From a virus: DNA of 64,000 nucleotides. A model generated the notes under the pieces. The model had not been told where the DNA came from. It did no database searches and was given only the letters and a program-made list of their open reading frames with translations. Below are positions 1-64,000 of the stretch, one piece after another (positions within the stretch are counted from its first letter, which is position 1; the number at the start of each line of letters is the position of its first letter). Location of the stretch: positions 32,445 through 96,444 of IMG/VR virus record IMGVR_UViG_3300034198_017033; one strand, 5' to 3'. A program made the translations under genes and the position numbers.

Positions 1-189
1 TATTCACCATATGTTTACTATTATCAAGGTATGTGGTATAATTCAGGATTGTTAGCAATACCTTTTGTATCAGCTGATTATAAAATAACAAAAAAATTCA
101 AGTTAAATATAAGTATAAGCGGTGTTCAACAAATAAATGATAAACCGTTATCTTACCAAATTTTAACAGGAGCAAAAGCAATATTATAA
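1..189 (+). CDS. 3' end of a plus-strand ORF that begins upstream of the window (hypothetical)
   Basis: Frame 1 is open from base 1 to the TAA at 187-189 (62 codons). Confidence 0.3.
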   Translation, partial: YSPYVYYYQGMWYNSGLLAIPFVSADYKITKKFKLNISISGVQQINDKPLSYQILTGAKAIL

Positions 190-194
190 TACAT

Positions 195-644
195 ATGAAA
201 AAAATTTTAATTATATTAACAATATTTATTTCTTTAAGAGGATATTCTCAAGAATGTTATTCAGTTAAAGATGTTAAAAACGAAGGTGAAATTGAAGGAG
301 TGAACCCTAATAGATTTTTGCTAGGTGTAAAACAAATTACCGAAGAAATTCTTTCTAATAGTTATTCTATTTGTCAAGATGGGAAACCTGTTAGTGTTTT
401 AATTGAAAGTATTGAAGCACCAACCAATAGTGTGTCTTTAGGTCCTTTTGAGAAAAAAAGAAAAAAAACAACAGTTAAATTAATAGTAAAAATAGATGGT
501 GATGAATATGAAGGTGAAGGTGATACAAATACTGATGTTAGTTCAACATTTATTGAATTACAAGATGAAACCCTACCTTTCGAAAAATCAGCTTTTTCTG
601 GTGCGTTAAAAAAAGCCTTACAAGACGCTATTTCTAAAATATGA
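195..644 (+). CDS. small secreted protein with a Bacteroidetes-type signal peptide
   Basis: N-terminus MKKILIILTIFISLRGYSQ. The ATGA overlap with the next ORF suggests an operon. Confidence 0.5.
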   Translation: MKKILIILTIFISLRGYSQECYSVKDVKNEGEIEGVNPNRFLLGVKQITEEILSNSYSICQDGKPVSVLIESIEAPTNSVSLGPFEKKRKKTTVKLIVKIDGDEYEGEGDTNTDVSSTFIELQDETLPFEKSAFSGALKKALQDAISKI

Positions 645-2284
645 TGAAAAAGTTAGTGGTATTCATATTATTATTGACTAACCAATTATTTGGTCAATTT
701 AATTATTCTGGTTATATCTACAACTCAAATAGTGTAGGTATTCCTAATATACCTATAAAACTTTTTAAAAGAACAACGTCAAATTTAGCTGGATTTACTT
801 CACAAACAAATTATAACGGTCATTCATATTATCGTTCAACAACCACCGCTAATTGGACTACAGCCCAAGCTAACTGTGTAGCTATGAATGGTCATTTAGT
901 GACAATTTCTAACGCTGCTGAAAATACCTTTGTTTTTAACACATGGCCTAGTGGATGGATAGGATATTATCAAGACAAAACAGGTAATTTTTATGGGGAA
1001 CCAAATGCTGGGTGGAGATGGACAGAAAATTATGTCACCACAAACCAACAAGCTGATTATGATGTAGCGTCCTACACATCAGGAAATATACTAACAGATA
1101 TTAAATCTAGTATTAACACTACATTAACAAACAACCCTACATATACTAATAGTGGTGGTAAATACTTAACATTCAACGGTATTAACCAATATGGTATTAC
1201 GGGTAATTTAGCCTCAAAATTTACATCAACTAAAGTTTCATTATTAGCGTGGATTTATCCAACTGGAAATGGTGTTGTTGTAACTGAATTAGGTGCTGGT
1301 AGCCCATCATCTGGTTGGCACGACGCACAAATAGAAATAACTGGTGGTAACACACTTAGATGTGGGCTTTGGAACGGTGGAATGGTACAAGTTTCTACTA
1401 GTATAACATTAAACGCTTGGCATTTAGTTGGTTTTACTTACGATGGAACAACACTTACTGGTTATAAAGATGGTGTTGCTTTTGCTACTATAAATACAGC
1501 TAGACAAGCACCATATTATTACGGAAATGGTTTATATTATGGTATTGGGTTAACCGATTTTACAAACATGGGTTCTGGCGCTTATGGTAATTTTAGATTA
1601 GGTAGTTTTCAAGTATATTCTAACGCTCTTACAGCTGATGAGATGAATCGTAATTACATGTCAACAGCATGGAGATTTGGTGTTTATCCTTATTCTAATT
1701 GGAATGGTGGTGAACCTAACAATTCTGGTGGTGAAGATTATATTCAGTTTGTTGGTAGTGGTCGTTGGAATGATTTAAATAATAACAATTCTTTAAATTA
1801 TGTCTTGGAATTTGATTATATATTTAGCACAGGTTCATGGGAGTTATATAAAACAATATACACAGATTCTAATGGAAAATATACTATCACAGAAACTACT
1901 AACCCATCAATAGAATGGTATATTCAAATTGATGCACCAACACCTAACGCTATAACAACTTTTGACGCTATTTCAGCAAACTCTAAGGTTTTAAGTAGAA
2001 ATATAAATGCTTGGGATTATTATAAATTTGATGTTAATGATGATTCTAAAATAAACATTTCAGACGTTTATTATATTTACGCTAAAAAAATAGGTAAATT
2101 TACTTCGTGGAAACCAACTTTGGTTAACACTAGGATATTCACACCGACCCAATTTTCTATAATAAACTCATCAAATAGTAATTTAAAAACCACCTATTCT
2201 GGTGTTCAATCTATTGTTATAAATTCCCCAGTGTCTGGTGGAAGTTCAAATTATTATATTGTTAATACAGGATACGCCAACTAA
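641..2284 (+). CDS. secreted protein with C-type lectin-like domains and a concanavalin/LamG-like domain
   Basis: Signal peptide MMKKLVVFILLLTNQLFGQ. C-type lectin domain hallmarks: WIGYYQD...GEPNAGWRW, then WNGGEPNNSGGEDYIQF...WNDLNN (EPN and WND motifs). LamG-like segment: GGKYLTFNGINQYG...WHLVGFTYDG. Confidence 0.6.
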   Translation: MMKKLVVFILLLTNQLFGQFNYSGYIYNSNSVGIPNIPIKLFKRTTSNLAGFTSQTNYNGHSYYRSTTTANWTTAQANCVAMNGHLVTISNAAENTFVFNTWPSGWIGYYQDKTGNFYGEPNAGWRWTENYVTTNQQADYDVASYTSGNILTDIKSSINTTLTNNPTYTNSGGKYLTFNGINQYGITGNLASKFTSTKVSLLAWIYPTGNGVVVTELGAGSPSSGWHDAQIEITGGNTLRCGLWNGGMVQVSTSITLNAWHLVGFTYDGTTLTGYKDGVAFATINTARQAPYYYGNGLYYGIGLTDFTNMGSGAYGNFRLGSFQVYSNALTADEMNRNYMSTAWRFGVYPYSNWNGGEPNNSGGEDYIQFVGSGRWNDLNNNNSLNYVLEFDYIFSTGSWELYKTIYTDSNGKYTITETTNPSIEWYIQIDAPTPNAITTFDAISANSKVLSRNINAWDYYKFDVNDDSKINISDVYYIYAKKIGKFTSWKPTLVNTRIFTPTQFSIINSSNSNLKTTYSGVQSIVINSPVSGGSSNYYIVNTGYAN

Positions 2285-2715
2285 TGAAAAAAATATTATT
2301 TATATTACTTTTGTCTATCACATCTTATGGGCAAATAAAGATTGACGATGTTGGAACTGGTTGGAAAGTTAAAGTTGAACAAGCTTTACTAATCATTCAG
2401 AACAACGATACCGAAGCTTATGATATGGTTAAAAAACATTGTAAAAAAATAAGTTATATACTTAGCACATTCTCAACAACACAAAATGGTGATACAGTAC
2501 TCATAACAACAAACGATATGAATAGCGTTTCAATAAATAATATAGCTGCTGTAATCGTACATGAATCTTTTCATCTTAAAGCATTACATGATAATTATGG
2601 GTTAACAGAACTAGAAGAAGAATCTAGAGCTTATGAAGTGGAATTGAAATTCCTAGAAAAGATACCTAACGTGGAACCATGGTTAATCAATAACGCAAAA
2701 AATAAAAAGGGCTAA
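2284..2715 (+). CDS. small secreted protein with an HExxH motif (possible mini-zincin)
   Basis: Signal peptide MKKILFILLLSITSYGQ. VIVHESFHLKALHD contains HESFH. Followed by an intrinsic terminator. Confidence 0.45.
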   Translation: MKKILFILLLSITSYGQIKIDDVGTGWKVKVEQALLIIQNNDTEAYDMVKKHCKKISYILSTFSTTQNGDTVLITTNDMNSVSINNIAAVIVHESFHLKALHDNYGLTELEEESRAYEVELKFLEKIPNVEPWLINNAKNKKG

Positions 2716-2731
2716 ATGTAGCCCTTTTTTA
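2705..2731 (+). terminator. rho-independent terminator hairpin (gggctaaatgtagccc followed by T-tract)
   Basis: Perfect stem plus TTTTTT, at the convergence of the plus-strand operon and the minus-strand genes. Confidence 0.6.
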
Positions 2732-3233
2732 TTAAATCATGTAAGTATTCAGAGTGTTCTATGTTTTTTTCGTTAGCATAACCAATACTCATGTGCATTC
2801 CAAAGAATGGTTTCCCTAAACCCAATTCAGTTCTTATGGATTGTAATGATTCTCTCTCTTCATGAGGAACGTTAAACCACCATGTTCTACCATCAGTCCT
2901 AGGGTCCAAATCAATAACGATAGGTATAGTTTTACCATGCCATTTTTGTTTTGTTATATCCCACGCATTTAGAGCCTCTTCAACGGACTTTTGTCCATTC
3001 TGGGTTAAATCCCTCATGCTGTCGTTAATAAACGAAATATGAGCCCCTCTAAGCGGTTTATTTAGTGTTAGATTGTATCTTCTTTTTATGAACCAATTGT
3101 AGTATTCGCATATCTCTCCATCTACCATAACCATGGCTATTTTTTTCCATGACGCTTGATTTAAGTGTTTTTTTGTTTTGTCCTCAGGTTCAAACTCAAT
3201 CTTACCTGTAAGGTGTAATATTTTGGTTTCCAT
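2712..3233 (-). CDS. hypothetical protein
   Basis: 173-aa ORF with no recognisable motif. Confidence 0.45.
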   Translation of the reverse strand: METKILHLTGKIEFEPEDKTKKHLNQASWKKIAMVMVDGEICEYYNWFIKRRYNLTLNKPLRGAHISFINDSMRDLTQNGQKSVEEALNAWDITKQKWHGKTIPIVIDLDPRTDGRTWWFNVPHEERESLQSIRTELGLGKPFFGMHMSIGYANEKNIEHSEYLHDLIKKGYI

Positions 3234-3660
3234 TTATTGTTATTAAATCAGTAATAATCTCTCTATCAATTTCGTTTCCATTTATAGCTATTAAATCGTT
3301 AATAATCTCTCTATCAATTTCGTTTGAAATTTCTTGTGATAACATATTAATTAGTTCAGCCTCAGCATCTATATGATGAAAAGCATGCAAGTCATCAGAC
3401 ATTTCAACAGTCCAAAATGGTTTTTTATACGCTGAACCAAACTCTTTTTTTTGCAACCCATTTGAAAACGACCATTTTCTAAATATTTTTTCACATTCTA
3501 AAATATCAAAATCAAAAACAACATGACATTCTATAACGATGTCTTGACCATATTCTAACTGAGTTGTGTTAACATGATAAAATTTGTTATTACAAACTAC
3601 ATAATGTTTATTTAAATATTTGTCTAGTATTTTTTTAATCTCAATGGGTTTCATACACAA
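3202..3660 (-). CDS. hypothetical protein with an internal tandem repeat
   Basis: ORF. About 39 nt are directly repeated at 3240-3320 (peptide repeat EIDREIINDLIAINGN / EIDREIITDLITINGN). Confidence 0.4.
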   Translation of the reverse strand: MCMKPIEIKKILDKYLNKHYVVCNNKFYHVNTTQLEYGQDIVIECHVVFDFDILECEKIFRKWSFSNGLQKKEFGSAYKKPFWTVEMSDDLHAFHHIDAEAELINMLSQEISNEIDREIINDLIAINGNEIDREIITDLITINGNQNITPYR

Positions 3661-3691
3661 TTATATGAAACCCAAGGAAATTAGTAAAGGT

Positions 3692-4450
3692 TTAAGCCAA
3701 CCTAAGTGGTTTTAAAAACTCTCTCAAGAAAGCGTTTTTAGGACCTCCAATCTTTTCAACCCATTTTTGGTAGTTGGATTCATTTCTTTCTTCCAATTCA
3801 AGTTGAGCTTTTTTGGACGGCTTACGAGTACCATAAGGTAACTTTTCTTCTTGGAACTCTGGGTAAAGTTCTCTATTGAAAACTCTCTCGTCAACCAAGA
3901 ACACAACTGCTGTTAACTGGTCCCCTAAGTCTGGTTCATGGAAAACAGCTGTAGCGACACCATTATCAGTAAGTGTTCTTAAATGTTGGTTAAGACTTCC
4001 TAACTTATCTGGTGTATTGTTAGTAGTACCACCATTAAGGATAATAAAAGTTTTATCTTCTTTGGCCCATTTATTATAAATCTTCTCTAAATTAGATAGA
4101 CCTTTAACTGTTTGACCGTACTCAACCACAGCATGACCAAATTGGATACCTTGTTGAATTGGACTTATATTGTAAGGAACCAGACCATACATTCTGTATT
4201 CCAAATACATTTCAGTTTTTCTTGGCATCGAGTTAGCTTTTACCTTGCATTGTGACAACGCTTCAAGGAATTCACCTTTAGGCATTGTAGGAAACATAAA
4301 ATAATGCATCTCCTTTGAACCGAACCACTCTAGTGGCCATTCGTTTAGGTCTAAGACCCTTATGTTAAGTTCTAAACACCATTGATAAGGTGTTTTAAAT
4401 TCTAATTCTTCCATTAGTGTTCCATTTGTATTAAGTGAGAAATTGTACAT
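3692..4450 (-). CDS. PTH2-like (peptidyl-tRNA hydrolase 2 family) domain protein with an N-terminal extension
   Basis: GIQFGHAVV resembles the PTH2 AAQCSHAAV motif. HEPDLGDQLTAVVF resembles the PTH2 DAGRTQIAPGTVT region. Paralog of 30435-30785. Confidence 0.4.
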   Translation of the reverse strand: MYNFSLNTNGTLMEELEFKTPYQWCLELNIRVLDLNEWPLEWFGSKEMHYFMFPTMPKGEFLEALSQCKVKANSMPRKTEMYLEYRMYGLVPYNISPIQQGIQFGHAVVEYGQTVKGLSNLEKIYNKWAKEDKTFIILNGGTTNNTPDKLGSLNQHLRTLTDNGVATAVFHEPDLGDQLTAVVFLVDERVFNRELYPEFQEEKLPYGTRKPSKKAQLELEERNESNYQKWVEKIGGPKNAFLREFLKPLRLA

Positions 4451-5703
4451 TGTACTGGATTGTAGATAATGAACTCGTCATTTCTAAGGTCAGCACCACC
4501 ATGAGCGTATACGCTATCAAAACCATCCTTTTGGATGTTAGAGTAACTCAAACTATAACATGATGAATCATGTTTGTGAATGTGTTTCTCGTTTCCTAAA
4601 TGTACATCGAACAATGCCAAGAAACCTACTTGAGAGTTACCTCTAGTCCAATGTGAACCTGATAGTGAACTATACCCCAATGATTTTTGACTCTTGTTAG
4701 CGAAATACACACCATCACCGAACATAGAACCAGTGTAAACAGCACCAGAAGGTCTAATCATAAGACCAGTCTGGATAATGTTAAACCAGTTCTCGTTTCG
4801 AGAACCATGCCAGTAAAGTCTTTTCTTTTTAACTTTAGCTGTTTTAAAATGGTTATCAAATTTGGCTTGTGTGGCAATATTAACAACTTTGAAAATCTTT
4901 TTGGCTTTTGACGAATTATCACCCAATAATTTGGTGATAAGGCTAAGTGTTTCGCTATCTTTCTCAACTTCAATCTTAAGACCCATTTGAGTAAGGATGT
5001 CAATATCTGACATTTCTTCACCAGTGGTTTCAATAGTTTGTTTTTGTTGTTTGATAAGTTTAACCTGACCAGCCATGGTATCCAGCGCACTTTGTTCTTC
5101 ACCCAACAATCTTTGAGCTTTTTCCAATTCGTCATCGTTATCAAGACCTTGAACCAAGTGATTTTTAACGTTATCCATTTTTCTAGGAATAACGGTAAAA
5201 AGTCTTAACAATTCGTTGTTCACTTCTTTAAGGTCACCACCAACTTTAAGCATAGCTGTAACTTTAGACAAAACCTCTTGTGCTGCTTCAACTTGTTGTT
5301 CAGAAACAGCGTCTTGAGTAACTTTATAATTCTTTTGAATAGATTTATTTGCGTATGCCATAAGGTCTTGAACTAATTTCTTAACCATAGCATCTTTTAT
5401 CGCTTCAACAGTGTTGTTTTGTGAACCACCGTTTGAATTATCAACTACTGGTTCTGCTAATAACTCTGTTACATCAGTGTAACCTTTACTAGCACCAGTC
5501 TTTTGTTTGTAAACACTACTCCATTTAGAACTATCTTTATACTCAGTAGTGAGACTTTTACCAACTCTACCGTATTCACATTTGATTCTACCGTCAGCAA
5601 GCTCTTCCATTATATAGACTTTGTTGCTATTATCTGTTTTTCCGTTATCAACCGATACGTGAATTAATTTAGCGTATTTTAAGCCGTTTTCTTTAGTTAT
5701 CAT
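4414..5703 (-). CDS. poly(ADP-ribose) polymerase-like protein (WGR domain plus PARP catalytic domain)
   Basis: WGR motif IKCEYGRVGKS. Catalytic signature LYWHGSRNENWFNIIQTGL...GDGVYFA (H-G-S), and NDEFIIYNP supplies the Y and E of the H-Y-E triad. Confidence 0.75.
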   Translation of the reverse strand: MITKENGLKYAKLIHVSVDNGKTDNSNKVYIMEELADGRIKCEYGRVGKSLTTEYKDSSKWSSVYKQKTGASKGYTDVTELLAEPVVDNSNGGSQNNTVEAIKDAMVKKLVQDLMAYANKSIQKNYKVTQDAVSEQQVEAAQEVLSKVTAMLKVGGDLKEVNNELLRLFTVIPRKMDNVKNHLVQGLDNDDELEKAQRLLGEEQSALDTMAGQVKLIKQQKQTIETTGEEMSDIDILTQMGLKIEVEKDSETLSLITKLLGDNSSKAKKIFKVVNIATQAKFDNHFKTAKVKKKRLYWHGSRNENWFNIIQTGLMIRPSGAVYTGSMFGDGVYFANKSQKSLGYSSLSGSHWTRGNSQVGFLALFDVHLGNEKHIHKHDSSCYSLSYSNIQKDGFDSVYAHGGADLRNDEFIIYNPVQCTISHLIQMEH

Positions 5704-5720
5704 ACTTCTACATTTATTTT

Positions 5721-5733
5721 TGCAAAGATATTA
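5721..5733 (-). promoter_or_regulatory. Bacteroidetes-type -7 promoter element (minus-strand TATCTTTGCA) for the PARP gene
   Basis: tgcaaagatatta lies about 20 nt upstream of the ATG at 5703. The same motif recurs before most genes. Confidence 0.55.
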
Positions 5734-5755
5734 AATCTTTTTTATACTTCCAAAT

Positions 5756-5962
5756 TTATTTCCATTTTTTTGTCACGTCTTCCAAAATACTTTGGTTTTC
5801 ATTGACAAAACGTAAGAATAATGGTTGTAGTTCTGGTTGTAATGGAAACCCATTAATATAAACCACATCCATCACAACTTCAAGTTCTTGACCAGCTTTA
5901 AGTGGCATATCTCTAGCCACTTCAACATTTTTGGTCAATCTGTATACTTTATTGGTAATCAT
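5756..5962 (-). CDS. hypothetical protein
   Basis: 68-aa ORF. Confidence 0.35.
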   Translation of the reverse strand: MITNKVYRLTKNVEVARDMPLKAGQELEVVMDVVYINGFPLQPELQPLFLRFVNENQSILEDVTKKWK

Positions 5963-6399
5963 TATACACCAAGAGATTTTCTGATTTCTTCAAGCTCCAT
6001 TTGTGCTCTAAGCTCTGGGCTGATTAATTTGTTAAGACGTTCCTCAAGCATTTCCAACTCTTTTTTCTTGGTTGTAATCTCGATTTTGTCGATTCTTGTT
6101 TTGATGTCTTCGGCCCAATCATCAAAGGTAAAACCAAACCACTTAAATTCTAGGTTTGTACCGATGATTTTTTGTGCTTCGTTAAACGCGTTACGTTTCT
6201 CACACAAGAAACCTAAAATATAAACCAATTCTTCTACCGCACTACATACTTGTAGGTTGATACTAGCTGAGGAATCTTTGCTGTATCTGAAAGCACAGTT
6301 AGTGTTCCAGTTAGGTCTTTCAGCCTTAGCGATGGCTGCTTTTTTCTCGTTAACAATCTTGGTTAACTCTTGTACTAATTTGTCGTTGTTTGCACTCAT
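5962..6399 (-). CDS. hypothetical coiled-coil protein
   Basis: 145-aa ORF. Confidence 0.45.
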   Translation of the reverse strand: MSANNDKLVQELTKIVNEKKAAIAKAERPNWNTNCAFRYSKDSSASINLQVCSAVEELVYILGFLCEKRNAFNEAQKIIGTNLEFKWFGFTFDDWAEDIKTRIDKIEITTKKKELEMLEERLNKLISPELRAQMELEEIRKSLGV

Positions 6400-6401
6400 A
6401 A

Positions 6402-7742
6402 TTAAAATACTAATACTCTATTTTTGTTATTTTTATTTATCGTAACTAATTTTAATTTCATATCCTTAATAGTTTGATATGAAATCTTTTCAATTAACTT
6501 TGGTTTGATTGTTTTCAATTTAATCTCACCGTCTTTAACCGTAACAACTTTTTTAGCTGTTAACTTGTATGTCTTAATCTTATTTTTACTATTTCTATTA
6601 TAATAGTAACTAGCGTTAGAGTATTCAACTTCGTCCGTTTCTAAAGCATACTGTTCGTATTGGTTATTACCCAATGGTAAATAACAATACCCATAATCTT
6701 CATGCGAATGGTGAGAATATGTTAATTCTGTTGGTATAAAAGCATCGATTTCTTCAAGGTTATCAATAATACCACTAAATTTTGATTTATTAAATTCATC
6801 CAACAATTCAGCGTAGTTTGAAACTGGTGTGTCATTTGTTTTAATTGCAAATTTAGCTAAACTAGTAAACGATTCAATTCTTTCACCATAATTAGGTTTT
6901 TGAACTTTATAAAACACCTGTCTTTTCCCACAACTAACTTTGTCGTATCTATCATGACTATATCTGTAATGTTCATCAAACCAGTTGAATTTACCCAAAT
7001 AGATGTATTCTTCCATTTGTTTTGTTTTGTAAGTACAACCCTCAACCAAATCCTTAACCCCGATTTTTTGTGATTGCATTTCAGTAAACTTCTGTGATTC
7101 TTGATAATCAAGACTGGTTGTTGGTAACAACACTAAATCCTTACCATCCCAAGCATACACAAAAGCCCCTTCTAGACCTTTTCCTTTCATCGCGTTACAC
7201 TCTTGAAGAATAAACAACAAATTAGGAACACTGATTTCAAACTCGAAACCTCTCGGGTCGTACACACGACAATAAGTTGACCTATGGTCCCAACCGTTAG
7301 AGTAACCACCAACTTTTTTGTTTAATACAAAACCTTCTGTTGGTACGTTGTCAAATTCAATTGGTTTAAGTGATTCGTCAGAAGAAACTCTACCAAGACT
7401 AGGTGTGAATTTATCATAAGAACCAACAAATTTATCAACATATTCTTCCTCAGTCATATCAGCATATTGCTTATACCAATTATTTTTATTTTTTGAAGAT
7501 TCTTGAACATAATAAGCATGGTCTTTTTTAGACTTAGCCACACGGTCATTGTATTGCTCTCTACGTTTTTGCTGATACGTATCATCATCCATGTGGTGAT
7601 ACCTCCAACCTTCCCATGAAGGTTCTTTACGCCATTTTTTACCGTCAAAGCCGATAACATAACCCAATTTTCCACTATAAGTATCGGTTCTTGGGTTAAA
7701 ACCAACCTTAACTTTTTCTGCAATAAATAATTTTGAATTCAT
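6402..7742 (-). CDS. hypothetical protein
   Basis: 446-aa ORF. Confidence 0.5.
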   Translation of the reverse strand: MNSKLFIAEKVKVGFNPRTDTYSGKLGYVIGFDGKKWRKEPSWEGWRYHHMDDDTYQQKRREQYNDRVAKSKKDHAYYVQESSKNKNNWYKQYADMTEEEYVDKFVGSYDKFTPSLGRVSSDESLKPIEFDNVPTEGFVLNKKVGGYSNGWDHRSTYCRVYDPRGFEFEISVPNLLFILQECNAMKGKGLEGAFVYAWDGKDLVLLPTTSLDYQESQKFTEMQSQKIGVKDLVEGCTYKTKQMEEYIYLGKFNWFDEHYRYSHDRYDKVSCGKRQVFYKVQKPNYGERIESFTSLAKFAIKTNDTPVSNYAELLDEFNKSKFSGIIDNLEEIDAFIPTELTYSHHSHEDYGYCYLPLGNNQYEQYALETDEVEYSNASYYYNRNSKNKIKTYKLTAKKVVTVKDGEIKLKTIKPKLIEKISYQTIKDMKLKLVTINKNNKNRVLVF

Positions 7743-7836
7743 CCGTTTTTTTTATTATTAATATACGTTATTTTATATAAAAATAAAGAGTTTTCACTAA
7801 AAAAAATTAACTTTTTTCAGCTACTAACTCTTTGAT

Positions 7837-8889
7837 TTACACCAACTTAAAGAACATATCTCTAACCTTAGAAGAGATGTATTTGTTCACATCTTTTGGT
7901 TCGATTTTGTTATCAGTCATGGTGTCCATTTCCTCTTTGATTACGTCGTTTACAACCCAACGAATTACATCACCCAATTTTTTGTTTTCAATTGGTTCTT
8001 CGTTAGGGAATACATTTTCAAGTGCTTGATTGAAACGACTTTCAGTTACTGCGTATTCAACAAAGCTTTGGATTGATTCCAATTTTTCAGTGTCTACAGC
8101 TGCAAGTGTTTTAACCTTTGAACTAGAGTGGCGTTCGCCCTTCACCTTGAAGCGGTGTACGTTTCCGTTAAGCGTTGTTGACCAAACAATACCTTCACCG
8201 ATTCCAGAGAACCCAAAAGCCTTAGCAACTGGACATTCTTCTTCAACAGCTAGTGTAAGTTCTGACAATTTGTTTTGAACCAATTGTGGCATGTTAAAGT
8301 CAATATCGATTTCCCAAGTTTGGAAATCTTCGATATTGTAAATGTTATCCTCAGGACTTTTCAAAAAGTGTGAAGGAATCCAATAAGCTGGTTTTTGTCT
8401 AGCTTCTTCTTCAGTTTCAGTAATCGGAGTTACTTTAACACCAAAGATAAAGAATGATTTTGGTAGATTTGAAATACCAACACCCTTCTGAATGTTACCA
8501 CCAGCCCATTCACCATAAATCGTAACGATGTTATGACGGACATCAAACATCCCCAACGAATCAATTTGACTAGCAAATTTTTTAAACGCTTCTTTATGTG
8601 ATTCAACAAAGAAAGCAAAACCAGCATTGTCTTTTTCTGGTGTGATAATGTTTTCACGAGATTGTACCCAATACTCACTAGTGTTATCATAACCGTATTT
8701 GAAAGAAACACCAGCATTGGTTCCGTGAAGTTTCACAGTGCCCTTGAAGGTAAGCGTTGGTTTTGGTTTTGTGGTGTCGTAAATCGCATCACCATTCTCA
8801 TCAAGACCAACAAAATTATATTTTCTAAGAACAGTAGCTACAACGCTTCTGAATTGTTCGATAGACGGAAATTTAATCATTTTTTTCAT
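7837..8889 (-). CDS. RNA ligase 2 (T4 Rnl2-like)
   Basis: Motif I VKLHGTN (compare T4 Rnl2 KIHGTN). IYGEWAGGNIQKGV matches Rnl2 FGEFAGPGIQKNV. EGIVW is motif IV. Confidence 0.75.
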   Translation of the reverse strand: MKKMIKFPSIEQFRSVVATVLRKYNFVGLDENGDAIYDTTKPKPTLTFKGTVKLHGTNAGVSFKYGYDNTSEYWVQSRENIITPEKDNAGFAFFVESHKEAFKKFASQIDSLGMFDVRHNIVTIYGEWAGGNIQKGVGISNLPKSFFIFGVKVTPITETEEEARQKPAYWIPSHFLKSPEDNIYNIEDFQTWEIDIDFNMPQLVQNKLSELTLAVEEECPVAKAFGFSGIGEGIVWSTTLNGNVHRFKVKGERHSSSKVKTLAAVDTEKLESIQSFVEYAVTESRFNQALENVFPNEEPIENKKLGDVIRWVVNDVIKEEMDTMTDNKIEPKDVNKYISSKVRDMFFKLV

Positions 8890-8918
8890 CTTGTTCTTTT
8901 TATTTAATTTTTACTAGT

Positions 8919-8950
8919 AAAAAAGGGTGTTATTACACACCCATTTTTGT
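8919..8950 (-). terminator. intrinsic terminator hairpin (gggtgt..acaccc plus T-tract)
   Basis: Lies downstream of the stop of 8971-9447. Confidence 0.5.
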
Positions 8951-8970
8951 TTTTATATGTTTTTTGTTTA

Positions 8971-9447
8971 TTAGAAACTTAAACTAACACTTGGTGTAAC
9001 ATAATCAACACCATCCCAATTAGAATATGATAAACCATAACTTACGTTACCAAAAGTTTTAGATAAACCAGCGCCATATTCTACAAAATGTCTATTCCCT
9101 TGATTAATGTAACCCCCAAGACCTAAAATTAAATTACCGTTTAAGTAACCTAAAGATGTAGATGGAGATATCTTAATTTCATAAAAATAATTTTGGATGT
9201 TATCACTAAAACTACCTAAATCTCTTAACGATGCTCTACCTAAAACCACACCATAAGAAATATCATTTTTTGTGAAACCAACTTCAACACTTGGATAAGA
9301 GTTATCAGAAAAAGTTTCGTCAAAATTTGACATTGATAACCCAACCGAAACATATTTAGTTGTTTTAACTTTTGTAGAATCTGTTTGACCTTGTGCTGTA
9401 ACTGTTAATGCGATAAACGCAATTAATACGTAAAATAATTTTTTCAT
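8971..9447 (-). CDS. secreted outer-membrane beta-barrel-like protein
   Basis: Signal peptide MKKLFYVLIAFIALTVTAQ. Alternating hydrophobic pattern with a C-terminal Phe (VSLSF). Confidence 0.45.
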   Translation of the reverse strand: MKKLFYVLIAFIALTVTAQGQTDSTKVKTTKYVSVGLSMSNFDETFSDNSYPSVEVGFTKNDISYGVVLGRASLRDLGSFSDNIQNYFYEIKISPSTSLGYLNGNLILGLGGYINQGNRHFVEYGAGLSKTFGNVSYGLSYSNWDGVDYVTPSVSLSF

Positions 9448-9492
9448 AATTTTTCTTTTTTTTTTAATAATTAAATTTTTTTGTTATTAGGT

Positions 9493-9506
9493 TACAAATA
9501 TACTAA
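9493..9506 (-). promoter_or_regulatory. -7 promoter element (tacaaatatactaa)
   Basis: Consensus motif upstream of the ATG at 9447. Confidence 0.5.
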
Positions 9507-9551
9507 GTTAAATTTGATATACCAAATTTTTATTGTTTATTTTTTGTTAAT

Positions 9552-10952
9552 TTATGATAAACCTAACGCAGCATTTTGAATTTCAATACACTCATCTAAA
9601 GAATTAGCCTCACTCTTATCATCTCTAAAGTGTTTAAACGCTGGATATAACAATGAATAAGCACCTGTGTTATCAAATGAAAGACCAGAACACTTAACCT
9701 CAATAATTGTACCTAACAAATTATCTTGGTTTTTAGTAATTTCTTTCATTAAGTCTTCTTTTAACCCTTGTGGTCTAGTTTTTAATTTACCACATGATGT
9801 TTCGGCGTTCAATGAACTAACAACGTTTTCGTTTTTAGTTCCTTTGGTTCCGTAGTTGAATCCAGTAATAACCAAATCTAACGTTAATTCCAATTTAAGC
9901 TTAATTTGCCATGTTGGTTTACCATCTTTCCACTCACCATCCCACGCTTTAAGGATTGTACCTTCTTCACCTAACGCTAACACTTCTTTGAAGTGATTCA
10001 TAGCTTGCTTATAGTTATGAACAATCATACTCTCAATCAAATTAACACATGTAGAACCAGCATCTTGAATCACTTTTTCTAGTGTTGCTAAACGCTCAAC
10101 ATATTTAAGTTTTGATGATTTGTTGAAGTATTCATCTACGGTTAATCGGTCCCATACTGTGTAACGGATTTTATCTAACGCTTCTTCCAACGAACCATGT
10201 TTGTCATTGAACGCTTTTAATTTCTTTTCGTTCTCTTTTTCAGTTCTAGAGTCTTTTTTACCTAAGATGTCGATAAGAGAAGCTATGATACCGTTAGACT
10301 CATATCTAGGTGTATCAACCATTGTTAACTCACCATTAAGTACACAGTCTTCAAACGATTCTAATTCTTCTAAAAATTTAGCACCAGTAAGTGTTGTTGG
10401 TTCACCTTGGCGTGATTCCATTTCAACTTCACCATTTCGGATAACGGCATTACAGTAACGGCCATCCATTTTAATTTGTGAAAAACCCTTAGCACCTTTT
10501 TCGAAGATTTTACGAGCTTTCTTCTCATCAAAAGAAACAGCACCCATATAAGGTGTGTCTTCAATAAGGTCTTTGAATACTTTGTTCATAAATGTGGTAC
10601 CCATACCAATTTTACAATCTTTCTCAATTATACGTTCTACGATATAAGCATCATCAGCTGTCATATGTGATAAAATATCTTTTAATAATAAAGTAGCATA
10701 AGAACCAGTAGTAACTCTTAATGATAAACCATCTAATCTACCTAATTGACCTATAAAATCAATACCTTCTGGATATTCTAAAATAGGTGTATATTCAGGG
10801 ATTCTTTTGATATAAAATTTAACTCTTTTAGAGTTAGCCATATAAAGAACTTTTTTCAATAGTTCGTTGTCTTGGTACTTTCTAAGAATTTCAATCTTAG
10901 CGTTGTTACCGCTTTCAGCAGCAATCTCATCAAAAATTTGTTTGATTGTCAT
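9552..10952 (-). CDS. ATP-dependent DNA ligase (T4 gp30-like)
   Basis: N-terminus MTIKQIFDEIAAESGNNAKIEILRKYQDNELLKKV parallels T4 ligase. Motif I is IKMDGRY (KxDGxR). EGTILKAWDG is motif IV-like. Confidence 0.8.
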   Translation of the reverse strand: MTIKQIFDEIAAESGNNAKIEILRKYQDNELLKKVLYMANSKRVKFYIKRIPEYTPILEYPEGIDFIGQLGRLDGLSLRVTTGSYATLLLKDILSHMTADDAYIVERIIEKDCKIGMGTTFMNKVFKDLIEDTPYMGAVSFDEKKARKIFEKGAKGFSQIKMDGRYCNAVIRNGEVEMESRQGEPTTLTGAKFLEELESFEDCVLNGELTMVDTPRYESNGIIASLIDILGKKDSRTEKENEKKLKAFNDKHGSLEEALDKIRYTVWDRLTVDEYFNKSSKLKYVERLATLEKVIQDAGSTCVNLIESMIVHNYKQAMNHFKEVLALGEEGTILKAWDGEWKDGKPTWQIKLKLELTLDLVITGFNYGTKGTKNENVVSSLNAETSCGKLKTRPQGLKEDLMKEITKNQDNLLGTIIEVKCSGLSFDNTGAYSLLYPAFKHFRDDKSEANSLDECIEIQNAALGLS

Positions 10953-10953
10953 A

Positions 10954-11265
10954 TTAATTATTTAGAATTATTGAGTCACCTACTTTTTTGTTAAGGTATA
11001 ACTCATGTGTTATTGTATAAACGTCTTCACCTTTTTTGGTTTTGATAACCATCTTGTCATCGGGTAATTTTTTGGTCACAAGACCATGTGTTGGTTGTGT
11101 TGGTTCTTTAGTGGCCATGTAGTATACACCAATAATCAACCCTATTAAAAGAATTGTCATTATTAGACACCCAATACCATTTTTTTTGTTGTTTGAGATT
11201 GAAGCGGCTTCAAACCCAACTTCAGCTACCCCCGCTATCAATTCACCAATTATTTCACCTGCCAT
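10954..11265 (-). CDS. small membrane protein
   Basis: Hydrophobic segments. Promoter motif at 11283-11297. Confidence 0.4.
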   Translation of the reverse strand: MAGEIIGELIAGVAEVGFEAASISNNKKNGIGCLIMTILLIGLIIGVYYMATKEPTQPTHGLVTKKLPDDKMVIKTKKGEDVYTITHELYLNKKVGDSIILNN

Positions 11266-11282
11266 AATGTTTTTGTTTTAGA

Positions 11283-11297
11283 TTGCAAATATACTAC
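11283..11297 (-). promoter_or_regulatory. -7 promoter element (ttgcaaatatactac)
   Basis: Consensus motif 21 nt upstream of the ATG at 11265. Confidence 0.5.
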
Positions 11298-11303
11298 TTA
11301 TTT

Positions 11304-11807
11304 TTAATCCTCCAAACTTTTTCCCAATAATTTTTCTAAGTGTTCCCACATTGGTTTGGCAGCGATTGGTGTGTTTAAGTACAAAGCACCTTTGAACTCC
11401 GCGTATTCCTTGGCATACATGTCAATTTTACCACCATGTTCAATGTTTGCGATTCTATCAGCCAACTTAAGAATAATTGCATCTGGATTGCTAGCAGTTT
11501 TAGGTAAAGTTTTCTCTTTTTTCTCTTTTCTGTTTCTCCCAAGCTCATCAGTAACACAGAAAACCATTTCAGCAACTTCAATACCGAAGTGTTTCTTTAT
11601 GTCGTTGTAGCTTATACCATCGTCCTCGATTGCATCATGCAACCAAGATGCCACGATGTATTTCCCAGAGTATCCAAATCTTTTGATTACATCCACAACG
11701 TCTTGTAAGTGTTTGTGGTATGGGAATATTTCATCATAGGATTGGTTGCTATGCGCTTTTATAGCAACCAATTTTGCTTCTTCGTAAGTTTTGTCTGTAT
11801 AAGTCAT
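11304..11807 (-). CDS. HD-domain (p)ppGpp hydrolase (SpoT/Mesh1-like small alarmone hydrolase)
   Basis: ASWLHDAIEDDG resembles the RelA/SpoT HD motif LHDVIEDT. ILKLADRIANIE resembles LADRLHNM. Confidence 0.6.
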   Translation of the reverse strand: MTYTDKTYEEAKLVAIKAHSNQSYDEIFPYHKHLQDVVDVIKRFGYSGKYIVASWLHDAIEDDGISYNDIKKHFGIEVAEMVFCVTDELGRNRKEKKEKTLPKTASNPDAIILKLADRIANIEHGGKIDMYAKEYAEFKGALYLNTPIAAKPMWEHLEKLLGKSLED

Positions 11808-11979
11808 TATCTTGCAATTAAAAGGTATTTACGTTTGTTTTCTTTTTGTTTTGGTAATTCAATTTCGGAACAAGGATTTTTAGATACCCTATCAAAATCA
11901 ATCAAAGTCTCAATATCATAATGAGGAATATAATGGTAAATCGACTTTATACCTTCATAGTTATTTTCTTTTTCCATTT

Positions 11980-12321
11980 TTATCGTATTAAAAGGTATTT
12001 ATTTTTGTTTTTTGGTACTTCTTTTTTTACATCTCCAGTGGTGTCACGTTCAGAACCGTATCGTTCAAACTTATGTGGCACGTATTTACCGTTACATAGT
12101 CTCCATTCTTTTTCAGATATTGAAAGCAATGGTTTATCATCTAACGATTTAATATCCCTACAATATGCTCGTAAAATACCTTCTGAGTCTCTATAACAAT
12201 CAACACCCCATTGACCGCCATCTCTGTAATATTTATATTTTCCACCATCGTAGATTAAACGTAACGCACAATTACCATCAACAGTTACGAATTGTGGATA
12301 TAAAGGTGTTATTTTTGCCAT
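11980..12321 (-). CDS. hypothetical protein
   Basis: 113-aa ORF. Confidence 0.4.
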   Translation of the reverse strand: MAKITPLYPQFVTVDGNCALRLIYDGGKYKYYRDGGQWGVDCYRDSEGILRAYCRDIKSLDDKPLLSISEKEWRLCNGKYVPHKFERYGSERDTTGDVKKEVPKNKNKYLLIR

Positions 12322-12331
12322 TATAAACTAA

Positions 12332-12973
12332 TTAAATGTTATCTTTATTTGTTTTTAATATAAACCTACCTTTATCGTTTCTAACGCTTTTAAGGCAGTT
12401 TCTATAATCTTGTTTTACTGTTTTTAAATCTTTATTTCTTCTATCACCATTTACTATTTTAGATATTGTTTGATGTGCAACACCGTACATTTCCCCAATT
12501 TGTACTTGAGTGTAGTTTTTGGTTTTATATAATTCTCTAATTTCTTCTACCTCTGAATCTTTTAGTTTAAAGGAAGGGTTTTTTTCACCATATTGGTCTA
12601 TCACGTTACCGAGAACTTCTCTAGAATGCTTGGATTGTTCTTTATATGTTGCTAGTTCTAAATTTGATAATTTGTTATTAGTTTTATCACCATCTTTATG
12701 GTTTATTGTTAAACCATCGTTTATATCACCGTTAAAATATTGCCAAACTAATCTATGTGCAAAACTACTATATCTTTTTCCATTAACAGAACCTCTTATA
12801 CTTAAATAACCTTCCTTGGTCTTTCTCTCAATTCTGTATGGTTCTACTTCATAAAACCCAGCACCAACCCTTTTAATTTTAGACCATATTTCACCACTAT
12901 CATTAATAGTCCATTCACCAGAATTAACGTATTCTATTAATAAACGTTCATTTAGTTTATGATTTTTTGCCAT
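12332..12973 (-). CDS. HNH homing endonuclease with a C-terminal HTH
   Basis: HRLVWQ...NHKDGDKTNNKLSNLE is the HNH_3 pattern. The C-terminal stretch QIGEMYGVAHQTISKIV resembles a helix-turn-helix. Confidence 0.65.
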   Translation of the reverse strand: MAKNHKLNERLLIEYVNSGEWTINDSGEIWSKIKRVGAGFYEVEPYRIERKTKEGYLSIRGSVNGKRYSSFAHRLVWQYFNGDINDGLTINHKDGDKTNNKLSNLELATYKEQSKHSREVLGNVIDQYGEKNPSFKLKDSEVEEIRELYKTKNYTQVQIGEMYGVAHQTISKIVNGDRRNKDLKTVKQDYRNCLKSVRNDKGRFILKTNKDNI

Positions 12974-13011
12974 TTTTTTATTTTTAAAGGTTAAGCTCTA
13001 ACCCCAAAGAG

Positions 13012-14136
13012 TTAGAGCATTTTGTATAATAATTTGTCATCGTAGTTTACAATGAAGTCTTCTACGGAACCAACTTTACCATCAACCAATCCGAAATACA
13101 ATCCAGTGAATTGTTTTAAGTCGTGTTTACCACAAACTTCAAATACAGCCGCAGCGTATCTTTTCTTTTCTTCTTTGGTTATGTTTTTTGGTTTACGAGC
13201 ACTTAACTCAACCCAAACATCATTTAACTTGTCAGTTAATTTATCGTAGTTATCTTTAAGTCTAAGCAATTCATCTTTTCTTTCTGGGAAAGTTGAAGCG
13301 AATTCTTCTATCTCGTTAGATTTAACGATAGTTATGATGTTGTGTTCAGCTGTTTTACCTTTCAAGTGGTGAACCGCAACGTAAGCTGGGTTTTTTATCT
13401 TGATACGGTTAAAATTAGCGTCTACAACAACGTAACCTTCTTCTGACCATGGCATACCTTCAAATGTACGTAACAAAGTACCCACATCTTTAGCATTCAA
13501 GTCAAATCTTTTAACCAATGGTACTCTTAACGATTCTGCAATCATAGTTAAGTTTTTCCAAGAAACCTCTTGTAATGTAACACGGTTTCTAACAGTCAAC
13601 AAAGTTGCTGATGATTCTCCGTGTGGTTTTACAACAATATTATATGGAGTTGTTAACTCAAACACATATACATGGTTTTTGTCGAACATACATGTATTCA
13701 ACGCATATTGTTTTGTTACAGTGTCCCAAAACAATGAGTTAAAAGTAGTTCCCATTTTGTTGTTAACTTCACCCTCACCCTCAGCTGTACCAGTAGTACC
13801 AGCATACCATTCTTCGTTTACCCAGTCCCAATACACTTGTATAAGAGTACCGTCAAGTTTCTCTAAAACGTGAGCTGTGTTCCAATCTATTTTAGCAGCG
13901 TTTCCTTCTTCAGCATTGAAGAATTTTGTGAAAGCCAACGACATAACATCCCATGTACCTTTTTCAAGGATAAGACCTCTACATTCTTGAACTTCTATGT
14001 TCGACATAATAGTTGGTGACACTAATTGGTCATATTTCAATAACACTTTGTGTTCGTATTCACGAGTTTTTAATTGAAACTCTTTAACAGCTTTTTCAAA
14101 ACCGTTTTCTTTTATAAATTTTTGTATTTTTAACAT
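13012..14136 (-). CDS. RNA ligase 1 (T4 RnlA-like)
   Basis: ECRGLILE matches T4 Rnl1 ECRGIMFE. Nucleotidyl-transferase motif I is EKLDGTLIQVY. EGYVVVDANFNRIKIK matches Rnl1 EGYVAVMKDGSHFKIK. Confidence 0.75.
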   Translation of the reverse strand: MLKIQKFIKENGFEKAVKEFQLKTREYEHKVLLKYDQLVSPTIMSNIEVQECRGLILEKGTWDVMSLAFTKFFNAEEGNAAKIDWNTAHVLEKLDGTLIQVYWDWVNEEWYAGTTGTAEGEGEVNNKMGTTFNSLFWDTVTKQYALNTCMFDKNHVYVFELTTPYNIVVKPHGESSATLLTVRNRVTLQEVSWKNLTMIAESLRVPLVKRFDLNAKDVGTLLRTFEGMPWSEEGYVVVDANFNRIKIKNPAYVAVHHLKGKTAEHNIITIVKSNEIEEFASTFPERKDELLRLKDNYDKLTDKLNDVWVELSARKPKNITKEEKKRYAAAVFEVCGKHDLKQFTGLYFGLVDGKVGSVEDFIVNYDDKLLYKML

Positions 14137-14149
14137 AACATGTATTTTT

Positions 14150-14165
14150 TGTGCAAATATATGTG
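14150..14165 (-). promoter_or_regulatory. -7 promoter element (tgtgcaaatatatgtg) for the Rnl1 gene
   Basis: Consensus motif upstream of the ATG at 14136. Confidence 0.5.
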
Positions 14166-14196
14166 TTTATTTTAATGCACAAAATATTTGCGTTAA

Positions 14197-14583
14197 TTAA
14201 TCATTATCATCGTCATCATCTTGGTCAAAATTGATTTCATCCTCATCATCCAATTTACCTCTCTTAGCATCATCAATTAAACCATCAATCCCATCTAAGA
14301 TGTTTTCATAAGTGTCAGCTTCAGCTTTTCTTCTGATAGCCATAATTTCAGGGTCATTGTTTTCTTCTAAAGATTCAACCAATTTTTTTGCTGAATACAT
14401 AGAAACCAATTCACCAAATTTTGTGACATCTTCATCATCAAAACAAATCCCACCTAAAAAGATTATCATACTACCCAACTGAGCGATAATTAAATCATTG
14501 GATTCTCTACCCTCTTCAACTAGAGCTTTACCCATCTGTACAAATTTTGACGTTAGTTGAAGACGTCTTTCAGCATTTTTCAT
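14197..14583 (-). CDS. hypothetical protein with a strongly acidic C-terminal tail
   Basis: Start MKNAERRL sits just downstream of the promoter motif at 14593-14608. The tail is DDEDEINFDQDDDDDND. Confidence 0.5.
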   Translation of the reverse strand: MKNAERRLQLTSKFVQMGKALVEEGRESNDLIIAQLGSMIIFLGGICFDDEDVTKFGELVSMYSAKKLVESLEENNDPEIMAIRRKAEADTYENILDGIDGLIDDAKRGKLDDEDEINFDQDDDDDND

Positions 14584-14592
14584 ATTTATAAG

Positions 14593-14608
14593 TTTTTGCA
14601 AATATACT
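14593..14608 (-). promoter_or_regulatory. -7 promoter element (ttgcaaatatactaat)
   Basis: Consensus motif 15 nt upstream of the ATG at 14583. Confidence 0.55.
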
Positions 14609-14629
14609 AATTAATTTCTATTGTTACAA

Positions 14630-15268
14630 CTATTTTGTATAATAATGATGTGGTAATTGAACACCAACCCCATATTTTTTACCAATAGCTTCCAAACCAA
14701 TTATAAAGTCATTGTCAAAATCCCACAAAAATTCATCGTAATCTATATCAAAATAAACAACATAAGAAGTTTTACCAGTAAAACCATACTGTTTATAAAG
14801 ATGGTCAACGTTAAAAGTCATCCCCAACAGCTTATTATTAGCAGCATACTCTTTAACTTCGTTAGTTAAACTATCCAAATCAACATCCAATTGATAATCA
14901 ACACCCAAATCCGTAAGTGATTCAGACACCATTTGATTGTATCTACCGAAGCTTCCGTTAATTAGAACTTCCATAGCCACCCATTTAACTACATGTGGTT
15001 CGTTATGGTTTATTTCACCAGAATACTTAGCCAAATAAGTGTAACCCATGTTACCATTTTTATGGATAGCAAAAACTAATTGTAAATTAAAAATATCCAA
15101 ACCAGTTTCTTCTTTACATTCTCTTATTGCCGTTGTTGTAGGGTCATTGTCGTCTTCTGGGTCCATCTTACCTCCAGGTAATCCGAAATCAGAATGGTTG
15201 TCTTTTCTAGACACTCCAAGAATTAAACCTTCTTCGTTAATTAATACTACTTGCGCTGTTATCATAAT
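14630..15268 (-). CDS. NUDIX hydrolase
   Basis: Nudix box GGKMDPEDDNDPTTTAIRECKEETGL. Start MITAQVV sits just downstream of the promoter motif at 15277-15290. Confidence 0.7.
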   Translation of the reverse strand: MMITAQVVLINEEGLILGVSRKDNHSDFGLPGGKMDPEDDNDPTTTAIRECKEETGLDIFNLQLVFAIHKNGNMGYTYLAKYSGEINHNEPHVVKWVAMEVLINGSFGRYNQMVSESLTDLGVDYQLDVDLDSLTNEVKEYAANNKLLGMTFNVDHLYKQYGFTGKTSYVVYFDIDYDEFLWDFDNDFIIGLEAIGKKYGVGVQLPHHYYTK

Positions 15269-15312
15269 ATATTTTTTACAAAGATACAACATATTTTTAT
15301 TATATGCAAATA

Positions 15313-15337
15313 AAAAAGGGTCTTTACGACCCTTTCT
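15313..15337 (-). terminator. hairpin terminator (gggtc tttac gaccc) overlapping the stop of 15324-16262
   Basis: Stem-loop flanked by A and T runs. Confidence 0.45.
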
Positions 15338-16262
15338 TAATTTCAGTAACTCTACCCTTAATGGCAAAGTTCTTTATTTTTTGCCATTTGGTGATATCAT
15401 TCGACATCACTGGTTTTCCACCATCTGGGTTTATCGCAATTGTTATATGTGGAATCGCATTGGTTGATGGATAACCTTCAACCCTAACAGCCATAGCCAT
15501 ATCGCTAATCCCTATAGCTTCAACATACAAAGTAACTTCTTTACCTAAATCTTCTTGGTTTGGTACTGGTTTACCAAACACTATAGTCATGTGGTGCGCA
15601 ATTACTTTCCAACCATCAGGTATCATACCCTCAATTCTTGACAACAAAGCTGCTCTAGACCCACCATCCAATACAACAGCAGAATACAAAATGTTTGATT
15701 CTTTGTACATGTCTTTCGATTCTAAAACGCTTTTAAGCGTTAATGGACCTTGACCCTTGTGTGATTCAATCATTGATTGTATTTTTTCAAGCGGTACACC
15801 ATGAGTGTTTCTTTCAGCTAATTGCTCAGCTGTAAGACCAGCTGTACCTATATCCACAAACTTTATGTTGTTGTCAGCCAACCCCATTTCCAAAGCAGCC
15901 TTAATAGCGGCCTTTGATTCGTTTTGTTTGATGTTTGTGTTATCTAGGATAACTGGTGAAACACCTTCTTTTAACGAACCAACAACGTTTTTTAAATTGG
16001 TAGAGTGAGCTCTTGACAATGGTGTAAAGTCTTTAGATTCAAACATTAATTGAAAGAATTTGTTGTAATCACCTTGTGACTCTATAACAGCATCAGTTGA
16101 ATGGATTACTCCTTCACCTACTAGTTCTTTGGCTTTTGTTGATTTACCCGAGCCTGGTATACCACGCATCACGATAAGCACTTGGTCTGGTCTTGAAACC
16201 GCAACCCCTAATGAATTCTTTAACATACCTTCTCTTAATATTGTTCTTATTTCTTTTTTCAT
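15324..16262 (-). CDS. polynucleotide 5'-kinase fused to a 2H (LigT/CPDase-like) phosphoesterase domain
   Basis: P-loop VMRGIPGSGKST as in the T4 Pnk kinase domain. The C-terminal half carries two H-x-T-x motifs (HMTIVF and HITIAI) typical of the 2H superfamily. N-terminal motif MKKEIRTILREG. Confidence 0.7.
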   Translation of the reverse strand: MKKEIRTILREGMLKNSLGVAVSRPDQVLIVMRGIPGSGKSTKAKELVGEGVIHSTDAVIESQGDYNKFFQLMFESKDFTPLSRAHSTNLKNVVGSLKEGVSPVILDNTNIKQNESKAAIKAALEMGLADNNIKFVDIGTAGLTAEQLAERNTHGVPLEKIQSMIESHKGQGPLTLKSVLESKDMYKESNILYSAVVLDGGSRAALLSRIEGMIPDGWKVIAHHMTIVFGKPVPNQEDLGKEVTLYVEAIGISDMAMAVRVEGYPSTNAIPHITIAINPDGGKPVMSNDITKWQKIKNFAIKGRVTEIKKGS

Positions 16263-16263
16263 G

Positions 16264-16278
16264 ATGCAAATATACTAC
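16264..16278 (-). promoter_or_regulatory. -7 promoter element directly abutting the ATG (leaderless arrangement)
   Basis: gatgcaaatatacta. Only about 5 nt separate the -7 box from the start codon at 16262. Confidence 0.45.
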
Positions 16279-16300
16279 TTATTTTTTAACTATACAAAAA

Positions 16301-16978
16301 TTATTTATAATAGTCTTGCCAAACATCATTATTTAATCCGTAATCAATCATAACAATCGTGTCTTCACCATTTCTTTTTACAAGACCATATGTGTTAAGT
16401 TTACACAAATCACCAACTGGAATATCATAACCACCAATAAAACTTAACATTTCATAAGTAAATTCATCTTCCCACATAGCTTCATAAACTTCTTTGCTTA
16501 CATCAGAACTAAACCATGAACCTCTTTTTGGGTTTATTTCATCATGATGTTTTCTAAGGCCAGCACAATAATCAGCAAATGTAAAACCAACAACTCTTTC
16601 AAATATTGCTGGCGTTACTTTTTTAGCCAACTCCATTTCAACCCATAAATTATTTTGGTCATAAGCAAATACTTGTGCTGTGATGTCTTTTAAATCATAG
16701 TAATTTGAATAATCAATTTCAATTTCGTTTTGTGCAAGACCCTTTTTATTTCTCGCAATCTTAAGCACTTTAGTATCGTCAACCATATAGACAATCCTAG
16801 ATGAGCCAGATGATATTCTTTTAAGTCTTTCTTGACAGTATTGGATTCTTTTGTTAAAACTATTTAATTTTGAAAATTCTTCTAAATCAAAATTGGATGG
16901 GTAATCCTCTTCTAAATAAGATTCGATTACCTCATGTACTAAATTCTCTGATAATTTTTGTTTAATAAAATCTTTCAT
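16301..16978 (-). CDS. hypothetical protein with the shared N-terminal motif
   Basis: 225-aa ORF beginning MKDFIKQKLSENL. Confidence 0.5.
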   Translation of the reverse strand: MKDFIKQKLSENLVHEVIESYLEEDYPSNFDLEEFSKLNSFNKRIQYCQERLKRISSGSSRIVYMVDDTKVLKIARNKKGLAQNEIEIDYSNYYDLKDITAQVFAYDQNNLWVEMELAKKVTPAIFERVVGFTFADYCAGLRKHHDEINPKRGSWFSSDVSKEVYEAMWEDEFTYEMLSFIGGYDIPVGDLCKLNTYGLVKRNGEDTIVMIDYGLNNDVWQDYYK

Positions 16979-16980
16979 AT

Positions 16981-17775
16981 TTACACTTGTTTTCTATATT
17001 GAACGTAATTTCTTAAAACCCATACAACTACATTGTCAAAATCATCGTTCTCATATAAGATACGACCACTCTTTGTGCTATAAACCGCCCAATCAGCATT
17101 CTCACCTCTTATTATTGGTATTATGTTTCTAGCTGTATTACCATAAAAAATAACTTGTGGTTCCTCATCACTATAATGCCATAATTCTATACCAGATGCT
17201 CTAAATATAACAGCTTCTTTACCATATTTAAAACCAGAACCACGATTGCTATGTGCATATCTATCATATCTCTCAATATCATAAGCAAAATTATAACCAC
17301 CATATTTTTTTTCGAACTCTCCCAAATGTGTTGTTAACGCCAATTTATCAATTTCATCAACACCATATTTAAAACCTTGTCTTGCAATACTCTCAGCATT
17401 ATCAGTGAAATGAATTAACCATTGATTCTTAACAAGTCTTGGGTTATCAAAATAGGCCCATGCTGGATAATCAGAGTCTGGAACGTTTAGTGTGTTTTGT
17501 TCAATTTCTCTAAATAACCATTCAGCAAATCTATTGTATAATTCTGGGTTTTTATCAAATAGAATATCTGATATTTCATATGTTTCACCCTCAATATCTG
17601 TTTCTATACCTTCTTCATCTAAGAACCTATCAAATTCATATGGATATTCATGTGGTAAATAAGACTTCTTTTGTTCATCTGACATAGAAAAATATCTCTT
17701 AAGAGATACCATGTCTTGATTGATATACTCTTTTAAAATATTTTCTCTAAGCAAATTTTTAATATATTTTTTCAT
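16981..17775 (-). CDS. hypothetical protein with the shared N-terminal motif
   Basis: Start taken at MKKYIKNLLREN (ATG at 17775). The longer ORF-track version would overlap tRNA-Ser. Confidence 0.5.
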   Translation of the reverse strand: MKKYIKNLLRENILKEYINQDMVSLKRYFSMSDEQKKSYLPHEYPYEFDRFLDEEGIETDIEGETYEISDILFDKNPELYNRFAEWLFREIEQNTLNVPDSDYPAWAYFDNPRLVKNQWLIHFTDNAESIARQGFKYGVDEIDKLALTTHLGEFEKKYGGYNFAYDIERYDRYAHSNRGSGFKYGKEAVIFRASGIELWHYSDEEPQVIFYGNTARNIIPIIRGENADWAVYSTKSGRILYENDDFDNVVVWVLRNYVQYRKQV

Positions 17776-17819
17776 TATCAATATTTTTAAATAAATATCT
17801 AGAAATAATGAATAAGACG

Positions 17820-17906
17820 TGGTGGAGAGTATGGGATTCGAACCCATGGGCCGAACTAACGACCACGGATTAGCAATCCGCTCCATTACCACTCTGGCAA
17901 CTCTCC
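17820..17906 (-). tRNA. tRNA-Ser (anticodon GCT), class II, CCA encoded
   Basis: Acceptor GGAGAGT/ACTCTCC. Anticodon loop TTGCTAA. T-arm GGTTCGAATCC. Long variable arm. Confidence 0.8.
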
Positions 17907-18110
17907 ATAAATAAAATAACAATCCCGCCCTTGGGTCGTGACGGGCTACAAAGGGATTAGTGGAATTCCGTGTGTAAGTCACCACTGTACCAGTCCGTAT
18001 CTACCTTGAATTTAATCAGTCACTGTTGGGAGGCTACCCCTATCAACACACCTAGTTTCTTTTCAGGAATATCTTGAAGGTGAAACAAACCTTGATTGCT
18101 ATTTTATTTG

Positions 18111-18183
18111 TACCCCCACAGGGATTCGAACCCCGATTGGACATCTTAGAAGGATGTTGCATTTCCATTTATGCTATGGAGGC
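18111..18183 (-). tRNA. tRNA-Arg (anticodon TCT)
   Basis: Acceptor GCCTCCA/TGGGGGT. Anticodon stem ACATC/GATGT with loop CTTCTAA. T-loop TTCGAAT. Confidence 0.7.
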
Positions 18184-18232
18184 ATATTGTTAGCCAAATG
18201 ATACATATAAATTATAGATTTGACTGATGTTG

Positions 18233-18305
18233 TGACTCTAACAGGATTCGAACCTGTATTTTCGATTTCGTAGACCGAGGTCCTATCCAGTTGAACGATA
18301 GAGCC
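18233..18305 (-). tRNA. tRNA-Arg (anticodon ACG)
   Basis: Acceptor GGCTCTA/TAGAGTC. Anticodon stem TCGGT/ATCGA with loop CTACGAA. T-arm ACAGG-TTCGAAT-CCTGT. Confidence 0.75.
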
Positions 18306-18310
18306 AATTT

Positions 18311-18383
18311 TGGTACCGAGTATCGGAGTCGAACCGACTTGACCATCTTTATGAGGGATGGCTCTTTTCCTATAAGCCTCGGC
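18311..18383 (-). tRNA. tRNA, probably anticodon CAT (Met/Ile2 type), CCA encoded; the fold is imperfect
   Basis: T-arm GTCGG-TTCGACT-CCGAT. The anticodon region CATCC-CTCATAA-AGATG has a C-A mismatch at the loop-closing pair. Confidence 0.5.
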
Positions 18384-18650
18384 ATTTGTGAATGTGGTAG
18401 GGTATTCTCCTACAATTGTGGTGGTTAACTAGTCCCATGCTCCACGCCAGTTTTTCGTCTGGTGCTGTTGTAGTTTATCAGCATTAACACATTCTTATTT
18501 TTTTGTTCTTTTCAATTTGTGCTTTGATTCTAGCAATCTTTTCTGGACTTGGATTTCGGTCTACCGTATAAGATACACCCATTTTATCCAAGTAATCATA
18601 AAGACGCTGCATATCAGCTTCACTTGTCTTTTCCATCTTCTTTTATTTTG

Positions 18651-18724
18651 CGGGGCCGATGGGATTCGAACCCATGTAAAAGGATTAACAGTCCTCCGTA
18701 TTAGACCGCTGCTACGACAGCCCC
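18651..18724 (-). tRNA. tRNA-Asn (anticodon GTT)
   Basis: Acceptor GGGGCTG/CGGCCCC. Discriminator G. Anticodon stem-loop GAGGA-CTGTTAA-TCCTT. Confidence 0.75.
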
Positions 18725-19266
18725 TTGTTATTTCTTTCTTCTTCGTGTACTTCTCTGTGACAATTAGCACAAACTAAAATACATTTATCTAATTCTTTTT
18801 TTATTTTTTCCCAAGATGTACAATGACCTTTTCTGCTTATTAAAAAATCTTTTTCATTTGGGTCCATATGGTGAAACTCTAAAGCACCTATGTATTTATT
18901 ATAACCACATCTCTGACATGAACCGCCTTTGTATTCAACTGCCATCTCTTTGACTTTTTGTCTTCTTTTTACAACGGCTTTAACAGCTTTTTCTTTCCTC
19001 TCTTCTTCGCTTAAATAGACTCTTTTATTTTCAGTATATTTAGTTACAGTTGAAGCTCCAATCCCGAAATGTTTAGCTGTTTCAGCTTTACTATGAGTTA
19101 AATAATACTCATTAATTTTAGAAATTAAACTGTCAGTTATAACCTTACCACCTAAACCATTATTGTTAATGTGATATGATACGGTGCTTTTAGCACAACC
19201 CAATTCTTTAACAATTTCATCAATTTTTAAACCTTTTTTTCTTAATTCTAATATTTTTTCTTTCAT
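18712..19266 (-). CDS. HNH endonuclease with an N-terminal HTH (homing-endonuclease-like), inserted in the tRNA array
   Basis: HNH motif CQRCGY...EFHHMDP...LVCANCHREVH. N-terminal HTH IDEIVKELGCAKSTVSYHI. Confidence 0.6.
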   Translation of the reverse strand: MKEKILELRKKGLKIDEIVKELGCAKSTVSYHINNNGLGGKVITDSLISKINEYYLTHSKAETAKHFGIGASTVTKYTENKRVYLSEEERKEKAVKAVVKRRQKVKEMAVEYKGGSCQRCGYNKYIGALEFHHMDPNEKDFLISRKGHCTSWEKIKKELDKCILVCANCHREVHEEERNNKGLS

Positions 19267-19333
19267 AATTTGTTTTTATTATAAATATAATAAATTCGAA
19301 CAAAAAGTCAATAGATTAACAAAAAAATTTTCG

Positions 19334-19419
19334 CTCTGGCTGTAGGATTCGAACCTACGTTGAGGGTGTACCCTAGCAGATTAACAGTCTGCTGCCATCG
19401 TCCACTCGGCCAAACCAGA
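19334..19419 (-). tRNA. class-II-like tRNA (long variable arm), anticodon GTT, discriminator G
   Basis: Acceptor TCTGGTT/AGCCAGA. D-arm GCC-GAGTGGACGAT-GGC. Anticodon arm GCAGA-CTGTTAA-TCTGC is one base from the E. coli tRNA-Tyr arm GCAGACTGTAAATCTGC. Variable hairpin GGGTACACCC. T-arm GTAGG-TTCGAAT-CCTAC. Confidence 0.5.
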
Positions 19420-19525
19420 ATTTTATATTTTTATCAATACACCGAGTACCACAATTACGGTGCGCCTCTGGTCCATTCGCCAGCGTTGCTGTTTTTACCC
19501 GTGGTTACACCATTTGATAGGGTGT

Positions 19526-19598
19526 GGTCCCCTCGGGACTCGAACCCGAAACCGTCGCGTTATGAGCGCGCTGCGCTAACCAATTGCGCCAGAGGACC
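19526..19598 (-). tRNA. tRNA-Met/Ile2 (anticodon CAT)
   Basis: Acceptor GGTCCTC/GGGGACC. D-arm GCGC-AATTGGTTA-GCGC. Anticodon loop CTCATAA. T-arm TCGGG-TTCGAGT-CCCGA. Confidence 0.7.
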
Positions 19599-19832
19599 TT
19601 ATTTACGTTTTTCAACAATATACTTGATGTAATCTTCGTATCCATCATCATCGTCTTCATCTTCATTTTCTTCTGGTTCAAAGTCTTCATCTAACATTTC
19701 GTCCAGAATTTTAAAAGCAATTTTCATTATTTCTTGTTCTTTACCCTTCAATTGTGGGTTAGGAAGCAAAATGAACAATCCAACTATGGCTTCTACCAAT
19801 CCTTTTTCATTTTCACTATATTGTCTTTTCAT
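19599..19832 (-). CDS. small protein with an acidic C-terminal tail
   Basis: Start MKRQYSENEKG (ATG at 19832), wedged between two tRNAs. The tail is EENEDEDDDDGYEDY. Confidence 0.4.
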   Translation of the reverse strand: MKRQYSENEKGLVEAIVGLFILLPNPQLKGKEQEIMKIAFKILDEMLDEDFEPEENEDEDDDDGYEDYIKYIVEKRK

Positions 19833-19834
19833 AG

Positions 19835-19918
19835 TTGTGACGGTGGGACTCGAACCCACATTGTGTTATAAACACCCAGCGTATCAGGCTGGTGACTAAA
19901 CCATTCATCCACATCACA
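19835..19918 (-). tRNA. class-II-like tRNA-like gene, anticodon GAT; the D-arm is poorly formed
   Basis: Acceptor TGTGATG/CGTCACA. Anticodon arm CCAGC-CTGATAC-GCTGG. Extra hairpin GTGTT-TAT-AACAC. T-arm GTGGG-TTCGAGT-CCCAC. Confidence 0.4.
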
Positions 19919-19924
19919 GTTTGT

Positions 19925-19995
19925 AGGCATGTCGAGACTCGAACTCGAAATACAAAAGTATCAGTCTTGCGTGATAACCAATTTCACCACACGCC
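19925..19995 (-). tRNA. tRNA-Ile (anticodon GAT)
   Basis: Acceptor GGCGTGT/ACATGCC. D-arm GTGA-AATTGGTTA-TCAC. Anticodon stem-loop CAAGA-CTGATAC-TTTTG. T-arm TCGAG-TTCGAGT-CTCGA. Confidence 0.7.
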
Positions 19996-20005
19996 TATGT
20001 TTTAG

Positions 20006-20077
20006 CACTACGCTCAGGACTCGAACCTGAAACCTTGGTTTTGGAGACCAAGATGATAGCCATTTCACCAGCGAAGT
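20006..20077 (-). tRNA. tRNA-Trp (anticodon CCA)
   Basis: Anticodon stem-loop TTGGT-CTCCAAA-ACCAA. T-arm TCAGG-TTCGAGT-CCTGA. The D-stem pairs U11 with A24. Confidence 0.7.
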
Positions 20078-20084
20078 ATAAAAG

Positions 20085-20157
20085 GGTGACTAAGGAGAAT
20101 CGAACTCCCATTTCCAGAACCACAATCTAGCGTGTTAACCGTTACACTATAGCCACC
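20085..20157 (-). tRNA. tRNA-His (anticodon GTG) with G-1
   Basis: Extra 5' G opposite discriminator C. Acceptor GTGGCTA/TAGTCAC. Anticodon stem-loop CTAGA-TTGTGGT-TCTGG. Confidence 0.8.
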
Positions 20158-20171
20158 ATGTTTAATTTACA

Positions 20172-20196
20172 ATCACCGCATTTTTGCGGTGATTAT
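20172..20196. repeat. perfect palindrome aatcaccgcatttttgcggtgatt
   Basis: A 9-bp stem with a 5-nt loop. Related tgcggtga and tcaccgca copies lie at 20219-20230 and 20684-20695, flanking the nuclease gene. Confidence 0.5.
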
Positions 20197-20210
20197 CTTT
20201 TCTATTCGCC

Positions 20211-20645
20211 TTATTTTTGCGGTGAATATTTTTCAATGTAATTTATTAAATTTTTTAGGTAATTAACATCTTCTTTTACGTTACCCAATAATTTATTACA
20301 TTTATCACATAAAATATCTCTAACAACACCAGTCAAATGACAATGGTCTACGTGTGTTTTTTTATCATTTTTTAAAACATCACTACAGATAGAACATTTA
20401 TGTTCTTGTTTATCTAATTTTAATAAATATTCTTCTTTAGTAAGACCATAATTTCTTAAAATTGAATTATACTTTATTTTTTCTTTTTGAATAGGGTCTT
20501 GATATCTAACCTTATTCCTATTATTTTCACATTCTTTACAATAATGATTTAAACCATCTTTATTATAATTTTTTACACCAAATAAATCAATACTTTTTTC
20601 TTCTTGACATTTGGAACACCTTTTAACGTTTATATTTATTTCCAT
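20211..20645 (-). CDS. endonuclease VII-like (T4 gp49 family) HNH/zinc-finger nuclease
   Basis: HVDHCHLTGVVRDILCDKCNKLLGN resembles the T4 endo VII core HLDHDHELNG...RGLLCNLCN. An N-terminal Cys pair is also present. Confidence 0.6.
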   Translation of the reverse strand: MEININVKRCSKCQEEKSIDLFGVKNYNKDGLNHYCKECENNRNKVRYQDPIQKEKIKYNSILRNYGLTKEEYLLKLDKQEHKCSICSDVLKNDKKTHVDHCHLTGVVRDILCDKCNKLLGNVKEDVNYLKNLINYIEKYSPQK

Positions 20646-20715
20646 ACTAATAAATATATTACATTTTGTAAAAGTGCGGATAATTTTTACTATTCACCGC
20701 ATGTGTAAATTTTTG

Positions 20716-20803
20716 CGGAGGAGACAGGACTCGAACCTGCAACCCACTTTCGCGAGACTAGTTTTCAAGACTAGAGCGGTCAACCATTACGCTTTACTCC
20801 TCC
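20716..20803 (-). tRNA. tRNA-Ser (anticodon TGA), class II
   Basis: Acceptor GGAGGAG/CTCCTCC. Anticodon stem-loop CTAGT-CTTGAAA-ACTAG. Long variable arm. T-arm CAGG-TTCGAGT-CCTG. Confidence 0.8.
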
Positions 20804-20985
20804 AAATTATCGTCCGTTTTAATATCTACAAATATTACGGTGAACCCACCTTCTTTTTGAAATTTTAGCTCTCCGTGATATCCACTGGCATCTGCTATTT
20901 TTCTGTACTTGTCAACTATTAGGTTAAAGTCTTTAACTAAGTTGACACTTTTTTCAGTTCCTAATTTTCTTACTAATTCACCCAT
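20794..20985 (-). CDS. hypothetical small protein
   Basis: 63-aa ORF. Confidence 0.3.
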   Translation of the reverse strand: MGELVRKLGTEKSVNLVKDFNLIVDKYRKIADASGYHGELKFQKEGGFTVIFVDIKTDDNLEE

Positions 20986-20991
20986 AGTTTT

Positions 20992-21030
20992 AAAATAAAA
21001 AACCCGACTAAGCTTTTAACTAGTCGGGTT
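20992..21030 (-). terminator. intrinsic terminator (cccgactag..ctagtcggg with a U-tract on the minus strand)
   Basis: Strong stem followed by TTTTTT in minus orientation. Confidence 0.55.
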
Positions 21031-21210
21031 GTGTATTGTTATATGTGTTTCTGAATTATACTTCAGTCCCACCTTGGCAATTAGACATACCCGACATTTG
21101 GTGACTATTGCGTCTCCAATTCGAAATCGATATCATATGTATGTTAATTGTTCTCATTTTGTTTTATTTTTGTATTTGTTTATAAATATATCCTTGTTTT
21201 AAAAAGTTAT

Positions 21211-21225
21211 GCAAATATACTAACT
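21211..21225 (-). promoter_or_regulatory. -7 promoter element (gcaaatatactaac) driving an ORF-poor ~190-nt unit that ends at the 20992-21030 terminator
   Basis: Consensus motif. No ORF of 60 aa or more lies between it and the terminator. Confidence 0.45.
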
Positions 21226-21238
21226 ATTTTAATACAAG

Positions 21239-21595
21239 TCAAGTTTTTATTAATTTTTTTTCTATTTTTTTTATTTTTTTACCATTTTCAACATATGTTA
21301 ACGTTATAACATATTCACCTTCAATCAATTTACCACCAAAAAAAACATTGCTATTATTAACATGTTGTTTTATATTAAAAACTTCCACAAAATGTTTTTC
21401 CTTTTTATAGTCTAGAATTATTTTAGAACACTTAATTTCAACTTCAACTTGTGATTTATTTTCATCTATATCACCAACCCTAACTATAAACTCTTTGTTT
21501 GTATAATCAACATTAAACGTAAATAATTCATTCTTTAGTTTTTGGGCTTTAATCGATAAAGAAAACATTAAAAAAGCAATAAAAAATACTTTCAT
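21239..21595 (-). CDS. small secreted protein
   Basis: Start MKVFFIAFLMFSLSIKAQ (signal peptide). Promoter motif at 21620-21634. Confidence 0.45.
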   Translation of the reverse strand: MKVFFIAFLMFSLSIKAQKLKNELFTFNVDYTNKEFIVRVGDIDENKSQVEVEIKCSKIILDYKKEKHFVEVFNIKQHVNNSNVFFGGKLIEGEYVITLTYVENGKKIKKIEKKLIKT

Positions 21596-21669
21596 GGTTT
21601 TTTGTTTTAAAATTAATAGTGCAAAGATATACATTTTTTTTTAATAAAAAAATGTTTTATGGTTTTTTT

Positions 21670-22863
21670 TTAAAAACCATAAAATGAAAAACCTTTTTTG
21701 TTGTAAATTCCTTTAATTTTTTGATTATTACTACCATTAATTATAACACTCCCCTCAGTATCTTTATCACTGGTTACAACTTTAATCGTTACAAAACCTA
21801 AATCACTTAAATCTAAAGTCTTTGGGGTGTGTAAGTCATATAAGTAAATAGGTTTATTGTTATTATACCTATCTATTAATATTTTTAAAGCATTATTATA
21901 ATAAGTGTCGTTATCCGCTAAGGGTTGTGTCAATAAAGTTTTTAATTCATCTAAAGTACCTTCAAAAAGTTTAGTATTATTTCCCAATTCATTATCTTTA
22001 ACAATTCCCATCGTTGTTGACACCAAATAATGTGGATGGTATTTGTCACCATCACCAAAAAAACCAGTACTGGTAATTAATTCACCTCTAGAATTGTATA
22101 CTAATAAATTATCTGGATTCTTACCTGGGGAGATAATAATCGAATTAAAATAACCATTTAAATTACCACCAAAACTAGCAACAATGTTTATAGAAACACC
22201 TTGTTCTTTCGTAAACTTTTGAGAATCTTTTGAATCCAAACCACTAATATATTTGGTATCACCTATTTTAGTCGTGATATTTGACACAATTACTTTATTA
22301 CCATATTTAGCTTCAATATATTCTTTAGCTTTTTCCGCTCTTTTTGTTGCTAATTCTTCATTTGTCATACCTGCTGGTGGTGTTACTAGGGAAGCTTTAC
22401 CAACAATCTCAATAATTATTTGGTTAACACCTTTATCTTGATTAAGATACCTGTTAATAGTTCTAGAAACATCTAATTTTATATTATCCGATAACTCAAC
22501 TTCAGCACTTTTATTTACAGAAGATATATTAATTGAGTTATCTATTTTTGATTGTGCTTGTGTATTAGTCATACCTAAAGCCATCAAACCACTTATTAAA
22601 GCAATTTTAGCATAATCAAATACCCCTTCAACTATTTTATTTTCATCAATAGAATCGTCTTTTAAAACTAATATTAACTTATTTATTACATTTTTAAGTT
22701 CATTTTCTAAATTTTCACCTGAATTTACTCTTTTTGTTAAATCATTAACCTTGTTTGTTAAATCATTAATCATTGAGTCTTTACCAATTTTTTCTTCAAT
22801 GAATTTATTTTCTAATAAAATATTAGCTTTGTTAATAATGGATATTTTATTTTTTCTATTCAT
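21670..22863 (-). CDS. hypothetical protein (N-terminal coiled coil)
   Basis: 397-aa ORF. Confidence 0.5.
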   Translation of the reverse strand: MNRKNKISIINKANILLENKFIEEKIGKDSMINDLTNKVNDLTKRVNSGENLENELKNVINKLILVLKDDSIDENKIVEGVFDYAKIALISGLMALGMTNTQAQSKIDNSINISSVNKSAEVELSDNIKLDVSRTINRYLNQDKGVNQIIIEIVGKASLVTPPAGMTNEELATKRAEKAKEYIEAKYGNKVIVSNITTKIGDTKYISGLDSKDSQKFTKEQGVSINIVASFGGNLNGYFNSIIISPGKNPDNLLVYNSRGELITSTGFFGDGDKYHPHYLVSTTMGIVKDNELGNNTKLFEGTLDELKTLLTQPLADNDTYYNNALKILIDRYNNNKPIYLYDLHTPKTLDLSDLGFVTIKVVTSDKDTEGSVIINGSNNQKIKGIYNKKGFSFYGF

Positions 22864-22906
22864 TTGTTAAAAATTGTTTGTTTTTCATTTTTTTTTTATG
22901 TTTGAC

Positions 22907-23182
22907 TTAAAAAGTTATTCTAACACTAAAAATTTTACCATTTTTAGTTATTTCACCAACTTTAGCGTCTGGTTTTTCTTTTTTTAGTTTAGCTATGTCT
23001 TGTTTCAAATCATTTTTATCTGTAGACGTTAAAACTGTTGATTCGTTATTTTCCGTTATTTCAGCTTCGTCAACACGTTTAATAGAATTAAATGTCTTTG
23101 CAAAGTTTTCTAATATGGCTTTCTCTTTATCAGCTAGTATTTGTTTTCTGTCTGATTCTGTTAAAAATTGTTTCTTTTTCAT
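22907..23182 (-). CDS. hypothetical protein
   Basis: 91-aa ORF. Confidence 0.4.
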   Translation of the reverse strand: MKKKQFLTESDRKQILADKEKAILENFAKTFNSIKRVDEAEITENNESTVLTSTDKNDLKQDIAKLKKEKPDAKVGEITKNGKIFSVRITF

Positions 23183-23221
23183 TTGTTTGTATATTCTTTT
23201 ATATAATGTAATTATTGTTTT

Positions 23222-23821
23222 TTATTTAAAATCATCAAAAAAACCGTTTGGTGGTAAATCATTATCTTTTCTAAAATTACCCAATTCAAAATTATGTCTG
23301 TCCATAAATTTTTCAAATTCTTCACTAAGATTACCATAACTTAAAGGATACATATTATCTATTAAAATTAAAACATCTTGATGGTATTCACCACCAAATT
23401 GAATTTCATCTTCTACACCCTCTTCCAATTTTATAATCACAAAATAAACACCATCTGGTGATTTGCGTAATGATGGGAAAACATAACCAATTTTCCCAGC
23501 GTTTTCAATTGAATATCTTTGTGTTATTGGTTGTTCATTCACTTCTTTTACTTTAACTCTTAATTTCAAATCACCGAATGTGTTTCCGTTATCTCTATAA
23601 AATTTTATTAAATCAATTTTTTTTAACTTTTCAATATCGTTACCAGCTGATAACAATACAACTTTATCAACTTCTGATAATTTATCAAAATCAGCAGTTT
23701 TTAATAAGTTATCTAAAGCTGTGTTGATATTTTCTTTTAAGAACCCTTTAGATTCTAAGTATCTTTGTTCAGATAGTAAATTAGCTTTTTTAATATTTTT
23801 AATTTTATCAAATTTTCTCAT
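23222..23821 (-). CDS. hypothetical protein
   Basis: 199-aa ORF. Confidence 0.45.
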   Translation of the reverse strand: MRKFDKIKNIKKANLLSEQRYLESKGFLKENINTALDNLLKTADFDKLSEVDKVVLLSAGNDIEKLKKIDLIKFYRDNGNTFGDLKLRVKVKEVNEQPITQRYSIENAGKIGYVFPSLRKSPDGVYFVIIKLEEGVEDEIQFGGEYHQDVLILIDNMYPLSYGNLSEEFEKFMDRHNFELGNFRKDNDLPPNGFFDDFK

Positions 23822-23853
23822 CTTTAATTTTATTTATAAATATCTAAATAAAA

Positions 23854-24297
23854 TTAAAAAATTTCAGCAGTTATATAAACTTCACCAGTTGTTGCAACCA
23901 ATTCTCTACGCTTAAGCCAATCATTTAAGTTATTAAGACCCTTAAACTGCTGACCCCAGATATAATCATATCCAAGTGTCCTTGGATAGTCTTTAAGTTT
24001 ATTACCGTAACCTAACCCTCTTATTGATGAATCGATAAACAATAGAACACCTTCAACACCTCTTAAAACTTCATATTTTGGTGCATCGACATAATCGGTT
24101 AATTGAGTATCACCCAACAAATAAACACCTAATATTGTATCATCGTCTGTTACAAGCATCGCTGATATACCCCAATTTGTAACACCTTTTAAATAAAAAT
24201 CATAACCTTGTCTGGACATTAAGTGTTTAAAATTTGGGTATGTAAAATCCAAAACATATTGGATTAAGTCTTCTGGGATTCCTTGTTTAATTTTCAT
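23854..24297 (-). CDS. GNAT-family N-acetyltransferase (putative)
   Basis: VEGVLLFIDSSIRGLGYGNKL resembles GNAT motif A (the R/Q-x-x-G-x-G/A acetyl-CoA loop). Confidence 0.45.
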   Translation of the reverse strand: MKIKQGIPEDLIQYVLDFTYPNFKHLMSRQGYDFYLKGVTNWGISAMLVTDDDTILGVYLLGDTQLTDYVDAPKYEVLRGVEGVLLFIDSSIRGLGYGNKLKDYPRTLGYDYIWGQQFKGLNNLNDWLKRRELVATTGEVYITAEIF

Positions 24298-24766
24298 CGG
24301 TTATTATTTCAAAAAATTGATATTGTCTTGGTGACCAAATGTAGTCTAGTTGTTCTTGTGTGTATTGTATTTGCCCAAGCCATGGGTCAAGTATATTGTA
24401 TTTTTCATCATCAAATCCATTTACTATTATCCAATGTGGAACACCTTGTGTGATTGTTCTAACAATTGGAATGTTGTCTGAATCGATAACGCTTCTCAAT
24501 AACATATATGGGTTAGGAGAGTGTGTGTATTCCACATATTTCATATCATACTTATCAAAACCTTTAATCATTCTTTCTGGTGGTGTTCCTACCACCCAAT
24601 CAGTTCCGCAATCATCGGCTATTTCTTCTATGGGTTTTGTGATGTATACGTCAAAGGGTAAGTCGTTTGGTTTGTTGATTATGTAGTTTAGTGCCATGTA
24701 GATACATGTTGGTCCACATGTATTGCCAGTTGGTTGTTGTTTATAACTAATCGTAATCTTCTTCAT
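24287..24766 (-). CDS. C39-like papain-fold cysteine peptidase (putative)
   Basis: QQPTGNTCGPTCIYMALNY (a Q...CG Cys motif) with a later VPHWIIVNGFD candidate His. The start is uncertain among several Met codons. Confidence 0.45.
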   Translation of the reverse strand: MKKITISYKQQPTGNTCGPTCIYMALNYIINKPNDLPFDVYITKPIEEIADDCGTDWVVGTPPERMIKGFDKYDMKYVEYTHSPNPYMLLRSVIDSDNIPIVRTITQGVPHWIIVNGFDDEKYNILDPWLGQIQYTQEQLDYIWSPRQYQFFEIITDEN

Positions 24767-25124
24767 CACCGTAATTGTCGTACATATCATCCATATCATC
24801 TTCATCATCAAAATCAGAATCATCTTCATCACCAATAACTTCTTCTAAGAACGCTTCATCAATAAATACTCCGAATGAGTCACCAAATAATTTTTTAAGT
24901 GATTTAGCTTCTTCATTTGTAATTTCTTTAAAATCAACTCTAGATAAGAAATCATCTCCACTTGAGAATTCTAATTCATCTTGACCCATGGCGTAAATAA
25001 AAGGCCATGTAATGCTCATCGCAGTTTCTTCAAAGCTTTCAACTTCTTTTTCTGTCATTACGGTAAAACCGTTAATTTCAATGTCATCTAACGTGTCGGT
25101 AAATGTTACTAAAAATTTTGCCAT
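24747..25124 (-). CDS. hypothetical protein with an acidic C-terminal tail
   Basis: The tail is DEDDSDFDDEDDMDDMYDNYGDEEDYD. Confidence 0.45.
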   Translation of the reverse strand: MAKFLVTFTDTLDDIEINGFTVMTEKEVESFEETAMSITWPFIYAMGQDELEFSSGDDFLSRVDFKEITNEEAKSLKKLFGDSFGVFIDEAFLEEVIGDEDDSDFDDEDDMDDMYDNYGDEEDYD

Positions 25125-25176
25125 ATTCTTTTTGTTTATACGAATAAATATACTAATACACTAAACGAAATCAATA

Positions 25177-26349
25177 TTATTTTAATAATTTTTCAAAGTT
25201 AGCTGTTTCCATTTTTTGGATGGCTTTTCCCAACTCAGGACTTGGTTTCAAATCAAATTTTTCCATAGCCTCTGGTCCGCTAACGCTAAGTCTATATTGT
25301 TCAAAAGCGTTTAACAATTTTTCTGGTATGTTTTCTTTCTCACCAAATTCTCTAATTTGTTTATCAGAAACACCAGCAGTTTGTTGCATTTTTTTCAACA
25401 AGTATGCGGTATCAACACTCAATTTTAAGAATGAAATTAAAAACACAATCGCTTTTATTTCGTCTGCTGAGTATTTCAATTCATTTAATTTTCTTCTTAA
25501 CAAATCAATTTCGTTATCTTTTAATAAACTAGCCAATTCAACAATGTAATTGTCAACTTTACCAGAGTTTCTCATGTATGATTTTTTATTCAATAACATG
25601 TTAGGTAACACCCATTTGAATAAGTCATATTTATCTAACATTTCCATGTATTTTTTAAATGACTTAGCTGAGATTAATCCTTTGATAAACTCATCTCTAA
25701 TACGCTCACCAGAAATACCTTCAAGACTTGCATCTTTTTGTAATGCCATATCTGTTGCTGGGTCTAAATCAGAACCAAATCTACCAGCAAATCTAATCGC
25801 TCTTAGAATTCTAAGCCTATCTTCACCAAATCTATCTTCTGGGGCACCAACAGTTCTCACAACACCGTTTTTAAGGTCGTCTACACCACCTACAAGGTCA
25901 ACTATTTCTTTTGTGTCTATATCATAGAACAAAGCGTTGATTGTAAGGTCACGTCTTTTTACATCACCATCTATATTTGTAAATTCAACACTGTCTGGTC
26001 TTCTACCAGAACCAATATCATTTCGAAACGTAGCTACTTCATATTCTCCTTGGTCAGTGAATACGTTGATAACACCAAAAGCTTTACCAGTTGGTAGGGT
26101 TCTGAACCCAGCATCTTGCATCATTTCTTCTACTTTGTCAGGAACAGCATCTGTAGCTAAATCAAAATCCTTAGGTGTTTTTCCTAATAGGGCATCGCGC
26201 ACAGCTCCACCAACCACATATAATTTATATCCGTTTTTGGTGAACACCTTTTGGATTTCAATTATATCTGATGGTATTTGGAAGTCAAATTTAATTCTTT
26301 CTTCCATTGTAAGTCCTTCTCTAAGTATTTGTTTTATCTGTGTTTTCAT
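25177..26349 (-). CDS. CCA-adding tRNA nucleotidyltransferase (class II)
   Basis: Head-domain motifs GGAVRDALLGKTPKDFDLAT and RRDLTINA. Start MKTQIKQILREGL carries the shared N-terminal motif. The -7 box abuts the ATG. Confidence 0.75.
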   Translation of the reverse strand: MKTQIKQILREGLTMEERIKFDFQIPSDIIEIQKVFTKNGYKLYVVGGAVRDALLGKTPKDFDLATDAVPDKVEEMMQDAGFRTLPTGKAFGVINVFTDQGEYEVATFRNDIGSGRRPDSVEFTNIDGDVKRRDLTINALFYDIDTKEIVDLVGGVDDLKNGVVRTVGAPEDRFGEDRLRILRAIRFAGRFGSDLDPATDMALQKDASLEGISGERIRDEFIKGLISAKSFKKYMEMLDKYDLFKWVLPNMLLNKKSYMRNSGKVDNYIVELASLLKDNEIDLLRRKLNELKYSADEIKAIVFLISFLKLSVDTAYLLKKMQQTAGVSDKQIREFGEKENIPEKLLNAFEQYRLSVSGPEAMEKFDLKPSPELGKAIQKMETANFEKLLK

Positions 26350-26350
26350 T

Positions 26351-26363
26351 TTGCAAAGATACA
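26351..26363 (-). promoter_or_regulatory. -7 promoter element (ttgcaaagataca) only 4 nt from the ATG
   Basis: Consensus motif immediately adjacent to the start codon at 26349. Confidence 0.45.
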
Positions 26364-26386
26364 ATTTTATTTTTAAAAAACAAAAA

Positions 26387-28339
26387 TTAATACATATTTT
26401 TACCTAACAAGCCTTCACGATACATTCTAGTTTTTAAATCTCGAACCCATCTGTTTCTATATTTTAAAGGTAAATTATTGTAAACAACTCTAATCGTTAC
26501 TGACATATTCATCATTTCATTAAAAGTTAAATTATCCCAAACATCTTGATATTTTCTTTTTAATTGATGAATATTATGTATTTGTGCTTGTATTTCTAAA
26601 GTATCAGCATCAATTGGTATGTTATTTCTACCAACTTTTTTATTTTTTTTGATGAATTTATCAACAGCTCTTTTTATTCTATTGTTGTTAAACGTATCAT
26701 CTAACCAATGTGTTAATTCATGATGTATAGAACCTTTGATTTTTTCTTCCGATAAATCTGATTTTATTTTTTTAGCATCATCCCATTCTAAATTATCTAA
26801 AGCTTTATCAAAATCATTATTGTTATCTTTTATAAATTCTAACGCTCTTTTAGATGCTGTAATTGAAATTGTTTTAGTGTTTGGGTTATAAATATTGTTG
26901 TCAAAGTTAATTAATATTTTACAAGGGTTTATTTCATTTGCTTTAACACATAATGGATTACTTAAAATACTAGTGCTTATAATTGTGTTATAAAACATAC
27001 TATTATTTAATTTTCTAGTTTTAAGTAATGTATCTAAATCCTCAGCAAAAAAATTATCATAAATTAAATCTACATCATCGTCTATATTGTAAAGAGCTTC
27101 AGTTATCAAACCTTCTCTGAGTGTATTTTTTACTTCGTTTAAATCTAATGATAACTGGTTAGGGTCAACGAATTTTTGTTTTTTCTTTTTTTCTTTTGGT
27201 TTTTTTACTCCAAAGTTCATTACTTTCATTGCAGTTGGTAAATCAATTAGGTACTCTATGTATTCGTTAACACTTCTACCATAGTCCTCATCGTCATCAT
27301 GAATATCTCTGTTTGACATAGTATAAAGTCTTTCATCACCAGTTTCACCATAATCTGAATAATCATATCTAAGTGGTTTTGTAAGGACATGCATAAACAA
27401 TTCAGAATCTGAAGGCTCTGAAAAATCTATTATTATATAACAATATCCGTTAGTTGAATTCCTAGACCAATCTTCCCAATTAGTAGAACCACCTTTTCTA
27501 TTATAAGTAAAACACCAAAGAGAATTACAACCAATTTCTTTTATCCCATTTGGACCAGAAACTTCAATAATCATTATGTTACCTTTATTATATTTAACTT
27601 TTAATTCGTCATAGTTTTCTTTATCATGTTTAAGTATTTGTCCTATTTGTTTTCTAGTTAAGTCAACACCACCAAGTAAGTTTTCTTTCTCTTGTACAAA
27701 ATCCAATACATCATCAAGTGTTGTGTTGTTAGTAAACATCTTTCTTAATATGCTGTTTCTAGCTTCTTCGTTTCTATTATTCAACTGACTAATATGCGCA
27801 TCAGCATGTTCTAAATCATCTCTATAACTATTCATTTGGGAGCTATCTCTTTCAGTTCTAATATCAGTTTTCATATTACGTTTAGCTATTGAAGGCCATT
27901 CATTAAAGATATTAAGTATTTTTTCACGCTGAATCAACCCTCTAATTAAATCATTTGTATCTTGAACACCATTGATGTTGAAACCTTTGATGGGGAATAC
28001 ATTTTTATCGTATTCTTTTAATTGGTTGTATATTGGTCTTAATTTTTGCAAATCAGGTGTACTCATCACATCATTTTCTGGTTTTTCAGTTTCTTGATGT
28101 TCTGGGTCTAATTGTTTAAGAGCCCATTCACCAGTTCTATGATTATTGGTTAACATCGTATAGTAGATGTCAGTCATTATTTTGGTATATGGGTCACCAT
28201 TGGTGATACGTGTAATTATTTCTCTAACTCTAGGTGATAACTTCCCAGAATTGAAATAAACCTTATCAGCCAATTGTAAGTTTTCTCTAAGTAATTGTTT
28301 AATTAAATTCTTCATTTTTTTTAAAAGGGTTTGTTTCAC
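26387..28339 (-). CDS. large hypothetical protein with the shared N-terminal motif
   Basis: 650-aa ORF. The N-terminus contains MKNLIKQLLRENL. Confidence 0.5.
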   Translation of the reverse strand: MKQTLLKKMKNLIKQLLRENLQLADKVYFNSGKLSPRVREIITRITNGDPYTKIMTDIYYTMLTNNHRTGEWALKQLDPEHQETEKPENDVMSTPDLQKLRPIYNQLKEYDKNVFPIKGFNINGVQDTNDLIRGLIQREKILNIFNEWPSIAKRNMKTDIRTERDSSQMNSYRDDLEHADAHISQLNNRNEEARNSILRKMFTNNTTLDDVLDFVQEKENLLGGVDLTRKQIGQILKHDKENYDELKVKYNKGNIMIIEVSGPNGIKEIGCNSLWCFTYNRKGGSTNWEDWSRNSTNGYCYIIIDFSEPSDSELFMHVLTKPLRYDYSDYGETGDERLYTMSNRDIHDDDEDYGRSVNEYIEYLIDLPTAMKVMNFGVKKPKEKKKKQKFVDPNQLSLDLNEVKNTLREGLITEALYNIDDDVDLIYDNFFAEDLDTLLKTRKLNNSMFYNTIISTSILSNPLCVKANEINPCKILINFDNNIYNPNTKTISITASKRALEFIKDNNNDFDKALDNLEWDDAKKIKSDLSEEKIKGSIHHELTHWLDDTFNNNRIKRAVDKFIKKNKKVGRNNIPIDADTLEIQAQIHNIHQLKRKYQDVWDNLTFNEMMNMSVTIRVVYNNLPLKYRNRWVRDLKTRMYREGLLGKNMY

Positions 28340-29510
28340 TTATGTTATTTGCTTCGTAGTATAAATCCCAATCTAAAATAGATTCATTGGTTGTTCTAGC
28401 GTTTATTTTTTGCATTACATCTGACTGGTTATCATCTTTTGCCATAGCGTATAATTTATGAATTTTCTTTAATAACTTATCGGTTACGGTTTTAAAGTTT
28501 TTTTGTTCATAATTGAAGAACTGTTGATAATTATCAAATCGTTTTAAAGTGTCAACATAATCTTTAATTTCTTTTCTAGAAACCGAATCACCTTGTAATA
28601 ACATAGCAACAAAAGGGACATTTAATCTAGCAGCGGCTTTATAAGACTCAAATTTACGCTTTTGTATTAATTCATATGTAAGTTTCAATAAAAGACTAAT
28701 TAAATCATCCTCAGATGAAGGTATTTTGTACCCAGCATCATCCAACACCTTAATTATCCTATCTTTGTGTTGTTTCAATTCATTTATCAACTCATCTAAA
28801 GAGAATGAATTTATCCTTTTTAGGTTTTGATACGTGTCATCAGTTTCCAAAAAATTTAAAAATTGTTTTTTGGTGATACCTACTTGTTCTATATTTGATG
28901 CTACTTCTGTTGCTCTAACTAAATTTTCAGCATTAGTAGTAAAATATAAATCATGTATAAATTGGTCCAAAGGTGGTATGTTTGTTCTCATATCGGTAAA
29001 AACACCATATTCACTATTTCTATGTATTTTAGACACTTTCTTTTTATACATATCGTAAGCATGTTTTAACTCATGAGTTAAAGCCATTGTTAATTTAATC
29101 TTTTCTTTAGCAAATTCTTCTAATACTTCTTCTACCGTTGTTGTTTTGTTTATTGCAATTTCAATGAATAGATAAACAGAGCCGTCTTTACCTACAGAAA
29201 TATTTCTAAATAATTGAACATCAAACTCGCTTTTATTTCTAAAAGCCATACCATAAACTTTAGGTAAATTGTTGTCATGACGGTTTAATACCTTAGTATT
29301 TAATTTAAGTTTAACTTTATTAAACACAGCATCACCAACTTTATACTCACCAGTTATTTTAATTTTATTTGGAATATCAGTCATAAGCATATCTGCTGGT
29401 TGTTGGTTTAAATAATCTAAAACTTTATTATAAACTTCAACACCAACATTTGTTATATTGTCTGGCACACCTAATGCCTCTCTAAGTAATTGTTTAATCG
29501 TATCTTTCAT
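28299..29510 (-). CDS. hypothetical protein with the shared N-terminal motif
   Basis: 403-aa ORF beginning MKDTIKQLLREAL. Confidence 0.5.
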   Translation of the reverse strand: MKDTIKQLLREALGVPDNITNVGVEVYNKVLDYLNQQPADMLMTDIPNKIKITGEYKVGDAVFNKVKLKLNTKVLNRHDNNLPKVYGMAFRNKSEFDVQLFRNISVGKDGSVYLFIEIAINKTTTVEEVLEEFAKEKIKLTMALTHELKHAYDMYKKKVSKIHRNSEYGVFTDMRTNIPPLDQFIHDLYFTTNAENLVRATEVASNIEQVGITKKQFLNFLETDDTYQNLKRINSFSLDELINELKQHKDRIIKVLDDAGYKIPSSEDDLISLLLKLTYELIQKRKFESYKAAARLNVPFVAMLLQGDSVSRKEIKDYVDTLKRFDNYQQFFNYEQKNFKTVTDKLLKKIHKLYAMAKDDNQSDVMQKINARTTNESILDWDLYYEANNISETNPFKKNEEFN

Positions 29511-29530
29511 ACCTATAAATATTCAATAAA

Positions 29531-29555
29531 ATAAAAAAGGGCCTCAGTGGCCCTA
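29531..29555 (-). terminator. intrinsic terminator (gggcc tcagt ggccc with a U-tract on the minus strand)
   Basis: Hairpin followed by TTTTTT in minus orientation after the stop of 29561-29974. Confidence 0.55.
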
Positions 29556-29560
29556 ATTTA

Positions 29561-29974
29561 TTACGCTACATGTAGCTTTTCAATTAAATCTTTTTTGTAT
29601 TGTTCCATCACTCTCCAATTTACATCTGGAGCGTCCATTGACGCAACAATTTCTTTTAAACTATCAATGATAGGTTGTGTTTTTCTTTTAAGTCTAACAC
29701 TCATGTAACCTTGATTCAAAAACATAAGGTGTTTAAGACCATTCTTAGCGTTAGAACTTGACCAACCATCAATATTGACTTGGATGTTTATTCTGTTTGG
29801 GGTTAAATCTTCATTTAATAATAAACCCATCCAATAGGTTTTACCATCTTTTGTTTTAACATCAAAAAGTCTAAATACTACTTTTTTATCGTTTATTGTT
29901 TTTACAAACACGTGTTGTGCTGTTTTGTTTAAATATGTATTCAATTCTTGTTGAACTTGTTCTTGTGTTTTCAT
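29561..29974 (-). CDS. hypothetical protein
   Basis: 137-aa ORF. Confidence 0.45.
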   Translation of the reverse strand: MKTQEQVQQELNTYLNKTAQHVFVKTINDKKVVFRLFDVKTKDGKTYWMGLLLNEDLTPNRINIQVNIDGWSSSNAKNGLKHLMFLNQGYMSVRLKRKTQPIIDSLKEIVASMDAPDVNWRVMEQYKKDLIEKLHVA

Positions 29975-30108
29975 TTGTTTTCTTTTTAAATTTATTATAA
30001 TTGTTAGTAGTTGGACAAGTTGTCCAAGATAATGTCCAAGTTATAATAAACTTAATTCGGTGGTCTTGCAATCTACATCATGATTTCTATGTTTTAAATT
30101 ATTATTAG

Positions 30109-30178
30109 AGGTTTGGGGTGGATTCGAACCACCGTGCCAGTTCTTGCGGAACTGTACCTACCACTCGGTCACCAAACC
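30109..30178 (-). tRNA. tRNA-Cys (anticodon GCA), discriminator U; atypical C33 in the anticodon loop
   Basis: Acceptor GGTTTGG/CCAAACC. Anticodon stem-loop CAGTT-CCGCAAG-AACTG. T-arm GGTGG-TTCGAAT-CCACC. Confidence 0.5.
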
Positions 30179-30184
30179 ATTTAA

Positions 30185-30442
30185 TTAAGGGTAAATCGTT
30201 GCGACTACCCTATTGTTTATTTTTTCAATTTTCAATTTAGCTTTGAATTTAATAGAACCCTTTGTACTTGGGTTGTCTGGTGTTTCTTTGGTAGTAAAAC
30301 CTACACCAGATTCCATATCTACGTGGTCTACATAATATGTTTCACCCTTGGCTTTGATTACCCACATAGGTATACTAGGGTCTTGTAAAGACATTTTGTT
30401 AAAATGGAAAATGATTTCTGTTCTGGATTGAATATTAAGCAT
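30185..30442 (-). CDS. hypothetical protein
   Basis: 85-aa ORF. Confidence 0.4.
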   Translation of the reverse strand: MLNIQSRTEIIFHFNKMSLQDPSIPMWVIKAKGETYYVDHVDMESGVGFTTKETPDNPSTKGSIKFKAKLKIEKINNRVVATIYP

Positions 30443-30785
30443 ATTGAACCTCCTTTCCTAATAACGGACATGAACTGGTAAGTTTTTTAGCCGCGTCTGT
30501 TGGTTCAAAGGCTACTGCTGTAATCACGTTACCCAAATCTGGTTCACGGAAAATAGTGTGTTTGATACCAATAAAGATAGCTTTGGTAATCAATTTGATT
30601 AACTCTTCTTCATCAGCGACAGTTAATAATGCTAAATAATTTGATTTTGTTTGCCATTGTGATGCCACTTCTGGGTGGTCATGTTGAAAATCAATGGCTG
30701 CGTGTGCCGATTGCACCGCTTGTGTGGAAATTGGTAAGTCACGTCTTGTGACAACTCTTAATTTTTGATTGTTAATCTAAGTCAT
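30435..30785 (-). CDS. PTH2-family peptidyl-tRNA hydrolase homolog; full length only if the in-frame TAG at codon 3 (30777-30779) is read through (otherwise GTG start at 30716)
   Basis: LRVVTRRDLPISTQAVQSAHAAIDF aligns with human PTH2 [42 protein letters not shown] aligns with [20 protein letters not shown]. The frame reads ATG ACT TAG ATT AAC. Confidence 0.45.
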
Positions 30786-30845
30786 TTGTTCTATTTGTTT
30801 TTTGTTTATAAATATATCATTTTTCTAAAAAATGTAAAGTGTTTG

Positions 30846-30918
30846 TAGTTCTAATCGGACTCGAACCGATATTTCTCCGTTTTAGAGGCGGGCGTATTCA
30901 CGTTAATACTATAGAACC
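30846..30918 (-). tRNA. suppressor-type tRNA with anticodon CTA (reads UAG), 73 nt with standard numbering, discriminator A
   Basis: Acceptor GGTTCTA/TAGAACT. D-arm GTAT-TAACGTGA-ATAC. Anticodon loop positions 32-38 are CTCTAAA (U33, A37). The anticodon stem is weak (3 GC pairs flanked by C-A pairs). T-arm ATCGG-TTCGAGT-CCGAT. Confidence 0.55.
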
Positions 30919-30926
30919 TTATTGTG

Positions 30927-30939
30927 ATACAAAGATACC
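30927..30939 (-). promoter_or_regulatory. -7 promoter element (gatacaaagatacc) about 12 nt upstream of the CTA-tRNA 5' end, with caactttttt A-tract repeats further upstream
   Basis: Consensus motif. The tRNA has its own promoter. Confidence 0.5.
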
Positions 30940-30968
30940 ACAACTTTTTTAATTGTGCAACTTTTTTT

Positions 30969-31472
30969 CTAATTTTTTTTCAAAAATTTTCCAAGTCTTA
31001 AAACTTTCTCTTTGAATTCTTCGAAAGTTCCATTGTTTTCAATGATGATATCAGCGCATGTTTTGTCAATATCAAATGATGAAGGGTCTTCCAACGGTAA
31101 TCTTTCTGATGCGTCAACCCAAATGATTATATCAAACAACCCTTGGCGCATACACTCGTTTATTTCTTCTCTATCACGCATACCTACATAACAATCTGAT
31201 TGTTCTAGTATACTCTTAGCTAATCTAGCTCTGTCGTCTTTGTTGTAATCACAAATCAATTGTTTCCATTCAGCTCTGTGGTTTACTCTATCCTCGAAAC
31301 ATTCTTCTGGTGTTGTATAACCATACTTGTCTTTTAAGGTGTCATACAAGAAAATATCAGCAGCAGCTTGTGATGATGATTTGAACGTAAGACCATAATT
31401 ATCTCGCCATATTTCAGCTAACGTATCTTTCGCGTGGCGAGCGTGACCTATAATAAGCATTTTTTTAAACAT
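30969..31472 (-). CDS. putative deoxynucleoside monophosphate kinase (T4 gp1-like)
   Basis: LIIGHARHAKDTLAEI and overall spacing resemble T4 gp1 LIFLSGVKRSGKDTTADFI (degenerate P-loop). Confidence 0.35.
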   Translation of the reverse strand: MFKKMLIIGHARHAKDTLAEIWRDNYGLTFKSSSQAAADIFLYDTLKDKYGYTTPEECFEDRVNHRAEWKQLICDYNKDDRARLAKSILEQSDCYVGMRDREEINECMRQGLFDIIIWVDASERLPLEDPSSFDIDKTCADIIIENNGTFEEFKEKVLRLGKFLKKN

Positions 31473-31525
31473 ATCTATTTTTTTAAATTAGAAGAAACCC
31501 TACCTTTCACAGTAGAGTTCTTGGT

Positions 31526-32464
31526 TTATTTAAGTTGGTTTAACACTGCTGTGCTACCCACAACTTGTGGTACCCTTGGTGTGTTAGGGTTGATGTCAAT
31601 CCATTTTAAGTATTCAACATACAACGGAGTGATTTCTTGTTTTCTAATTCTCATAGCTTCTGCTTGTGCTTTAGCCGCGATAATTGTTTGTTGTGCATCA
31701 CCATTAGCAATAGCCACTTTCTTTCTAGCTTCAGCTTCAGCTGTAAGAGCTTTTTGGTCCTCAGCTTGTGCTTGTTGAATCGCTCTAGTTTTAGCTATAA
31801 TTGTTTCTTGTAAGGATTGTGGTGGAACAATGTTTGTTCTTAATTGTGACACGGTAAACCATTTAGATAAACGCTTGTTACATTCAGTTTTAATCGCAGC
31901 TTCAAATTGTTCACGCTCGTTAAAGATTTTATCAACCTCCCATTTATTAGCAACGTCATTAATAGCACCAACTATGGCTGTTTGTAACCAACCTTGTTCT
32001 ACTGATTTAATATCCAAACGTAAATTCTGGAACATATCACCAACAGCACCAGCTTTTAATGAATAGTTAAAACTTGGGTGAATTGTCGCTGGGAAACCAC
32101 CTTTGGTTATAACTTGTTGTTTTTCATATCCAATAGTTTGTTGGAAAACTGGAAACTGATAAAGTTGTTCAGTCCATGTATTGAATACTACCCAACCAGT
32201 TTTGTATTCATACTTTGATACACCGCGTGCATCACCAGATAAGTTGACTTTGATACCTACGTTACCAGCATCGACCCTATCTAATTTGTAAGGTTGAGTA
32301 AAACCTAACGTAAGGCCCAAAACTAATATTAGTATTGGTTTAATTAACCAAACACTATTAAATTCTGTTCCCCAGTTGGTTTGTTTTGTGCTCGATTCCC
32401 TTGTGGAAAGAGCGATTACTATCGCCATTATTAGCGATAAAACAATAATAATTGTTGAAATCAT
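31526..32464 (-). CDS. SPFH/band-7 (prohibitin/stomatin-like) membrane protein
   Basis: N-terminal TM helix, SPFH core, and a C-terminal Ala/Glu-rich helix (TAEAEARKKVAIANGDAQ). Confidence 0.6.
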   Translation of the reverse strand: MISTIIIVLSLIMAIVIALSTRESSTKQTNWGTEFNSVWLIKPILILVLGLTLGFTQPYKLDRVDAGNVGIKVNLSGDARGVSKYEYKTGWVVFNTWTEQLYQFPVFQQTIGYEKQQVITKGGFPATIHPSFNYSLKAGAVGDMFQNLRLDIKSVEQGWLQTAIVGAINDVANKWEVDKIFNEREQFEAAIKTECNKRLSKWFTVSQLRTNIVPPQSLQETIIAKTRAIQQAQAEDQKALTAEAEARKKVAIANGDAQQTIIAAKAQAEAMRIRKQEITPLYVEYLKWIDINPNTPRVPQVVGSTAVLNQLK

Positions 32465-32469
32465 GGTTT

Positions 32470-32664
32470 TTATTTATTTAAATTGTTAATAATATACAAA
32501 TAAGTCTTTTTAACTAACAATACAGTCATTGCTAATACAAAGATTAAGGATAAGAATTGAACAGAACCGTCTGTTGGTCTGCTAATCACATACTCGGAAA
32601 TGTAATCTAACCCAACCACCCATAATATCCAAAAAATAACAATAATTAAAGGATTGTTTTTCAT
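32470..32664 (-). CDS. small membrane protein
   Basis: Start MKNNPLIIVIFWIL lies downstream of the promoter motif at 32683-32699. Two hydrophobic helices. Confidence 0.4.
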   Translation of the reverse strand: MKNNPLIIVIFWILWVVGLDYISEYVISRPTDGSVQFLSLIFVLAMTVLLVKKTYLYIINNLNK

Positions 32665-32748
32665 ATTTAAAGATTTTTTTACAAAGATACCGATTTTTTT
32701 ACTTATGTACAAATAAAAAAGGGTGAAAATTTCACCCTTTTTTTTTTA

Positions 32749-33426
32749 TTACGATAGTAATTGTATTTTACCTCTGTATATGTCTTTTATATTTGCAGTC
32801 TTTTCTGTGATATGGTCGATTACAACACCATCTTTAACTCTGTAGGTTCTTCGTTTATCACCTCTATCACCCTTCCCGATTTGGTCTTTTCTTTGTTCAC
32901 TAGCTTCATTATCATGACCGCTTCTATAAAAATCGTTTACTCGTTTTTTTAATTCGACAAGAGCTTCTTCTTTATTTTTATGTTGGCATCTTCCGTTTCT
33001 TACAACTTTAATACCTGTTGCTTCATGAGTTACAATTACTGTAGAGTCAGTAGTGTTGCGGTGCTGCCCACCTGGACCAGTCCCTCTAGTTGTTTCTAAA
33101 CGATATTCACTTGGATGTATCTCTACTTCTTTGTAATCGTTTTCTTGCATAAGTGCTACTGTTATTGAACTAGTGTGGACTCTTCCCTTACGTTCGGTTG
33201 GTGGGACTCTTTGCCACCTGTGGTTACCAATTTCGTTTTCGAAGATTTTTTTGACATTTTTACCAGTTAGTCATATGCTAACATAGCCATCTCTTTCTTC
33301 ATCGGTTATTCATCCGATGTTATTAATGTTTGCTGCTTTGGTGTAAATGTCTTTCATTTCACACACCAATAGCTTTGCATCGGTCCCGCCCTCTGCACCA
33401 CGAATTTCAAGTTTAATCTTTTCCAT
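32749..33426 (-). CDS. class I peptide chain release factor, RF1-like (domains 2-4 only), frame interrupted by two in-frame TGA codons (33312-33314 and 33270-33272)
   Basis: Conceptual translation [14 protein letters not shown]...[23 protein letters not shown]...[25 protein letters not shown]...GPGGQHRN...[15 protein letters not shown]. It has the PxT (PPT) and GGQ motifs. The first TGA aligns with the conserved Trp of the RF1 RRWRVEI block. Confidence 0.55.
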
Positions 33427-33467
33427 TGGTTTTTGTGTTTTAAATTAATTATTAGTTTAAATAGAAA

Positions 33468-33496
33468 AACCCATATTGCTATGGGTTTTAATTTTT
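33468..33496 (-). terminator. intrinsic terminator (aacccata ttgc tatgggtt plus U-tract)
   Basis: Lies immediately upstream of the RF1-like start, separating it from the tRNA/GIY-YIG unit. Confidence 0.5.
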
Positions 33497-33552
33497 ACAG
33501 AATAGTCTTTTTTGTATCCTAAACATTAAATTGCTGAATCTATTCTTCTAGT

Positions 33553-33638
33553 TGCGGAAGTAGGATTCGAACCTACAACACAGTGTTACTGCTCCTCTAG
33601 GTTATGAGCCTAGCATGTTACCATTTCCACCATTCCGC
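33553..33638 (-). tRNA. class-II-like tRNA-like gene, anticodon CAT; D-arm and acceptor are imperfect
   Basis: Anticodon arm CTAGG-CTCATAA-CCTAG. Extra hairpin CAGT-AAC-ACTG. T-arm GTAGG-TTCGAAT-CCTAC. The acceptor has about 6 bp. Confidence 0.4.
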
Positions 33639-33646
33639 GATGTATT

Positions 33647-34306
33647 TTATTTTCTACCCTTAACCCAACCTTCGTTCAGATAAGTTTCAAGGTTTTCTTT
33701 TTTTATCTTTTTGTTAGCACCGTCTCTGGTTATCCAACACGTACCGTATTGACTATTTGTTTCACCAATACCAGTACCTTTTCTTTTTTCAGAGATTAAA
33801 CGTTTAGATTCTTCAGCATGATTTTTACCAGTCCAATCTAGATTTTTTAATTTATTCTGTCTGTATTCTTCATTTTCCCAAGCTATTTTATTAACATGAG
33901 AATTGAATCTACTTAACCAGTTTTCATCACCACCGAACTTTTCTTTTAAAACTTCGTCAGTTTTTTTTCTACCAGCTTTAACACATTTAAACATATGTTC
34001 TTCATTGATAAAACCACCACCTTCACCACCAAGAGCCAAATTCATACATTTGGAATCTGAAATTAATTCTTTATTAACAATTTCTTTTTCTCTTTTAGCT
34101 AATTCTTCTCTATTTTCTAAAAATTCTAGAATCTCTTTTGTGTGATTTTCTTTACCGTATTTTCTAATAGAACGTCTTAATGTTTTACCACTACCTATAT
34201 AACCATCTTCTAAGTTATACGTGCTATGCATTCCGATGTACCATCGTCCTGTTATATTACACGTTGTTTTATAAATGTAGTGTATGTTTTTTTCTTTTCT
34301 TGCCAT
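33647..34306 (-). CDS. GIY-YIG homing endonuclease
   Basis: IHYIYKTTCNITGRWYIGMHST...GYIGSG is a GIY-YIG core. The C-terminus carries NUMOD3-like repeats (GKNHAEESKRLISEKRKG). Confidence 0.7.
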   Translation of the reverse strand: MARKEKNIHYIYKTTCNITGRWYIGMHSTYNLEDGYIGSGKTLRRSIRKYGKENHTKEILEFLENREELAKREKEIVNKELISDSKCMNLALGGEGGGFINEEHMFKCVKAGRKKTDEVLKEKFGGDENWLSRFNSHVNKIAWENEEYRQNKLKNLDWTGKNHAEESKRLISEKRKGTGIGETNSQYGTCWITRDGANKKIKKENLETYLNEGWVKGRK

Positions 34307-34365
34307 TTCAATTTCTTTAATAATAAATATCTCAGAAAACTGAAAAGTACAAAAAAGTCTCCAGT

Positions 34366-34436
34366 AGCGGGGGCCCGACTCGAACGGACGACCTCAAGGT
34401 TATGAGCCTTGCGAGCTACCTACTGCTCTACCCCGC
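34366..34436 (-). tRNA. tRNA-Met/Ile2 (anticodon CAT)
   Basis: Acceptor GCGGGG/CCCCGC. D-arm GAGC-AGTAGGTA-GCTC. Anticodon stem-loop CAAGG-CTCATAA-CCTTG. T-arm GTCCG-TTCGAGT-CGGGC. Confidence 0.65.
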
Positions 34437-34856
34437 AATGTTAGTGCGGTAGGCTGGCTATGAACCAGCTATCCTAGAAAATGCTTTTTAAGGCAATCTT
34501 TCAGATAAAGACTTAACTTCTACCACTTTTGGTCAGAATCTCTTTTTTTCTGTGTTTTTTATCAAATTAAAAATAGAGTTTTAGTTTGCTGAAAAGATTC
34601 TTTAACCATATAAGTTATCTCAAGATGATAGTTCGCTTTGTTTTACGTGACTAACGTGCTCACGGTAGTAGATTTAAAGTGTCCTCACAACACTCCCAGT
34701 TTTTTTCACTTTCGTGTGACAATAGCGACTCATGGTATTTCAATGTTGTCAGTAATGTCCGATGGAGACTAGTTACTCCTTCTCATAGTTGTAGATATCT
34801 GTTTGCAGAAATCATCTTTTTAGATATGTTGTTTAAGAACGTATTGTAATAAATAT

Positions 34857-34874
34857 ATGCAAAGATACTAAAAG
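34857..34874 (-). promoter_or_regulatory. -7 promoter element (atgcaaagatactaaaag) pointing into a ~400-nt ORF-poor region upstream of tRNA 34366-34436
   Basis: Consensus motif. gtcaagtttttttacaacttttttt follows, shared with 41661-41700. Confidence 0.45.
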
Positions 34875-34908
34875 TTTCGACTCATGTCAAGTTTTTTTAC
34901 AACTTTTT

Positions 34909-35133
34909 TTATTTTTTTTTATTTAAATCATATTTTTCCTCAGTTTCTTCTATAACAATATGTATTTTATGTGTTTTATCAATCGAATGAATCACGTTGA
35001 TAACATCGTAATATTTATTATTAATGTAAATATATTCGTTTCTTTGTGGAATTGAGATTAATTTGACATTAGATTTTACAATTTCCCATTTACTATTTAG
35101 GAATGTGACAGTATATTTTTTATCGAAAAACAT
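34909..35133 (-). CDS. hypothetical protein
   Basis: 74-aa ORF. Confidence 0.35.
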   Translation of the reverse strand: MFFDKKYTVTFLNSKWEIVKSNVKLISIPQRNEYIYINNKYYDVINVIHSIDKTHKIHIVIEETEEKYDLNKKK

Positions 35134-35257
35134 AATTAATATTTTTTATAAGATATTTATAATTGTTATAACACTTCATTAAATAATTAGTACTATGAAA
35201 AACAAAGGATGTGGATGCAAACCACCTAAAAAATAAGGTATTGCATTAAAAAGTTAA

Positions 35258-35292
35258 ACCCCTAGTAAGCGACAATTTACTAGGGGTTTTTA
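35258..35292 (+). terminator. strong intrinsic terminator (cccctagtaagcgacaatttactagggg plus TTTTT)
   Basis: A 9-bp stem with a T-tract, directly after a 13-codon plus-strand ORF (MKNKGCGCKPPKK, 35197-35238). Confidence 0.55.
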
Positions 35293-35377
35293 TTTCAGTA
35301 TGTTTTCGGTAAAATTAACTGAATCTTTTTAAAGAGTTGAGTATAATAAGAATTAACCTAATACACCCAAAAAAGTA

Positions 35378-35410
35378 CTCGAGGAGCTGACGGGAATCGA
35401 ACCCGCGTCT
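35378..35410 (-). other. tRNA 3'-half-like fragment (T-arm GCGGG-TTCGATT-CCCGT plus an acceptor 3' strand) with no recognisable 5' half
   Basis: Canonical T-loop sequence. No pairing 5' acceptor strand was found within about 400 nt. Confidence 0.3.
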
Positions 35411-35805
35411 TGAGTATTCTTCAAATGTTTTCTACATGTTTAGCTACAATTTTTCTTCTAGCGCCAGAATATATTATCGATGGCATCCAATAATAAAGAT
35501 GAATGGTGTACCATTATTTAGTGAATTATCACTATCAAGTGGATTACCACTATTTGCAGTTTTAAGCTACTGCTAACTCTCCGTTAGAAACCATTACAGC
35601 TTCATCAAGGAAATTTTCAGATACGATAAAATCGTTGTCAATTCAATGTTTAATAGACAGATTAAAGTGCTTCCAATCTAGCACTACATGCTTACAGTTT
35701 ACGACTATACCCAATCAAAACCAACCAACCCCATATTTTTCTAAGAACTTGTGATTTATAAATATGCGGGCACACATTAAAAAACCCGCATATCCTAAAT
35801 CTTTT

Positions 35806-35820
35806 TACAAATATACTAAC
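35806..35820 (-). promoter_or_regulatory. -7 promoter element (tacaaatatactaac) pointing into the 35140-35800 ORF-poor region
   Basis: Consensus motif downstream of the clpP stop. It is followed by the hairpin atatgcggg..cccgcatat. Confidence 0.45.
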
Positions 35821-35850
35821 ATTTTTTATAAAATGCAAGTTTATTTATAA

Positions 35851-36546
35851 TTATTTTTTCTTTTTGTTTGTTATAACACCATCAACAATACCATAAGCCA
35901 ACGCTTCTTCACCATTCATCCAAAAATCTCTTTCAGCATCTTTAAGAACTTGTTCTGGTGTTTTGTCAGTAAATTCTCCAAGCATGTTAAATAATGTTGT
36001 GTTATATTTTTCACCCTCAGCGATTGAACGTCTGATATCTTGAATGTTACCTTGGGCACCTGTTGATACTTGGTGTAACATTACTCTACTATTTGGTAAT
36101 GTGAAGCGTTTACCTTTGGTACCAGCACCTAATAAGATACTACCCATACTTGCAGCCATACCAGTGTTTACTGTAATGATATCAGATGAAACATAGTTCA
36201 TTACATCAACGATTGAAAGACCTGATTTTACTGACCCACCTGGTGTATCAACATGTAACGTAACATCCTTAACTTCTAAATTGTCTAAGAACATTAACTG
36301 TGCTTGAACAACAGTACTCATTCTATCGTTAACAGGTCCAGCTAACCAAATGATTCTATCCATCATAAGTCTGGAAAAAATATCCATTTGTGTAACACGC
36401 AATTCTCTTTCTTCTAAGATGTAAGGTGTTAGTGAAGCTGATGGACCATATATTCTAGTTTGAACATCTTCCCATGCTTGAAATTGACATGAGCTAATAC
36501 CCATGTGTTTGATAGCGTAATCTTTAAATTCTTGTGCGTAATTCAT
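35851..36546 (-). CDS. clpP: ATP-dependent Clp protease proteolytic subunit ClpP
   Basis: Active-site region TGMAASMGS. Ser-His-Asp context. Overall ClpP architecture. Confidence 0.8.
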   Translation of the reverse strand: MNYAQEFKDYAIKHMGISSCQFQAWEDVQTRIYGPSASLTPYILEERELRVTQMDIFSRLMMDRIIWLAGPVNDRMSTVVQAQLMFLDNLEVKDVTLHVDTPGGSVKSGLSIVDVMNYVSSDIITVNTGMAASMGSILLGAGTKGKRFTLPNSRVMLHQVSTGAQGNIQDIRRSIAEGEKYNTTLFNMLGEFTDKTPEQVLKDAERDFWMNGEEALAYGIVDGVITNKKKK

Positions 36547-36551
36547 TTTAT

Positions 36552-36848
36552 TTAATTTTGTAGTTTACTAATAAAAATTGGTGTGTAGTCACCCATCCAA
36601 GCTCCTTGGATATTAAAATAAAAATATTCGTAAGCCATACTAATTTGAACTTCTTCAATTGATTGACCATCCGTAATGTCGTCAATATCAACTTCCATGT
36701 CTTTAGCAAGTATTTCGATTATTTTTTCTACGTCATAGGCAACAACAGGGCCGAGATTTATTCTCTCGGCCATGCCTATAATAGCTTCGTCAAACCCATC
36801 AACTAATAACGCTTCTGGGTTTATTTCAGCAATCTGTTCTTTGAACAT
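36552..36848 (-). CDS. hypothetical protein
   Basis: 98-aa ORF. Confidence 0.4.
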   Translation of the reverse strand: MFKEQIAEINPEALLVDGFDEAIIGMAERINLGPVVAYDVEKIIEILAKDMEVDIDDITDGQSIEEVQISMAYEYFYFNIQGAWMGDYTPIFISKLQN

Positions 36849-37273
36849 TACTCAGCGTTTTCTGCCTCTGTTTGTTTTTCTGATTCGAATAACAAACTTA
36901 TAGTTTCTCTAACTCGATTCCATTTATCGAAACCGTGTTTAGATAAAATACCACTAAACGTAACAACGTCTGGTTTAGAAATCTCAATTCTGTCTTTTTC
37001 AGTGTTATAGTGGATTGAAGAAATAGATTCTTCAATCACCATTTCTTTATCAGCGTCATCAAGTTTATCTAAGACGTTTTCGTTGATAACGATGATGATA
37101 TCATCACCAGTTCTGTATTTTAACAATTCGTTAGCTTTGTTTACCTTGTAAACGTCTTTAGCTTTATTGTTAGTTAACACAGTAATGTTAATGAAATTAG
37201 ATAGACCTGCTCTTTCTATGTGTTTAGTATACAAGTCTGTTGTGTCTTCAAATGGTTCTTCGTATCTAGCCAT
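36848..37273 (-). CDS. hypothetical protein
   Basis: 141-aa ORF. Promoter motif at 37307-37325. Confidence 0.45.
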   Translation of the reverse strand: MARYEEPFEDTTDLYTKHIERAGLSNFINITVLTNNKAKDVYKVNKANELLKYRTGDDIIIVINENVLDKLDDADKEMVIEESISSIHYNTEKDRIEISKPDVVTFSGILSKHGFDKWNRVRETISLLFESEKQTEAENAE

Positions 37274-37334
37274 TGTTTTTAAAAAATTTTATATAATGTT
37301 ATTGTTTTACAAAAATACTAATTAATATTCTAAT

Positions 37335-38366
37335 TTACAAACTTTCCGTTTGTTTTTTTTCGTACTCTTCTTTTAAATCGATTATAATAGCTTTTAAGCT
37401 ATCATCTAGAGTTTTTGGTATATTCACATCCAAAGTAACAATTAAATCACCACGTTTGTCTGTATTTAGCTCTCTGAGACCTTTAAACGGTATTTTAAGG
37501 TTTTGCCCAATTTGACTGTATTCTGATATTGGTATTCTAATTTTACCACCTTCTATGGTGTTTATTTCAACTTTATCACCCAATACCAACTGATGGTATT
37601 CTAATTTAAGTTTTAATTTTAGTTCCGAACCAACTCTAGTGAATTTTTCGTGTGGTAATTCGGATATTCGTATAATTAAATCACCTTCTCTTCCGCTTTT
37701 AACACCATGGCCTTTACCACCCATAACAAATGCCATACCATCTTGGATTCCAGTTGGTATGTCTACTTCAACTAGTTCTTGTTTTTTTACTAAACCACTA
37801 CCACTACAAGTTTTACATTCGTTTTTAAAAGTTGTTCCAGTACCACTACAAACATGACAATCATTTATGTTTTCCATAAAACCAAAAGGTGTTCTAGTGA
37901 CTTGTCTAATCTGACCACTTCCATTACATGTAGAACATTCTTGTGGTTCAGAACCACCATGTCCAGAACAGTCAGTACAAGAAACATTTCTATTGTAGTT
38001 ATATTTCTTTTTAACACCTGTAAAAATTTCTTCTAGTGTTAATTTTACAGTTAAGGTCATATTTTCACCAACGCGTTCTCTAGCTTGTTTTTGTCTAAAA
38101 AATTGACTGAACATATCATGGAAACCATTTTGCATATCATCATACCCACCTATATTATCATGAGAATGACCAAATCTATCGTATTTGGCTTTTTTATCTT
38201 TATCAGATAAAACTTCATAAGCTTCTGAAATTTCTTTAAATAGTGTTTCATCACCGCCCTTATCTGGATGGTGTTCTTTTGCTAATTTTCTATAGGTTTT
38301 TTTGATTTCTTCAGCAGTAGCAGCCTTATTAAGACCTAAAACTTCATAATAATCTTTTTTGCTCAT
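37335..38366 (-). CDS. dnaJ: DnaJ-family chaperone
   Basis: J domain KKDYYEVLGL...HPDK. Four CxxCxGxG zinc-finger repeats. C-terminal substrate-binding domains. Confidence 0.8.
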   Translation of the reverse strand: MSKKDYYEVLGLNKAATAEEIKKTYRKLAKEHHPDKGGDETLFKEISEAYEVLSDKDKKAKYDRFGHSHDNIGGYDDMQNGFHDMFSQFFRQKQARERVGENMTLTVKLTLEEIFTGVKKKYNYNRNVSCTDCSGHGGSEPQECSTCNGSGQIRQVTRTPFGFMENINDCHVCSGTGTTFKNECKTCSGSGLVKKQELVEVDIPTGIQDGMAFVMGGKGHGVKSGREGDLIIRISELPHEKFTRVGSELKLKLKLEYHQLVLGDKVEINTIEGGKIRIPISEYSQIGQNLKIPFKGLRELNTDKRGDLIVTLDVNIPKTLDDSLKAIIIDLKEEYEKKQTESL

Positions 38367-38383
38367 AGTTTGTATTTATTTTT

Positions 38384-38400
38384 TAGCAAATATACTTAAA
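38384..38400 (-). promoter_or_regulatory. -7 promoter element (tagcaaatatacttaaa) for dnaJ
   Basis: Consensus motif 25 nt upstream of the ATG at 38366. Confidence 0.5.
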
Positions 38401-38421
38401 TTATATTAAAAATGCAAATAG

Positions 38422-39081
38422 ATGACATATAGAGTTGTATTATTGTGTAACGGCGAATATAAAAAGACAATTCATAGAGCTAGAACCCTAGAAACTATTT
38501 TTACACGTTACCATAAAATAAAAGAAGAAAATAATGTTTTGTTTCCTAAACGTTTTGTTAATAGTAATAAAATTATACCTGTAAAATACGAGATTGCTGT
38601 GACAAAACCAACTGAAGAGGGTGATACATTTAGAACCCTTAGAGATGGTTATGGTAAGTTATACACTGAAGAACCCTTGGGTGATTGGACTATTTTAACA
38701 TCTCAAGATTATGAGCTTGAAGAAACATTTATGATTTATGGTATTGGTTATAAAAACGGTGAAAGACCAACAATACGTGAAATAGTTAAAAGACTTATGC
38801 TTAACGCACATTCTAAAAAAACTGTTAAACAAATCATAGTTGTTTATAACAAATTGTTAATATATAATGAGGACCAATTTGATATGGTTTTATGTAAGAA
38901 TTTAGAAGAAGCTCAAAGGTTACACCATACACTTGCTAAAATAGCTAAAAAACAAAAAATAAAAAGTCTTTTATTTATGGGGACAGCAACTAAGTCTAAT
39001 ATAGGTAGATTATATGATGTGATACATGATGAAACAGGTTGGCCTTACCCTAAAATACGAAGACAAAGTACGTTACATTAA
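38422..39081 (+). CDS. hypothetical protein (plus strand)
   Basis: 219-aa ORF followed by a terminator at 39081-39112. Confidence 0.5.
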   Translation: MTYRVVLLCNGEYKKTIHRARTLETIFTRYHKIKEENNVLFPKRFVNSNKIIPVKYEIAVTKPTEEGDTFRTLRDGYGKLYTEEPLGDWTILTSQDYELEETFMIYGIGYKNGERPTIREIVKRLMLNAHSKKTVKQIIVVYNKLLIYNEDQFDMVLCKNLEEAQRLHHTLAKIAKKQKIKSLLFMGTATKSNIGRLYDVIHDETGWPYPKIRRQSTLH

Positions 39082-39112
39082 AAAACCCAGAAAATTTCTG
39101 GGTTTAATTTTA
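39081..39112. terminator. bidirectional intrinsic terminator (cccagaaaatttctggg flanked by A and T runs)
   Basis: Stem-loop between convergent genes. Confidence 0.55.
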
Positions 39113-39298
39113 TTTAAATAAGTTTTCTAATTTTGTTACCAACTCAGCTATTCTCTTATCATTTCTATCTATTTGTTGTTGAATATTATTTGGTATATTA
39201 CCAGCATATTCAGATTTTAATTTAGAATTTTGTCTTTGAAGTGAATCACTTTCTCTAAGACAATTGTCATATATTATTGCTTTATCTTGATTATTCAT
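39110..39298 (-). CDS. hypothetical small protein
   Basis: Start MNNQDKAIIYDN. Confidence 0.35.
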   Translation of the reverse strand: MNNQDKAIIYDNCLRESDSLQRQNSKLKSEYAGNIPNNIQQQIDRNDKRIAELVTKLENLFK

Positions 39299-39629
39299 AT
39301 TTACCACAATTACAATCTCCACCGCATTCGCATGGATTATTTTCAATTTCAATATCTTCAATATCCATATCAACACCTACTGAAAACTGTTCTTGAATCT
39401 CTTTAATCATTTGTTGTACTTTCTCCATATCTGGTTCTGAAAGCATTACTGGGTTGATACATTCTACTCGTTCTTCACCAGTAGTTGGTAAAAAGAATGC
39501 CATCATGTTAGAATTTTTTTGTTCAATCATATGATTTACCGATTCGGCAAATGGTTGAATAATTTGTTGGTTTTGCATCATTTCAGCGTCCAAGTAAAAT
39601 ACTAGGATAAGTGGGTGGTTGTTTTCCAT
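39291..39629 (-). CDS. hypothetical protein with a C-terminal Cys cluster
   Basis: C-terminus NPCECGGDCNCGKYE. Confidence 0.4.
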   Translation of the reverse strand: MENNHPLILVFYLDAEMMQNQQIIQPFAESVNHMIEQKNSNMMAFFLPTTGEERVECINPVMLSEPDMEKVQQMIKEIQEQFSVGVDMDIEDIEIENNPCECGGDCNCGKYE

Positions 39630-39630
39630 T

Positions 39631-39873
39631 TTAGTTTTTATTAAATAATGTTATTTCTTCTATTGAATTAAGGATTTCTTTTGTGTTGTAATCGTAAAAA
39701 TGTATTAAAATTAGTTCGTTAACAATTTCTTTTTTTTCATTATCACCAATAGCAGTTTCACATTTTAAATTTTGGTCATCAATTTTAACATAGATTAAAA
39801 ATTCACTAATATATTTACCTTTTTTATTACTACTATAATAACGGTCTACCTCTTTAATTAATAGTTTTTTCAT
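39631..39873 (-). CDS. hypothetical protein
   Basis: 80-aa ORF. Confidence 0.4.
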   Translation of the reverse strand: MKKLLIKEVDRYYSSNKKGKYISEFLIYVKIDDQNLKCETAIGDNEKKEIVNELILIHFYDYNTKEILNSIEEITLFNKN

Positions 39874-40151
39874 TTTATTTTAAATATACCGAAAAATAAA
39901 AAATATGTAAATAATATAAAACAAAAAAACCCTCCATATATGGAAGGTTTTATTTTAATTGTCTCAAGATGTTGGGGCTTTTACTTCTAAACCCTGTTTG
40001 AAGTTTCCCAACATTAAAAATAAATTTAGAGGTTGCTGGGAAGACCTACATTAACTAAGTACTGAATCATAAATATTTGTAGATAGCTTGCGGTATACAT
40101 CTTTCAATGACAATCTTGATAAAAATGAGGCAGTTTCCCACCTCACCCTTA

Positions 40152-41606
40152 TTAAACAGTTACGCTAGCGTAACGCTCTGAGCCGATAACTGACATCATC
40201 ATTGCTAATGGTGTCATTTCTTTACCAGCCAACAAGTTGGTAAGTAAAGCTGGACTGAACCCAGATACAAGCGCAGTTCCATTTTTATCAAAGTGAACTG
40301 GTTTGTTGTTATCACCTCTTGATTGAATGTTCCAGAAAACGATTTTTGGCACTTCGTACCCAGCATCGTTATACATTTTTTCAATCATTTGTTGAGCAGT
40401 TGGGTTCCAAGAACCTTGACCACCCCAACGACTACCTACAGCAGAGTCAAACTCCATATCTGATAGGATTAACATCATTGTTGGCATTTCCTCAGGTGCA
40501 ACATTAGAAGCAACAGCTTTATTTAAAATCAACTTGAAAGCTGCTTCTAAATTAGTACTACCACCCCATTTTGAACGTGCCATTTGACGGTATCTTTCTG
40601 ACAAACTACCTTTCACTATTTCTAATGATGGTGATTCGTGGAAAGTAATAAACGCGTCTTTGAATGGACCAACGTTTCTTTCTGAAATGTATAACCCCAA
40701 TGAGATTGATACATCCATACAAGTAACATTAGCGTTACTACCCGCTGGTGTTTCCATAGAACCAGATACGTCAACCAATGGCAACACTCTTTCGTTGTTG
40801 TTTTCCATGTAGTTTGGTAACGCGTTCCATTGAACATCAGCACCTTTGGTATTACCTTGTTTAAGGTTTTTGATGATGTCGTATGGGTATACGGCACCAG
40901 CATTGATTTTGGTTTCACCTTTTTCAACACTTGTTAAGTATTCTTGAAAACGAGCTAAGTCGTTTTTAGAGAACGCTTTCATGTAATCACTCATAGCTTT
41001 TGAAGGCAATTTAGAGTAATCAATTAAAGAGAATTCTCTAGAACACATTAATTGCTCAACTGTGTTAGAATTTTCAACTAACATTTTACGGTAGTCTTTT
41101 GGTGACATACCCATATATTTTCTTAAAGTGGTTGCCCATCTTTTTTTCTCACGATTACCAACATTTGGACGTGGAGCCCATTTTGCAGCTAAACCATTTT
41201 TACTAGTCAAACCTTCAGCATATAAACCTAACGCTTGTGTTTCTAAAGGTGTTCCAATCATCATAAATAAATCATCCCAACGACCAAACTCACTAATCAA
41301 ATGTAAGTTCTTAGCAAGAACCTCTGTACGGTTTTTACCTAAATATTCAATTATGTCTCTGAAAATTTGTCTCTCACCAGCACCACCACGAACATCACGA
41401 GCCCAAAAAAGCAAACGCATAGCGTTTAACGGGTTCTCACCAAAAGCTTTGGTAAACACATTGATAAGTCTAGTTTTATCTTGACCTCTCATTGCACCAA
41501 TTTGAAAAAATAAATCAACACATAAATTCAAAGAACTTGAATTTGTAGTCATTCCGTTTTCAGTTAAAGAATTGTTAGTTTGCATAGCTTTTAATAAAGT
41601 GCTCAT
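40152..41606 (-). CDS. vWA-domain protein (DUF2828-like phage protein; possible distant Ro60/TROVE-like architecture)
   Basis: MIDAS-like PLVDVSGSME. Large alpha-helical N-terminal region. Confidence 0.45.
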   Translation of the reverse strand: MSTLLKAMQTNNSLTENGMTTNSSSLNLCVDLFFQIGAMRGQDKTRLINVFTKAFGENPLNAMRLLFWARDVRGGAGERQIFRDIIEYLGKNRTEVLAKNLHLISEFGRWDDLFMMIGTPLETQALGLYAEGLTSKNGLAAKWAPRPNVGNREKKRWATTLRKYMGMSPKDYRKMLVENSNTVEQLMCSREFSLIDYSKLPSKAMSDYMKAFSKNDLARFQEYLTSVEKGETKINAGAVYPYDIIKNLKQGNTKGADVQWNALPNYMENNNERVLPLVDVSGSMETPAGSNANVTCMDVSISLGLYISERNVGPFKDAFITFHESPSLEIVKGSLSERYRQMARSKWGGSTNLEAAFKLILNKAVASNVAPEEMPTMMLILSDMEFDSAVGSRWGGQGSWNPTAQQMIEKMYNDAGYEVPKIVFWNIQSRGDNNKPVHFDKNGTALVSGFSPALLTNLLAGKEMTPLAMMMSVIGSERYASVTV

Positions 41607-41645
41607 AATATTTGTTTTTAAAGTTTATTATTTATTTCAGTGATG

Positions 41646-41660
41646 CAAAGATACGAAGTT
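41646..41660 (-). promoter_or_regulatory. -7 promoter element (tgcaaagatacgaag) with an upstream gtcaaatttttttgcaactttttttt A-tract
   Basis: Consensus motif about 40 nt upstream of the ATG at 41606. Confidence 0.5.
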
Positions 41661-41729
41661 TTTTAGTCCGTGTCAAATTTTTTTGCAACTTTTTTTAAAA
41701 TATTTTTTTGTTTGTTGATTTTCAGTGAT

Positions 41730-42329
41730 TTAGGATACAAAGTTTTTTATATATTGTGTCCTATGATACCTACATGAGCCGTATTGTTTTATAGCGGCTA
41801 TGTGTCCAGCACTTAAATAACCCTTATTACCACTCCATTCGTATTGTGGGTGTAGTTTGTGTATTTTACCCATGTATTCATCACGTCTAACTTTAGCTAC
41901 TATAGCAGCTGCTGCTATACATGTGTATGTATCGTCACCCTTAGGTACTGTTGTTACTGGCGTATCTGAGTATTTTTCCCATACGGTGCCATCCACAAGT
42001 ATGTGTTCTGGTGTTTTGGTTAGTTTATCTAAACATAGGTGCATTGCTTTGAATGTTGCTGGGTTGATACCTATTTCGTTGATATCAATGGCTGAGACAG
42101 CTTCGCATACAACATCAATCGCATTATCCATAATTAATTTGTATGCGTCTTTGCGTTGTTTTTCGGTAAGTTGTTTGCTATCTCTTATTAGTTCTGATTT
42201 AAAACCCTTAGGCATTATCACAGCTGCTGTTACAACTGGCCCAGCGCCAGCTCCACGACCAACCTCGTCTAATCCGACTACATAATCGTAATCACCAAAG
42301 TCTTCAAGTATTTTCTTTGTCTTTGCCAT
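41730..42329 (-). CDS. rnhB: ribonuclease HII
   Basis: VVGLDEVGRGAGAGPVVTAAV matches the RNase HII N-terminal catalytic motif. DSK and later D/H residues are conserved. Confidence 0.8.
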   Translation of the reverse strand: MAKTKKILEDFGDYDYVVGLDEVGRGAGAGPVVTAAVIMPKGFKSELIRDSKQLTEKQRKDAYKLIMDNAIDVVCEAVSAIDINEIGINPATFKAMHLCLDKLTKTPEHILVDGTVWEKYSDTPVTTVPKGDDTYTCIAAAAIVAKVRRDEYMGKIHKLHPQYEWSGNKGYLSAGHIAAIKQYGSCRYHRTQYIKNFVS

Positions 42330-42360
42330 TAATTATTTTTGGCAAATATACTACTTTTTT

Positions 42361-42594
42361 TTATTCTTCGTAATTTTTTTTAACAAATTTTATTAAAATA
42401 CCACTAATTTCAACTTCAAATTCATCAACTGGTTCAAAATTGGTATTAACACCTTGTGTTTTTTGTAGTAATTCTAAGTTCATCGACAAGTGGGCTTTTG
42501 GATGTAATTGGTAGGTTAGCACCAGACCATTTTTTTCTATTTTCTCATTTTCGAATATTTCGGAAACTGTTTCAATTAATTTATCAAAGTTCAT
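42361..42594 (-). CDS. hypothetical protein
   Basis: 77-aa ORF. Confidence 0.4.
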   Translation of the reverse strand: MNFDKLIETVSEIFENEKIEKNGLVLTYQLHPKAHLSMNLELLQKTQGVNTNFEPVDEFEVEISGILIKFVKKNYEE

Positions 42595-42595
42595 A

Positions 42596-42811
42596 TTAAA
42601 ATTTAGTAAACACTTTTTTTATTGCTGATATTATTTTTGATGTGAAGCTTTTTTTAATCACTTTAGGTTTTGGGTTCTTTTTAATCTCATCACCAAGGCC
42701 GTTTTTAACTTCGTTTATAAATTGTGTTTTTTTAAGTGCTGTTTTATATTTTTCAACCAACACATCTTTATCAGCCAACGACTGTTCTCTACTTATTATT
42801 TTATCGTCCAT
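42596..42811 (-). CDS. hypothetical basic protein
   Basis: 71-aa ORF. Confidence 0.4.
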   Translation of the reverse strand: MDDKIISREQSLADKDVLVEKYKTALKKTQFINEVKNGLGDEIKKNPKPKVIKKSFTSKIISAIKKVFTKF

Positions 42812-42831
42812 ATTTTTTTTTATTAAATATA

Positions 42832-43005
42832 CTAGTTATTTTTGTTTTTGTCAATATAATTTGATTCATTATCAAACCCACATTTATGACAAACATACAA
42901 ATCTTCTTTTGAAGATTCAGATTCTTTCCAAGACCAACCACATTTTTTACATTTTATGATTCTATCTATGGTTTCTCTAAGTAATTTTTTTATAAAATTC
43001 TTCAT
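42832..43005 (-). CDS. small zinc-ribbon protein with the shared N-terminal motif
   Basis: Not in the ORF track (57 aa). Sequence MKNFIKKLLRETIDRIIKCKKCGWSWK...YVCHKCGF. It ends at a TAG. Confidence 0.4.
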   Translation of the reverse strand: MKNFIKKLLRETIDRIIKCKKCGWSWKESESSKEDLYVCHKCGFDNESNYIDKNKNN

Positions 43006-43065
43006 GTTTTTTTTTATTATAAATATTGACTAATTTATATATTATGTTTATATTTAATAAAAATT

Positions 43066-43401
43066 ATGAATACAATTGTTTTTTTACTGATTTGTTATGG
43101 GGCATGTAATAATTTAATTTATGGGTCTTTATTCGAAAGTTTCAGAAATTTCTTAAGTAAATATGGGACTGGTGGTTATAGTTTACATAAACTATTCACT
43201 TGTTTTATGTGCTTAGGTACATGGATGGGTTTTGCGATATCGTTCATTTTTATTTATTTTGGTTATTCAGATTTAACACCTGTTGGCTCTATGGGCGTAA
43301 CCGATTTTTATTTAGTGATTTTCCTAAACGGATTATTATCAGCTGGAGGAGTCTGGTTGATACATACTTTTCAAGAGTTACTTGAAAGAGCATTTTCTTA
43401 A
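43066..43401 (+). CDS. small multi-pass membrane protein (holin-like candidate)
   Basis: Three hydrophobic helices. Followed by a strong terminator. Lies two kilobases upstream of the endolysin. Confidence 0.4.
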   Translation: MNTIVFLLICYGACNNLIYGSLFESFRNFLSKYGTGGYSLHKLFTCFMCLGTWMGFAISFIFIYFGYSDLTPVGSMGVTDFYLVIFLNGLLSAGGVWLIHTFQELLERAFS

Positions 43402-43417
43402 TGTTATTGTTTTAATT

Positions 43418-43455
43418 AAAAAAGCCTTAGAAATTTCTAAGGCTTTTTTTTATCT
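43418..43455. terminator. bidirectional intrinsic terminator (agccttagaaatttctaaggct plus T-tract)
   Basis: An 8-bp stem followed by TTTTTTTT. Confidence 0.6.
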
Positions 43456-44118
43456 AGGTGGTAACTCTATTTTGCTAGCCATCCCGTTTTTTTTGTTTTT
43501 AAACATTTTTCGATTTCTTTCAGCTCTCGCTTCTTCTTCCATCATTTCCAATTCTTCTTCTGTAAATTGAATTGGTTTTCCGTTTTCATCTAAGTATTGT
43601 GGAGTTGTCATTGTTTCAGACATTTCTTCAACACCCATATTGTCTATCATTTCAGAAGTATAGATAATAGGTTCTTGATAATTTTCACTTGGTTGGATGT
43701 CTTGTGGTTCAACATCTTCGTCTATGTTTAAATCAAACTCACCTAAAGACGGCACTATGTCTTCTTCTGAAAAACTAAATTTTAATCTAGAAAGTTTTGT
43801 TAATGAATTTTCTTTAAATAATTTTTTAAGTTCTTCAACTTTAACTCTTAATAATTCATGTTTTTTTTCTCTTTCAAGATTTAATTTAATTGTTTTATCA
43901 ACAAAAGACAATAATTCATCAATCCCAATCCCTTTTTTTTCACTATAAATCATATAGTAATTCATTCCTTCATCACCCTTAACTTTAGTGATTGCTGGGT
44001 CCTCTGGAACTGTCCACCCTTCTTTAAACACTGTATCAATTAAAGGTAATCCTTCTAGATACCTAATACCTATAACATAAGGCTGTAATGAATCTAAAGC
44101 TTTTTGAATACTTGACAT
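43450..44118 (-). CDS. hypothetical protein
   Basis: 222-aa ORF. Confidence 0.5.
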   Translation of the reverse strand: MSSIQKALDSLQPYVIGIRYLEGLPLIDTVFKEGWTVPEDPAITKVKGDEGMNYYMIYSEKKGIGIDELLSFVDKTIKLNLEREKKHELLRVKVEELKKLFKENSLTKLSRLKFSFSEEDIVPSLGEFDLNIDEDVEPQDIQPSENYQEPIIYTSEMIDNMGVEEMSETMTTPQYLDENGKPIQFTEEELEMMEEEARAERNRKMFKNKKNGMASKIELPPR

Positions 44119-44122
44119 ATTT

Positions 44123-44335
44123 TTAAATTTTAATACCTGTAAAAATAACAGATAAAATATATCCTATTGATAAACCTAACAATATTAATGATGTTTTTGA
44201 AATCACATATTTTAATTGTTGTTCCTCAGTTGATGAAACAATTGCTTGGATAAAATAATATGCATGTCTAATTGAATTTAGTAATGAAACGAAAAACAAA
44301 AACATAAATAATTTATTAAGTAAAACTTCAAACAT
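44123..44335 (-). CDS. small membrane protein
   Basis: Two hydrophobic helices. Confidence 0.4.
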   Translation of the reverse strand: MFEVLLNKLFMFLFFVSLLNSIRHAYYFIQAIVSSTEEQQLKYVISKTSLILLGLSIGYILSVIFTGIKI

Positions 44336-44342
44336 ATTTTTA

Positions 44343-44522
44343 TTATTTAGATTCTTTATTTTTAGTAGAAACGTCTACTCTAATAGTTTGAGCCATAGCT
44401 TTGATATCTTGCAATCCTTTTCTAAGTCTTACACCAGCTGCTTTATTGTTTTTTTCATAAAATTTATTAACATCTTCTTCTAATGCTAATAATGTTTCTT
44501 TTAATTCGTTAAAATTTTCCAT
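44343..44522 (-). CDS. small basic alpha-helical protein (not in the ORF track)
   Basis: MENFNELKETLLALEEDVNKFYEKNNKAAGVRLRKGLQDIKAMAQTIRVDVSTKNKESK. Confidence 0.3.
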   Translation of the reverse strand: MENFNELKETLLALEEDVNKFYEKNNKAAGVRLRKGLQDIKAMAQTIRVDVSTKNKESK

Positions 44523-44524
44523 TT

Positions 44525-44752
44525 TTAATCTTTTTTTAAATCATTATTATTGTTATTTTGTAGCATAGCTTGTAGTTTAACCACGCTTTGTTCAATTGTT
44601 GTTAATTTTACCAACAATCGTTTAACCTCAATTAATTTTTCAGTTAGAGGTTTATTTTTATCATTGATAGCTCTTTCCAAATCATCTTCAACCATAAGTT
44701 GGTCAGTGGAATAACTCATCAATAAAGCTTGTATTGTTCTATTAGTTTCCAT
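44525..44752 (-). CDS. hypothetical protein
   Basis: 75-aa ORF. Confidence 0.4.
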   Translation of the reverse strand: METNRTIQALLMSYSTDQLMVEDDLERAINDKNKPLTEKLIEVKRLLVKLTTIEQSVVKLQAMLQNNNNNDLKKD

Positions 44753-44798
44753 AATTACCTAAAACTAAACATTTATTTTTAAAAATAAATAGTAAAAC

Positions 44799-45275
44799 TC
44801 ATTTTTTATTGGTTTTTAATGAAATATCCATTAATGAATATATCTCAACCAACGCATCAACATCTGAATTTGTTTTTGTTTTATTGTAATTAAATAGGTC
44901 ATTCCAAATATTTAAAATACCTATTTCAAATCCTTGTTTTGATTTATCTTTATTGGAATAAAATACTTCAAAACAAAATTCTAAAAAATAATGATATAGA
45001 TTATCATTATTAAATAAAAAACCTTCACCTTCAAAACCCTCAAGGGTTTTAACCCAACACCAATTAAAATGGTTAAGTTGTTCGTTTTGATTCGTAACAT
45101 CATCGCCCATGTAAGTTTCGAAAACCTTCAATAATAAACTCTTAACAAAATCATTAAAGAGTTCACACTTTTGAAATAGTATATTATTTTTAGTGTATAT
45201 CATTTGAATGGCTTCCCAACTCATGGGCTGATGTATGTACGCTAGAAATCTAGATTTATCGTAATTTTCATTCAT
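44799..45275 (-). CDS. hypothetical protein
   Basis: 158-aa ORF. Confidence 0.45.
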   Translation of the reverse strand: MNENYDKSRFLAYIHQPMSWEAIQMIYTKNNILFQKCELFNDFVKSLLLKVFETYMGDDVTNQNEQLNHFNWCWVKTLEGFEGEGFLFNNDNLYHYFLEFCFEVFYSNKDKSKQGFEIGILNIWNDLFNYNKTKTNSDVDALVEIYSLMDISLKTNKK

Positions 45276-45329
45276 TCTAATGTTTTATTATAATATATGA
45301 ATAACATTAGAAAAATAAATACTTTTTGG

Positions 45330-45944
45330 TTATGCTGTTAACCAACCGTAGTATTTTTTTGTTTTCTCAGTTCTATCATCTAGACCGTGAGTTCCACCGT
45401 TAATTCTTTTGGTTAACGCTAAAATTGAAGCATCGTTAACACCTTTGTCGCAAATATCCCATAATTTGTTTTTATTGAAAAAGAAAATAGCTGATTCAAA
45501 AGCTAACTCTCCAGCAACTAAATCTGGGTTTGTCATAATTTCAGGTCTTTTAAGGCTTTCAGAGAATAATTTGTAATTATCCTTACCAGTTAATTGAAGC
45601 GCTCCTCTACCTCTGAATTTCCATCCATCGCCAGATTTCTCATCTCCGTTACCCATTCTAGATGCGTAAACTCTGTTTGCAATCTTTTCTGGTTGACGAG
45701 CGTAAGATTCCTCAAGCGTACCTGGGAAATACTTACCAAAGATACCTTGTAATCCTTGTGCTGAATAATTTAAATTTTCGCTGAATTTTGCGAAACCACC
45801 AGTTTCATGTGAAGTTTGCCCAAAGAAATGTGCTGCTCTTTCTGGTGTCATGTTATAAAACGCCATTGCTTTTTTTAGCGTGTTAGGCCCGAAGGCTCCA
45901 TCGGCTTGTACACCGATTTTTTCTTGTAGTTTTGAGATACTCAT
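45330..45944 (-). CDS. endolysin: N-terminal peptidoglycan-binding domain plus a GH19 (chitinase-like) lysozyme domain
   Basis: PG_binding_1-like GVQADGAFGPNTLKKAMAFY. GH19 motifs FFGQTSHETGGF and RGRGALQLTGKDNY. Confidence 0.75.
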   Translation of the reverse strand: MSISKLQEKIGVQADGAFGPNTLKKAMAFYNMTPERAAHFFGQTSHETGGFAKFSENLNYSAQGLQGIFGKYFPGTLEESYARQPEKIANRVYASRMGNGDEKSGDGWKFRGRGALQLTGKDNYKLFSESLKRPEIMTNPDLVAGELAFESAIFFFNKNKLWDICDKGVNDASILALTKRINGGTHGLDDRTEKTKKYYGWLTA

Positions 45945-45980
45945 AATATATATTGTTTTTATATAAATATTTTGTAAAAC

Positions 45981-46020
45981 AAAAAAAACCCTCTAAATTT
46001 TAGAGGGTTTTAATTTTTTT
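45981..46020 (-). terminator. intrinsic terminator (ccctctaaattttagaggg flanked by A and T runs)
   Basis: Strong hairpin after the stop of 46021-47790. Confidence 0.6.
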
Positions 46021-47790
46021 TTATTCTTCGTCTTCGTAGTCTTCTTCGTCTTCTTCTTCACCTTCCATCAATGAATCCATTTCATCCATGTCTTTTTCTT
46101 CTTCTTCAAATTCATATAAAGAATCCATTTCTTCATCCATAGGGATATTAAGTTCTCTTGGAGGGTTTGGTAATTGGTCTTCATCGTCTCTACCCATTGT
46201 GTAATCAACGTATTCTTCTTCTTCACCCATGTAGTTTTCACCCATACCACCATTCATCATTTCTTCCATCCATGCTTCATCCATTGGTGCGAAATAACTT
46301 TCACCTAATTGGATACCTTCTTTCATGTGAACATGTTTTTTAGCGTCTGCCGCGTGAGCTGGTTTAGCTTTATCCCATTCACCTGTAGCTGGTTTTGCAG
46401 CATATGTAGTTTTTGATGGATTACCATGAGCAGCTGCTTGTGGTACATCTATTTGGTCCCATTCACCTTCACCTTCAGATTGGTCACCAAGACCTAATCC
46501 TACTTTTTTCTCAACACTACCTTGTACGTGTTTTTTAGCGTCTGGTGCTTGTTTTTTAACTTTTTCTAATGAATCAGCTGAACCAGTTTTAGCAGCAGGT
46601 GCTTTTGTGCCTTTGTCAGTGGTTTCTGAACCCTTAACATGTTTTTTAGCTTCACCAGCTTGAGCAACTTTTTCGTCAGTTTTTTTCTCTGGAGCTTTTT
46701 GTGATTCAATATCTTCACCTTCAATAAGAACTACAGATTTTTTCCAGATATCAGAGAAAATAACATTTTCATCAATTCTAGATTTACCTTTAACTGTTCC
46801 AAGAGTATCTTGAGATTTATACCCCATAAGGTGTTTCATTTTTTGCATATCCTCGTTAACCAAGGTTTTGTCAGAAGCCATAAGCACAATCGCTTTACCT
46901 TCAGTAAGTGTTCCCTCCCAACGCATTCTATATGACTCAACACCGTCAGTCATTTCAAATACTTTGTTATCAACTCTATATGATTCAGGGATAAGCTTCA
47001 AAGCGTTTCCAACACCTTTGAATTCTTGTTTGAATTTTAATCTTTTCATTCCTTCTTTTATTTGTGATTTATTGTTAGTTTTATCTTTCATAGCGATTTC
47101 TCTGCTAGCTTTTTCGTAGTCATCACCAGAAGCGTCTGATTGTGACATATCATCTGGGTCATCCATTTTTGTTTTGTCTTCACTCTCAGACAAAGATGAA
47201 AATTTAGCCATTGGTGCATAATTATCTGGTACTGTTTCAATGTCGTCACCAAAACTAATAATACCCTTAACAGCGTCTTCTCTCTTTTTATTTGAGTCTT
47301 TAATAGCTTGAACCAATTTTTTACCAAAAGTTGGTCCTGTAAACCCTTGTTGTTCTGGAACAACATTAGCATAGTCTGGACTATTACCCATAGTTGGGTG
47401 ACCTTCTATTGCTCTTTTTGCTCTTTCTTTGAACATTTTGTCTGGGTCTCTATCATATTCATTCATTTCTGGACCATTCATTATCTCCATTTCTTGGTGA
47501 TACTCTTTCTCAAAATCAGAATTGTAGTTGAATTTGTTTTGCGCCATGTCCTTGGTTTTAGAAGCAGATTTCTTTTGACCTTTATCAGCAGCTTTAAGAT
47601 TTTTCTCGATGTCTTTTAAACCTTCATCATTAAACGCTTTAGATTTAGTTAAAATAGCTTTTGTTACATCAATACCAGGAGTAGCTTCGTTTACAAATCT
47701 TTTAACTAATTGTTTTTTAATGTTATTTTTATCCATTTCAATGTATTTTATAATAAATATCACAGTTTTATATAAAAACTGTGATATCAT
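46021..47790 (-). CDS. large hypothetical protein, Lys/Glu-rich with an acidic C-terminal tail
   Basis: 589-aa ORF. The tail is EEEDEEDYEDEE. Confidence 0.5.
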   Translation of the reverse strand: MISQFLYKTVIFIIKYIEMDKNNIKKQLVKRFVNEATPGIDVTKAILTKSKAFNDEGLKDIEKNLKAADKGQKKSASKTKDMAQNKFNYNSDFEKEYHQEMEIMNGPEMNEYDRDPDKMFKERAKRAIEGHPTMGNSPDYANVVPEQQGFTGPTFGKKLVQAIKDSNKKREDAVKGIISFGDDIETVPDNYAPMAKFSSLSESEDKTKMDDPDDMSQSDASGDDYEKASREIAMKDKTNNKSQIKEGMKRLKFKQEFKGVGNALKLIPESYRVDNKVFEMTDGVESYRMRWEGTLTEGKAIVLMASDKTLVNEDMQKMKHLMGYKSQDTLGTVKGKSRIDENVIFSDIWKKSVVLIEGEDIESQKAPEKKTDEKVAQAGEAKKHVKGSETTDKGTKAPAAKTGSADSLEKVKKQAPDAKKHVQGSVEKKVGLGLGDQSEGEGEWDQIDVPQAAAHGNPSKTTYAAKPATGEWDKAKPAHAADAKKHVHMKEGIQLGESYFAPMDEAWMEEMMNGGMGENYMGEEEEYVDYTMGRDDEDQLPNPPRELNIPMDEEMDSLYEFEEEEKDMDEMDSLMEGEEEDEEDYEDEE

Positions 47791-47793
47791 ACT

Positions 47794-49122
47794 TTATATG
47801 TTATTTTTTTTAACAAGTCTATCTAACTTATAAATCGTGTATTTTTTACCTTCAGATAATGATGGTGCGTTAATATTACTTTTGGTGCTCTTTAATTTAA
47901 CAACATTGTTAGCAGCCCCTGTACTACATTTACCCTTCTGCGCTTCTTTGTTATTATTTAACTTCGTACAATCATCGAATTCAACAAATGAACCACCAGC
48001 CCATTGTGTGTTTTTTTGAGCTTTAGTTTTTTTTGGGTTGGTTGGGAATTTACCATCTCTTGAAATACCAACAAAACCTGGGTTATCATAACCTATATTA
48101 CCAACACTTGCTGTGTCTGTTTCAGTAACTACTGGTGGTAATTTTTTTTCATTGTATTCTTCTGGTTTTTGATTTGAAGGTGAGAATAAAGCAGTATAAG
48201 CACCAGAAGATGCTGCTCCAGTACTTTCAGCTATCGGTTCTAAAACCATAACTAATTTACTGTCTTTGTCGTATAAATACAATAACTCATCTTTTAATTC
48301 TTCATCAATTAACACTAAATCCATTCTGTTTTTTTCAAAGTCTTCAACACCCTCACCCTTAGACATTTCTTGAAAATTATCGTTAACATAGTTTTCTAAT
48401 ACCTCATCATCAATATCAAAATCATCGTTAAATTCTATATCACCAACAGAATCTAATTCACCATATTTATCAACATATGGTTCAAATATTTTTGGGTCCA
48501 TTTGTCCATAATCAAACACATATAATTCACCAGTGTTTAAATCTTTTAATATAGCCATTTCTAAGTTCATATATTGTAAATCAACATATTTTTTAGTAGA
48601 TTTTTGTCCTGACATTTTGTTTAATTCACCTCTATTGTATGGTGCTTTAGAATCAAATTCAGCTCCAGCTGGATAATCTTCATCGATTGGTGTAATCATT
48701 TCTGAAAGTGTTTGTGATATAGCTTCTTTTACGGAATTAACATCACCCATTTTTTTAGATACTTTGTAAGAACCTTCTTTTTTTACTAAATAACCCTTAG
48801 ATTCTAATGCTTCACATAAGTCTTCGTAGGTTAAATTATGATTTTCCCAAAATGTTGAGAATTCTTCATTTAAACCGTAGATGTATTCTAATAAAGAATT
48901 AACTTCTTCATGTATTGAGTTTTTTATTCCTGGTAATGGTTTTTTTAAATTAAGTTTATCACCAAAAATAACTTTCTCTTCTGGTACATATTTTAAATTA
49001 CGTATATCCTTACCAGCCATACTTCTCCTAAAGCTTTTAGTTATTACATCTTCACCTTCTTTTATGATACCTATTTTAGTTAGGTTCTCATATTGTTCTT
49101 TTGTTATTTTTATTTTTTTCAT
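47794..49122 (-). CDS. hypothetical protein
   Basis: 442-aa ORF. Confidence 0.5.
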   Translation of the reverse strand: MKKIKITKEQYENLTKIGIIKEGEDVITKSFRRSMAGKDIRNLKYVPEEKVIFGDKLNLKKPLPGIKNSIHEEVNSLLEYIYGLNEEFSTFWENHNLTYEDLCEALESKGYLVKKEGSYKVSKKMGDVNSVKEAISQTLSEMITPIDEDYPAGAEFDSKAPYNRGELNKMSGQKSTKKYVDLQYMNLEMAILKDLNTGELYVFDYGQMDPKIFEPYVDKYGELDSVGDIEFNDDFDIDDEVLENYVNDNFQEMSKGEGVEDFEKNRMDLVLIDEELKDELLYLYDKDSKLVMVLEPIAESTGAASSGAYTALFSPSNQKPEEYNEKKLPPVVTETDTASVGNIGYDNPGFVGISRDGKFPTNPKKTKAQKNTQWAGGSFVEFDDCTKLNNNKEAQKGKCSTGAANNVVKLKSTKSNINAPSLSEGKKYTIYKLDRLVKKNNI

Positions 49123-49124
49123 GG

Positions 49125-49376
49125 TTATGCGTTTTTATTTGATAATGAGTCTCTCCAGACACCTCTTTTAACCCAAAGAGTTTTATATAATTGTGTCAAT
49201 ACGTTTTTAGTAATTTCAACAACTTTATCTTCTAATTCTTTATCATTTTTAAGTCTATCTTTAACTATTTTTTCAACTTTATTTTTAAAAGTTGTTGAAT
49301 CCATGTAGACCTTAATCTCTTTTGAAATATCAGATTTGGTAATATCTTCGTTTATTTTTTTACTATTTTTATTCAT
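49125..49376 (-). CDS. hypothetical protein
   Basis: 83-aa ORF. Confidence 0.4.
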   Translation of the reverse strand: MNKNSKKINEDITKSDISKEIKVYMDSTTFKNKVEKIVKDRLKNDKELEDKVVEITKNVLTQLYKTLWVKRGVWRDSLSNKNA

Positions 49377-49453
49377 AGTTATATTTTATTAATAAATATT
49401 TACAATAAATAAAAAAAGCCCAAAACGGGCTTTATTTTTGTTTTCATTTAATT

Positions 49454-49855
49454 TTATTTTATCAAAAGGAAAGATGTTGTTATAATACCTAAAAAAGTAC
49501 CAGCTTTCCAAAAAAATGATTTAACCTTTTGACCTTTTAATTCTTTGTGTAAATCATCAGTTAAATGTTCGTATTGGTTTATTTGCAAATCTTTTTGGTG
49601 AATGATAAACTTATTGTTTTCATCTTTATCTTTATACAATGAAATTATAGTATCTTTTTGAGCTTCTCTTTCTTGAAGTTTTAAGATTTTTTCTTTAGTC
49701 AATTCTAACTCAATTTTGCAACCGTCGTATCTAAGTAAATCCTTAGCTACTAACCTTAGAATTTTATTTGGTAAAATTGTTTTCGTTGTATCTACTTGTG
49801 AAAAACTGCTCAAGCTCAGCATTAGAAAGCTTATCAATATTATTAACTTTTTCAT
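49454..49855 (-). CDS. small secreted protein
   Basis: Signal peptide MKKLIILISFLMLSLSSFSQ. Overlaps the next ORF by 92 nt. Confidence 0.4.
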   Translation of the reverse strand: MKKLIILISFLMLSLSSFSQVDTTKTILPNKILRLVAKDLLRYDGCKIELELTKEKILKLQEREAQKDTIISLYKDKDENNKFIIHQKDLQINQYEHLTDDLHKELKGQKVKSFFWKAGTFLGIITTSFLLIK

Positions 49856-50126
49856 TTGTTTGATTTTTTACTATTGTTATTGTGTTATCTATATGTTGTA
49901 TTTCTTTTGTAATAGAAATCACATTTTCTTTTACTGAATCTATTTTGGTCGATATGTTTTTATCAACAACTTGAGCTGAGTCAACCTTTGTTTGTATTGA
50001 TTCTATTTTATCTTTATACGCTTTTACATCTGTTTTAATACCATTGGTGTTAATAATGTTGTATAACGCTAAAACGATTATAATACCTAATAAAACGTTT
50101 TGTTTGTTTAATTGTAATAAATTCAT
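49764..50126 (-). CDS. membrane-anchored coiled-coil protein
   Basis: N-terminal TM helix. The overlap with 49454-49855 makes one of the two boundaries uncertain. Confidence 0.35.
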   Translation of the reverse strand: MNLLQLNKQNVLLGIIIVLALYNIINTNGIKTDVKAYKDKIESIQTKVDSAQVVDKNISTKIDSVKENVISITKEIQHIDNTITIVKNQTNEKVNNIDKLSNAELEQFFTSRYNENNFTK

Positions 50127-50133
50127 AATACTA

Positions 50134-50631
50134 TTATTTTAAATAATCATCAATATTTTGTTTAGCCCATTCTGTTGCCCAAACATCATAATAACCTTCT
50201 AATTTATTTAATATTTCTGGTAATTTAGGGTTAGAAACGTTTTTAACAATAGGGTCCTCAAAACCTTTAATTAAATCCATTTCAAAATATACACCAGAAC
50301 GATTATCTTGGTTAACCCAAGTTGGCATTTGTTGTCTGTCTGATTGGTTATTGTTTACACCACTACCTTCATCACCTTCTAAAAACACAACTTTCATGTT
50401 AACGTTTCTAGAATCACCTTGTTTTGAAACCGTGATAGATTTTATCACAGCAATAGGGTAAACTATCTCTTTTAATTTTTTTAACTCATCTTTATAAATC
50501 GGTGTGTTTTTTTCAATCTCGACAGCTTTAACGTCATCGCTATTTTCTTTTACCAAAACATTTTGATAACCACCTCTTATCATAGACATCATTTTTTTTG
50601 TCATGTCATGTTCGTTTATACGTTCTTTCAT
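50134..50631 (-). CDS. hypothetical protein
   Basis: 165-aa ORF. Confidence 0.45.
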   Translation of the reverse strand: MKERINEHDMTKKMMSMIRGGYQNVLVKENSDDVKAVEIEKNTPIYKDELKKLKEIVYPIAVIKSITVSKQGDSRNVNMKVVFLEGDEGSGVNNNQSDRQQMPTWVNQDNRSGVYFEMDLIKGFEDPIVKNVSNPKLPEILNKLEGYYDVWATEWAKQNIDDYLK

Positions 50632-51239
50632 AGTTCTTCTAGTTTTTCTTTAAATATCTCAAAACCCCATGATGGGTTTAAATCTGTAAAATTTTTATCC
50701 AAATTGCTTTTATATAACACACCAGAATAATCAAAAAAATTATCTATTTTTGTATTATGACTAATAACTTTTTTAGGTATATTAAACTCATCACACAAAT
50801 CTTTAATTAATTCTAAACACGAATTAAATTGTTCTGTAGTATATGAATCCCAATATTTGTTATTTCTCCAGCGCTTATCTATTACCTCTTTTGGTTTATT
50901 ATAAATATCACCTAACCACGTAATGTATTGATTTTTTTCAACAACTTTGCTTAAAGAACCATAGTTTTCTAAAAGGATTATAATTGATTTGTCGTTTAAA
51001 TCGTCTGAATTAAAAAAATCAGATTTAAATTTTGGTTCGAAATGTTTATAAACAAAACCAGCCGCATCTATAGTAAATGCAGCTGTTTTTTTATATTTTC
51101 CATTATATCGGTGTTTCCACCCAAAAAAATGTTTCATTTGGTCATTAAACGTATGACCTATTACTATTTGTGTTTTTTTTGTTTCCTCTTTAATATAATT
51201 ATTTTCAGATAACACATATGTTTTTTCATCTAAAACCAT
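50628..51239 (-). CDS. hypothetical protein
   Basis: 203-aa ORF. Confidence 0.45.
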   Translation of the reverse strand: MVLDEKTYVLSENNYIKEETKKTQIVIGHTFNDQMKHFFGWKHRYNGKYKKTAAFTIDAAGFVYKHFEPKFKSDFFNSDDLNDKSIIILLENYGSLSKVVEKNQYITWLGDIYNKPKEVIDKRWRNNKYWDSYTTEQFNSCLELIKDLCDEFNIPKKVISHNTKIDNFFDYSGVLYKSNLDKNFTDLNPSWGFEIFKEKLEEL

Positions 51240-52651
51240 TAACGTTTCCCAGTTATTCTTTGAATTAAATTATTTCTTTTTGGTTCTGGAATGTTTACCG
51301 AAAAACCTCTATTTCTTTCTTTAACTTCTTTAATTTCTTCTAAGGTTATCTTACCTTTAGCGTTTAAATTTTCTTCTTCAATTGGTAAAATCTCTTCTTC
51401 AACTACAGCAACTTCTTCTTCTACTTTAGCAACTTCATTTTCAACTTCAACCACTTCTTCATAATCACCTAAAATGTGGTTCATAACCATATCTAACGCA
51501 TGTGATTCATCATATTCTTCCTCATCTTCTTCTTTTTCTTGTGGTGATGGTAAGAACACTTCTTGATTTATTTCTAAAGGTTTTTCTGGGAATTTAATTT
51601 CTCCAGATTCTCCATCTATGATAAGTTCATCAACTGGGTCTATTATATTCTCAAAAATTGGTTGTTCAATTGTTTCATCATCTGAAAATTCGATTGGTTC
51701 TTCTAAAACATCGTTATCATGCTCTCTAGTAGATACTCCAGGTGATTTATATTCGAATTTATTATAATTTGGTTCATTTTGTACTTCAACATTTTTTTCA
51801 TCTTCATTATTTAACACTTCAACTATATCTTCTAATATTTTTTTAGTTTCATCTTCTTCTTCTTTTTCAATTTGAAAAACTTTGTTTGTAATAAGAACCA
51901 AAGCAACTGCTAATGGGTCAAAAACAAAAATTAAAAGTAATATCAAATAATTAACAACACTAGCCATAGAGATACCAGTTAATTGGGCAATGTATTTTAA
52001 AGGACCAACTTCAGCAGCGACTGAACTACCAGATTTCAATTCAATTGCTTTAACATTGTATGCGTTTATAGAATCTGAAAGTACAATGTTTTTAGCATTT
52101 AACACATCTATTTCAGTGTTTAATTTTTGTATTTCACTATCAGCAGACTTAATATCACCTCTAACGCTATTTTTAGCTCTATTAGAACCAGAATTATCTA
52201 ATCTAGATTCTTGACTACTTCTTAAGTTAGATAGTTGGTCTAAACGCTTTGTTTTAGTGTCTATTAATTTTTGATTATCAACTACACTTTTTTCAAAGGT
52301 TGCTTTTTTAGCATCTAAAACACCTAACTCACCTTCATGGATTTCTAACTTATTTGCTGTTGATTGGTAAGCGTTTGAAAGAAACCCATAGATACCAGCG
52401 GATGTGATAACCATTAATATAACAACACTTATCGCTAAATAAATTCTAAGTGTTTTGGCTAACTTGTTCCAATAAGTGTGTAAGGCTGTTGTTGTTACTA
52501 ATTTACCTAATTCTAATACTGACGCCATTATAATAACAGACACGCTAGCACCTGCAAATAGTTGGCTAAGACCCCATACTGAAAAGTATGCTGCGCAACC
52601 AGCAACAGCGAGAGCTAGACCTAACATGACATATTTAAGTTTGAACTTCAT
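51239..52651 (-). CDS. membrane protein with an acidic C-terminal region
   Basis: Multiple N-terminal TM helices. Glu-rich C-terminal half. Confidence 0.5.
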   Translation of the reverse strand: MKFKLKYVMLGLALAVAGCAAYFSVWGLSQLFAGASVSVIIMASVLELGKLVTTTALHTYWNKLAKTLRIYLAISVVILMVITSAGIYGFLSNAYQSTANKLEIHEGELGVLDAKKATFEKSVVDNQKLIDTKTKRLDQLSNLRSSQESRLDNSGSNRAKNSVRGDIKSADSEIQKLNTEIDVLNAKNIVLSDSINAYNVKAIELKSGSSVAAEVGPLKYIAQLTGISMASVVNYLILLLIFVFDPLAVALVLITNKVFQIEKEEEDETKKILEDIVEVLNNEDEKNVEVQNEPNYNKFEYKSPGVSTREHDNDVLEEPIEFSDDETIEQPIFENIIDPVDELIIDGESGEIKFPEKPLEINQEVFLPSPQEKEEDEEEYDESHALDMVMNHILGDYEEVVEVENEVAKVEEEVAVVEEEILPIEEENLNAKGKITLEEIKEVKERNRGFSVNIPEPKRNNLIQRITGKR

Positions 52652-52681
52652 ATTTAATAAATATAGATTTAAACTTATTTG

Positions 52682-53503
52682 TTATAAATTAATAAGACTT
52701 TGTAACTTTTTTGTGTTATGTCTTAATTTTCTTATTGCTTTTTCTTTGATTTGTCTGATTCTTTCTTTCGTTAAATCATATTTGTCACCGATAGCTTCAA
52801 GTGTCATACCATCATGTTCGTTATTAATACCAAAATAAGATTCAATTATCATTCTTTCTCTTTCATCTAAAATAGATAGTATGTTGTTCAATTCTATTTT
52901 AACTATGTCTGATATTTCAACATCTTCTAATTTATTTTCTAACTCATCACCAATAATTAAATCGATTATCTCACCACCGTCTTCATTTACATTTTGATTA
53001 AGAGATGATGTTTTAGGGTAATTTAATAACGACTCATCAAAACTAGACATTTCACGCATTAATTCATCTTCATTATCCTCACCATTACCAAACTCTTTAT
53101 TTAGTTTTGAAATTTTATTGATAACATTTGCTGGTAATCTTACAACTCTAGCGTTATCATTTAAACTTTGAATTATTGATTGTTTAACCCACCAAACAGC
53201 ATAAGATATAAATTTAAAACCTCTTGTATGGTCAAATCTAGTTGCAGCTTTAATTAATCCGTAATTACCCTCACTTATTAAATCAGATAACGTTAAACCT
53301 TGACCTTGATAATCTTTGGCAATTGAAATAACAAATTTTAAATTTGCATTAACTAATTCATCTATCGCTAACTGGTCACCTTTTTTTATTCTTATTGCTA
53401 ACTCAACTTCTTTGTCTGGAGTTAACACAGTTGATTTTTTTATTTCTTTAAAATATTTTGATATGGTATCATCTGCATTGTAGTTTAAAAATTTTTTACT
53501 CAT
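52682..53503 (-). CDS. sigma-70 family RNA polymerase sigma factor
   Basis: Region 2 (DLISEGNYGLIKAATRFD, FISYAVWWVKQSI) and region 4 (LDERERMIIESYFGI...TLEAIGDKYDLTKERIRQIKEKAIRKLR). Confidence 0.75.
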   Translation of the reverse strand: MSKKFLNYNADDTISKYFKEIKKSTVLTPDKEVELAIRIKKGDQLAIDELVNANLKFVISIAKDYQGQGLTLSDLISEGNYGLIKAATRFDHTRGFKFISYAVWWVKQSIIQSLNDNARVVRLPANVINKISKLNKEFGNGEDNEDELMREMSSFDESLLNYPKTSSLNQNVNEDGGEIIDLIIGDELENKLEDVEISDIVKIELNNILSILDERERMIIESYFGINNEHDGMTLEAIGDKYDLTKERIRQIKEKAIRKLRHNTKKLQSLINL

Positions 53504-53585
53504 TAATACTTTTCTTTTTTCTGTTTATTGTTATTTAACAATAAATTATAATGATAAAACCCTTAAAAGTCAAGGGTTTTATCAT

Positions 53586-54095
53586 TTATTTTACTAACAA
53601 ATCCAATATTTTTTTATCTTCTTCTGTTAGATTTTCAACCCCAGCATCAATTATCTTGTCGAATAATGCTTGCTTTTGGTTTTTGGTCATTTTCTCTATT
53701 TCTTTCTCAGTGACCACACATTTAGTTATTATATTTTCTGTTTTCGCTGTTACGATAACATCTTCATTTTTTAATACATTTAAAAAATCTTCCGATTTAT
53801 GTTTTAATGTTTCTTCATCCATATCCCTTAAAAAACCAAATAAAGATTCATGAATATCTTTTTTGTTTATACAATATCCTGAATTATCTTTGTTTAAATC
53901 AAATAATAAAAAATTCCTATTATTAAAAGTAAAATAATCGGTTAATTCTATTGGGTCCATAAAAGAAGTGAAGGTTGATATAATCATACCCTTACCATCT
54001 AAAAAATTTGGTTTACCTTCACTTACCTTGTCAACTTCAGGATAAACAGCTTTAGTATCACCAATAACAACAATACAATAATTTCTGAATTTCAT
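53586..54095 (-). CDS. hypothetical protein
   Basis: 169-aa ORF. Promoter motif at 54109-54124. Confidence 0.45.
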   Translation of the reverse strand: MKFRNYCIVVIGDTKAVYPEVDKVSEGKPNFLDGKGMIISTFTSFMDPIELTDYFTFNNRNFLLFDLNKDNSGYCINKKDIHESLFGFLRDMDEETLKHKSEDFLNVLKNEDVIVTAKTENIITKCVVTEKEIEKMTKNQKQALFDKIIDAGVENLTEEDKKILDLLVK

Positions 54096-54157
54096 AATAT
54101 AAGTTTTTTTACAAAGATATGATTTTTTTCTTTAATTTACAACTTTTTTAGTGTAAA

Positions 54158-56533
54158 TTATGATATCTTAACTGTTGAAATGTTATTGTTTTTCACTACC
54201 GTGATATTTTTTGTCGACCAGTCTTTAACTAAATCGTTATGTGTTATAAAGAAAACAATCTCATACATGTCTTTTATTTTATCAAATAATGTTTTTAATT
54301 TCTCTAAGTTCTCTGGCGCTACTTTACCTAACACTTCATCAAAGGTTATAAAATTAGGCATAGGTAATGTTGATAATTTACCTAATACGGCTCTTAGCGC
54401 TAAACTAGCAGCTGTTTTTTCAAACCCAGACCCAGATTTTAATAATTTTTGAACATTATCCTTGGTTAACATGAAATGAACATCATTCTTATCATTAATA
54501 AATATCTCAACTTCAAAATCTACAACATCTTCTAACAATCTTTGTAATTCAGAATTAATTATCGGCAATACAGAACGTAAAACTAATTTACTAATACCTT
54601 TTTTACCAACTAATTCAATGTATAGTTTGAAAATTTTATCAATTTCTTCTTCTTTCTGAATCGTTGTTATTAACTTATTTTTGTTAACTATGCTTTCAGC
54701 GTTAATTTTTAAGTCAGATTGGATTCTTTCAATTTTTTTAATAGTTTCATCTTTAGAATAATTCTCAACATTCAAATCTGTTTTTATTTTAGTAATCTGA
54801 ATATCTAATTTTCTATTCAAAGTAATTGAATCTAAATTTAAATTGTATTTTTTAAGGTCATTTTTCTTTTCTATGATTTTATTTCTTAAACCACCCATTT
54901 CAACCTCAAACCTATCAATATCTAACTCTTTTTTATTTTTTTCATCAACTAATTTTTTAGTTGTGTTTAACGATGTTAGTTCAGATTCAGTTAATTTTAA
55001 TTCTTTTTCGGTTTGTTCAACCTCTTTTAATAATTTTTCAATCTCTAACTCATGACTCGCTATGTGTTCTGAATTATCTACATCATCAAGTTTTCTATTA
55101 CATGACTGACATATACCACCAGCTATTAAACTTGAAATAACTTTTTGTAATCTTTTAATCTCAGCTTCTTTTAAAGCTAATTTTGTATTTAAAGAAGCTG
55201 AATGTTTTGTTAGCTGGTGATGAATGTCTTCGTTAAAACTTATATCACCTATTTTAACCAATTCTTCTTTGATTACAGACACTTTATTGTTAATCGTGAC
55301 ACCTTTTTTAGTTAACACCTTAATAGTCTCTTCTAGGGACTCTGGATTCATTTCTGATATAGTTACATCAATTGTTTGTTTATTTGATAATAACCCATCT
55401 CGTTCATCTTCTAGCTCTTTAATTTTATTTTTATAAGTTTCTAGACTTTCGTTAAGTGTTTGTTCTAAATCTTGTAAATCTTGAATTTTAGTTTCGTGGT
55501 CTTCAATTTCTTGTTTTAATGTAATAACATCATATTCGTTAGATTTTTTCTTTTTAGCAAATTCATTATACATTGAACGAGAAATGGTTTCTTTCAATTC
55601 TAAAACTTCTAAACCAATTAATCTAGTTAATACTTTACCAGATTCAGTTGTTGTAAGACCAATAAGTTCATCTAAGTTTTTTTCAGTTGCTAATACAAGC
55701 ATTTCAAAATCTTTTTCAGAACCAATACTATCTTTTATTTTTTTAGTCGTTTGTTTAGCGTCCTCTTCATTTAATTCTTCCTCATCACCATCTGGTAAAA
55801 TCTTATAGTAGTTTACTTTATTGGTAACTGTCCAACCACCACCTTTTTTGGCGGTTCTTCTCATTTTACGCTCAATGATTGTTTCTTCATTTTCAATTTC
55901 AATCATACCTCTAACAACCAATTCATTCTTATCTGAAAATTGATTAAATATTTGTTCGTTGGTATCGGTCTTAGTTGTGTTACCATGTAATAAAAATTTA
56001 ATAGCGTCAATTGTAAGTGACGTTTTACCACCTTGATTACTAGGGACTGAATTAACAATAGTCAACCCTTTAAGTTTTGTAAATGGAACATAATTTTGTT
56101 CACCAAAAGATAAAAAATTATCAATCATTATCCATTTTATAGACCAAGTCTTATGTTGGATATTATTTAAATCGATATTTAACTCACCGTTTACTTTCTC
56201 ATCTAAAGCAACGATTCTATTAAAATCAATGTTTTTACCCTCTCTGTCTAAATACTCTCGCATAAGACTTCTTTGGTAATTAACATCCATGATGTTTTCA
56301 ATACCAGCACCAGTAATTTCAATAACGTCACCATTTGCCGTTCTTTTAACTGGACGGTAAACAATATTTATATTGTTTTTGTTAAAACCATACTTAGAAG
56401 CAAAATAATTTTTAATTTTATTCTTAGCTTCGCGACTATAATTATGAGGTAAATCATCCCAATAGATTTTAATCTTAGCGTTTGATGATAACAAATTTAA
56501 ATTGTCAGTCATGTGTTGTGTGTTATTCGCCAT
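54158..56533 (-). CDS. SbcC/Rad50-like recombination ATPase (T4 gp46-like)
   Basis: N-terminal Walker A NQGGKTS. Long coiled coil with a CxxC zinc hook (CQSCNRKL). C-terminal signature SGSGFEKTAASLALRA and Walker B ITFDEV. Confidence 0.75.
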   Translation of the reverse strand: MANNTQHMTDNLNLLSSNAKIKIYWDDLPHNYSREAKNKIKNYFASKYGFNKNNINIVYRPVKRTANGDVIEITGAGIENIMDVNYQRSLMREYLDREGKNIDFNRIVALDEKVNGELNIDLNNIQHKTWSIKWIMIDNFLSFGEQNYVPFTKLKGLTIVNSVPSNQGGKTSLTIDAIKFLLHGNTTKTDTNEQIFNQFSDKNELVVRGMIEIENEETIIERKMRRTAKKGGGWTVTNKVNYYKILPDGDEEELNEEDAKQTTKKIKDSIGSEKDFEMLVLATEKNLDELIGLTTTESGKVLTRLIGLEVLELKETISRSMYNEFAKKKKSNEYDVITLKQEIEDHETKIQDLQDLEQTLNESLETYKNKIKELEDERDGLLSNKQTIDVTISEMNPESLEETIKVLTKKGVTINNKVSVIKEELVKIGDISFNEDIHHQLTKHSASLNTKLALKEAEIKRLQKVISSLIAGGICQSCNRKLDDVDNSEHIASHELEIEKLLKEVEQTEKELKLTESELTSLNTTKKLVDEKNKKELDIDRFEVEMGGLRNKIIEKKNDLKKYNLNLDSITLNRKLDIQITKIKTDLNVENYSKDETIKKIERIQSDLKINAESIVNKNKLITTIQKEEEIDKIFKLYIELVGKKGISKLVLRSVLPIINSELQRLLEDVVDFEVEIFINDKNDVHFMLTKDNVQKLLKSGSGFEKTAASLALRAVLGKLSTLPMPNFITFDEVLGKVAPENLEKLKTLFDKIKDMYEIVFFITHNDLVKDWSTKNITVVKNNNISTVKIS

Positions 56534-56942
56534 ACAAATCTGTTTTCTTTTTCTTTTTTTCTTGTTCTAATTCTATTTTTAACTTTTTGTGTTCAATTTC
56601 AAGAGCAGCTAATTCACCTATAGCTTTATCTTTGTTTTCAGCTGTTGTTTTTATCACACCGTTTAACTTATCAATCTCTTTGGTTAGTTTTTTCATTTCT
56701 TTGTTATCAGTTATGAAAACTTCTTTCTCAACAATTACTTCTACAATTTTTTCAATAGGTACTTCTACAATCTTTTCAACCTCTTTCTCAACAATTTTTT
56801 CTTTTGTGGTTGGTGTTGCACCAAACTTTTCAGATGTGAAACCTTGTTTTAAACATTTCAACATAAATTCATCTATATTCGTTATATTGTTTGCTCTACA
56901 ATAGTTCCAGATTTCATCGTTTAATTCTTTATTCACCTCCAT
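56523..56942 (-). CDS. hypothetical protein with EKIVE repeats
   Basis: Repeat run EKIVEKEVEKIVEVPIEKIVEVIVEKEV. Confidence 0.4.
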   Translation of the reverse strand: MEVNKELNDEIWNYCRANNITNIDEFMLKCLKQGFTSEKFGATPTTKEKIVEKEVEKIVEVPIEKIVEVIVEKEVFITDNKEMKKLTKEIDKLNGVIKTTAENKDKAIGELAALEIEHKKLKIELEQEKKKKKTDLYGE

Positions 56943-57159
56943 CTAACATATTTGTTACATCTTCTTGCGTTTGATGGAATAAACATATCTCTTGTGAGCT
57001 TTGGTCCACAAACAAAGCAATTATTGGTTTGTCAATTCTATATACCATAGAATTATCATCACTAGGGTCTAAATACCCAACTTCTCCGTTTACAACAGAC
57101 CATTCACCCATTTCTTCTGGTAGTCCATTTACAAACTTTTTTAATTCGTTTAATGTCAT
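56929..57159 (-). CDS. hypothetical protein
   Basis: 76-aa ORF. Confidence 0.35.
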   Translation of the reverse strand: MTLNELKKFVNGLPEEMGEWSVVNGEVGYLDPSDDNSMVYRIDKPIIALFVDQSSQEICLFHQTQEDVTNMLDGGE

Positions 57160-57971
57160 TATAAATTAGTTAATACCTCTGTCCCGTTATCGAGGTCTTC
57201 AAGGGACTTTATTTTAAATTGATAGAATGGTGCTTTGTTTTCAACATCATGCTCTGTAAATGTTTTGGTTTTAACATCCCATAATAAGAATCCATGTTTA
57301 CTTACATTCTCACCAAAGTTTTGTTGTATCAGACTTGATGGATATGCTATTGGTATCCCCTTATGGTTGAACGATTGTCTTTTGTGAATATCACCAAGCA
57401 TAACCATATCACAACCCTCGAACTCTTCCAACGCAGCACCATGGTCAATCTCGTAACCTATATCTGTTTTAGCGTTGAGTACTGGTGCGTGATATAAACC
57501 GATATATGTTTTGTCATCACCAAATTGAGCTCTAGCACCTTCAATATCTGGTCTAGAATTTTCTTCAAAAATAGAATAAACACACCATACGATGTTATCA
57601 TCTAAATAACACTTTGATTCTTTGAAGTAATTCACATTTTTGTCGAATAAAAATTGAACCATTGGTGATATAGAATCCATACGGTCTTTATTATTTTCTA
57701 ACAAATCATGATTCCCAGCTATTATAATAACTGGTGCTATTTCTTCAAGTTTTCTAATAAACCATGTTCCAAGCATAAGTTGCTCATTCGAGATTACAAT
57801 TTTTTGGTGAACTAAGTCCCCAGCAATTACCACCCTAATTTCTTCTTTTTTATATTCTGTTAACAAATCTGTTAAATCAGAAATTAATTTTTTGAATACT
57901 GACATATACTCTTCGTGCATGCGAAAAGTTCTAATGTGAATATCAGCGAGATGTATTATCTTCTTTACCAT
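57159..57971 (-). CDS. SbcD/Mre11-like nuclease (T4 gp47-like)
   Basis: Calcineurin-like phosphoesterase motifs LADIHI, AGDLVH and IAGNHD. Confidence 0.75.
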   Translation of the reverse strand: MVKKIIHLADIHIRTFRMHEEYMSVFKKLISDLTDLLTEYKKEEIRVVIAGDLVHQKIVISNEQLMLGTWFIRKLEEIAPVIIIAGNHDLLENNKDRMDSISPMVQFLFDKNVNYFKESKCYLDDNIVWCVYSIFEENSRPDIEGARAQFGDDKTYIGLYHAPVLNAKTDIGYEIDHGAALEEFEGCDMVMLGDIHKRQSFNHKGIPIAYPSSLIQQNFGENVSKHGFLLWDVKTKTFTEHDVENKAPFYQFKIKSLEDLDNGTEVLTNL

Positions 57972-58212
57972 TTTCTTCGTTGTATTTATTTAATTTGTAA
58001 ATGTATTTATCCATTAAACCTATCATATCTAATAATTCTTCTCTATCCATTATTAGAATACTAGCAGTGCTTTGCATTAATAACGTTAATACTTGGTCGG
58101 TACCATGTTTTAATTCATGAGTTAAAGCAACTTTAAATTCTGACCAACCATCATGAACAATTTTATATAATTGTTCATCATTAAAGGGTTCATATAAACT
58201 TCTGTTATGCAT
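57943..58212 (-). CDS. hypothetical protein
   Basis: 89-aa ORF. Confidence 0.35.
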   Translation of the reverse strand: MHNRSLYEPFNDEQLYKIVHDGWSEFKVALTHELKHGTDQVLTLLMQSTASILIMDREELLDMIGLMDKYIYKLNKYNEENGKEDNTSR

Positions 58213-58987
58213 TTTTCATTAAGTTATAGTGGTGCATCTCAATAAGCTTCTTGGCTTCATGTTTAAGATACATTATTTGTATTTTTTGGAAACTCATTTT
58301 TTCTTTATCCCAATAACCAATACAGATTTGTCTACATTTTCTATGTGGAAATTCTAATTCATACATGTAAGCATACACACTTAATTGTAATGTATAAATT
58401 GACCATTGACATGCTTGTAAGTGGTCGAATGGTTTGAAAAGAGTTTCATAACCGTATTGGTTAAAGAAGTTGAATTCTCTGTTGGTTTTCCAGTCCCAAA
58501 CATCAAAGTAAGTATCATCAATATCAATAATAAGGTCAGACATACCAGCTAATTCATATTGTTCAGAGAACATAATTCTTTCTGGCCACATTGCAATACC
58601 TTCATCAATTTTCAAGTCATTAAAACCATCAATCACTTTTTGTTCAAACTTACCTTCTTCTGTGTCATCTGGAAAATACCATTTGTTGGCCAACAAATAT
58701 CTTTCAACAATATCGTGAACCTTTGTACCATACACATTCGCTTCATCATTAAGCATTTGCCAATAATCAAGTATTTGTTGTTGCGTTAAACCAATATATC
58801 GTTCTTGTTTTACATTGTTTGGTTGATTGACAATAGCGGCCGATACAGCTTCAGAGTCAAAGTGTGGTTCGATTGATGTAAGTGTAGTTGTAACTGATTT
58901 ATAAATTTTACCAGTTTCTCTGTGATGATATTTGTGTTCAATTGGTTCCAAGTAGACTGGACCAACCCATAGTTTAGCATTTGACAT
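58205..58987 (-). CDS. PD-(D/E)xK-superfamily nuclease (RecB/Cas4-like exonuclease candidate)
   Basis: MSDLIIDIDD...DVWDWKT fits the D...(D/E)xK pattern. Confidence 0.5.
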   Translation of the reverse strand: MSNAKLWVGPVYLEPIEHKYHHRETGKIYKSVTTTLTSIEPHFDSEAVSAAIVNQPNNVKQERYIGLTQQQILDYWQMLNDEANVYGTKVHDIVERYLLANKWYFPDDTEEGKFEQKVIDGFNDLKIDEGIAMWPERIMFSEQYELAGMSDLIIDIDDTYFDVWDWKTNREFNFFNQYGYETLFKPFDHLQACQWSIYTLQLSVYAYMYELEFPHRKCRQICIGYWDKEKMSFQKIQIMYLKHEAKKLIEMHHYNLMKNA

Positions 58988-59001
58988 AATTTTTAGTTTA
59001 T

Positions 59002-59016
59002 TACAAATATACTAAA
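59002..59016 (-). promoter_or_regulatory. -7 promoter element (tacaaatatactaaa)
   Basis: Consensus motif 21 nt upstream of the ATG at 58987. Confidence 0.5.
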
Positions 59017-59035
59017 TTTTTATACCAAATGCAAA

Positions 59036-59977
59036 TTATTCTTTTAATTTGTGACTACTCATTAATAACTTAACAATACCACTATTACCCAAATATTGAA
59101 ATACACTGGAAGGGTCATAACCATCTGGTGGTGTACATATTTTTATACGGTCTTTTAAATCACCAGTATTTAATTCCCAATAAAGTCTTTCAGCATCATC
59201 ATAAGCGTCACTATCTAATAATATAACAACAAACGCTTTAGCTTTTTCGTGTAATAGATATTTTAATTTATCACTAATAAATTTACCTAATAATGGTATT
59301 GAATTAGGTACAACAATATGGTCAGTCGCACCTTCAACTAAATAAATCGTTGTGTCCCAATTTATTTTATTCTCATTAAATATTATTTCATATTTTTCAG
59401 CATGAGGGTTAAGATATTTTACTTTGGTTTTTTTATTTAAAAACCATCTAGCTATAAAATAATTAACATTACCATCAGAATCATAAGAAGGTATTATTAT
59501 CCTATTTTGGAAGTCACCAGATATTGTATAACCGATATTATATTCTTTTATAATTTCATCGGTAATACCTCTATCTTTTAAATATTTTATAGCTAAATCT
59601 GATTTGTAATCAAGTTTGGTACATTCTGATAATTTTTTATAACCTTCTGGTAATCTAACAATTATTTTTTCTGAATTTTTAGAACCATTGTAGTTGTATT
59701 CTGGTTTGAATAAATTATATTCTCTTAGGTGACTTTTAGTTCCGTATTTTTTAACTAGATTTTCTAAAGAACCGTACATGTGATTTGTTTCGTAACAAAC
59801 CCAGCATTTATATACACCTTTATGGTAATTGAGTTCTAAATTACCCTTACCATCACCATTATATAAACCTTTATCAGCAGAGCATGCTGGACAGTCAAAG
59901 GCTATCTGTCCAGTATCGTGGTTGTGTTTTCTAGGGTCACCTAAAAAACTTTCAAATATGCTAGCTAAGTAATTCAT
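59036..59977 (-). CDS. DNA primase (zinc-finger plus TOPRIM, T4 gp61/DnaG-like)
   Basis: Zinc finger CPACSADKG...CWVCYETNH. TOPRIM IYLVEGATDHI...ILLDSDAYDD. Confidence 0.7.
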   Translation of the reverse strand: MNYLASIFESFLGDPRKHNHDTGQIAFDCPACSADKGLYNGDGKGNLELNYHKGVYKCWVCYETNHMYGSLENLVKKYGTKSHLREYNLFKPEYNYNGSKNSEKIIVRLPEGYKKLSECTKLDYKSDLAIKYLKDRGITDEIIKEYNIGYTISGDFQNRIIIPSYDSDGNVNYFIARWFLNKKTKVKYLNPHAEKYEIIFNENKINWDTTIYLVEGATDHIVVPNSIPLLGKFISDKLKYLLHEKAKAFVVILLDSDAYDDAERLYWELNTGDLKDRIKICTPPDGYDPSSVFQYLGNSGIVKLLMSSHKLKE

Positions 59978-59978
59978 C

Positions 59979-59994
59979 TAGCAAATATACTAAT
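59979..59994 (-). promoter_or_regulatory. -7 promoter element (tagcaaatatactaat) abutting the primase ATG (about 6 nt)
   Basis: Consensus motif almost contiguous with the start codon, the same leaderless geometry as at 16262 and 26349. Confidence 0.45.
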
Positions 59995-60016
59995 AAAAAA
60001 TTATATTTACAATAAT

Positions 60017-60673
60017 TTATTTATTTTCATTTTCTAAATTTCTTTTGTTGAAATAAGCTAGACCACATACGTAGGCATCTGAAGTATCAAAAGTTTCTTT
60101 TTTAAGTTTGTTGTTTTTATCATAAAACCAACTAATCTGTGGTTCTAATTCAGCAACTTTTTCCCATAAAACATATTTTTTATCAATATCAAAAGGGTAA
60201 CCACCAAAAAGAACTGGTGTGTTTTTTGATATTTGTTTTTCTGTTAAGGGTGTACCATCTTTTTTAGTAGTTCTAACCGCCATTAAATCTGGAAAAGCGT
60301 ATTTACGAGCATCATAAGATGAAATAAATTCTGGAACAACACCCAATGTATCGTATACCGATTTAGATATCATACCATTGAACCTTAAAAGAGTTGCAAT
60401 TGTATATACGTTATTTGATTGAAGAAGAGGTTCTTCAATGATTACTTTAGTTATACCAAAATCAGCATAATTTGATAAGAACTCACTTTCAAAAATTTCA
60501 ACTTTTCTAAAAAGTTCTTCCATTTTATCTGTAGGTTTTGGTTTAACTTTAGGACTGACATGGTGTAATAGTTTAATATCACCCTTATTACCTTTGTCCT
60601 CAAAAAGTGCAATACCTATAGTAGATGTAGATACATCCAATGCTAATAAAAATTGTGGTTCTTTTTCTTCCAT
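60017..60673 (-). CDS. RuvC-like Holliday junction resolvase (phage/poxvirus A22 type)
   Basis: LALDVSTSTIGIALFE (first catalytic Asp), IIEEP (Glu), and TSDAYVCGLAY (C-terminal Asp). Confidence 0.55.
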   Translation of the reverse strand: MEEKEPQFLLALDVSTSTIGIALFEDKGNKGDIKLLHHVSPKVKPKPTDKMEELFRKVEIFESEFLSNYADFGITKVIIEEPLLQSNNVYTIATLLRFNGMISKSVYDTLGVVPEFISSYDARKYAFPDLMAVRTTKKDGTPLTEKQISKNTPVLFGGYPFDIDKKYVLWEKVAELEPQISWFYDKNNKLKKETFDTSDAYVCGLAYFNKRNLENENK

Positions 60674-60720
60674 ATAACTTTTTTATAGTAATTTAAGACT
60701 TTATTGTGAAAAATAAAGTC

Positions 60721-61923
60721 TTAAACACTAATTTTTATTGAAAGAGCTAAAAATTCATTTATATTTTTAGATATTTGTCGGTCAGGTTTAGCATAAGCTA
60801 TTAAATTACCAACATCATCATATAAACCAACTTCAGAAATTCTAGGGATATCATCAAATTCAAATGTAGGGTTAGTTGATGACCCAAATTCACCTCTATC
60901 AGCAATACAATTAACTATTTGGTAAACACCTGTTGATTGACTATCGAAACTAACTGTTGTTGCTGTACTAGCTGATGATGTAAAATTATTAACGATTGTA
61001 GGGTCCGTAATAACGATAAAACCTTTATCTAAATACGCTATACCAACTAAGGTATCCGCTGTTAATGATAAATTTGTATTTGTTTGATAATTATATGCTT
61101 TTTTACCGTTATAACTAAAAGGTCTGTTTGTGTTGTAACCAGTAGCCCAACTTAAACTAGAATCACCACCATTTGGTTTTTTTATTGAATCACAAACTAA
61201 CATAGATACATTGTTACCAAACATACTACTTTTAAGGTTACCATCGGTTAACAAACTATCCATTATATTTAATGGTTGTGTGTTATACTGATAAGTAGAA
61301 TAAATAGTATATGTTCCAGCACTAGTTGGTAATTCAATTTTTAAAGATTTACCATCTATCAATTCACCATAAGTAGAATCGTTAATAGCAATTGCCACAA
61401 TTTTATTAACCGCGAACCCACTAAATGCTGTATTCGCGTATCCGTTATTTGTTGCCGTTGTTGATGTAAATGTGGTAAAGTTTGTATCGTTTATCGGTAA
61501 CCCGAAAGAATAATATAAATTTGTTTTACTATCAGTAGTATAATCTGTTCTATTGATAACAGAAAAATTTAAATTACTACCACTTATTGTTGTGTAACCA
61601 ATTAATTCTGATTCTGTTAAAATATTTGTAGATTGTGTACCTACAGATTTAGTTAGTAATCCACTAGTATTAACTATAAGTGGATTTTTAATACCTGTAA
61701 CTTTAGTTGTACTATTATTGTTAGTGTTATTAACACCTATATCACCAGCTATACTAGGTACTTCACCTGTTCCTAATAATAGATTGGTGTAGTAGTTAGC
61801 ATCTGAATCACCCAAACTAAAAGTTTTTATTAAACCATTATTTGTTGAAATCATTTTTTGTCTGCCTATCGGTGTTAATTTAGCAGTTAATGTAAGTGTT
61901 GTGGCTGTATTGTTATATCCCAT
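60721..61923 (-). CDS. virion structural protein (Thr/Asn-rich; paralog of the next ORF through a shared C-terminal domain)
   Basis: C-terminus EVGLYDDVGNLIAYAKPDRQISKNINEFLALSIKISV parallels the C-terminus of 61936-64000. Confidence 0.4.
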   Translation of the reverse strand: MGYNNTATTLTLTAKLTPIGRQKMISTNNGLIKTFSLGDSDANYYTNLLLGTGEVPSIAGDIGVNNTNNNSTTKVTGIKNPLIVNTSGLLTKSVGTQSTNILTESELIGYTTISGSNLNFSVINRTDYTTDSKTNLYYSFGLPINDTNFTTFTSTTATNNGYANTAFSGFAVNKIVAIAINDSTYGELIDGKSLKIELPTSAGTYTIYSTYQYNTQPLNIMDSLLTDGNLKSSMFGNNVSMLVCDSIKKPNGGDSSLSWATGYNTNRPFSYNGKKAYNYQTNTNLSLTADTLVGIAYLDKGFIVITDPTIVNNFTSSASTATTVSFDSQSTGVYQIVNCIADRGEFGSSTNPTFEFDDIPRISEVGLYDDVGNLIAYAKPDRQISKNINEFLALSIKISV

Positions 61924-61935
61924 TTTTTTATTATA

Positions 61936-64000
61936 TTAAAAATCCATACTTAATTCTAGCATTATTGTGTTACCTCCAGATAAAGGAATAGGTGTTGATA
62001 ATTTACCAATACAAACTAAATTATTACTAGAATCATAAATACCAACCTCAGTTATTTTTATTGTAGCTGGGTTAGTAGCTGGATTAGTACTTCTAGTTGG
62101 GTTTGTAGTAGAGTTAAACTGACCCGCATTTACCGTAATGTTAAAAATTGTTTTGTAAATTGTTGCACCAATGTACGTTGTTAAATTACCATAGAAAAAT
62201 CTTTCATCACCAAATTGTAAATAAGTAGGGTTTGTATTTGCTGGTAAATTTAAAGATTGTATCGCATTGTATGTTGTTGCGTTGTTATCTTTTAATTTAT
62301 CTAAAATAAAACCAGTAATATTAGAGTTTTGATTTTCTAATAATTTAGGGTCTATCGTTTTGTTAGCAACAGATGTGATAGCTGTTGATGTAAAATCATA
62401 TTGTTTCCAACTACCAGATGCTGGTCTTGTTGTTGATTCAGCAACTATTTGATACAATAACTTAAATGTATCAGCATAAAAACCATACCCATCATAACCA
62501 ACGTTTTCTATCTTACGCATATAAGTTAATAAATCAGTCCCATTTATTCTAAATGCAACATCTTTTGCTGTTGATGTGTTGTTTGTAATTTTTATGTATT
62601 TTTGACATGATAGTGAAGTAGTTAAACCGCTATTATAATTGTTTTCTAATGCGTATGAAATATACATAGTTTCACCAACTGCTAACACACCTGTAGAAGT
62701 ACCACCAGATGGTGCTTGTAACACTGCTGATAATTCTGGTAATGTCCAGTTTCTATTTGATTTGTATGACATAGCTGAAACAATTTCATCATCAGTAAAC
62801 ACAACTGTTTTTAGTTGTGGGAATACTTTACCAACAACATTAGCTGTTAACCCAGTGTTTATTTTTGTTGGGTCTTCTATTAAATCAATATATTCAATAT
62901 CAGTATTTGTTATGTATTTAGTACTACCAGACCCTATAAAATTCATACCCATACTAGTACCACTAGCAGTGGCACCTGTTGTTCTATGATACATCAAGTC
63001 AGGTAATGTAATGTTTAAATATTTACCTGACGTTAAATCGGTGTAAAAATATTCACCATATAAATTAGAAATTGTGTTATTTGTATAATGAACTATTGAT
63101 ATAGATTTGCTTACATCGTCTAAATAACTTAAGCCAACACCATCACATGTTGCTGGACCTGTTGTGCTATCAGATTCACAATCAATTTCAAAATATGGTT
63201 GTTTTTGTCCTAAGAAATTATAAGAACCAAATTTAGTGTAATCTTCATATAAATTTGTAGATGTTAAACCAGTGATACCAGCTATATTTTCACACCAAAC
63301 ATTATTCATATTCCAAACGGGAACATCTGAACATGTTACATTGTTAGCTGAATCAAAAGATAAAGTACCAGTATCCCAATAAGCTGTTGTATTACCAGTT
63401 GCTATTGTATTATAAACCTCACCACCTCTATAAACAATAACTTGATTAGTGGTTGTTTGTGAAGAAAAATTAGGTAAGTTTCTATCTAAAGTTAAAGTAT
63501 TCGTACCTACTGATTGAACCTTATACCATAAATTAGGTAGTGGTTTTGTGTTCGCGTTAACTGTTATGTTACCAGCACTAGTATTAGACGATTTTAACAA
63601 AATTAAATCACCAACGTTAATTGTGCTTCCAGTTGGTATTGTTATGTTTAATACAGTGCCACCAGTTAATACATTATTTGACACAGTGGTTGTGAATGGT
63701 GTATAAGTACTACCAGTTAAAGTTGTATATGTACCACCAGAATTAGAGAAAAACCCTCTTTCTGTCGCAGCATTGTTTACTTGTGCTTTGATAACATTTA
63801 AAACGCTTGCATCTATAGTGTTTAAAGGACTAGACGCATTGCTAGGTTTAACAAAATATTTAAGATTAGGTTCTCTATCTACTGGTCTCATAACAACACT
63901 TGTTGCAGATAATGAAACATCTGTTGGGTTTGCGTCTACGTTAGCTTCCCTAACATAATTTAATTCAGAATCACCAACAGCCCAATATGTAAAATTTAAT
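61936..64000 (-). CDS. virion structural protein (Thr/Asn/Gly-rich), probably 5'-partial
   Basis: C-terminus EVGIYDSSNNLVCIGKLSTPIPLSGGNTIMLELSMDF. The frame stays open upstream of the Met at 63891 to the end of the window. Confidence 0.4.
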   Translation of the reverse strand, partial: LNFTYWAVGDSELNYVREANVDANPTDVSLSATSVVMRPVDREPNLKYFVKPSNASSPLNTIDASVLNVIKAQVNNAATERGFFSNSGGTYTTLTGSTYTPFTTTVSNNVLTGGTVLNITIPTGSTINVGDLILLKSSNTSAGNITVNANTKPLPNLWYKVQSVGTNTLTLDRNLPNFSSQTTTNQVIVYRGGEVYNTIATGNTTAYWDTGTLSFDSANNVTCSDVPVWNMNNVWCENIAGITGLTSTNLYEDYTKFGSYNFLGQKQPYFEIDCESDSTTGPATCDGVGLSYLDDVSKSISIVHYTNNTISNLYGEYFYTDLTSGKYLNITLPDLMYHRTTGATASGTSMGMNFIGSGSTKYITNTDIEYIDLIEDPTKINTGLTANVVGKVFPQLKTVVFTDDEIVSAMSYKSNRNWTLPELSAVLQAPSGGTSTGVLAVGETMYISYALENNYNSGLTTSLSCQKYIKITNNTSTAKDVAFRINGTDLLTYMRKIENVGYDGYGFYADTFKLLYQIVAESTTRPASGSWKQYDFTSTAITSVANKTIDPKLLENQNSNITGFILDKLKDNNATTYNAIQSLNLPANTNPTYLQFGDERFFYGNLTTYIGATIYKTIFNITVNAGQFNSTTNPTRSTNPATNPATIKITEVGIYDSSNNLVCIGKLSTPIPLSGGNTIMLELSMDF

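Follow-up and report, generated by a model that had tools for sequence, protein, structure and literature searches.

The gene at 4414-5703 of the window (the whole 64,000-nt stretch of viral DNA analysed here) encodes what is, judged from its sequence, a genuine PARP2/3-like ADP-ribosyltransferase of an uncultured large phage, probably an active enzyme. We put at slightly better than even, roughly 55%, the probability that this phage PARP acts as a nucleic-acid-break-activated ADP-ribosyltransferase within a phage repair module. Its WGR domain would recognise nicked or broken (5'-phosphorylated) phage DNA, possibly also RNA, during infection, and binding to the break would switch the enzyme on. 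The activated PARP would then transfer ADP-ribose from NAD+ to itself, to proteins in the vicinity or to the nucleic-acid end, and the ADP-ribose would mark or protect the breaks, which phage ligases would subsequently seal. We infer what the enzyme modifies, its connection to repair and its activation by breaks, the last from conserved residues that align at or beside the DNA contacts of PARP2. As an annotation, the phage PARP is unsurprising: published surveys already list both phage PARPs and phage PTH2 (Perina 2014; Iyer 2021, 2022), and the gene adds a member to a known family, confirming and extending the known catalogues, rather than representing a new kind of system.

Table 1. Features of the PARP gene, its product and the surrounding unit (positions in the window)
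Feature	Position	Strand	Remarks
Terminator-like hairpin upstream of RNA ligase gene	8925..8942	-	likely upstream boundary of unit
RNA ligase gene	7837-8889	-	Pfam RNA_ligase, E = 1.9e-11
446-aa gene	6402-7742	-	upstream of PARP, same terminator-bounded unit
145-aa gene	5962-6399	-	upstream of PARP, same terminator-bounded unit
68-aa gene	5756-5962	-	upstream of PARP, same terminator-bounded unit
PARP-family ADP-ribosyltransferase gene	4414..5703	-	429 aa; ATG start, TAA stop at 4414-4416
WGR domain	5473..5703	-	residues 1-77; motif Y44-G45-R46
Helical (PARP regulatory/HD-like) domain	4999..5412	-	residues ~98-235, between WGR and ART
ART catalytic domain	4417..4977	-	residues 243-429; PF00644 match and PARP1 alignments
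H299	4807-4809	-	codon; motif YWHGSR
Y333	4705-4707	-	codon; motif GDGVYFA
E410	4474-4476	-	codon; motif RNDEFIIYNP
TAATG stop/start overlap, PARP/downstream gene	4412..4416	-	one-base overlap with PARP TAA; from sequence
Downstream gene, PHROG 3668 'hydrolase'	3692..4414	-	240 aa; weakly PTH2-like
152-aa gene, 43-aa match to T4 gp23	3202..3660	-	PF07068, E = 6.8e-12; co-directional
173-aa gene, last of unit	2712..3233	-	PHROG 12204; kept in nearly all clade loci
Intrinsic-terminator-like hairpin, unit end	2704..2729	-	11-bp stem and T run

Catalytic, WGR and helical domains

The Pfam PARP profile PF00644 matched the open reading frame with 89.5 bits (cut-off 26.7; E = 2.7e-25) over residues 253-428, corresponding to profile positions 4-198 of 199, and was likewise matched by all 32 homologs tested (32/32). 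The frame itself matches PHROG 23333, and its close homologs all share the start methionine at 100% coverage. In sequence searches against the PDB, the best matches were PARP1, PARP2 and PARP3, with the helical and catalytic fragment of PARP1 recovered at E = 2e-17 (phmmer), and Foldseek ranked PARP1 and PARP2 chains spanning WGR-HD-CAT highest (E ~1e-17, ~495 aligned columns), the AF2 model of the phage protein being of only moderate confidence (pLDDT 65).

The motifs quoted in the first-pass annotation (EYGRVGKS, at residues 43-50, HGS, GVYFA and NDEFIIYNP) are real, and its claim of a complete PARP catalytic signature was borne out. In HMM alignments, H299, Y333 and E410 correspond to H862, Y896 and E988 of the PARP1 H-Y-E triad, with WHGSR facing WHGSR, GVYFAN facing GIYFAD and LRNDEFIIY facing LLYNEYIVY; in the NAD+/nicotinamide pocket, G300, K340, S341 and Y344 correspond to G863, K903, S904 and Y907. 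H299, G300, Y333, K340, S341, Y344 and E410 are invariant in 32 homologs that are 63-91% identical to the phage protein. The strict invariance of the entire transferase site, together with that of the WGR residues at nucleic-acid-contact positions, argues for a regulated transferase and not for a simple NADase. It is thus extremely improbable that the protein is catalytically irrelevant or just consumes NAD+, for example as a sink or decoy against NAD+-dependent host defences with no specific target, even though there are known cases of phages altering NAD+ pools (PMC9503650) and a Nudix gene lies nearby.

The same annotation had concluded from the triad that the enzyme would synthesise poly- rather than mono-ADP-ribose, which does not follow, because polymer synthesis requires H-Y-E but is not guaranteed by it: the triad is present in PARP3 and PARP4, which are nevertheless classed as mono-ADP-ribosyltransferases in PDB entry names and in PMC12377720. 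Sequence does not discriminate between polymers and single ADP-ribose units as the product. Ahead of the catalytic E410, the loop of the phage PARP is ~22 residues shorter than its PARP1 counterpart, so that the two enzymes may differ in their acceptor sites.

Of the Pfam profiles that the annotation had proposed to search with besides PF00644, neither WGR nor PARP_reg matched the phage PARP even at E <= 10. The proposed WGR domain is real by another route: although its motif reads YGR and escapes the Pfam profile, which matched 0/32 clade members, and although residues 1-95 retrieved no match from the PDB with phmmer, the N-terminal family profile matched the WGR domains of PARP3 (2eoc, E = 5.5e-7) and PARP2 (E = 4e-5). 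In addition, alignable homologs from Klebsiella and Cellulophaga phages do pass Pfam WGR. The AF2 model of the domain comprises four strands and a helix with pLDDT ~56-86, the minimum falling over residues 18-25. Within the family, N27, K28, Y30, G45, R46, K68, K73, G74 and Y75 of the domain are invariant, and N27, K28, Y30, G45, R46 and K68 remain so across 16 diverse phage PARPs. These six align, respectively, to PARP2 N129 (within the N127-N129 run), K130, Y132, G152, R153 and K183. The Trp of the PARP2 WGR domain, which stacks on the 5'-terminal ribose, is replaced by Tyr in the phage PARP, and the position of PARP2 Q159 is occupied by Thr. Binding by PARP2 mutants in R153, K183 and N127 was not measurable, the K130A mutant could still be activated, and binding by Y132F was approximately three-fold weaker (PMC6294510). 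Taken together, the alignments and profile matches mark the WGR domain of the phage PARP as genuine but divergent.

Between the WGR and ART domains, the AF2 model contains helices at residues 98-125, 135-154, 158-171, 176-182 and 190-227, and residues 104/127-382 align to the HD and ART domains of PARP1 (phmmer). PARP_reg is passed by the Klebsiella phage homolog and is matched, only weakly, in 2/32 clade members. The architecture of the phage PARP is accordingly WGR-helical-ART, i.e. of the PARP2/3 type; in eukaryotic enzymes, the helical domain holds the active site shut as long as no break is bound by the WGR domain.

A PARP gene among nucleic acid repair genes

Judging from the sequence layout, PARP belongs to a single minus-strand unit, bracketed by hairpins and extending from an RNA ligase gene to a 173-aa gene (Table 1). 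The genes upstream of PARP (5756..8889) include members of PHROGs 548, 2475 and 2574, and the T4 gp23-matching gene usually follows the PTH2-like gene in related loci. The 173-aa protein has no Pfam match and its profile matches nothing in the PDB, but it contains two invariant His in H-x-S/T motifs (AH65ISF and MH147MSIG) and could possibly be a 2H phosphoesterase. Genes adjoining the unit encode a DNA ligase of the ATP-dependent type, another RNA ligase (Rnl1), a polynucleotide kinase/cyclic phosphodiesterase (Pnk/CPD), a Nudix enzyme and an HD enzyme, and a tRNA array is located nearby. The earlier description of the region as focused on tRNA thus holds, tRNA and RNA-repair genes being abundant around PARP. 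No Macro, PARG or ARH eraser was seen in Pfam tables covering most of the window, so that a regulated, reversible ADP-ribose signal is not evident.

That PARP is consistently found in the company of DNA and RNA ligases and end-healing enzymes hints at two possible functions, the marking of nicks or the capping of nucleic-acid ends. In the latter case, ADP-ribose would be attached to the terminal phosphates of DNA or RNA at breaks, cleaved tRNA included, and the caps would shield the ends from host nucleases or pass them to ligases, with the Nudix, 2H-like and PTH2-like hydrolases processing or removing the cap. PARP2 and PARP3 indeed act on phosphorylated DNA ends, and several PARPs as well as TRPT1 act on RNA 5'-phosphates (PMC5725667, PMC8385414, PMC8190142); moreover, the phage PARP is co-oriented with an RNA ligase inside terminator-like bounds and close to Pnk/CPD, Nudix, Rnl1 and the tRNA array. 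We nevertheless consider end modification as the main activity quite unlikely, given that the argument is drawn from genomic context, that protein and nucleic-acid acceptors are not separated by sequence and that the 2H identity of the 173-aa gene is itself putative.

The PARP gene is immediately followed by a gene that had been described as PTH2-like and as overlapping the 3' end of PARP, suggestive of co-expression. The two genes do lie on the same strand, share one base in a TAATG stop/start overlap and have no convincing terminator between them, whereas an overlap of 37 nt results artificially from choosing the longest open reading frame (252 aa): homologs of the downstream protein are nearly all 236-242 aa long, and independent gene calls place its start at ATG 4414-4412. 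On metagenomic contigs, too, the two genes are called end-on-start. The downstream protein consists of a clade-specific N-terminal extension (1-67) and a core domain (~68-240) with invariant Q91, H94, T122, G128, F158 and E160.

The designation 'PTH2-like' is only weakly sustained, by four faint signals that concur. The protein itself has no match in Pfam, NCBIfam or the PDB (phmmer), the profile of 98 relatives did not match PTH2 in the PDB (hmmsearch), PF01981 was matched by just 3/98 relatives (best E = 0.0014), and a small PTH2 HMM found members of the family, 270 of which were searched, only at E >= 0.06. In hhalign comparisons, Q91 and H94 take the places of the invariant Gln and His of PTH2, the invariant E160 that of the Asp in the DAG motif, and Q87/Q88, a nearly invariant Gln, that of the catalytic Lys. 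For the S. solfataricus PTH2, K18 and D86 were reportedly identified as catalytic by Fromant et al. in 2005. The AF2 model of the downstream protein is poor (pLDDT 62), its alignment of 28 sequences being too shallow for a family of 957 members, and ten longer members of the family carry no Pfam domain in their added regions. Compared with archaeal and eukaryotic PTH2 (PF01981), the downstream protein lacks a Pfam match and has Gln for Lys in the G-K-G-K loop, is distinguished by the invariant motifs LNGGTTN and EPDL, and is extended by 67 aa at the N-terminus and by ~50 aa of helical sequence at the C-terminus. PADLOC defence-system models matched neither this protein nor PARP.

Distribution and linkage of the phage PARP

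The statement that PARPs are rare in phages holds for deposited genomes, of which 16/50,697 phage records contain the family, but not for metagenomes, with relatives amounting to 3129 proteins and 142 IMG/VR stretches, and phage PARPs had been described before (PMC4245714, PMC7824862, PMC9503650). The closest phage record is that of the uncultured huge phage LR756500 (42.6% identity), and megablast of 3000-7000 against the 50,697 phage records revealed no near-identical genome. A scan of 185,579 bacterial species genomes with clade-specific patterns yielded one match, at 30% identity. The clade consists of uncultured phages, probably infecting Bacteroidota.

PARP is followed on the same strand by the PTH2-like gene in ~46/56 clade loci, 18/56 showing at most 5 nt between the two; 8 clade loci instead have the PTH2-like gene 4.6-7 kb upstream of PARP, and no copy occurs within 6 kb of PARPs sharing <= 49% identity. 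The adjacency is thus kept in just one clade of uncultured phages, in which the whole ligase/RNA-ligase block is syntenic (the ligase-Rnl-PARP arrangement is preserved in ~55 related loci), and such confinement to a single syntenic clade is weak evidence for a functional pair. The PTH2-like family as a whole is found in 80 phage records, as opposed to 16 with PARP, and LR756500, in which 20 kb separate the two genes, is the sole record common to both among those listed. In phages phi17:2 and FBKp34, PARP is followed by genes without homology to the PTH2-like one.

These patterns bear on the idea that ester-linked ADP-ribose made by the PARP is hydrolysed by the PTH2-like protein as its dedicated, translationally coupled eraser. 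An acyl-ribose ester chemically resembles the ester of peptidyl-tRNA, and the TAATG overlap, the frequent adjacency, the acidic E160 retained at the PTH2 Asp position alongside the Lys-to-Gln replacement, which suggests a changed substrate, and the lack of a classical eraser in the Pfam tables point in the same direction. We regard such a pairing as very unlikely all the same, considering the much broader distribution of the hydrolase, its displacement or absence in other loci and its position in Erwinia phage Hena1, where it has a tRNA/nucleotidyl-transferase on either side and PARP is not found in the vicinity. The fuller version, in which the two proteins would form a coupled writer and eraser in an RNA/DNA-repair operon, the PARP marking broken nucleic-acid ends, or else proteins located at tRNA-ribosome complexes that are stalled or damaged, and a re-purposed PTH2-fold enzyme removing the ester-linked ADP-ribose, is equally doubtful; if true, it would define a new class of ADP-ribosyl hydrolases and, for viruses infecting bacteria, connect PARP signalling with tRNA repair for the first time. 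Most likely, the downstream protein serves tRNA or translation-rescue functions of the phage independently of PARP.

The association of PARP with ligases extends to more distant relatives: a 38%-identical PARP abuts a ligase (locus L073), and in Cellulophaga phage phi17:2 a 32%-identical PARP is flanked by a CCA-adding enzyme and a DNA ligase. Around other distant phage PARPs (Xanthomonas XacN1, Klebsiella 05F01 and FBKp34, and IMG/VR loci at <= 49% identity) the genes are unrelated, so the association with a repair module could be plain inherited gene order among related phages. The lack of repair genes beside these PARPs would also be compatible with a host-takeover or anti-defence transferase that, like Alt, ModA and ModB of T4, modifies RNA polymerase, translation factors or defence proteins, with the WGR domain serving for localisation only and breaks being irrelevant, a role that comparative-genomic surveys have proposed for phage PARPs (PMC7824862, PMC9503650). 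We consider this rather unlikely for the present enzyme, because the most conserved WGR residues coincide with or adjoin positions of PARP2 DNA contacts, the regulatory helical domain is kept, and in this clade and in the Cellulophaga phages PARP is found among ligases and not among early or head-packaged effector genes.

Relation to known ADP-ribosyltransferases

Although phage PARPs have been listed in surveys since 2014, the literature searched contains no biochemical data on any of them. The present clade is abundant in metagenomes, and its PARP is short (429 aa) and retains the catalytic residues and those at WGR contact positions, which makes it suited to the study of PARP-type break sensing in a bacterial virus; such an enzyme could show whether break-activated ADP-ribosylation predates eukaryotes.

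Like the phage PARP, T4 Alt, ModA and ModB are phage-encoded NAD+-dependent transferases acting during infection, but they belong to the R-S-E clade, possess no WGR or regulatory domain and are mono-transferases on host proteins (PMC9503650), whereas the phage PARP belongs to the H-Y-E clade. Nearer relatives are the already reported PARPs of Cellulophaga phages and jumbo phages (PMC4245714, PMC7824862): those of phi4:1/phi17:2 and XacN1 (BBA65562.1) are alignable over 94-99% of their length with 25-32% identity. Phage phi17:2, albeit from a different clade, likewise has a DNA ligase and a tRNA nucleotidyltransferase next to PARP, and in XacN1 the gene following PARP is annotated as a vWA-domain protein, in contrast to the PTH2-like gene here.

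Bacterial WGR-PARPs, such as those of Herpetosiphon aurantiacus (HaPARP) and Clostridioides difficile CD160 (CdPARP), have the same WGR-(PARP_reg)-PARP_cat organisation. As in the phage PARP, the first position of their WGR motif is mostly Tyr; many have no Pfam-detectable PARP_reg and yet model as helical; and HaPARP is active with activated DNA (PMC5966428). The hosts of HaPARP and CdPARP encode PARG, completing the turnover of PAR, whereas no PARG, Macro or ARH was seen in the phage window.

Human PARP2 and PARP3 (ARTD2/3) share with the phage PARP the order of the three domains, the H-Y-E triad and the residues of the NAD+ site. The phage WGR profile best matches PARP3 and the catalytic part best matches PARP1 and PARP2, with identities of 21-24% to PARP1 and 18-20% to PARP2 in Foldseek alignments. 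The phage PARP differs from human PARP2 and PARP3 in lacking the disordered N-terminal region, in the replacement of the WGR Trp by Tyr and in belonging to a bacterial virus, outside any chromatin, HPF1 or XRCC1 context, whereas the invariant residues of its WGR family align at or beside the DNA contacts of PARP2.

Domain architecture and catalytic site of the PARP

The translated PARP ORF contains the strings EYGRVGKS, YWHGSR, GDGVYFA and RNDEFIIYNP. Its residues 253-428 match the Pfam PARP catalytic model with 89.5 bits (cut-off 26.7; E = 2.7e-25), and a match to PHROG 23333 spans residues 16-428. The best phmmer match in the PDB, for residues 104/127-382, was the PARP1 fragment with the helical and catalytic domains (E = 2e-17); PARP2, PARP3 and PARP4 came next. 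The PARP-family feature is genuine and stands far above the chance level. HMM alignments place H299 and G300 on PARP1 H862 and G863, Y333 on Y896, K340, S341 and Y344 on K903, S904 and Y907, and E410 on E988 (LRNDEFIIY versus LLYNEYIVY); all seven residues are unchanged in 32 homologs (63-91% identity). Between residue 385 and E410, the phage protein is ~22 residues shorter than PARP1. The complete catalytic signature proposed in the first-pass annotation is thus borne out and, because E410 aligns to E988 and is invariant among the homologs, the catalytic glutamate is in its expected position as judged by sequence alignment.

The WGR domain, claimed from a short motif, stands as a domain. Pfam WGR and PARP_reg, the helical regulatory domain, did not match the protein even at E <= 10; among 32 members of the clade of uncultured phages with a syntenic ligase/RNA-ligase block around close PARP relatives, WGR matched none and PARP_reg two, both weakly, and residues 1-95 on their own had no match in the PDB. 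Both domains are nevertheless established by homolog alignments, structure and profile matches. The window PARP aligns, from residue 6-24 through to its end, with phage PARPs that pass the Pfam thresholds, namely those of Cellulophaga phage phi17:2 (WGR) and Klebsiella phage FBKp34 (WGR and PARP_reg). The AF2 model (pLDDT 65) comprises an N-terminal domain of four strands and a helix followed by a five-helix domain, and its best Foldseek matches are the WGR-HD-CAT chains of PARP1 (8g0h, 4dqy) and PARP2 (7aeo), over ~495 columns. Finally, a profile built from 16 diverse phage PARP N-termini, that of the window PARP among them, matches the WGR domains of PARP3 (2eoc, E = 5.5e-7) and PARP2 (E = 4e-5). 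The order WGR, helical domain and ART, together with this evidence, therefore defines a minimal PARP2/3-type architecture. The motif itself reads YGR, with true WGR in several relatives; Tyr is reported to be the commonest residue at its first position in bacterial PARPs (PMC5966428).

Nine columns are invariant across divergent phage PARP N-termini (N27, K28, Y30, G45, R46, K68, K73, G74 and Y75). In the alignment to PARP2/PARP3, N27, K28 and Y30 correspond to PARP2 N129 (of the N127-N129 run), K130 and Y132, and G45, R46 and K68 to G152, R153 and K183; Y75 may correspond to Y201. PARP2 mutants of R153, K183 and the neighbouring N127 show no measurable binding, Y132F binds ~three-fold more weakly and K130A is still activated (PMC6294510).

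The downstream gene and its linkage to the PARP

Homologs of the neighbouring gene are nearly all 236-242 aa long, and independent gene calls put its start at ATG 4414-4412, so that the junction CAC-TAA-TGG is a TAATG overlap of one base; the longest ORF (252 aa, 3692..4450), with its 37-nt overlap, agrees with neither. The reported overlap of the two genes hence holds, at one base and not at 37 nt.

Pfam, NCBIfam, PADLOC and PDB sequence searches found no match to the neighbour, which was assigned to PHROG 3668 'hydrolase' (E = 1e-18). Its family is large (957 representatives at 50% clustering), with a core at residues ~68-240 preceded by a clade-specific extension (residues 1-67). Among 98 relatives, PF01981 was the most frequent Pfam match, yet in three only (best E = 0.0014). 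The top Foldseek match of its poor AF2 model (pLDDT 62) is Methanocaldococcus (M. jannaschii) PTH2 (probability 0.77, TM 0.47). Against a PTH2 profile made from PDB-verified sequences, to which archaeal and vertebrate members were added, hhalign gave a collinear alignment over ~100 columns (probability 15-21%, P = 0.001-0.002), scoring 24.2 versus 12.3 +/- 2.5 (maximum 21.2) in 150 column-permuted controls. The invariant Q and H of PTH2 fall on the invariant Q91 and H94 of the neighbour, and the DAG aspartate on the invariant, still acidic E160. These weak but convergent signals indicate that the core probably adopts a PTH2-like fold, as had been suspected. Since the protein stays below the family threshold and carries Gln in place of the GKGK lysine, at one of the two catalytic positions compared, it is not filed as a PTH2.

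Linkage was assessed in 80 IMG/VR loci with PARP relatives, 56 of them with a complete PARP at >= 52% identity. The syntenic block in these 56 comprises the DNA ligase, RNA ligase, 68-aa gene, PARP, PTH2-like gene, often the 152-aa gene, and the 173-aa gene. The PTH2-like gene lies downstream of the PARP stop by <=5 nt in 18 loci, 14-72 nt in two, 190-550 nt in 21 and 0.8-1.5 kb in five; it is 4.6-7 kb upstream in eight, absent from one and represented by a partial, overlapping match only in another (L060). It was found within 6 kb of the PARP in none of 22 loci with PARPs at <= 49% identity, and in LR756500, the closest deposited record (PARP 42.6% identical), 20 kb separate the two genes. 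By sequence, the PTH2-like gene is unrelated to the genes that follow the PARP in the Cellulophaga phages and in Klebsiella phage FBKp34; in Klebsiella phage 05F01 and Xanthomonas phage XacN1, the annotations of the genes after the PARP are unrelated to it. Of the 80 phage records in which the hydrolase family was found, most have no PARP; in Erwinia phage Hena1 its gene is flanked by two nucleotidyltransferase genes, one of them for a tRNA nucleotidyltransferase.

Terminator-like hairpins on the - strand, found at two sites only, bracket eight genes from the RNA ligase through the 173-aa gene. With no such hairpin between them, the suggested co-expression of PARP and PTH2-like gene is plausible in this phage, but nothing apart from gene order at the clade level speaks for a specific functional partnership. 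A writer/eraser pair formed by the two proteins is one of the rival models of PARP function. Macro, PARG and ARH domains were absent from Pfam tables covering most of the window. In Cellulophaga phage phi17:2 (locus L001, 5268-9053), the PARP gene (32% identity) is flanked on one side by that of a tRNA nucleotidyltransferase/poly(A) polymerase and on the other, one gene further along, by that of a DNA ligase 52% identical to the window's; the PARP-ligase neighbourhood reaches beyond the window's own clade.

Genomic setting and probable host

Features of the window around the PARP and its transcription unit
Feature	Positions	Strand	Length
173-aa gene (PHROG 12204)	2712-3233	-	173 aa
Terminator-like hairpin	2729-2704	-	
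152-aa gene	3202-3660	-	152 aa
PTH2-like gene	3692..4414	-	
PARP ORF	4414..5703	-	429 aa
68-aa gene	5756-5962	-	68 aa
Second RNA ligase	7837-8889	-	
Terminator-like hairpin	8942-8925	-	
ATP-dependent DNA ligase	9552-10952	-	
HD_4 hydrolase	11304-11807	-	
HNH endonuclease (HNH-HTH homing type)	12332-12973	-	
T4 Rnl1-type RNA ligase	13012-14136	-	
Nudix enzyme	14630-15367	-	
Pnk-type kinase fused to fungal-tRNA-ligase-type cyclic phosphodiesterase	15324-16262	-	
Array of 11 tRNA genes	17820-20803	-	
HTH-HNH endonuclease ORF	18712-19266	-	
tRNA with anticodon CUA	30845-30918	-	
RF-1-domain protein (RF-1: peptidyl-tRNA hydrolase / release-factor)	32749-33150	-	133 aa
DUF2828 + DUF7788 protein	40152-41606	-	484 aa

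The stretch 9552-16262 is a dense nucleic-acid end-healing/sealing cluster and, counting the second RNA ligase, three ligases lie within 7 kb, two for RNA and one for DNA. The 173-aa gene, last of the PARP transcription unit, is kept in almost all related loci; its product has no Pfam or PDB profile match and carries two invariant His, each within an H-x-S/T motif (AH65ISF and MH147MSIG); the distance of 82 residues between them is a signature of 2H phosphoesterases. Residues 83-125 of the 152-aa protein match 43 residues of the T4 major capsid protein gp23 (PF07068, E = 6.8e-12); encoded among repair genes and far away from structural modules, it has the look of an orphan fragment or domain derived from a capsid protein. 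The 484-aa protein, its domains taken from a Pfam table precomputed for a matching contig, is encoded next to an RNase HII gene.

The window has 15 tRNA genes on the strand of the PARP. The array includes two tRNA-Asn(GUU) and two tRNA-Ile(GAU), with the HTH-HNH ORF between tRNA genes; the calls at 19333-19419 and 19834-19918 are 85-87 nt, an unusual length for tRNA-Asn and tRNA-Ile that introns or miscalling might explain. The CUA tRNA (amber suppressor, labelled tRNA-Pyl by ARAGORN) lies ~2 kb from the RF-1-domain gene, and 60 - strand ORFs end in TAA (52), TAG (5) or TGA (3); the phage may read through or recode TAG at a late stage.

The G+C content (26-38% in 2-kb windows), a type-IX-secretion sorting domain in a flanking gene of a matching contig and the Cellulophaga phages as nearest cultured relatives suggest an uncultured phage that infects Bacteroidota. 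It is apparently large, as matching contigs reach 300-370 kb. The + strand genes at 195-2715 run towards the PARP unit, and their products look secreted, with hydrophobic N-termini. On matching contigs these genes carry Laminin_G_3/lectin domains (locus L086, 2294-9064), and their Por_Secre_tail (type IX secretion) neighbour hints at a host from the Bacteroidota; such secreted-looking lectin-type genes are unusual phage cargo.

Proposed function and relation to known PARPs

In the best-supported model, the PARP would be an ADP-ribosyltransferase activated by nucleic-acid breaks and serving a phage repair module, because break-binding residues are kept, the regulatory domain is retained, the transferase site is intact and ligases and end-healing enzymes are its neighbours. 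Activation by breaks, the targets and the chain length are all things that we infer. Modification of host proteins, envisaged in the first-pass annotation, and a role as NAD+ sink are rival models; the break-binding residues and ligase neighbourhood favour the repair model over the former. PARP2 is activated by 5'-phosphorylated ends via its WGR domain (PMC8190142), and a DNA-activated bacterial WGR-PARP is known (PMC5966428). DNA ends are also modified by PARP2 and PARP3 (PMC5725667, PMC8385414), as the further rival, a nucleic-acid end capper, would do. The PARP observation is confirmed, and its earlier interpretation partly supported.

Phage PARP genes were reported in 2014 in Aeromonas phage Aeh1 and Cellulophaga phage phi4:1 (PMC4245714), in 2021 and 2022 in jumbo phages, with PART/PARP named as one of the commonest families of viral ARTs (PMC7824862, PMC9503650), and in 2024 in gut jumbo phages (PMC11662467); PTH2 is also known from jumbo phages (PMC7824862). 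The literature searched apparently holds no experimental test of any phage PARP. The window PARP, whose family is abundant in metagenomes (3129 proteins), is a divergent new addition to those already reported. Among its relatives, Xanthomonas phage XacN1 (locus L083, 4971-6902) has a von Willebrand factor type A domain gene directly after the PARP, reminiscent of eukaryotic PARP4, in which a vWA domain is fused to the PARP.

Follow-up and report, generated by a model that had tools for sequence, protein, structure and literature searches.

A phage protein predicted to join a T4 Pnk-like kinase to a Trl1-type mini-2H phosphoesterase, encoded beside an Rnl1-type ligase

Introduction

To our knowledge, nearly all that is known of phage tRNA repair comes from the Pnkp and Rnl1 pair of T4, which leaves a clean junction. 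T4 Pnkp, a phage enzyme encoded near tRNA genes, heals RNA ends for the Rnl1 ligase, and its DxDxT (HAD) phosphatase strips the 3' phosphate completely. The fungal and plant Trl1/AtRNL enzymes comprise a P-loop 5' kinase followed by a 2H-type cyclic phosphodiesterase (CPD), together with a ligase domain (LIG) of the PF09511 family, and a PNK/CPDase fusion in Branchiostoma represents an animal stand-alone form of the Trl1 healing activities. Other 3' healing modules accompany the kinase in phage RM378, which has a kinase-HD enzyme, and in baculovirus, which has a kinase-phosphatase-ligase. Runella HD-Pnk is another kinase/3'-healing combination (PMC6097658), C. thermocellum Pnkp is a kinase-metallophosphoesterase-ligase (PMC1920235), and in Mucorales fungi the Trl1-type healing activities are separately encoded (PMC10946426). 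The RM378, baculovirus, Runella and C. thermocellum enzymes all combine a Pnk-type kinase with a swappable 3' healing module and are linked to a ligase, and in none of the four is this module a 2H domain.

Here, we describe a phage protein of similar layout whose 3' module, unlike theirs, is a predicted 2H domain. It is encoded in a stretch of 64,000 nucleotides (positions 32,445 to 96,444 of the IMG/VR record IMGVR_UViG_3300034198_017033), to which we refer as the window.

Results

The gene at 15324-16262 on the minus strand encodes a putatively bifunctional end-healing protein of 312 aa (the kinase-2H protein), in which both PF13671 and PF08302 match above their cut-offs. Domain and motif coordinates given below likewise refer to the minus strand. 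Sequence matches and structural models support the original prediction that this protein is a T4 Pnk-like P-loop kinase fused at its C-terminus to a candidate 2H CPDase of the Trl1 type, here termed mini-2H. The HAD phosphatase of T4 Pnkp was predicted to be replaced by the 2H domain, and the C-terminal domain indeed folds as 2H in the model, while no HAD, calcineurin or HD domain was detected in the protein at E values up to 0.1 in a Pfam search. The full-length AlphaFold model had a pLDDT of 87.5 and a pTM of 0.57, the placement of the domains relative to each other being uncertain.

The kinase domain (residues 27-180; 15723-16184) was assigned as a P-loop 5'-OH polynucleotide kinase. PF13671 spans residues 29-167 (E 2e-9; 38.3 bits against a cut-off of 27), phrog_505, annotated as 'polynucleotide kinase', matches the domain with an E value of 1e-10, and the homologous T4 Pnk is its top PDB sequence match, with an alignment covering the full domain. 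The first Foldseek match was the kinase of C. thermocellum Pnkp (4gp6, E 2e-5). The essential residues of T4 Pnk are K15, S16, D35, R38, D85 and R126. Five of these six are conserved in the phage kinase, whose P-loop reads GIPGSGKST (16137-16163): K40, S41, D57, D107 and R151 align with T4 K15, S16, D35, D85 and R126 in a HMMER alignment. The counterpart of T4 Arg38, on the other hand, is Ile60, leaving the phage kinase without an equivalent of this residue. Relatives of the kinase-2H protein down to 32% identity show no variation at K40, D107 or R151, and D57 is kept in at least 90% of them.

The mini-2H domain (residues 188-310; 15333-15701) is of the CNPase/Trl1-CPD type. Both predicted HxTx motifs are present, HMTIVF at residues 224-229 and HITIAI at residues 272-277, with the HxT triplets H224-M-T226 (15585-15593) and H272-I-T274 (15441-15449) confirmed by translation of their codons. 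H224, T226, H272 and T274 do not vary among 32 orthologues or among 10 full-length relatives of 32-58% identity, and both motifs are invariant in the 33 members of the mini-2H module family. Since these catalytic residues are conserved across orthologues and distant relatives alike, the motifs are not a product of chance. The model of the domain has a pLDDT of 93.6. It shows a 2H fold with each HxT on a β-strand of the central sheet; as in the Trl1 CPD, these are strands 2 and 5. In the full-length model, the HxT motifs begin strands 224-229 and 272-277.

PF08302 (tRNA_lig_CPD), the Pfam family that also matches the Trl1 CPD, was found with an E value of 3.4e-6 and 27.2 bits (cut-off 23), covering only residues 247-298 around the second HxT motif (52-56 residues). 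It matched 33 of 33 family members at an E value of 0.01 or better (best 6.9e-7), compared with just two for the LigT model. Profile searches found no 2H proteins among PDB sequences, and the apparent sequence link to 2H enzymes is through this one Pfam family. The modelled structure resembles CNPase far more closely than it does LigT/ThpR of bacteria or the 2H enzymes of viruses; identity to vertebrate CNPase/RICH is just 12-18%. We rejected membership in the Acb1 family, as its Pfam model PF23474 matched none of the 33 members and its structural score was well below that of CNPase (7.5 versus 12.1).

The domain spans approximately 125 aa, whereas the 2H structures matched in the PDB search all have 140 aa or more. 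It is about half the size of the catalytic domain of CNPase (~210 aa) or of the Trl1 CPD (roughly 200 aa), most of whose flanking helices it lacks. Compared by linear position only, four of the five accessory residues of the fungal CPD are matched. Invariant N268 (four residues before H272) and N288 stand at the positions of Candida Asn763 and Asn782, Y193 in strand 1 (aromatic in 11 of 11 aligned sequences) at that of Tyr647, and F229 (five residues after H224; F or L in relatives) at that of His687, so that, by position, the phage domain would share with that of Trl1 the Asn at the second His-4, the Asn of the following helix and two aromatic positions. The Gln found at the first His-4 in the fungal enzymes is absent, V220 standing there. 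A module about 50-55% identical to mini-2H also directly follows CCA-adding enzyme domains, as a C-terminal fusion, in the giant proteins P0193 and P0167. Giant polyvalent proteins are the setting of these fusions.

The N-terminus of the kinase-2H protein carries a leader, MKKEIRTILRE (16230-16262), of a pattern (MKxxIKxxLRE) common to this protein, the CCA-adding enzyme (MKTQIKQILRE) and five other proteins of the window. The corresponding regular expression retrieved 7 window proteins, compared to 0 in 30 shuffles. In the kinase-2H protein, M1, K2, I5, I8, L9, R10 and E11 are invariant in 32 orthologues, and the first 10 residues have low pLDDT in the AlphaFold model. The leader is present on 17 of 39 distinct orthologues of the CCA-adding enzyme and on none of 62 Rnl1 proteins.

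The genes predicted around the fusion, for Rnl1, a NUDIX hydrolase, Rnl2 and a CCA-adding enzyme, are all present, each on the minus strand like the kinase-2H gene. The Rnl1-family ATP-dependent RNA ligase (374 aa; 13012-14136) is not adjoined by the NUDIX hydrolase (211 aa; 14630-15265; PF00293, E 2e-12), contrary to the first gene list: a conserved ORF missing from that list (14197-14583, minus strand) lies between them and encodes a protein of 128 aa with an acidic tail, for which no Pfam or PHROG match was found. The start of the NUDIX gene was taken from the gene call on identical contigs in place of a longer TTG ORF; the gene is an optional neighbour, absent in locus L006. On the other side, Rnl1 is followed by an HNH homing endonuclease gene (12332-12973, minus strand), which is missing from an otherwise identical contig, and by a gene for a small alarmone hydrolase-like HD_4 protein (PF13328; 11304-11807, minus strand), whose PDB matches comprise 4yf1 (E 8.5e-13), Mesh1, small alarmone hydrolases and RelA/SpoT hydrolase domains. 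The Rnl2-family ligase (7837-8889; PF09414; phrog_548, E 8e-61) and the CCA-adding enzyme (25177-26349; PF01743, E 2e-37; PF12627; phrog_2244) lie nearby as expected. PTH2 is also found near the repair cassette.

The grouping of these genes beside a tRNA array is likewise correct, but their placement directly upstream of it is not. Both the genes and the tRNAs are encoded on the minus strand, which places the cluster after the array in the direction of transcription, with two ORFs (16301-16978 and 16981-17775) between the array and the kinase-2H gene. The array comprises 11 tRNA genes (17820-20803, minus strand) identified by ARAGORN, with 11 matches to Rfam RF00005, and a tRNA array precedes the kinase-2H gene in most of 21 relatives scanned.

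The reading of the region as a tRNA-repair gene block gained support from 87 related phage loci. An Rnl1-type ligase gene was found downstream of the kinase-2H gene and co-oriented with it in 78 of these (78 of the 81 in which the downstream sequence reaches 2.5 kb or more), often within 300-500 nt. The small protein gene is present in 77 of 87, often directly between the two and 4-40 nt from the kinase-2H gene, giving a conserved order of kinase-2H, small protein and Rnl1. Rnl2 and the HD_4 protein are conserved neighbours too, in 43 and 35 loci, respectively; the CCA-adding enzyme occurs in 42 (2-9 kb off), NUDIX in 38 and a PARP in 12.

The fusion had been called unusual for a phage, which holds for deposited genomes, where no full-length match was found in 50,697 phage genome records. 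It does not hold for uncultured large phages, in which the fusion is common: we found 975 relatives of ~310 aa after clustering at 90%, as well as 248 confirmed relatives in IMG/VR.

The ligase belongs to the same PF09511 family as the Trl1 LIG (E 3e-16, residues 51-252) and matches phrog_562 (E 7e-43) over residues 20-358 of 374. Its top PDB sequence match is T4 Rnl1 (2c5u, E 2e-8); the motif I lysine, K93 in EKLDG, aligns with the lysine of T4 KEDG, and motif V (KIK) aligns with T4 KIK. Whereas Trl1 includes its ligase, the phage ligase is a separate T4 Rnl1-like protein encoded alongside the kinase-2H gene. The triad that binds the 2'-PO4 in the fungal and plant enzymes consists of a His located nine residues past the Glu of motif III and a pair of Arg immediately past motif V; in the fungal ligases it enforces the need for a 2'-PO4. 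A check by position did not find this His-Arg-Arg triad of Rnl6-type LIG in the phage ligase. The ninth residue past FEL is Val, with a His at +12, and the sequence after KIK, NPAYVAVHHLKGK, contains no Arg, as is also the case in T4 (KIKSDWYVSLHSTK). This ligase may thus make poor use of a 2'-PO4 end.

Unlike in the Trl1 pathway, no Tpt1 was seen near the cassette of this virus of bacteria. PF01885 (Tpt1/KptA) had no match in the ~80 ORFs of the window, and a phmmer search with E. coli KptA likewise had none, whether in the window or across the 87 loci and their flanks of up to 10 kb, which together represent only part of these 200-370 kb genomes. Neither was a Macro or HAD phosphatase found in the window, itself part of a genome, or in the flanks.

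Discussion

The most probable reading is that the kinase-2H protein is a bifunctional RNA end-healing enzyme acting with the Rnl1-type ligase. A kinase and a 2H CPDase lie beside an RNA ligase, and cut tRNAs are therefore probably mended in a yeast-like rather than a T4-like manner. In the first step, the P-loop domain would transfer an NTP phosphate onto the 5'-OH, with D57 as the general base and K40, S41 and R151 holding the phosphates. The two HxT histidines of the mini-2H domain would then hydrolyse the cyclic phosphate. By analogy with CNPase, Trl1 CPD and ThpR, this would yield a 3'-OH,2'-PO4 end, the product of ring opening by 2H relatives (PMC4201822, PMC7145591), in contrast to the complete removal of the phosphate by T4 Pnkp; we infer both the RNA substrate and this polarity. 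Finally, the co-transcribed ligase would seal the ends, possibly helped by the product of the small intervening gene. We likewise infer the acceptance or need of the 2'-PO4 by the ligase and the fate of that phosphate, which might be removed by host Tpt1/KptA, by an enzyme encoded beyond the window or not at all.

A more extensive scheme, in which all of the following hold together, is unlikely. It comprises a full yeast-type heal-and-seal pathway in bacteria, where the ligase, perhaps assisted by the small conserved protein, makes a 2'-PO4 junction; this mark would protect the repaired tRNA against recutting or else be removed by host Tpt1/KptA, and MKxxIKxxLRE would act, like the CTS of T4 internal proteins, as a signal for capsid targeting and cleavage. 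If the leader were such a signal, the kinase-2H protein and the CCA-adding enzyme would travel in the phage head and enter the cell along with the injected DNA.

It is quite unlikely that the 2H module serves to heal tRNA 3' termini together with the CCA-adding enzyme, clearing a 2',3'-cyclic phosphate that nucleases leave behind when they trim the CCA end, while the kinase and ligase serve other breaks, a view that partly overlaps with the preferred one. The HD domain of the E. coli CCA-adding enzyme has 2',3'-cyclic phosphodiesterase activity, and the fusions in P0193 and P0167, as well as the leader common to the kinase-2H protein and the CCA-adding enzyme and absent from Rnl1, fit this view. 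However, the module is fused here to a 5' kinase, an enzyme without a function at tRNA 3' ends, the linkage to Rnl1 is tighter than that to the CCA-adding enzyme (78 versus 42 of 87 loci), and a 2'-PO4 product might still impede CCA addition.

Viral 2H enzymes of the Acb1/ns2/VP3 kind suggest another role, as an immune-evasion nuclease destroying cyclic oligonucleotide or 2'-5' linked signals, with an unrelated or regulatory kinase. We consider this very unlikely, given that tRNA_lig_CPD matches every family member and Acb1 none, that CNPase outscores Acb1, and that the module, unlike the anti-CBASS Acb1, is fused to a polynucleotide kinase with its catalytic residues kept and stands in conserved synteny with RNA ligases. 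It is also very improbable that the protein belongs to a pathway of ADP-ribose together with the PARP-like and NUDIX proteins encoded nearby, as these are among the least constant neighbours (12 and 38 of 87 loci), no Tpt1 as a source of Appr>p was found in the window or the 87 loci, and the nearest structural and sequence relatives act on 2',3'-cyclic phosphates of RNA or nucleotides.

For the preferred reading, an end-healing enzyme paired with Rnl1, the nearest parallels are Trl1, T4 Pnkp, which has the same task and likewise an Rnl1 partner, and, in the 2H fold, CNPase/RICH. Unlike CNPase/RICH, the phage protein retains the residues required for catalysis by a functional kinase and is encoded within an RNA-ligase cassette. 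Being smaller than all matched 2H structures, its mini-2H domain offers a compact scaffold for studies of 2H catalysis. All three Trl1 activities, an Rnl1-like ligase, a Pnk-like kinase and a CPD of CNPase/Trl1 type, occur together in phages, which bears on the origin of the eukaryotic tRNA ligase and of CNPase.

If it leaves a 2'-phosphate end, the enzyme would be one way in which 2'-PO4 RNA arises naturally in bacteria. Many bacteria possess Tpt1/KptA, yet no pathway that supplies its substrate is known in them (PMC6097658). The kinase-2H protein makes this question testable, and should host Tpt1/KptA strip the phage-made 2'-PO4, that would be the first natural substrate of bacterial Tpt1. 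The cassette suggests a second route of phage tRNA repair, widespread in uncultured large phages, that draws on the chemistry by which fungi and plants splice tRNAs.

Domain organization of the kinase-2H protein

The 312-aa product of the minus-strand gene at 15324-16262, the kinase-2H protein, joins a polynucleotide kinase domain to a small C-terminal 2H phosphoesterase module (mini-2H). PF13671 (E = 2e-9) and the 'polynucleotide kinase' family of PHROGs both match residues 29-167, and T4 Pnk was the top sequence match among solved structures, with an alignment spanning the whole kinase domain, in agreement with the T4 Pnk-like P-loop kinase of the original prediction. The HMMER alignment pairs T4 residues K15, S16, D35, D85 and R126 with K40, S41, D57, D107 and R151. 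Down to 32% identity, K40, D107 and R151 never vary and D57 shows at least 90% conservation. Ile60 occupies the position of T4 R38, so one substrate contact differs.

Using Foldseek with the full-length, two-domain model, we obtained the C. thermocellum Pnkp kinase as the top structural match. TM scores were low because each match spans one domain only, and the C-terminal domain was therefore modelled by itself. The resulting 2H-type model (pLDDT 93.6, pTM 0.86) has the element order strand, helix, strand (HxT), two strands, strand (HxT), helix and long hairpin. The two motifs, H224-M-T226 and H272-I-T274 within residues 188-310, are invariant in all alignments made. PF08302, the fungal tRNA-ligase phosphodiesterase domain, was the sole Pfam family matched by the C-terminal domain, above its curated cut-off and with a span limited to the second-motif region; among 33 members of the module family scanned singly, all matched PF08302, two matched LigT and none Acb1. 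By linear position only, the Candida accessory residues Asn763, Asn782, Tyr647 and His687 correspond to N268, N288, Y193 and F229, while the position of Candida Gln678 is a Val in the phage domain. Taken together, the invariant HxT motifs, the PF08302 matches and the domain model identify this region, at the level of sequence and predicted structure, as a 2H phosphoesterase of the CNPase/Trl1-CPD kind, reduced to ~125 residues. The two-motif 2H domain proposed at the outset is thereby upheld: the HAD and calcineurin folds considered as its alternatives gave zero signal anywhere in the 312-aa protein, as did HD. When PDB sequences were searched with profiles built from the module or the full protein, no 2H protein came up; these searches gave only weak Pnk, UvrA and adenylate kinase P-loop matches and a spurious Myb match.

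The distant relative P0172, outside the window (32% identity), has lost the catalytic Asp and has GANPTEKY as its P-loop, while it retains both HxT motifs. Evidently, judging by this sequence, the 2H half can be kept where the kinase is no longer active.

Genomic context and coupling to Rnl1

The kinase-2H gene comes first in transcription order in a co-oriented minus-strand run at 12.3-16.3 kb, with gaps of 38-60 nt. It is followed by a NUDIX hydrolase (14630-15265), a small 128-aa protein with an acidic tail and without a family match (14197-14583), an Rnl1-type RNA ligase (13012-14136) and an HNH homing endonuclease (12332-12973). The predicted grouping of Rnl1, NUDIX and kinase genes holds; their placement directly upstream of the tRNA array does not. 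The eleven tRNA genes lie on the same strand at 17820-20803 and are thus transcriptionally upstream of the repair genes, with two ORFs of no assigned function in between. The Rnl2 (7837-8889) and CCA-adding enzyme (25177-26349, minus strand) genes predicted nearby were both confirmed. In a scan of 11000-18200, promoter and terminator sites were no commoner than in shuffled sequence, and the scan is therefore silent on operon structure.

Homing-type endonucleases, all on the minus strand, break up the region: the HNH gene at 12332-12973 and, within the tRNA array, an HNH gene (18712-19266) and an endonuclease VII gene (20211-20645). The first is missing from L002, an otherwise identical contig, and is a mobile insertion. 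At the related locus L006, a GIY-YIG gene (L006 2110-2817) interrupts the CCA-adding enzyme gene. Elsewhere in the window, a 152-aa ORF (3202-3660, minus strand) has a single match, limited to 43 residues of Gp23, the T4 major capsid protein family (E = 7e-12); it could represent either a gene fragment or a capsid gene that has been split.

We then counted neighbours at 87 loci searched with the window proteins. An Rnl1 gene lies downstream on the same strand at 78 of them, or 78 of the 81 whose downstream sequence extends for at least 2.5 kb, and the small 128-aa protein is found at 77. At many loci the three genes stand back to back, the small-protein gene beginning 4-40 nt past the kinase-2H gene and Rnl1 starting within 300-500 nt of it. 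The remaining neighbours occur less regularly (DNA ligase 58, Rnl2 43, CCA-adding enzyme 42, NUDIX 38, HD_4 35 and PARP-like 12 of 87). The core cassette thus consists of kinase-2H, the small protein and Rnl1, with NUDIX as an optional neighbour. The small protein, whose conserved core reads R..L..K...MG..L..EG....D......G....D...F.....M..AK, may serve the repair enzymes as an adaptor or specificity factor. The linkage to Rnl1 provides the main argument that the kinase-2H enzyme heals ends for RNA ligation.

The mini-2H module is also fused to CCA-adding enzymes in giant polyvalent proteins, which suggests, as a rival and less likely reading, a role at tRNA 3' ends; such a role and anticodon-loop repair may coexist. 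The weakest reading, a role on ADP-ribose cyclic phosphate together with the PARP-like and NUDIX neighbours, suffers from these being the least conserved of the neighbours. Three of the giant proteins, all outside the window (P0193, P0167 and P0151; 1300-2250 aa), place mini-2H beside the CCA-adding enzyme and an ART-PolyVal domain and also contain a second, Acb1/LigT-like 2H domain. In another protein, P0244, a related kinase occurs together with a dual-specificity phosphatase, a primase-polymerase and an Rnl1-type ligase.

Distribution of the fusion

Searching a 90%-clustered collection, we found 975 relatives of the kinase-2H protein at E ≤ 0.001, mostly of ~310 aa and on contigs of up to 343 kb. 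A scan of IMG/VR confirmed 248 relatives, 80 of which were retrieved (50-100% identity, contigs up to 369 kb). No full-length relative occurs in 50,697 deposited phage genomes, where the kinase half is found alone in one 595-kb uncultured phage and the 2H half alone in crAss-like phages. The description of the fusion as unusual for a phage therefore fits the deposited genomes and not uncultured large phages. The two halves form separate families in PHROGs, and deposited phages contained no megablast match to 20 kb of the window. In the papers searched, the healing enzymes described are kinase-HAD, kinase-HD and kinase-metallophosphoesterase proteins; 2H proteins that stand alone and, in jumbo phages, rare KptA are described as well. 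We found no description of a phage kinase-2H fusion among these papers, so an earlier mention elsewhere is possible.

Fate of the predicted 2'-phosphate

In CNPase, the Trl1 CPD and E. coli ThpR, the ring is opened to a 2'-phosphate (PMC4201822, PMC7145591), and by analogy we infer that the phage enzyme would do the same. The fungal ligase needs this 2'-phosphate, which it recognizes via a His-Arg-Arg triad (PMC11404444). The phage ligase aligns with T4 Rnl1 and, unlike the fungal ligase, has no His or Arg at the triad positions; it appears to bear no mark of 2'-PO4 dependence. As for the sealing of 2'-PO4 ends by T4 Rnl1, we found no published statement either way.

The search for a Tpt1/KptA 2'-phosphotransferase suggested in the original prediction returned none: neither Pfam in the ~80 ORFs of the window nor phmmer with E. 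coli KptA in the window and the 87 loci gave a match, these sequences and their flanks covering part of genomes of 200-370 kb. The HD_4 neighbour is unlikely to be the missing 2'-phosphatase, since it resembles (p)ppGpp/(p)ppApp small alarmone hydrolases and not a nucleotidase. The PARP-like neighbour, considered as a Tpt1 substitute, is a PARP1-type enzyme with a helical regulatory domain, which speaks neither for nor against that role.

Neighbouring genes and unusual tRNAs

Matches to the HD_4 protein (11304-11807, minus strand) comprise small alarmone hydrolases, Mesh1 and RelA/SpoT hydrolase domains (lowest E in the PDB, 8.5e-13), and the HD_4 gene is conserved between Rnl1 and DNA ligase at 35 of the 87 loci. 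Small alarmone hydrolases can reverse the pyrophosphorylation that toxic RelA-SpoT homologues introduce at the CCA ends of tRNAs, and given this likeness HD_4 would be a further tRNA-repair function. The PARP1-like protein (4414-5703, minus strand) matches PF00644 (E = 3e-25) and human PARP1 (E = 2e-17) and contains a catalytic domain as well as the helical regulatory region; in relatives its gene is conserved at the distal end of this gene block.

Several tRNAs of 84-91 nt have a class II shape with a long variable arm, in the window at 19333-19419, 19834-19918 and 33551-33639 (minus strand) and at the related loci L005, L011, L015, L030, L034, L043, L048, L073, L078 and L082. Their anticodons are Asn (GUU), Ile (GAU) and Met (CAU), with His (GUG) in relatives. 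At most loci they stand beside normal-length tRNAs of identical anticodon, a pattern recurrent across the phage clade. Introns needing a splicing ligase in the 85-89 nt tRNAs were ruled out by the fold, which shows long variable arms. The long-arm tRNAs could be nuclease-resistant substitutes or be charged with another amino acid.

An amber-suppressor tRNA (CUA anticodon; Pyl in the ARAGORN output) was also observed at 30845-30918 (minus strand) and at locus L040 (2055-2126). Its neighbours in the window include a PTH2 peptidyl-tRNA hydrolase (30435-30716) and an RF-1-domain protein (32749-33150), which hints at stop-codon or ribosome-rescue functions.

A shared N-terminal leader

A common leader, MK-x-x-[IF]-[KR]-x-x-L-[RS]-E, opens seven minus-strand proteins of the window (16230-16262, 16946-16978, 17743-17775, 26317-26349, 28283-28315, 29478-29510 and 42973-43005): kinase-2H, the two ORFs upstream of it, the CCA-adding enzyme, that enzyme's two large neighbour ORFs and a 57-aa ORF. 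The pattern was absent from all 30 shuffled versions of the window, and 18,347 residues contained a single internal match. Among distinct orthologues, it is present in 40 of 66 kinase-2H proteins and 17 of 39 CCA-adding enzymes, in none of 62 Rnl1 and 51 DNA ligase proteins, and on no orthologue of the small protein, NUDIX, HD, Rnl2 or PARP. Stand-alone mini-2H proteins also bear it, attached straight onto the 2H module. When the two upstream ORFs were compared with the ART-PolyVal protein found in their place in L005, the similarity was confined to the leader.

The internal proteins of T4 carry a 10-residue capsid-targeting sequence with an L-x-E protease site, and the leader resembles it. 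This T4 sequence is the sole conserved part of diverse injected defence proteins and is cleaved after an (L/I)-x-E motif (PMC3012670, PMC9026906). Injection along with the DNA is presumed for polyvalent proteins, in which the mini-2H and CCA domains recur (PMC7824862). The likeness to the T4 sequence, together with this presumed injection, makes it a reasonable idea that the tRNA-repair enzymes bearing the leader would be packaged in the virion.

Follow-up and report, generated by a model that had tools for sequence, protein, structure and literature searches.

Why should seven proteins encoded in one region of a viral genome, with little else in common, begin with the same few residues? In the window (the whole 64,000-nucleotide stretch of DNA analyzed here), seven proteins, all on the minus strand, share a single 11-13-residue N-terminal peptide with the consensus MKxxIKKLLRExL, hereafter the tag (Table 1). 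The core [ILV][KR]x[ILVMK]L[RKS]E has exactly 7 matches in a six-frame translation of the window, each 4 residues after the start Met. A position-specific scoring matrix (PSSM) trained on the seven N-termini scored them at 33.6-39.2 bits, versus 11.9 for the next best window site. A second, independent PSSM, built from 112 N-termini of other contigs with the window sequences kept out of the training set, returned the same seven sites across all six frames (23.3-40.2 bits), each at the start of an open reading frame (ORF), and none of the other positions in the six frames exceeded 5 bits (57,066 scored). The claim of an earlier note that these seven N-termini share a motif is therefore borne out, as the two PSSMs and the core pattern return exactly these seven. 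Its view that the downstream parts are unrelated also holds: the carriers have diverse Pfam domains and, apart from the tag, show no paralogy within the window except for a weak match between the 642-aa and 403-aa proteins (E = 0.001).

Table 1. Tagged genes, tag-like internal peptide and promoter boxes of the window (position 1 is its first letter).
Feature	Gene	Tag, peptide or box	Strand	Sequence	Basis
Polynucleotide kinase + 2H/CPD phosphoesterase	15324-16262	16224..16262	-	MKKEIRTILREGM	PSSM, Pfam
225-aa protein (phrog_4301), degenerate tag	16301-16978	16940..16978	-	MKDFIKQKLSENL	Independent PSSM, 23.3 bits
264-aa protein	16981-17775	17737..17775	-	MKKYIKNLLRENI	PSSM
CCA-adding enzyme	25177-26349	26311..26349	-	MKTQIKQILREGL	PSSM; enzyme identity confirmed by Pfam
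642-aa protein, function not known	26387-28315	28277..28315	-	MKNLIKQLLRENL	Both PSSMs
403-aa protein, function not known	28299-29510	29472..29510	-	MKDTIKQLLREAL	Both PSSMs
57-aa zinc-ribbon protein	42832-43005	42967..43005	-	MKNFIKKLLRETI	PSSM
Tag-like internal peptide of 642-aa protein, from ~residue 391		27107..27145	-	DLNEVKNTLREGL	
Bacteroidetes-type promoter, end 4 nt 5' of 16262 ATG		16267..16298	-	TTTG-N20-TATATTTG	
Bacteroidetes-type promoter, end 4 nt 5' of 26349 ATG		26354..26384	-	TTTG-N19-TATCTTTG	
Late-promoter box, 3 nt 5' of 29510 ATG (leaderless geometry)		29514..29522	-	ATATTTATA	
Late-promoter box, 14 nt 5' of 17775 ATG		17790..17798	-	ATATTTATT	
Late-promoter box, 12 nt 5' of 43005 ATG		43018..43026	-	ATATTTATA	

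The start of one carrier had to be moved: the protein placed at 28339 does bear the motif, but that start is a mechanical GTG extension and the motif Met lies at 28315. The 17775 start of the 264-aa protein is confirmed because a tRNA-Ser occupies 17820-17906. Orthologues of the 642-aa protein in related loci L001-L004 (75-79% identity) keep the tag, and those in L002 and L003 stop at the tag-like internal peptide, ending in DLNEIKKILRTNLFN. The degenerate tag of the 225-aa protein is matched by a full one, MKILIKNLLREAF, in its orthologue in L009, and the 57-aa zinc-ribbon family is also tagged in L028, L045, L046, and L101.

The two carriers with assigned enzymatic functions indicate how the tag is attached. 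The kinase/phosphoesterase consists of Pfam AAA_33 kinase and tRNA_lig_CPD domains, with the kinase domain beginning at residue 29. Homologues of this kinase and of the CCA-adding enzyme elsewhere begin at residue 25-43; for the latter, homologues from other phages align only from there onward, and a tag-less orthologue is present among the sampled contigs. AlphaFold2 models the CCA-adding enzyme with a helix at residues 2-11, pLDDT below 50 over residues 1-14, and a confident fold from about residue 17. The tag is a modular add-on ahead of enzyme domains.

Extending the motif search from the window to its relatives, as the earlier note had proposed, yielded many more carriers. A degenerate DNA pattern of the tag was used to search IMG/VR, and 119/119 matches fell at ORF starts with an initiator Met. 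The tag occurs on at least 65 unrelated protein families (65 clusters by BLAST) from uncultivated viral contigs of ~30% GC, with hundreds of independent occurrences, all at ORF starts, and its frequency is high (about 5-10% of genes or families). LLRE is found within the first 16 residues in 44/658 families versus 11 internally, and ILRE in 24/658 versus 4. The carrier domains are effector-like and include ART-PolyVal, GNAT, SprT, Zeta/AAA_33 kinases, NUDIX, SOD, and DHH (Pfam). The tag is nearly absent from cellular genomes, host genomes do not use it, and it was not found in cultured phages; the closest of these, Flavobacterium phage immuto (capsid protein 38% identical), had no tag in the scanned 100 of its 160 kb.

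Selection on the tag acts at the level of the peptide, not the DNA. Across 48 carrier families, the conserved block spans residues 1-13, with M1, I5, L9, and E11 invariant and K2, K6, and R10 at least 90% conserved. Synonymous codons within the tag track genome usage and synonymous sites vary freely, and the DNA upstream lacks conservation. The search pattern permits Phe codons at positions 8 and 9; the viral set has none there, whereas they are common in chance matches from cellular genomes. Read as a helix, the peptide has a hydrophobic face (M1, L4, I5, L8, L9) and a basic one (K2, K6, K7, R10). A Sec or lipoprotein signal peptide was rejected: it would require an uninterrupted hydrophobic core of ~7-15 residues behind a basic N-region, and in the tag K, R, or E every 3-4 residues (MKxLIKKLLRE) breaks such a core. 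The true signal-peptide-like N-termini of the window look unlike the tag (e.g., MKKILIILTIFISL at 195).

The tag-bearing contigs constitute a clade of the T4 superfamily, and the window is from a very large T4-related phage. These contigs encode Gp23 (240 bits), Portal_T4 (250 bits), and Peptidase_S77/gp21 (88 bits) in T4 gene order, and a 362-kb relative carries orthologues of the window's tagged genes together with a T4-type head module, which is thus located on the relative's contig and not inside the window. Head loci of the clade encode gp20, gp21, gp22-like, and gp23 genes, and the capsid protein contains LL(T/S)E/ST (slash, cut), which aligns with the T4 gp23 cleavage site LTE65/A. In 79 head-module loci, all carriers placed relative to the capsid gene (65/65) sit 0-6 kb downstream of it, and no carrier was seen in the 10 kb upstream. 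Among the clade genes examined, the late box ATATTTAT[AT] lies upstream of every scaffold (48/48), protease (26/26), terminase (8/8), and tail (35/35) gene. The box ATATTTATA of late promoters in this clade precedes many tagged genes. In the window, the 16978 and 16262 genes lie downstream of the late box ATATTTATT of the 17775 run, in the same orientation. The kinase and CCA-adding enzyme genes have host-type promoters, presumably early, and late boxes of matching orientation also lie upstream of them.

We lean toward the interpretation that the tag is a capsid-targeting propeptide of the T4 type and that the proteins it marks form a large proteome that is packaged or ejected. The gp21 protease of T4 cuts after L/I-x-E (PMC9026906), and the tag ends in L-R-E, with L9 and E11 invariant over the 48 families. 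The tag, its modularity, its virus specificity, and the head genes are directly seen, whereas we infer that carriers dock on the core, are cleaved and packaged, and are ejected. The tag would form an amphipathic basic helix (residues 2-11), flexibly joined to otherwise ordinary enzymes. Late in infection it would dock its carrier on the acidic scaffolding core of the prohead, and a prohead protease of the gp21 family would next cleave it behind the invariant Glu11 (L-L-R-E/x), leaving the mature enzyme in the capsid to exit with the DNA at the next infection. The cargo of this phage would include the polynucleotide kinase/2H phosphoesterase and the CCA-adding enzyme, which, present before phage gene expression, could mend tRNAs cut by host defenses. 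The earlier note's likening of the leader to a capsid-targeting signal thus gains from the T4-like clade, the gp21-type protease and cleavage consensus, the match to T4 gp24 described below, the late box on many tagged genes, and the clustering downstream of the capsid gene, while packaging and cleavage stay putative. Several observations count against packaging. Some tagged enzymes are of housekeeping type (CCA enzyme, SOD, NUDIX) and useful in the cytoplasm too; the tag is very frequent; the residue after its Glu varies (G, N, Q, E, S), unlike the A/S at T4 sites; and L/I-x-E is a site of low information content. The host-type promoters of the kinase and CCA enzyme, the position of the head module outside the window, and the absence of the tag from cultured phages, including the scanned 100 kb of immuto, also count against it.

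A generic interaction or localization tag, unrelated to the capsid, appears unlikely. In such a case the helix would tether accessory proteins to a common partner, for which the membrane, a replication/translation factory, a phage hub protein, or a chaperone such as DnaJ could be suggested (a phage DnaJ gene lies in the window at 37335-38366). The clean separation of hydrophobic and basic faces fits this idea, as do the AlphaFold2 placement of the helix detached from the enzyme, the tag-like peptides that some proteins bear internally or at the C-terminus, and a frequency too high for a classical set of internal proteins. Such a tag would not, however, account for the invariance of L9 and E11, for the recurrence of exactly I-x-x-L-L-R-E in a cleaved T4 propeptide, or for the strict N-terminal place, late promoters, and clustering beside the capsid gene.

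The promoters bear on another proposal, which we regard as improbable, namely that codons 1-11, or else the nascent peptide, are tuned to translation of leaderless mRNA from a 5'-terminal AUG in a host that does not use Shine-Dalgarno sequences. The earlier note had three carriers with a -7 box abutting the ATG; this is correct for 16262 and 26349 (Bacteroidetes-type, 4 nt) and partly wrong because 59977 is no carrier, being a primase without the motif. The third carrier with leaderless geometry is instead 29510, whose box is of a different (late) type and directly follows a hairpin and T-run. The distances from box to ATG have a sharp maximum, 4 nt for TAnnTTTG and 3 nt for ATATTTATA. As predicted from sequence, the geometry applies to 3/7 window carriers, and over the sampled loci a promoter box lies 4-7 nt from the ATG in 43/94 carriers versus 97/1068 other genes (2-8 nt). 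In most of the 43, the 7-mer stops exactly 4 nt short of the ATG; the core TATTTAT does so in 23/94 carriers versus 30/1068 other genes. Nevertheless, the 51/94 carriers without the geometry still keep the full tag, and the primase at 59977 has the geometry without the tag. Moreover, amino acids are conserved while synonymous sites vary freely, and a compositional need alone would not fix the order I-K-K-L-L-R-E. For the putative isoforms with and without the tag, which the earlier note thought could arise from own-promoter versus readthrough transcripts, the sole hint is an in-frame Met between residues 13 and 21 in each of the 5 carriers whose promoter is host-type; these represent only two gene families.

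Very improbable, in our judgment, is a degron or timing signal, by which a host protease or a phage-encoded Clp-type ATPase would unfold or degrade the accessory proteins and so shorten their lifetime. ClpX recognizes N-terminal Met-basic-hydrophobic signals, and a ClpB/ClpC-like two-AAA ATPase is encoded at seven related loci (phrog_4871, 788 bits; AAA_2, ClpB_D2-small), but no linkage of this gene to carriers was seen, host genomes do not use the tag, and a degron would explain neither the similarity to the gp24 propeptide nor the association with late genes and the head module. Chance, a repeated DNA element, or the bias of an AT-rich genome toward Lys, Ile, Leu, Asn, and Glu codons can be practically dismissed: the genome is ~31% GC, and the residues K, I, L, and E are frequent, but both fears raised beforehand, of a motif on most proteins and of a resemblance that goes no further than MKK and Lys/Leu content, are refuted by the bimodal scores (seven sites at 23-40 bits, the rest at or below 5), the hundreds of occurrences at ORF starts only, the unconserved upstream DNA and variable synonymous sites, and the N-terminal excess of LLRE and ILRE.

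Returning to the capsid-targeting propeptide, the peptide resembles the T4 tag that directs a protein into the capsid and is then cut off, and therefore may mark dozens of enzymes that travel in the capsid, including tRNA-repair enzymes. More tentatively, it could be a capsid label legible from sequence, with abundant uncultivated huge T4-like phages of Bacteroidota pre-packaging dozens of enzymes and so disarming host defenses. If true, the packaged set would contain a kit for tRNA repair (the kinase/phosphoesterase with the CCA-adding enzyme), as well as ADP-ribosyltransferases, acetyltransferases, NUDIX proteins, and superoxide dismutase, and these enzymes would be injected with the DNA to act on defenses ahead of phage gene expression.

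Among known systems, the capsid-targeting sequences (CTS) of T4 IPI, IPII, and IPIII (MKTYQEFIAE/A; MKTFKEFTSTTTPVSTITE/A) are likewise 10-19-residue N-terminal leaders that start with MK, head otherwise unrelated proteins, and end in hydrophobic-x-Glu, the gp21 site. T-even internal proteins are diverse and only their CTS is conserved (PMC3012670). The IPIII CTS has no more in common with the tag than an initial MK and the hydrophobic/Glu pattern; its positions 4 and 7 serve targeting and 8 and 10 processing (PMC9026906), and in a Glu-anchored alignment these coincide with tag I5, L/I8, L9, and E11. The tag departs from the CTS in several ways: its cleavage and packaging are putative, its consensus is basic (KK...R) where the CTS is neutral or acidic, it is one residue longer, and its carriers span dozens of families, sizeable enzymes among them, whereas the CTS heads a few small basic proteins. 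The giant phages phiKZ and SPN3US also have a gp21-related protease and ~50 head proteins, many of them ejected; their head and ejection proteins carry long propeptides cut at (S/A/G)-x-E, and some paralogues share conserved N-termini (PMC5694885). However, those propeptides are mostly >100 residues, without a common short consensus, and two residues before the cut they have a small residue where the tag has Leu. T4 Alt is a packaged ART, and polyvalent proteins are MuF- or portal-linked multi-domain effectors predicted to enter the host with the DNA (PMC5512222). ART-PolyVal, SprT-like peptidase, GNAT, and NUDIX domains occur among the carriers too, each, unlike in the giant polyvalent fusions, as a separate protein with its own short tag. 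In encapsulins, a short terminal cargo-loading peptide sends unrelated enzymes into an HK97-fold shell; unlike the tag, these peptides are non-viral, usually C-terminal, of another consensus, and not removed by a protease. The T4 gp24 propeptide (MAKINELLRE/STTT) shares I-x-x-L-L-R-E with the tag (5 of the last 7 residues identical, in peptides too short for a homology statistic) and ends at residue 10 rather than 11. Unlike the carriers, T4 gp24 is a capsid-shell paralogue of gp23, and no gp24 homologue was seen in the head loci of the clade, where BLAST with the capsid protein gave a single full-length copy at each locus. T4 has gene 24 right behind gene 23, which is the position of the clade's carrier hot-spot, and the tag may derive from the propeptide of this lost vertex protein.

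All seven proteins for which the earlier note had reported a shared N-terminal motif do begin with it (Table). We refer to this peptide, MKxxIKKLLRExL, as the tag, and to the proteins that bear it as carriers, named in the window by start coordinate. Translated in all six frames, the 64-kb window contains the relaxed core [ILV][KR]x[ILVMK]L[RKS]E at exactly seven sites, each four residues past a start Met. A matrix trained on those seven sites scores them at 33.6-39.2 bits and the best other site at 11.9. An independent matrix, derived from 112 N-termini on contigs other than the window and its close relatives, finds the identical seven sites at 23.3-40.2 bits and none of the other positions above 5 bits (57,066 positions). 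These scans, together with the 4-mer census described below, rule out chance or compositional bias, which the earlier note had asked to be checked, as the source of the motif. Because 17820-17906 is filled by a tRNA-Ser gene, the start at 17775 is confirmed. For the protein previously placed near 28339, that start comes from extension to a GTG codon, and the Met of the motif lies at 28315. The gene at 59977, once named among the motif genes, has the promoter geometry but encodes a primase without the motif.

The carriers are otherwise unrelated, as first proposed: all-versus-all BLAST found no paralogy save a weak match between the 642-aa and 403-aa proteins, and with Pfam and PHROG scans it rules out hidden paralogy. 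Besides the kinase/phosphoesterase, the CCA-adding enzyme and the zinc ribbon, none of the remaining four window carriers has a Pfam match. The tag is predicted to be an appended, flexibly attached helix, because known domains begin well past it (at residue 29 of the kinase and at residue 43 of the CCA enzyme), phage homologues of both enzymes align only from residues 25-43 onward, a tag-less CCA orthologue is present in the sampled contigs (L036), and AlphaFold2 models residues 2-11 of the CCA enzyme as a helix (pLDDT <50 for residues 1-14, confident fold from near residue 17). A 306-kb contig is recorded as encoding a CCA enzyme identical to the window's copy. A fusion seems to have given rise to the 642-aa carrier: its orthologues in three sampled contigs (L002-L004) are about 405 aa, and exactly where those of L002 and L003 end in a tag-like peptide it has DLNEVKNTLREGL, then about 240 further residues. 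C-terminal tag-like peptides are also found on proteins of another contig, L038, which end in ..MIKNMLRERFR and ..KNIRKILRS.

In about 1.1 Mb of sampled loci, the carriers form 65 BLAST clusters. A census of 658 protein families (2.4 Mb) placed LLRE in the first 16 residues of 44 families and internally in 11, and ILRE in 24 and 4, respectively, with no other N-terminal 4-mer set near them. Carrier domains include four GNAT acetyltransferases, Fe/Mn superoxide dismutase, NUDIX, ART-PolyVal, Zeta/AAA_33 kinases, a SprT-like peptidase and DHH. A host-encoded signal is ruled out by the bacterial and archaeal genomes, where 596 Gb yielded just 28 pattern matches, and the roughly four clade-like ones sit on contigs resembling mis-binned phage DNA. 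Cultured relatives gave no match by nucleotide search and only distant matches, all without the tag, by protein search. Judged by capsid protein, Flavobacterium phage immuto is the nearest cultured phage (38% identity), and neither its genome (100 of its 160 kb) nor two T4 regions contain a PSSM site of 12 bits or more. A literature search for the motif's peptide strings found no relevant description.

Scanning IMG/VR with a degenerate back-translated tag pattern matched more than 111 stretches, and all 119 matches listed lie at an ORF start. Among the matches listed, Ile5 is encoded by ATT (61), ATA (34) or ATC (7) and Leu9 by TTA (48), CTT (36), CTA (12), TTG (4) or CTC (2), so that codon choice tracks genome usage within the pattern's degrees of freedom. 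Phe codons, permitted by the pattern at positions 8 and 9, never occur among the viral matches listed and are frequent there in chance-type matches from cellular genomes. No conservation of the DNA upstream of the seven window copies was seen; together with the varying synonymous sites, this rules out a DNA repeat or recombination site. Because of codon usage, the missing Phe and the unconserved upstream DNA, selection must work on the peptide.

The tag-bearing loci encode a T4-type head module, read on related contigs outside the window itself, with a Gp23 major capsid protein (240 bits), Portal_T4 (250 bits) and Peptidase_S77, the family of the gp21 prohead protease (88 bits; cutoff, 27). 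The order, portal, four small proteins, protease, acidic scaffold and capsid protein, mirrors T4 genes 20-67-68-21-22-23. A capsid-protein alignment scan identified at least 568 related contigs in IMG/VR; one of them, IMGVR_UViG_3300042502_001233 (362 kb), also bears orthologues of the window's tagged genes, including one with 79% identity to the 642-aa protein. Bacteroidetes-type promoters (TTTG ... TAnnTTTG) can be read straight from the sequence, and the clade's hosts are probably Bacteroidota. On the capsid protein (about 600-630 aa, with 70+ orthologues in L116-L194) the Pfam match spans only residues 335-597, so that its N-terminal delta domain is followed by a large, variable insertion. 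At some loci, terminase and protease are far longer than elsewhere (Table), suggesting an intein or other insertion. A conserved family, MKKIFL...FSQT, adjoins the capsid gene in many head loci and resembles the signal-peptide-like N-termini of the window that end in ..SQ or ..GQ.

We consider it somewhat better than an even bet that the tag is a T4-type capsid-targeting propeptide. The gp21 homologue would cut it after Glu11, and it would mark many proteins that are packaged and probably ejected. The earlier note had likened the leader to the T4 capsid targeting sequence (CTS), and this likeness gains from the T4 head module, the ending that follows the gp21 rule, the late box and the neighbourhood of the capsid gene; the variable residue after Glu counts against it. 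Also against a capsid role, the L/I-x-E cleavage rule holds little information, the tag is very frequent, and two window carriers have early-type promoters. The tag could instead be a generic docking or localisation helix, which seems to us unlikely.

The timing and position of the carriers bear on the capsid-targeting propeptide as well. The sequence ATATTTAT[AT] forms a box 10-60 nt upstream of the ATG in 48/48 scaffold, 26/26 protease and 8/8 terminase genes, in 35/35 genes of one tail-module family, and in two more late families (18/18 and 14/14 genes). It looks like the clade's late promoter, because it precedes scaffold, protease, terminase and tail genes; the late promoter of T4 is TATAAATA. 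In the window, 24 boxes are on the coding strand and 11 on the opposite one, often after a hairpin and T-run, and they recur in L116-L194. The box is also found upstream of carriers, mostly just 3 nt from the ATG, and the core TATTTAT ends 4 nt before the ATG in 23/94 carriers against 30/1068 other genes. For the isoforms with and without the motif that the earlier note had suggested, the one hint is that all five carriers with a host-type promoter, members of just two gene families, have an in-frame Met at residues 13-21. A role in leaderless translation is improbable, since 51/94 carriers lack the promoter geometry and it is the peptide that is conserved. The 79 head-module loci contain 69 carriers of about 21 families; all 65 whose place can be mapped against the capsid gene sit 0-6 kb downstream of it, with none in the 10 kb upstream.

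We give still less credence to a degron, possibly for the Clp-type two-AAA ATPase (479-1201 aa) that L062 and six related loci encode, which matches phrog_4871 at 788 bits as well as AAA_2, AAA_lid_9, ClpB_D2-small and a UVR motif. Chance similarity has a negligible probability.

The window also holds a dense RNA-repair gene set (Table). From its GGQ motif, one small protein may be a release-factor-like peptidyl-tRNA hydrolase. One of the 15 tRNA genes found by ARAGORN is called as an amber suppressor, and the stop codons of 70 longer ORFs include TAG 4 times and TAA 61 times.

Features in the window and, where a contig handle (L) is given, in sampled viral contigs
Feature	Position (strand)	Details	Promoter
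Carrier 16262, kinase + 2H/CPD phosphoesterase	15324-16262 (-)	AAA_33 and tRNA_lig_CPD (Pfam)	downstream of late box, same orientation; host-type promoter 4 nt from ATG
Carrier 16978, 225 aa	start 16978 (-)		downstream of late box, same orientation
Carrier 17775, 264 aa	start 17775 (-)		late box 14 nt upstream of ATG
Carrier 26349, CCA-adding enzyme	25177-26349 (-)	PolyA_pol, 129 bits	downstream of late box, same orientation; host-type promoter 4 nt from ATG
Carrier 28315, 642 aa	26387-28315 (-)		downstream of late box, same orientation
Carrier 29510, 403 aa	start 29510 (-)		late box 3 nt upstream of ATG
Carrier 43005, zinc ribbon, 57 aa	start 43005 (-)		late box 12 nt upstream of ATG
ATATTTAT[AT] boxes	29514-29522, 20649-20657, 52656-52664, 43018-43026, 17790-17798 and others		
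RNA ligase	7837-8889	phrog_548	
ATP-dependent DNA ligase	9552-10952		
gp63-like RNA ligase	13012-14136	phrog_562	
484-aa protein	40152-41606	phrog_850, labelled 'RNA-binding protein'	
GGQ protein	32749-33150	read from sequence only	
tRNA, anticodon CTA	30845-30918 (-)	labelled Pyl	
MKxx(I/V)TExQxxxL	49122; L008 563(-), L062 8698(-), L072 10446(-), L099 1918(-), L103 6769(+), L017 429(+)	MKKIKITKEQYENL (49122)	
Common N-terminal peptide of two neighbouring genes	22863, 23821 (-)	MNRKNKISIINKANILLENKFI, MRKFDKIKNIKKANLLSEQRYL	
N-terminus of same type	L114 3277(-)	MRKIDKLSNILNANFLFEQRYI	
Signal-peptide-like N-termini	195-2715 (+), 8971-9447, 49454-49855	e.g. MKKILIILTIFISLRGYSQ	
Orthologues of 642-aa carrier	L002/L003, around 10001-11221	end in DLNEIKKILRTNLFN	
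Gp23-type capsid protein	L052 11925-13763		
Prohead protease (Peptidase_S77)	L167 7772-8497		
Scaffold protein	L167 8618-9967		
Overlong large terminase	L167 414-3413	999 aa vs ~591	
Overlong prohead protease	L022 8697-10574	625 aa vs 241	
Clp-type ATPase	L062 8718-10760 (-)		

If the tag does target the capsid, the set of head-carried proteins could be listed from sequence alone across a whole environmental clade, and that set would be larger and richer in enzymes than expected. By pre-empting anticodon nucleases, injected tRNA-repair enzymes would then act as a counter-defence of a new kind. The T4 CTS serves to load foreign proteins into capsids in E. coli, and the 11-residue tag would be a candidate tool to do so in Bacteroidota phages. 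Should the capsid reading fail, about 10% of protein families still bear a virus-specific N-terminal peptide that is under strong selection and for which no function has been described.

In T4, gp21 cleaves after L/I-x-E, and internal proteins carry N-terminal targeting sequences of 10-19 residues; in IPIII, targeting depends on residues 4 and 7 and processing on residues 8 and 10 (PMC9026906). Anchored on Glu, these four positions coincide with tag I5, L/I8, L9 and E11. Across 48 carrier families M1, I5, L9 and E11 are invariant, and K2, K6 and R10 are at least 90% conserved. Read directly (slash, cleavage), the T4 sequences are MKTYQEFIAE/A in IPII and IPIII, ...ITE/A in IPI and MAKINELLRE/STTT in gp24, whose I-N-E-L-L-R-E is identical at 5/7 positions to the tag's last seven residues, I-K-K-L-L-R-E. 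Capsid proteins of the clade share LL(T/S)E/ST (LINE in one sequence), which a MAFFT alignment places exactly at the gp23 maturation site of T4, LTE65/A. Another N-terminal peptide, MKxx(I/V)TExQxxxL, recurs on further unrelated proteins, often behind the late box. It may be a second propeptide class, because I-T-E also satisfies the gp21 rule and matches the site at which IPI is cleaved in T4. Among the diverse internal proteins of T-even phages, the CTS alone is conserved (PMC3012670). A CTS on such proteins is already known from T-even phages; what is new is a different, basic consensus, its occurrence in huge T4-like phages that form an abundant, uncultivated clade, and its presence on dozens of families of enzymes, those of tRNA repair among them.
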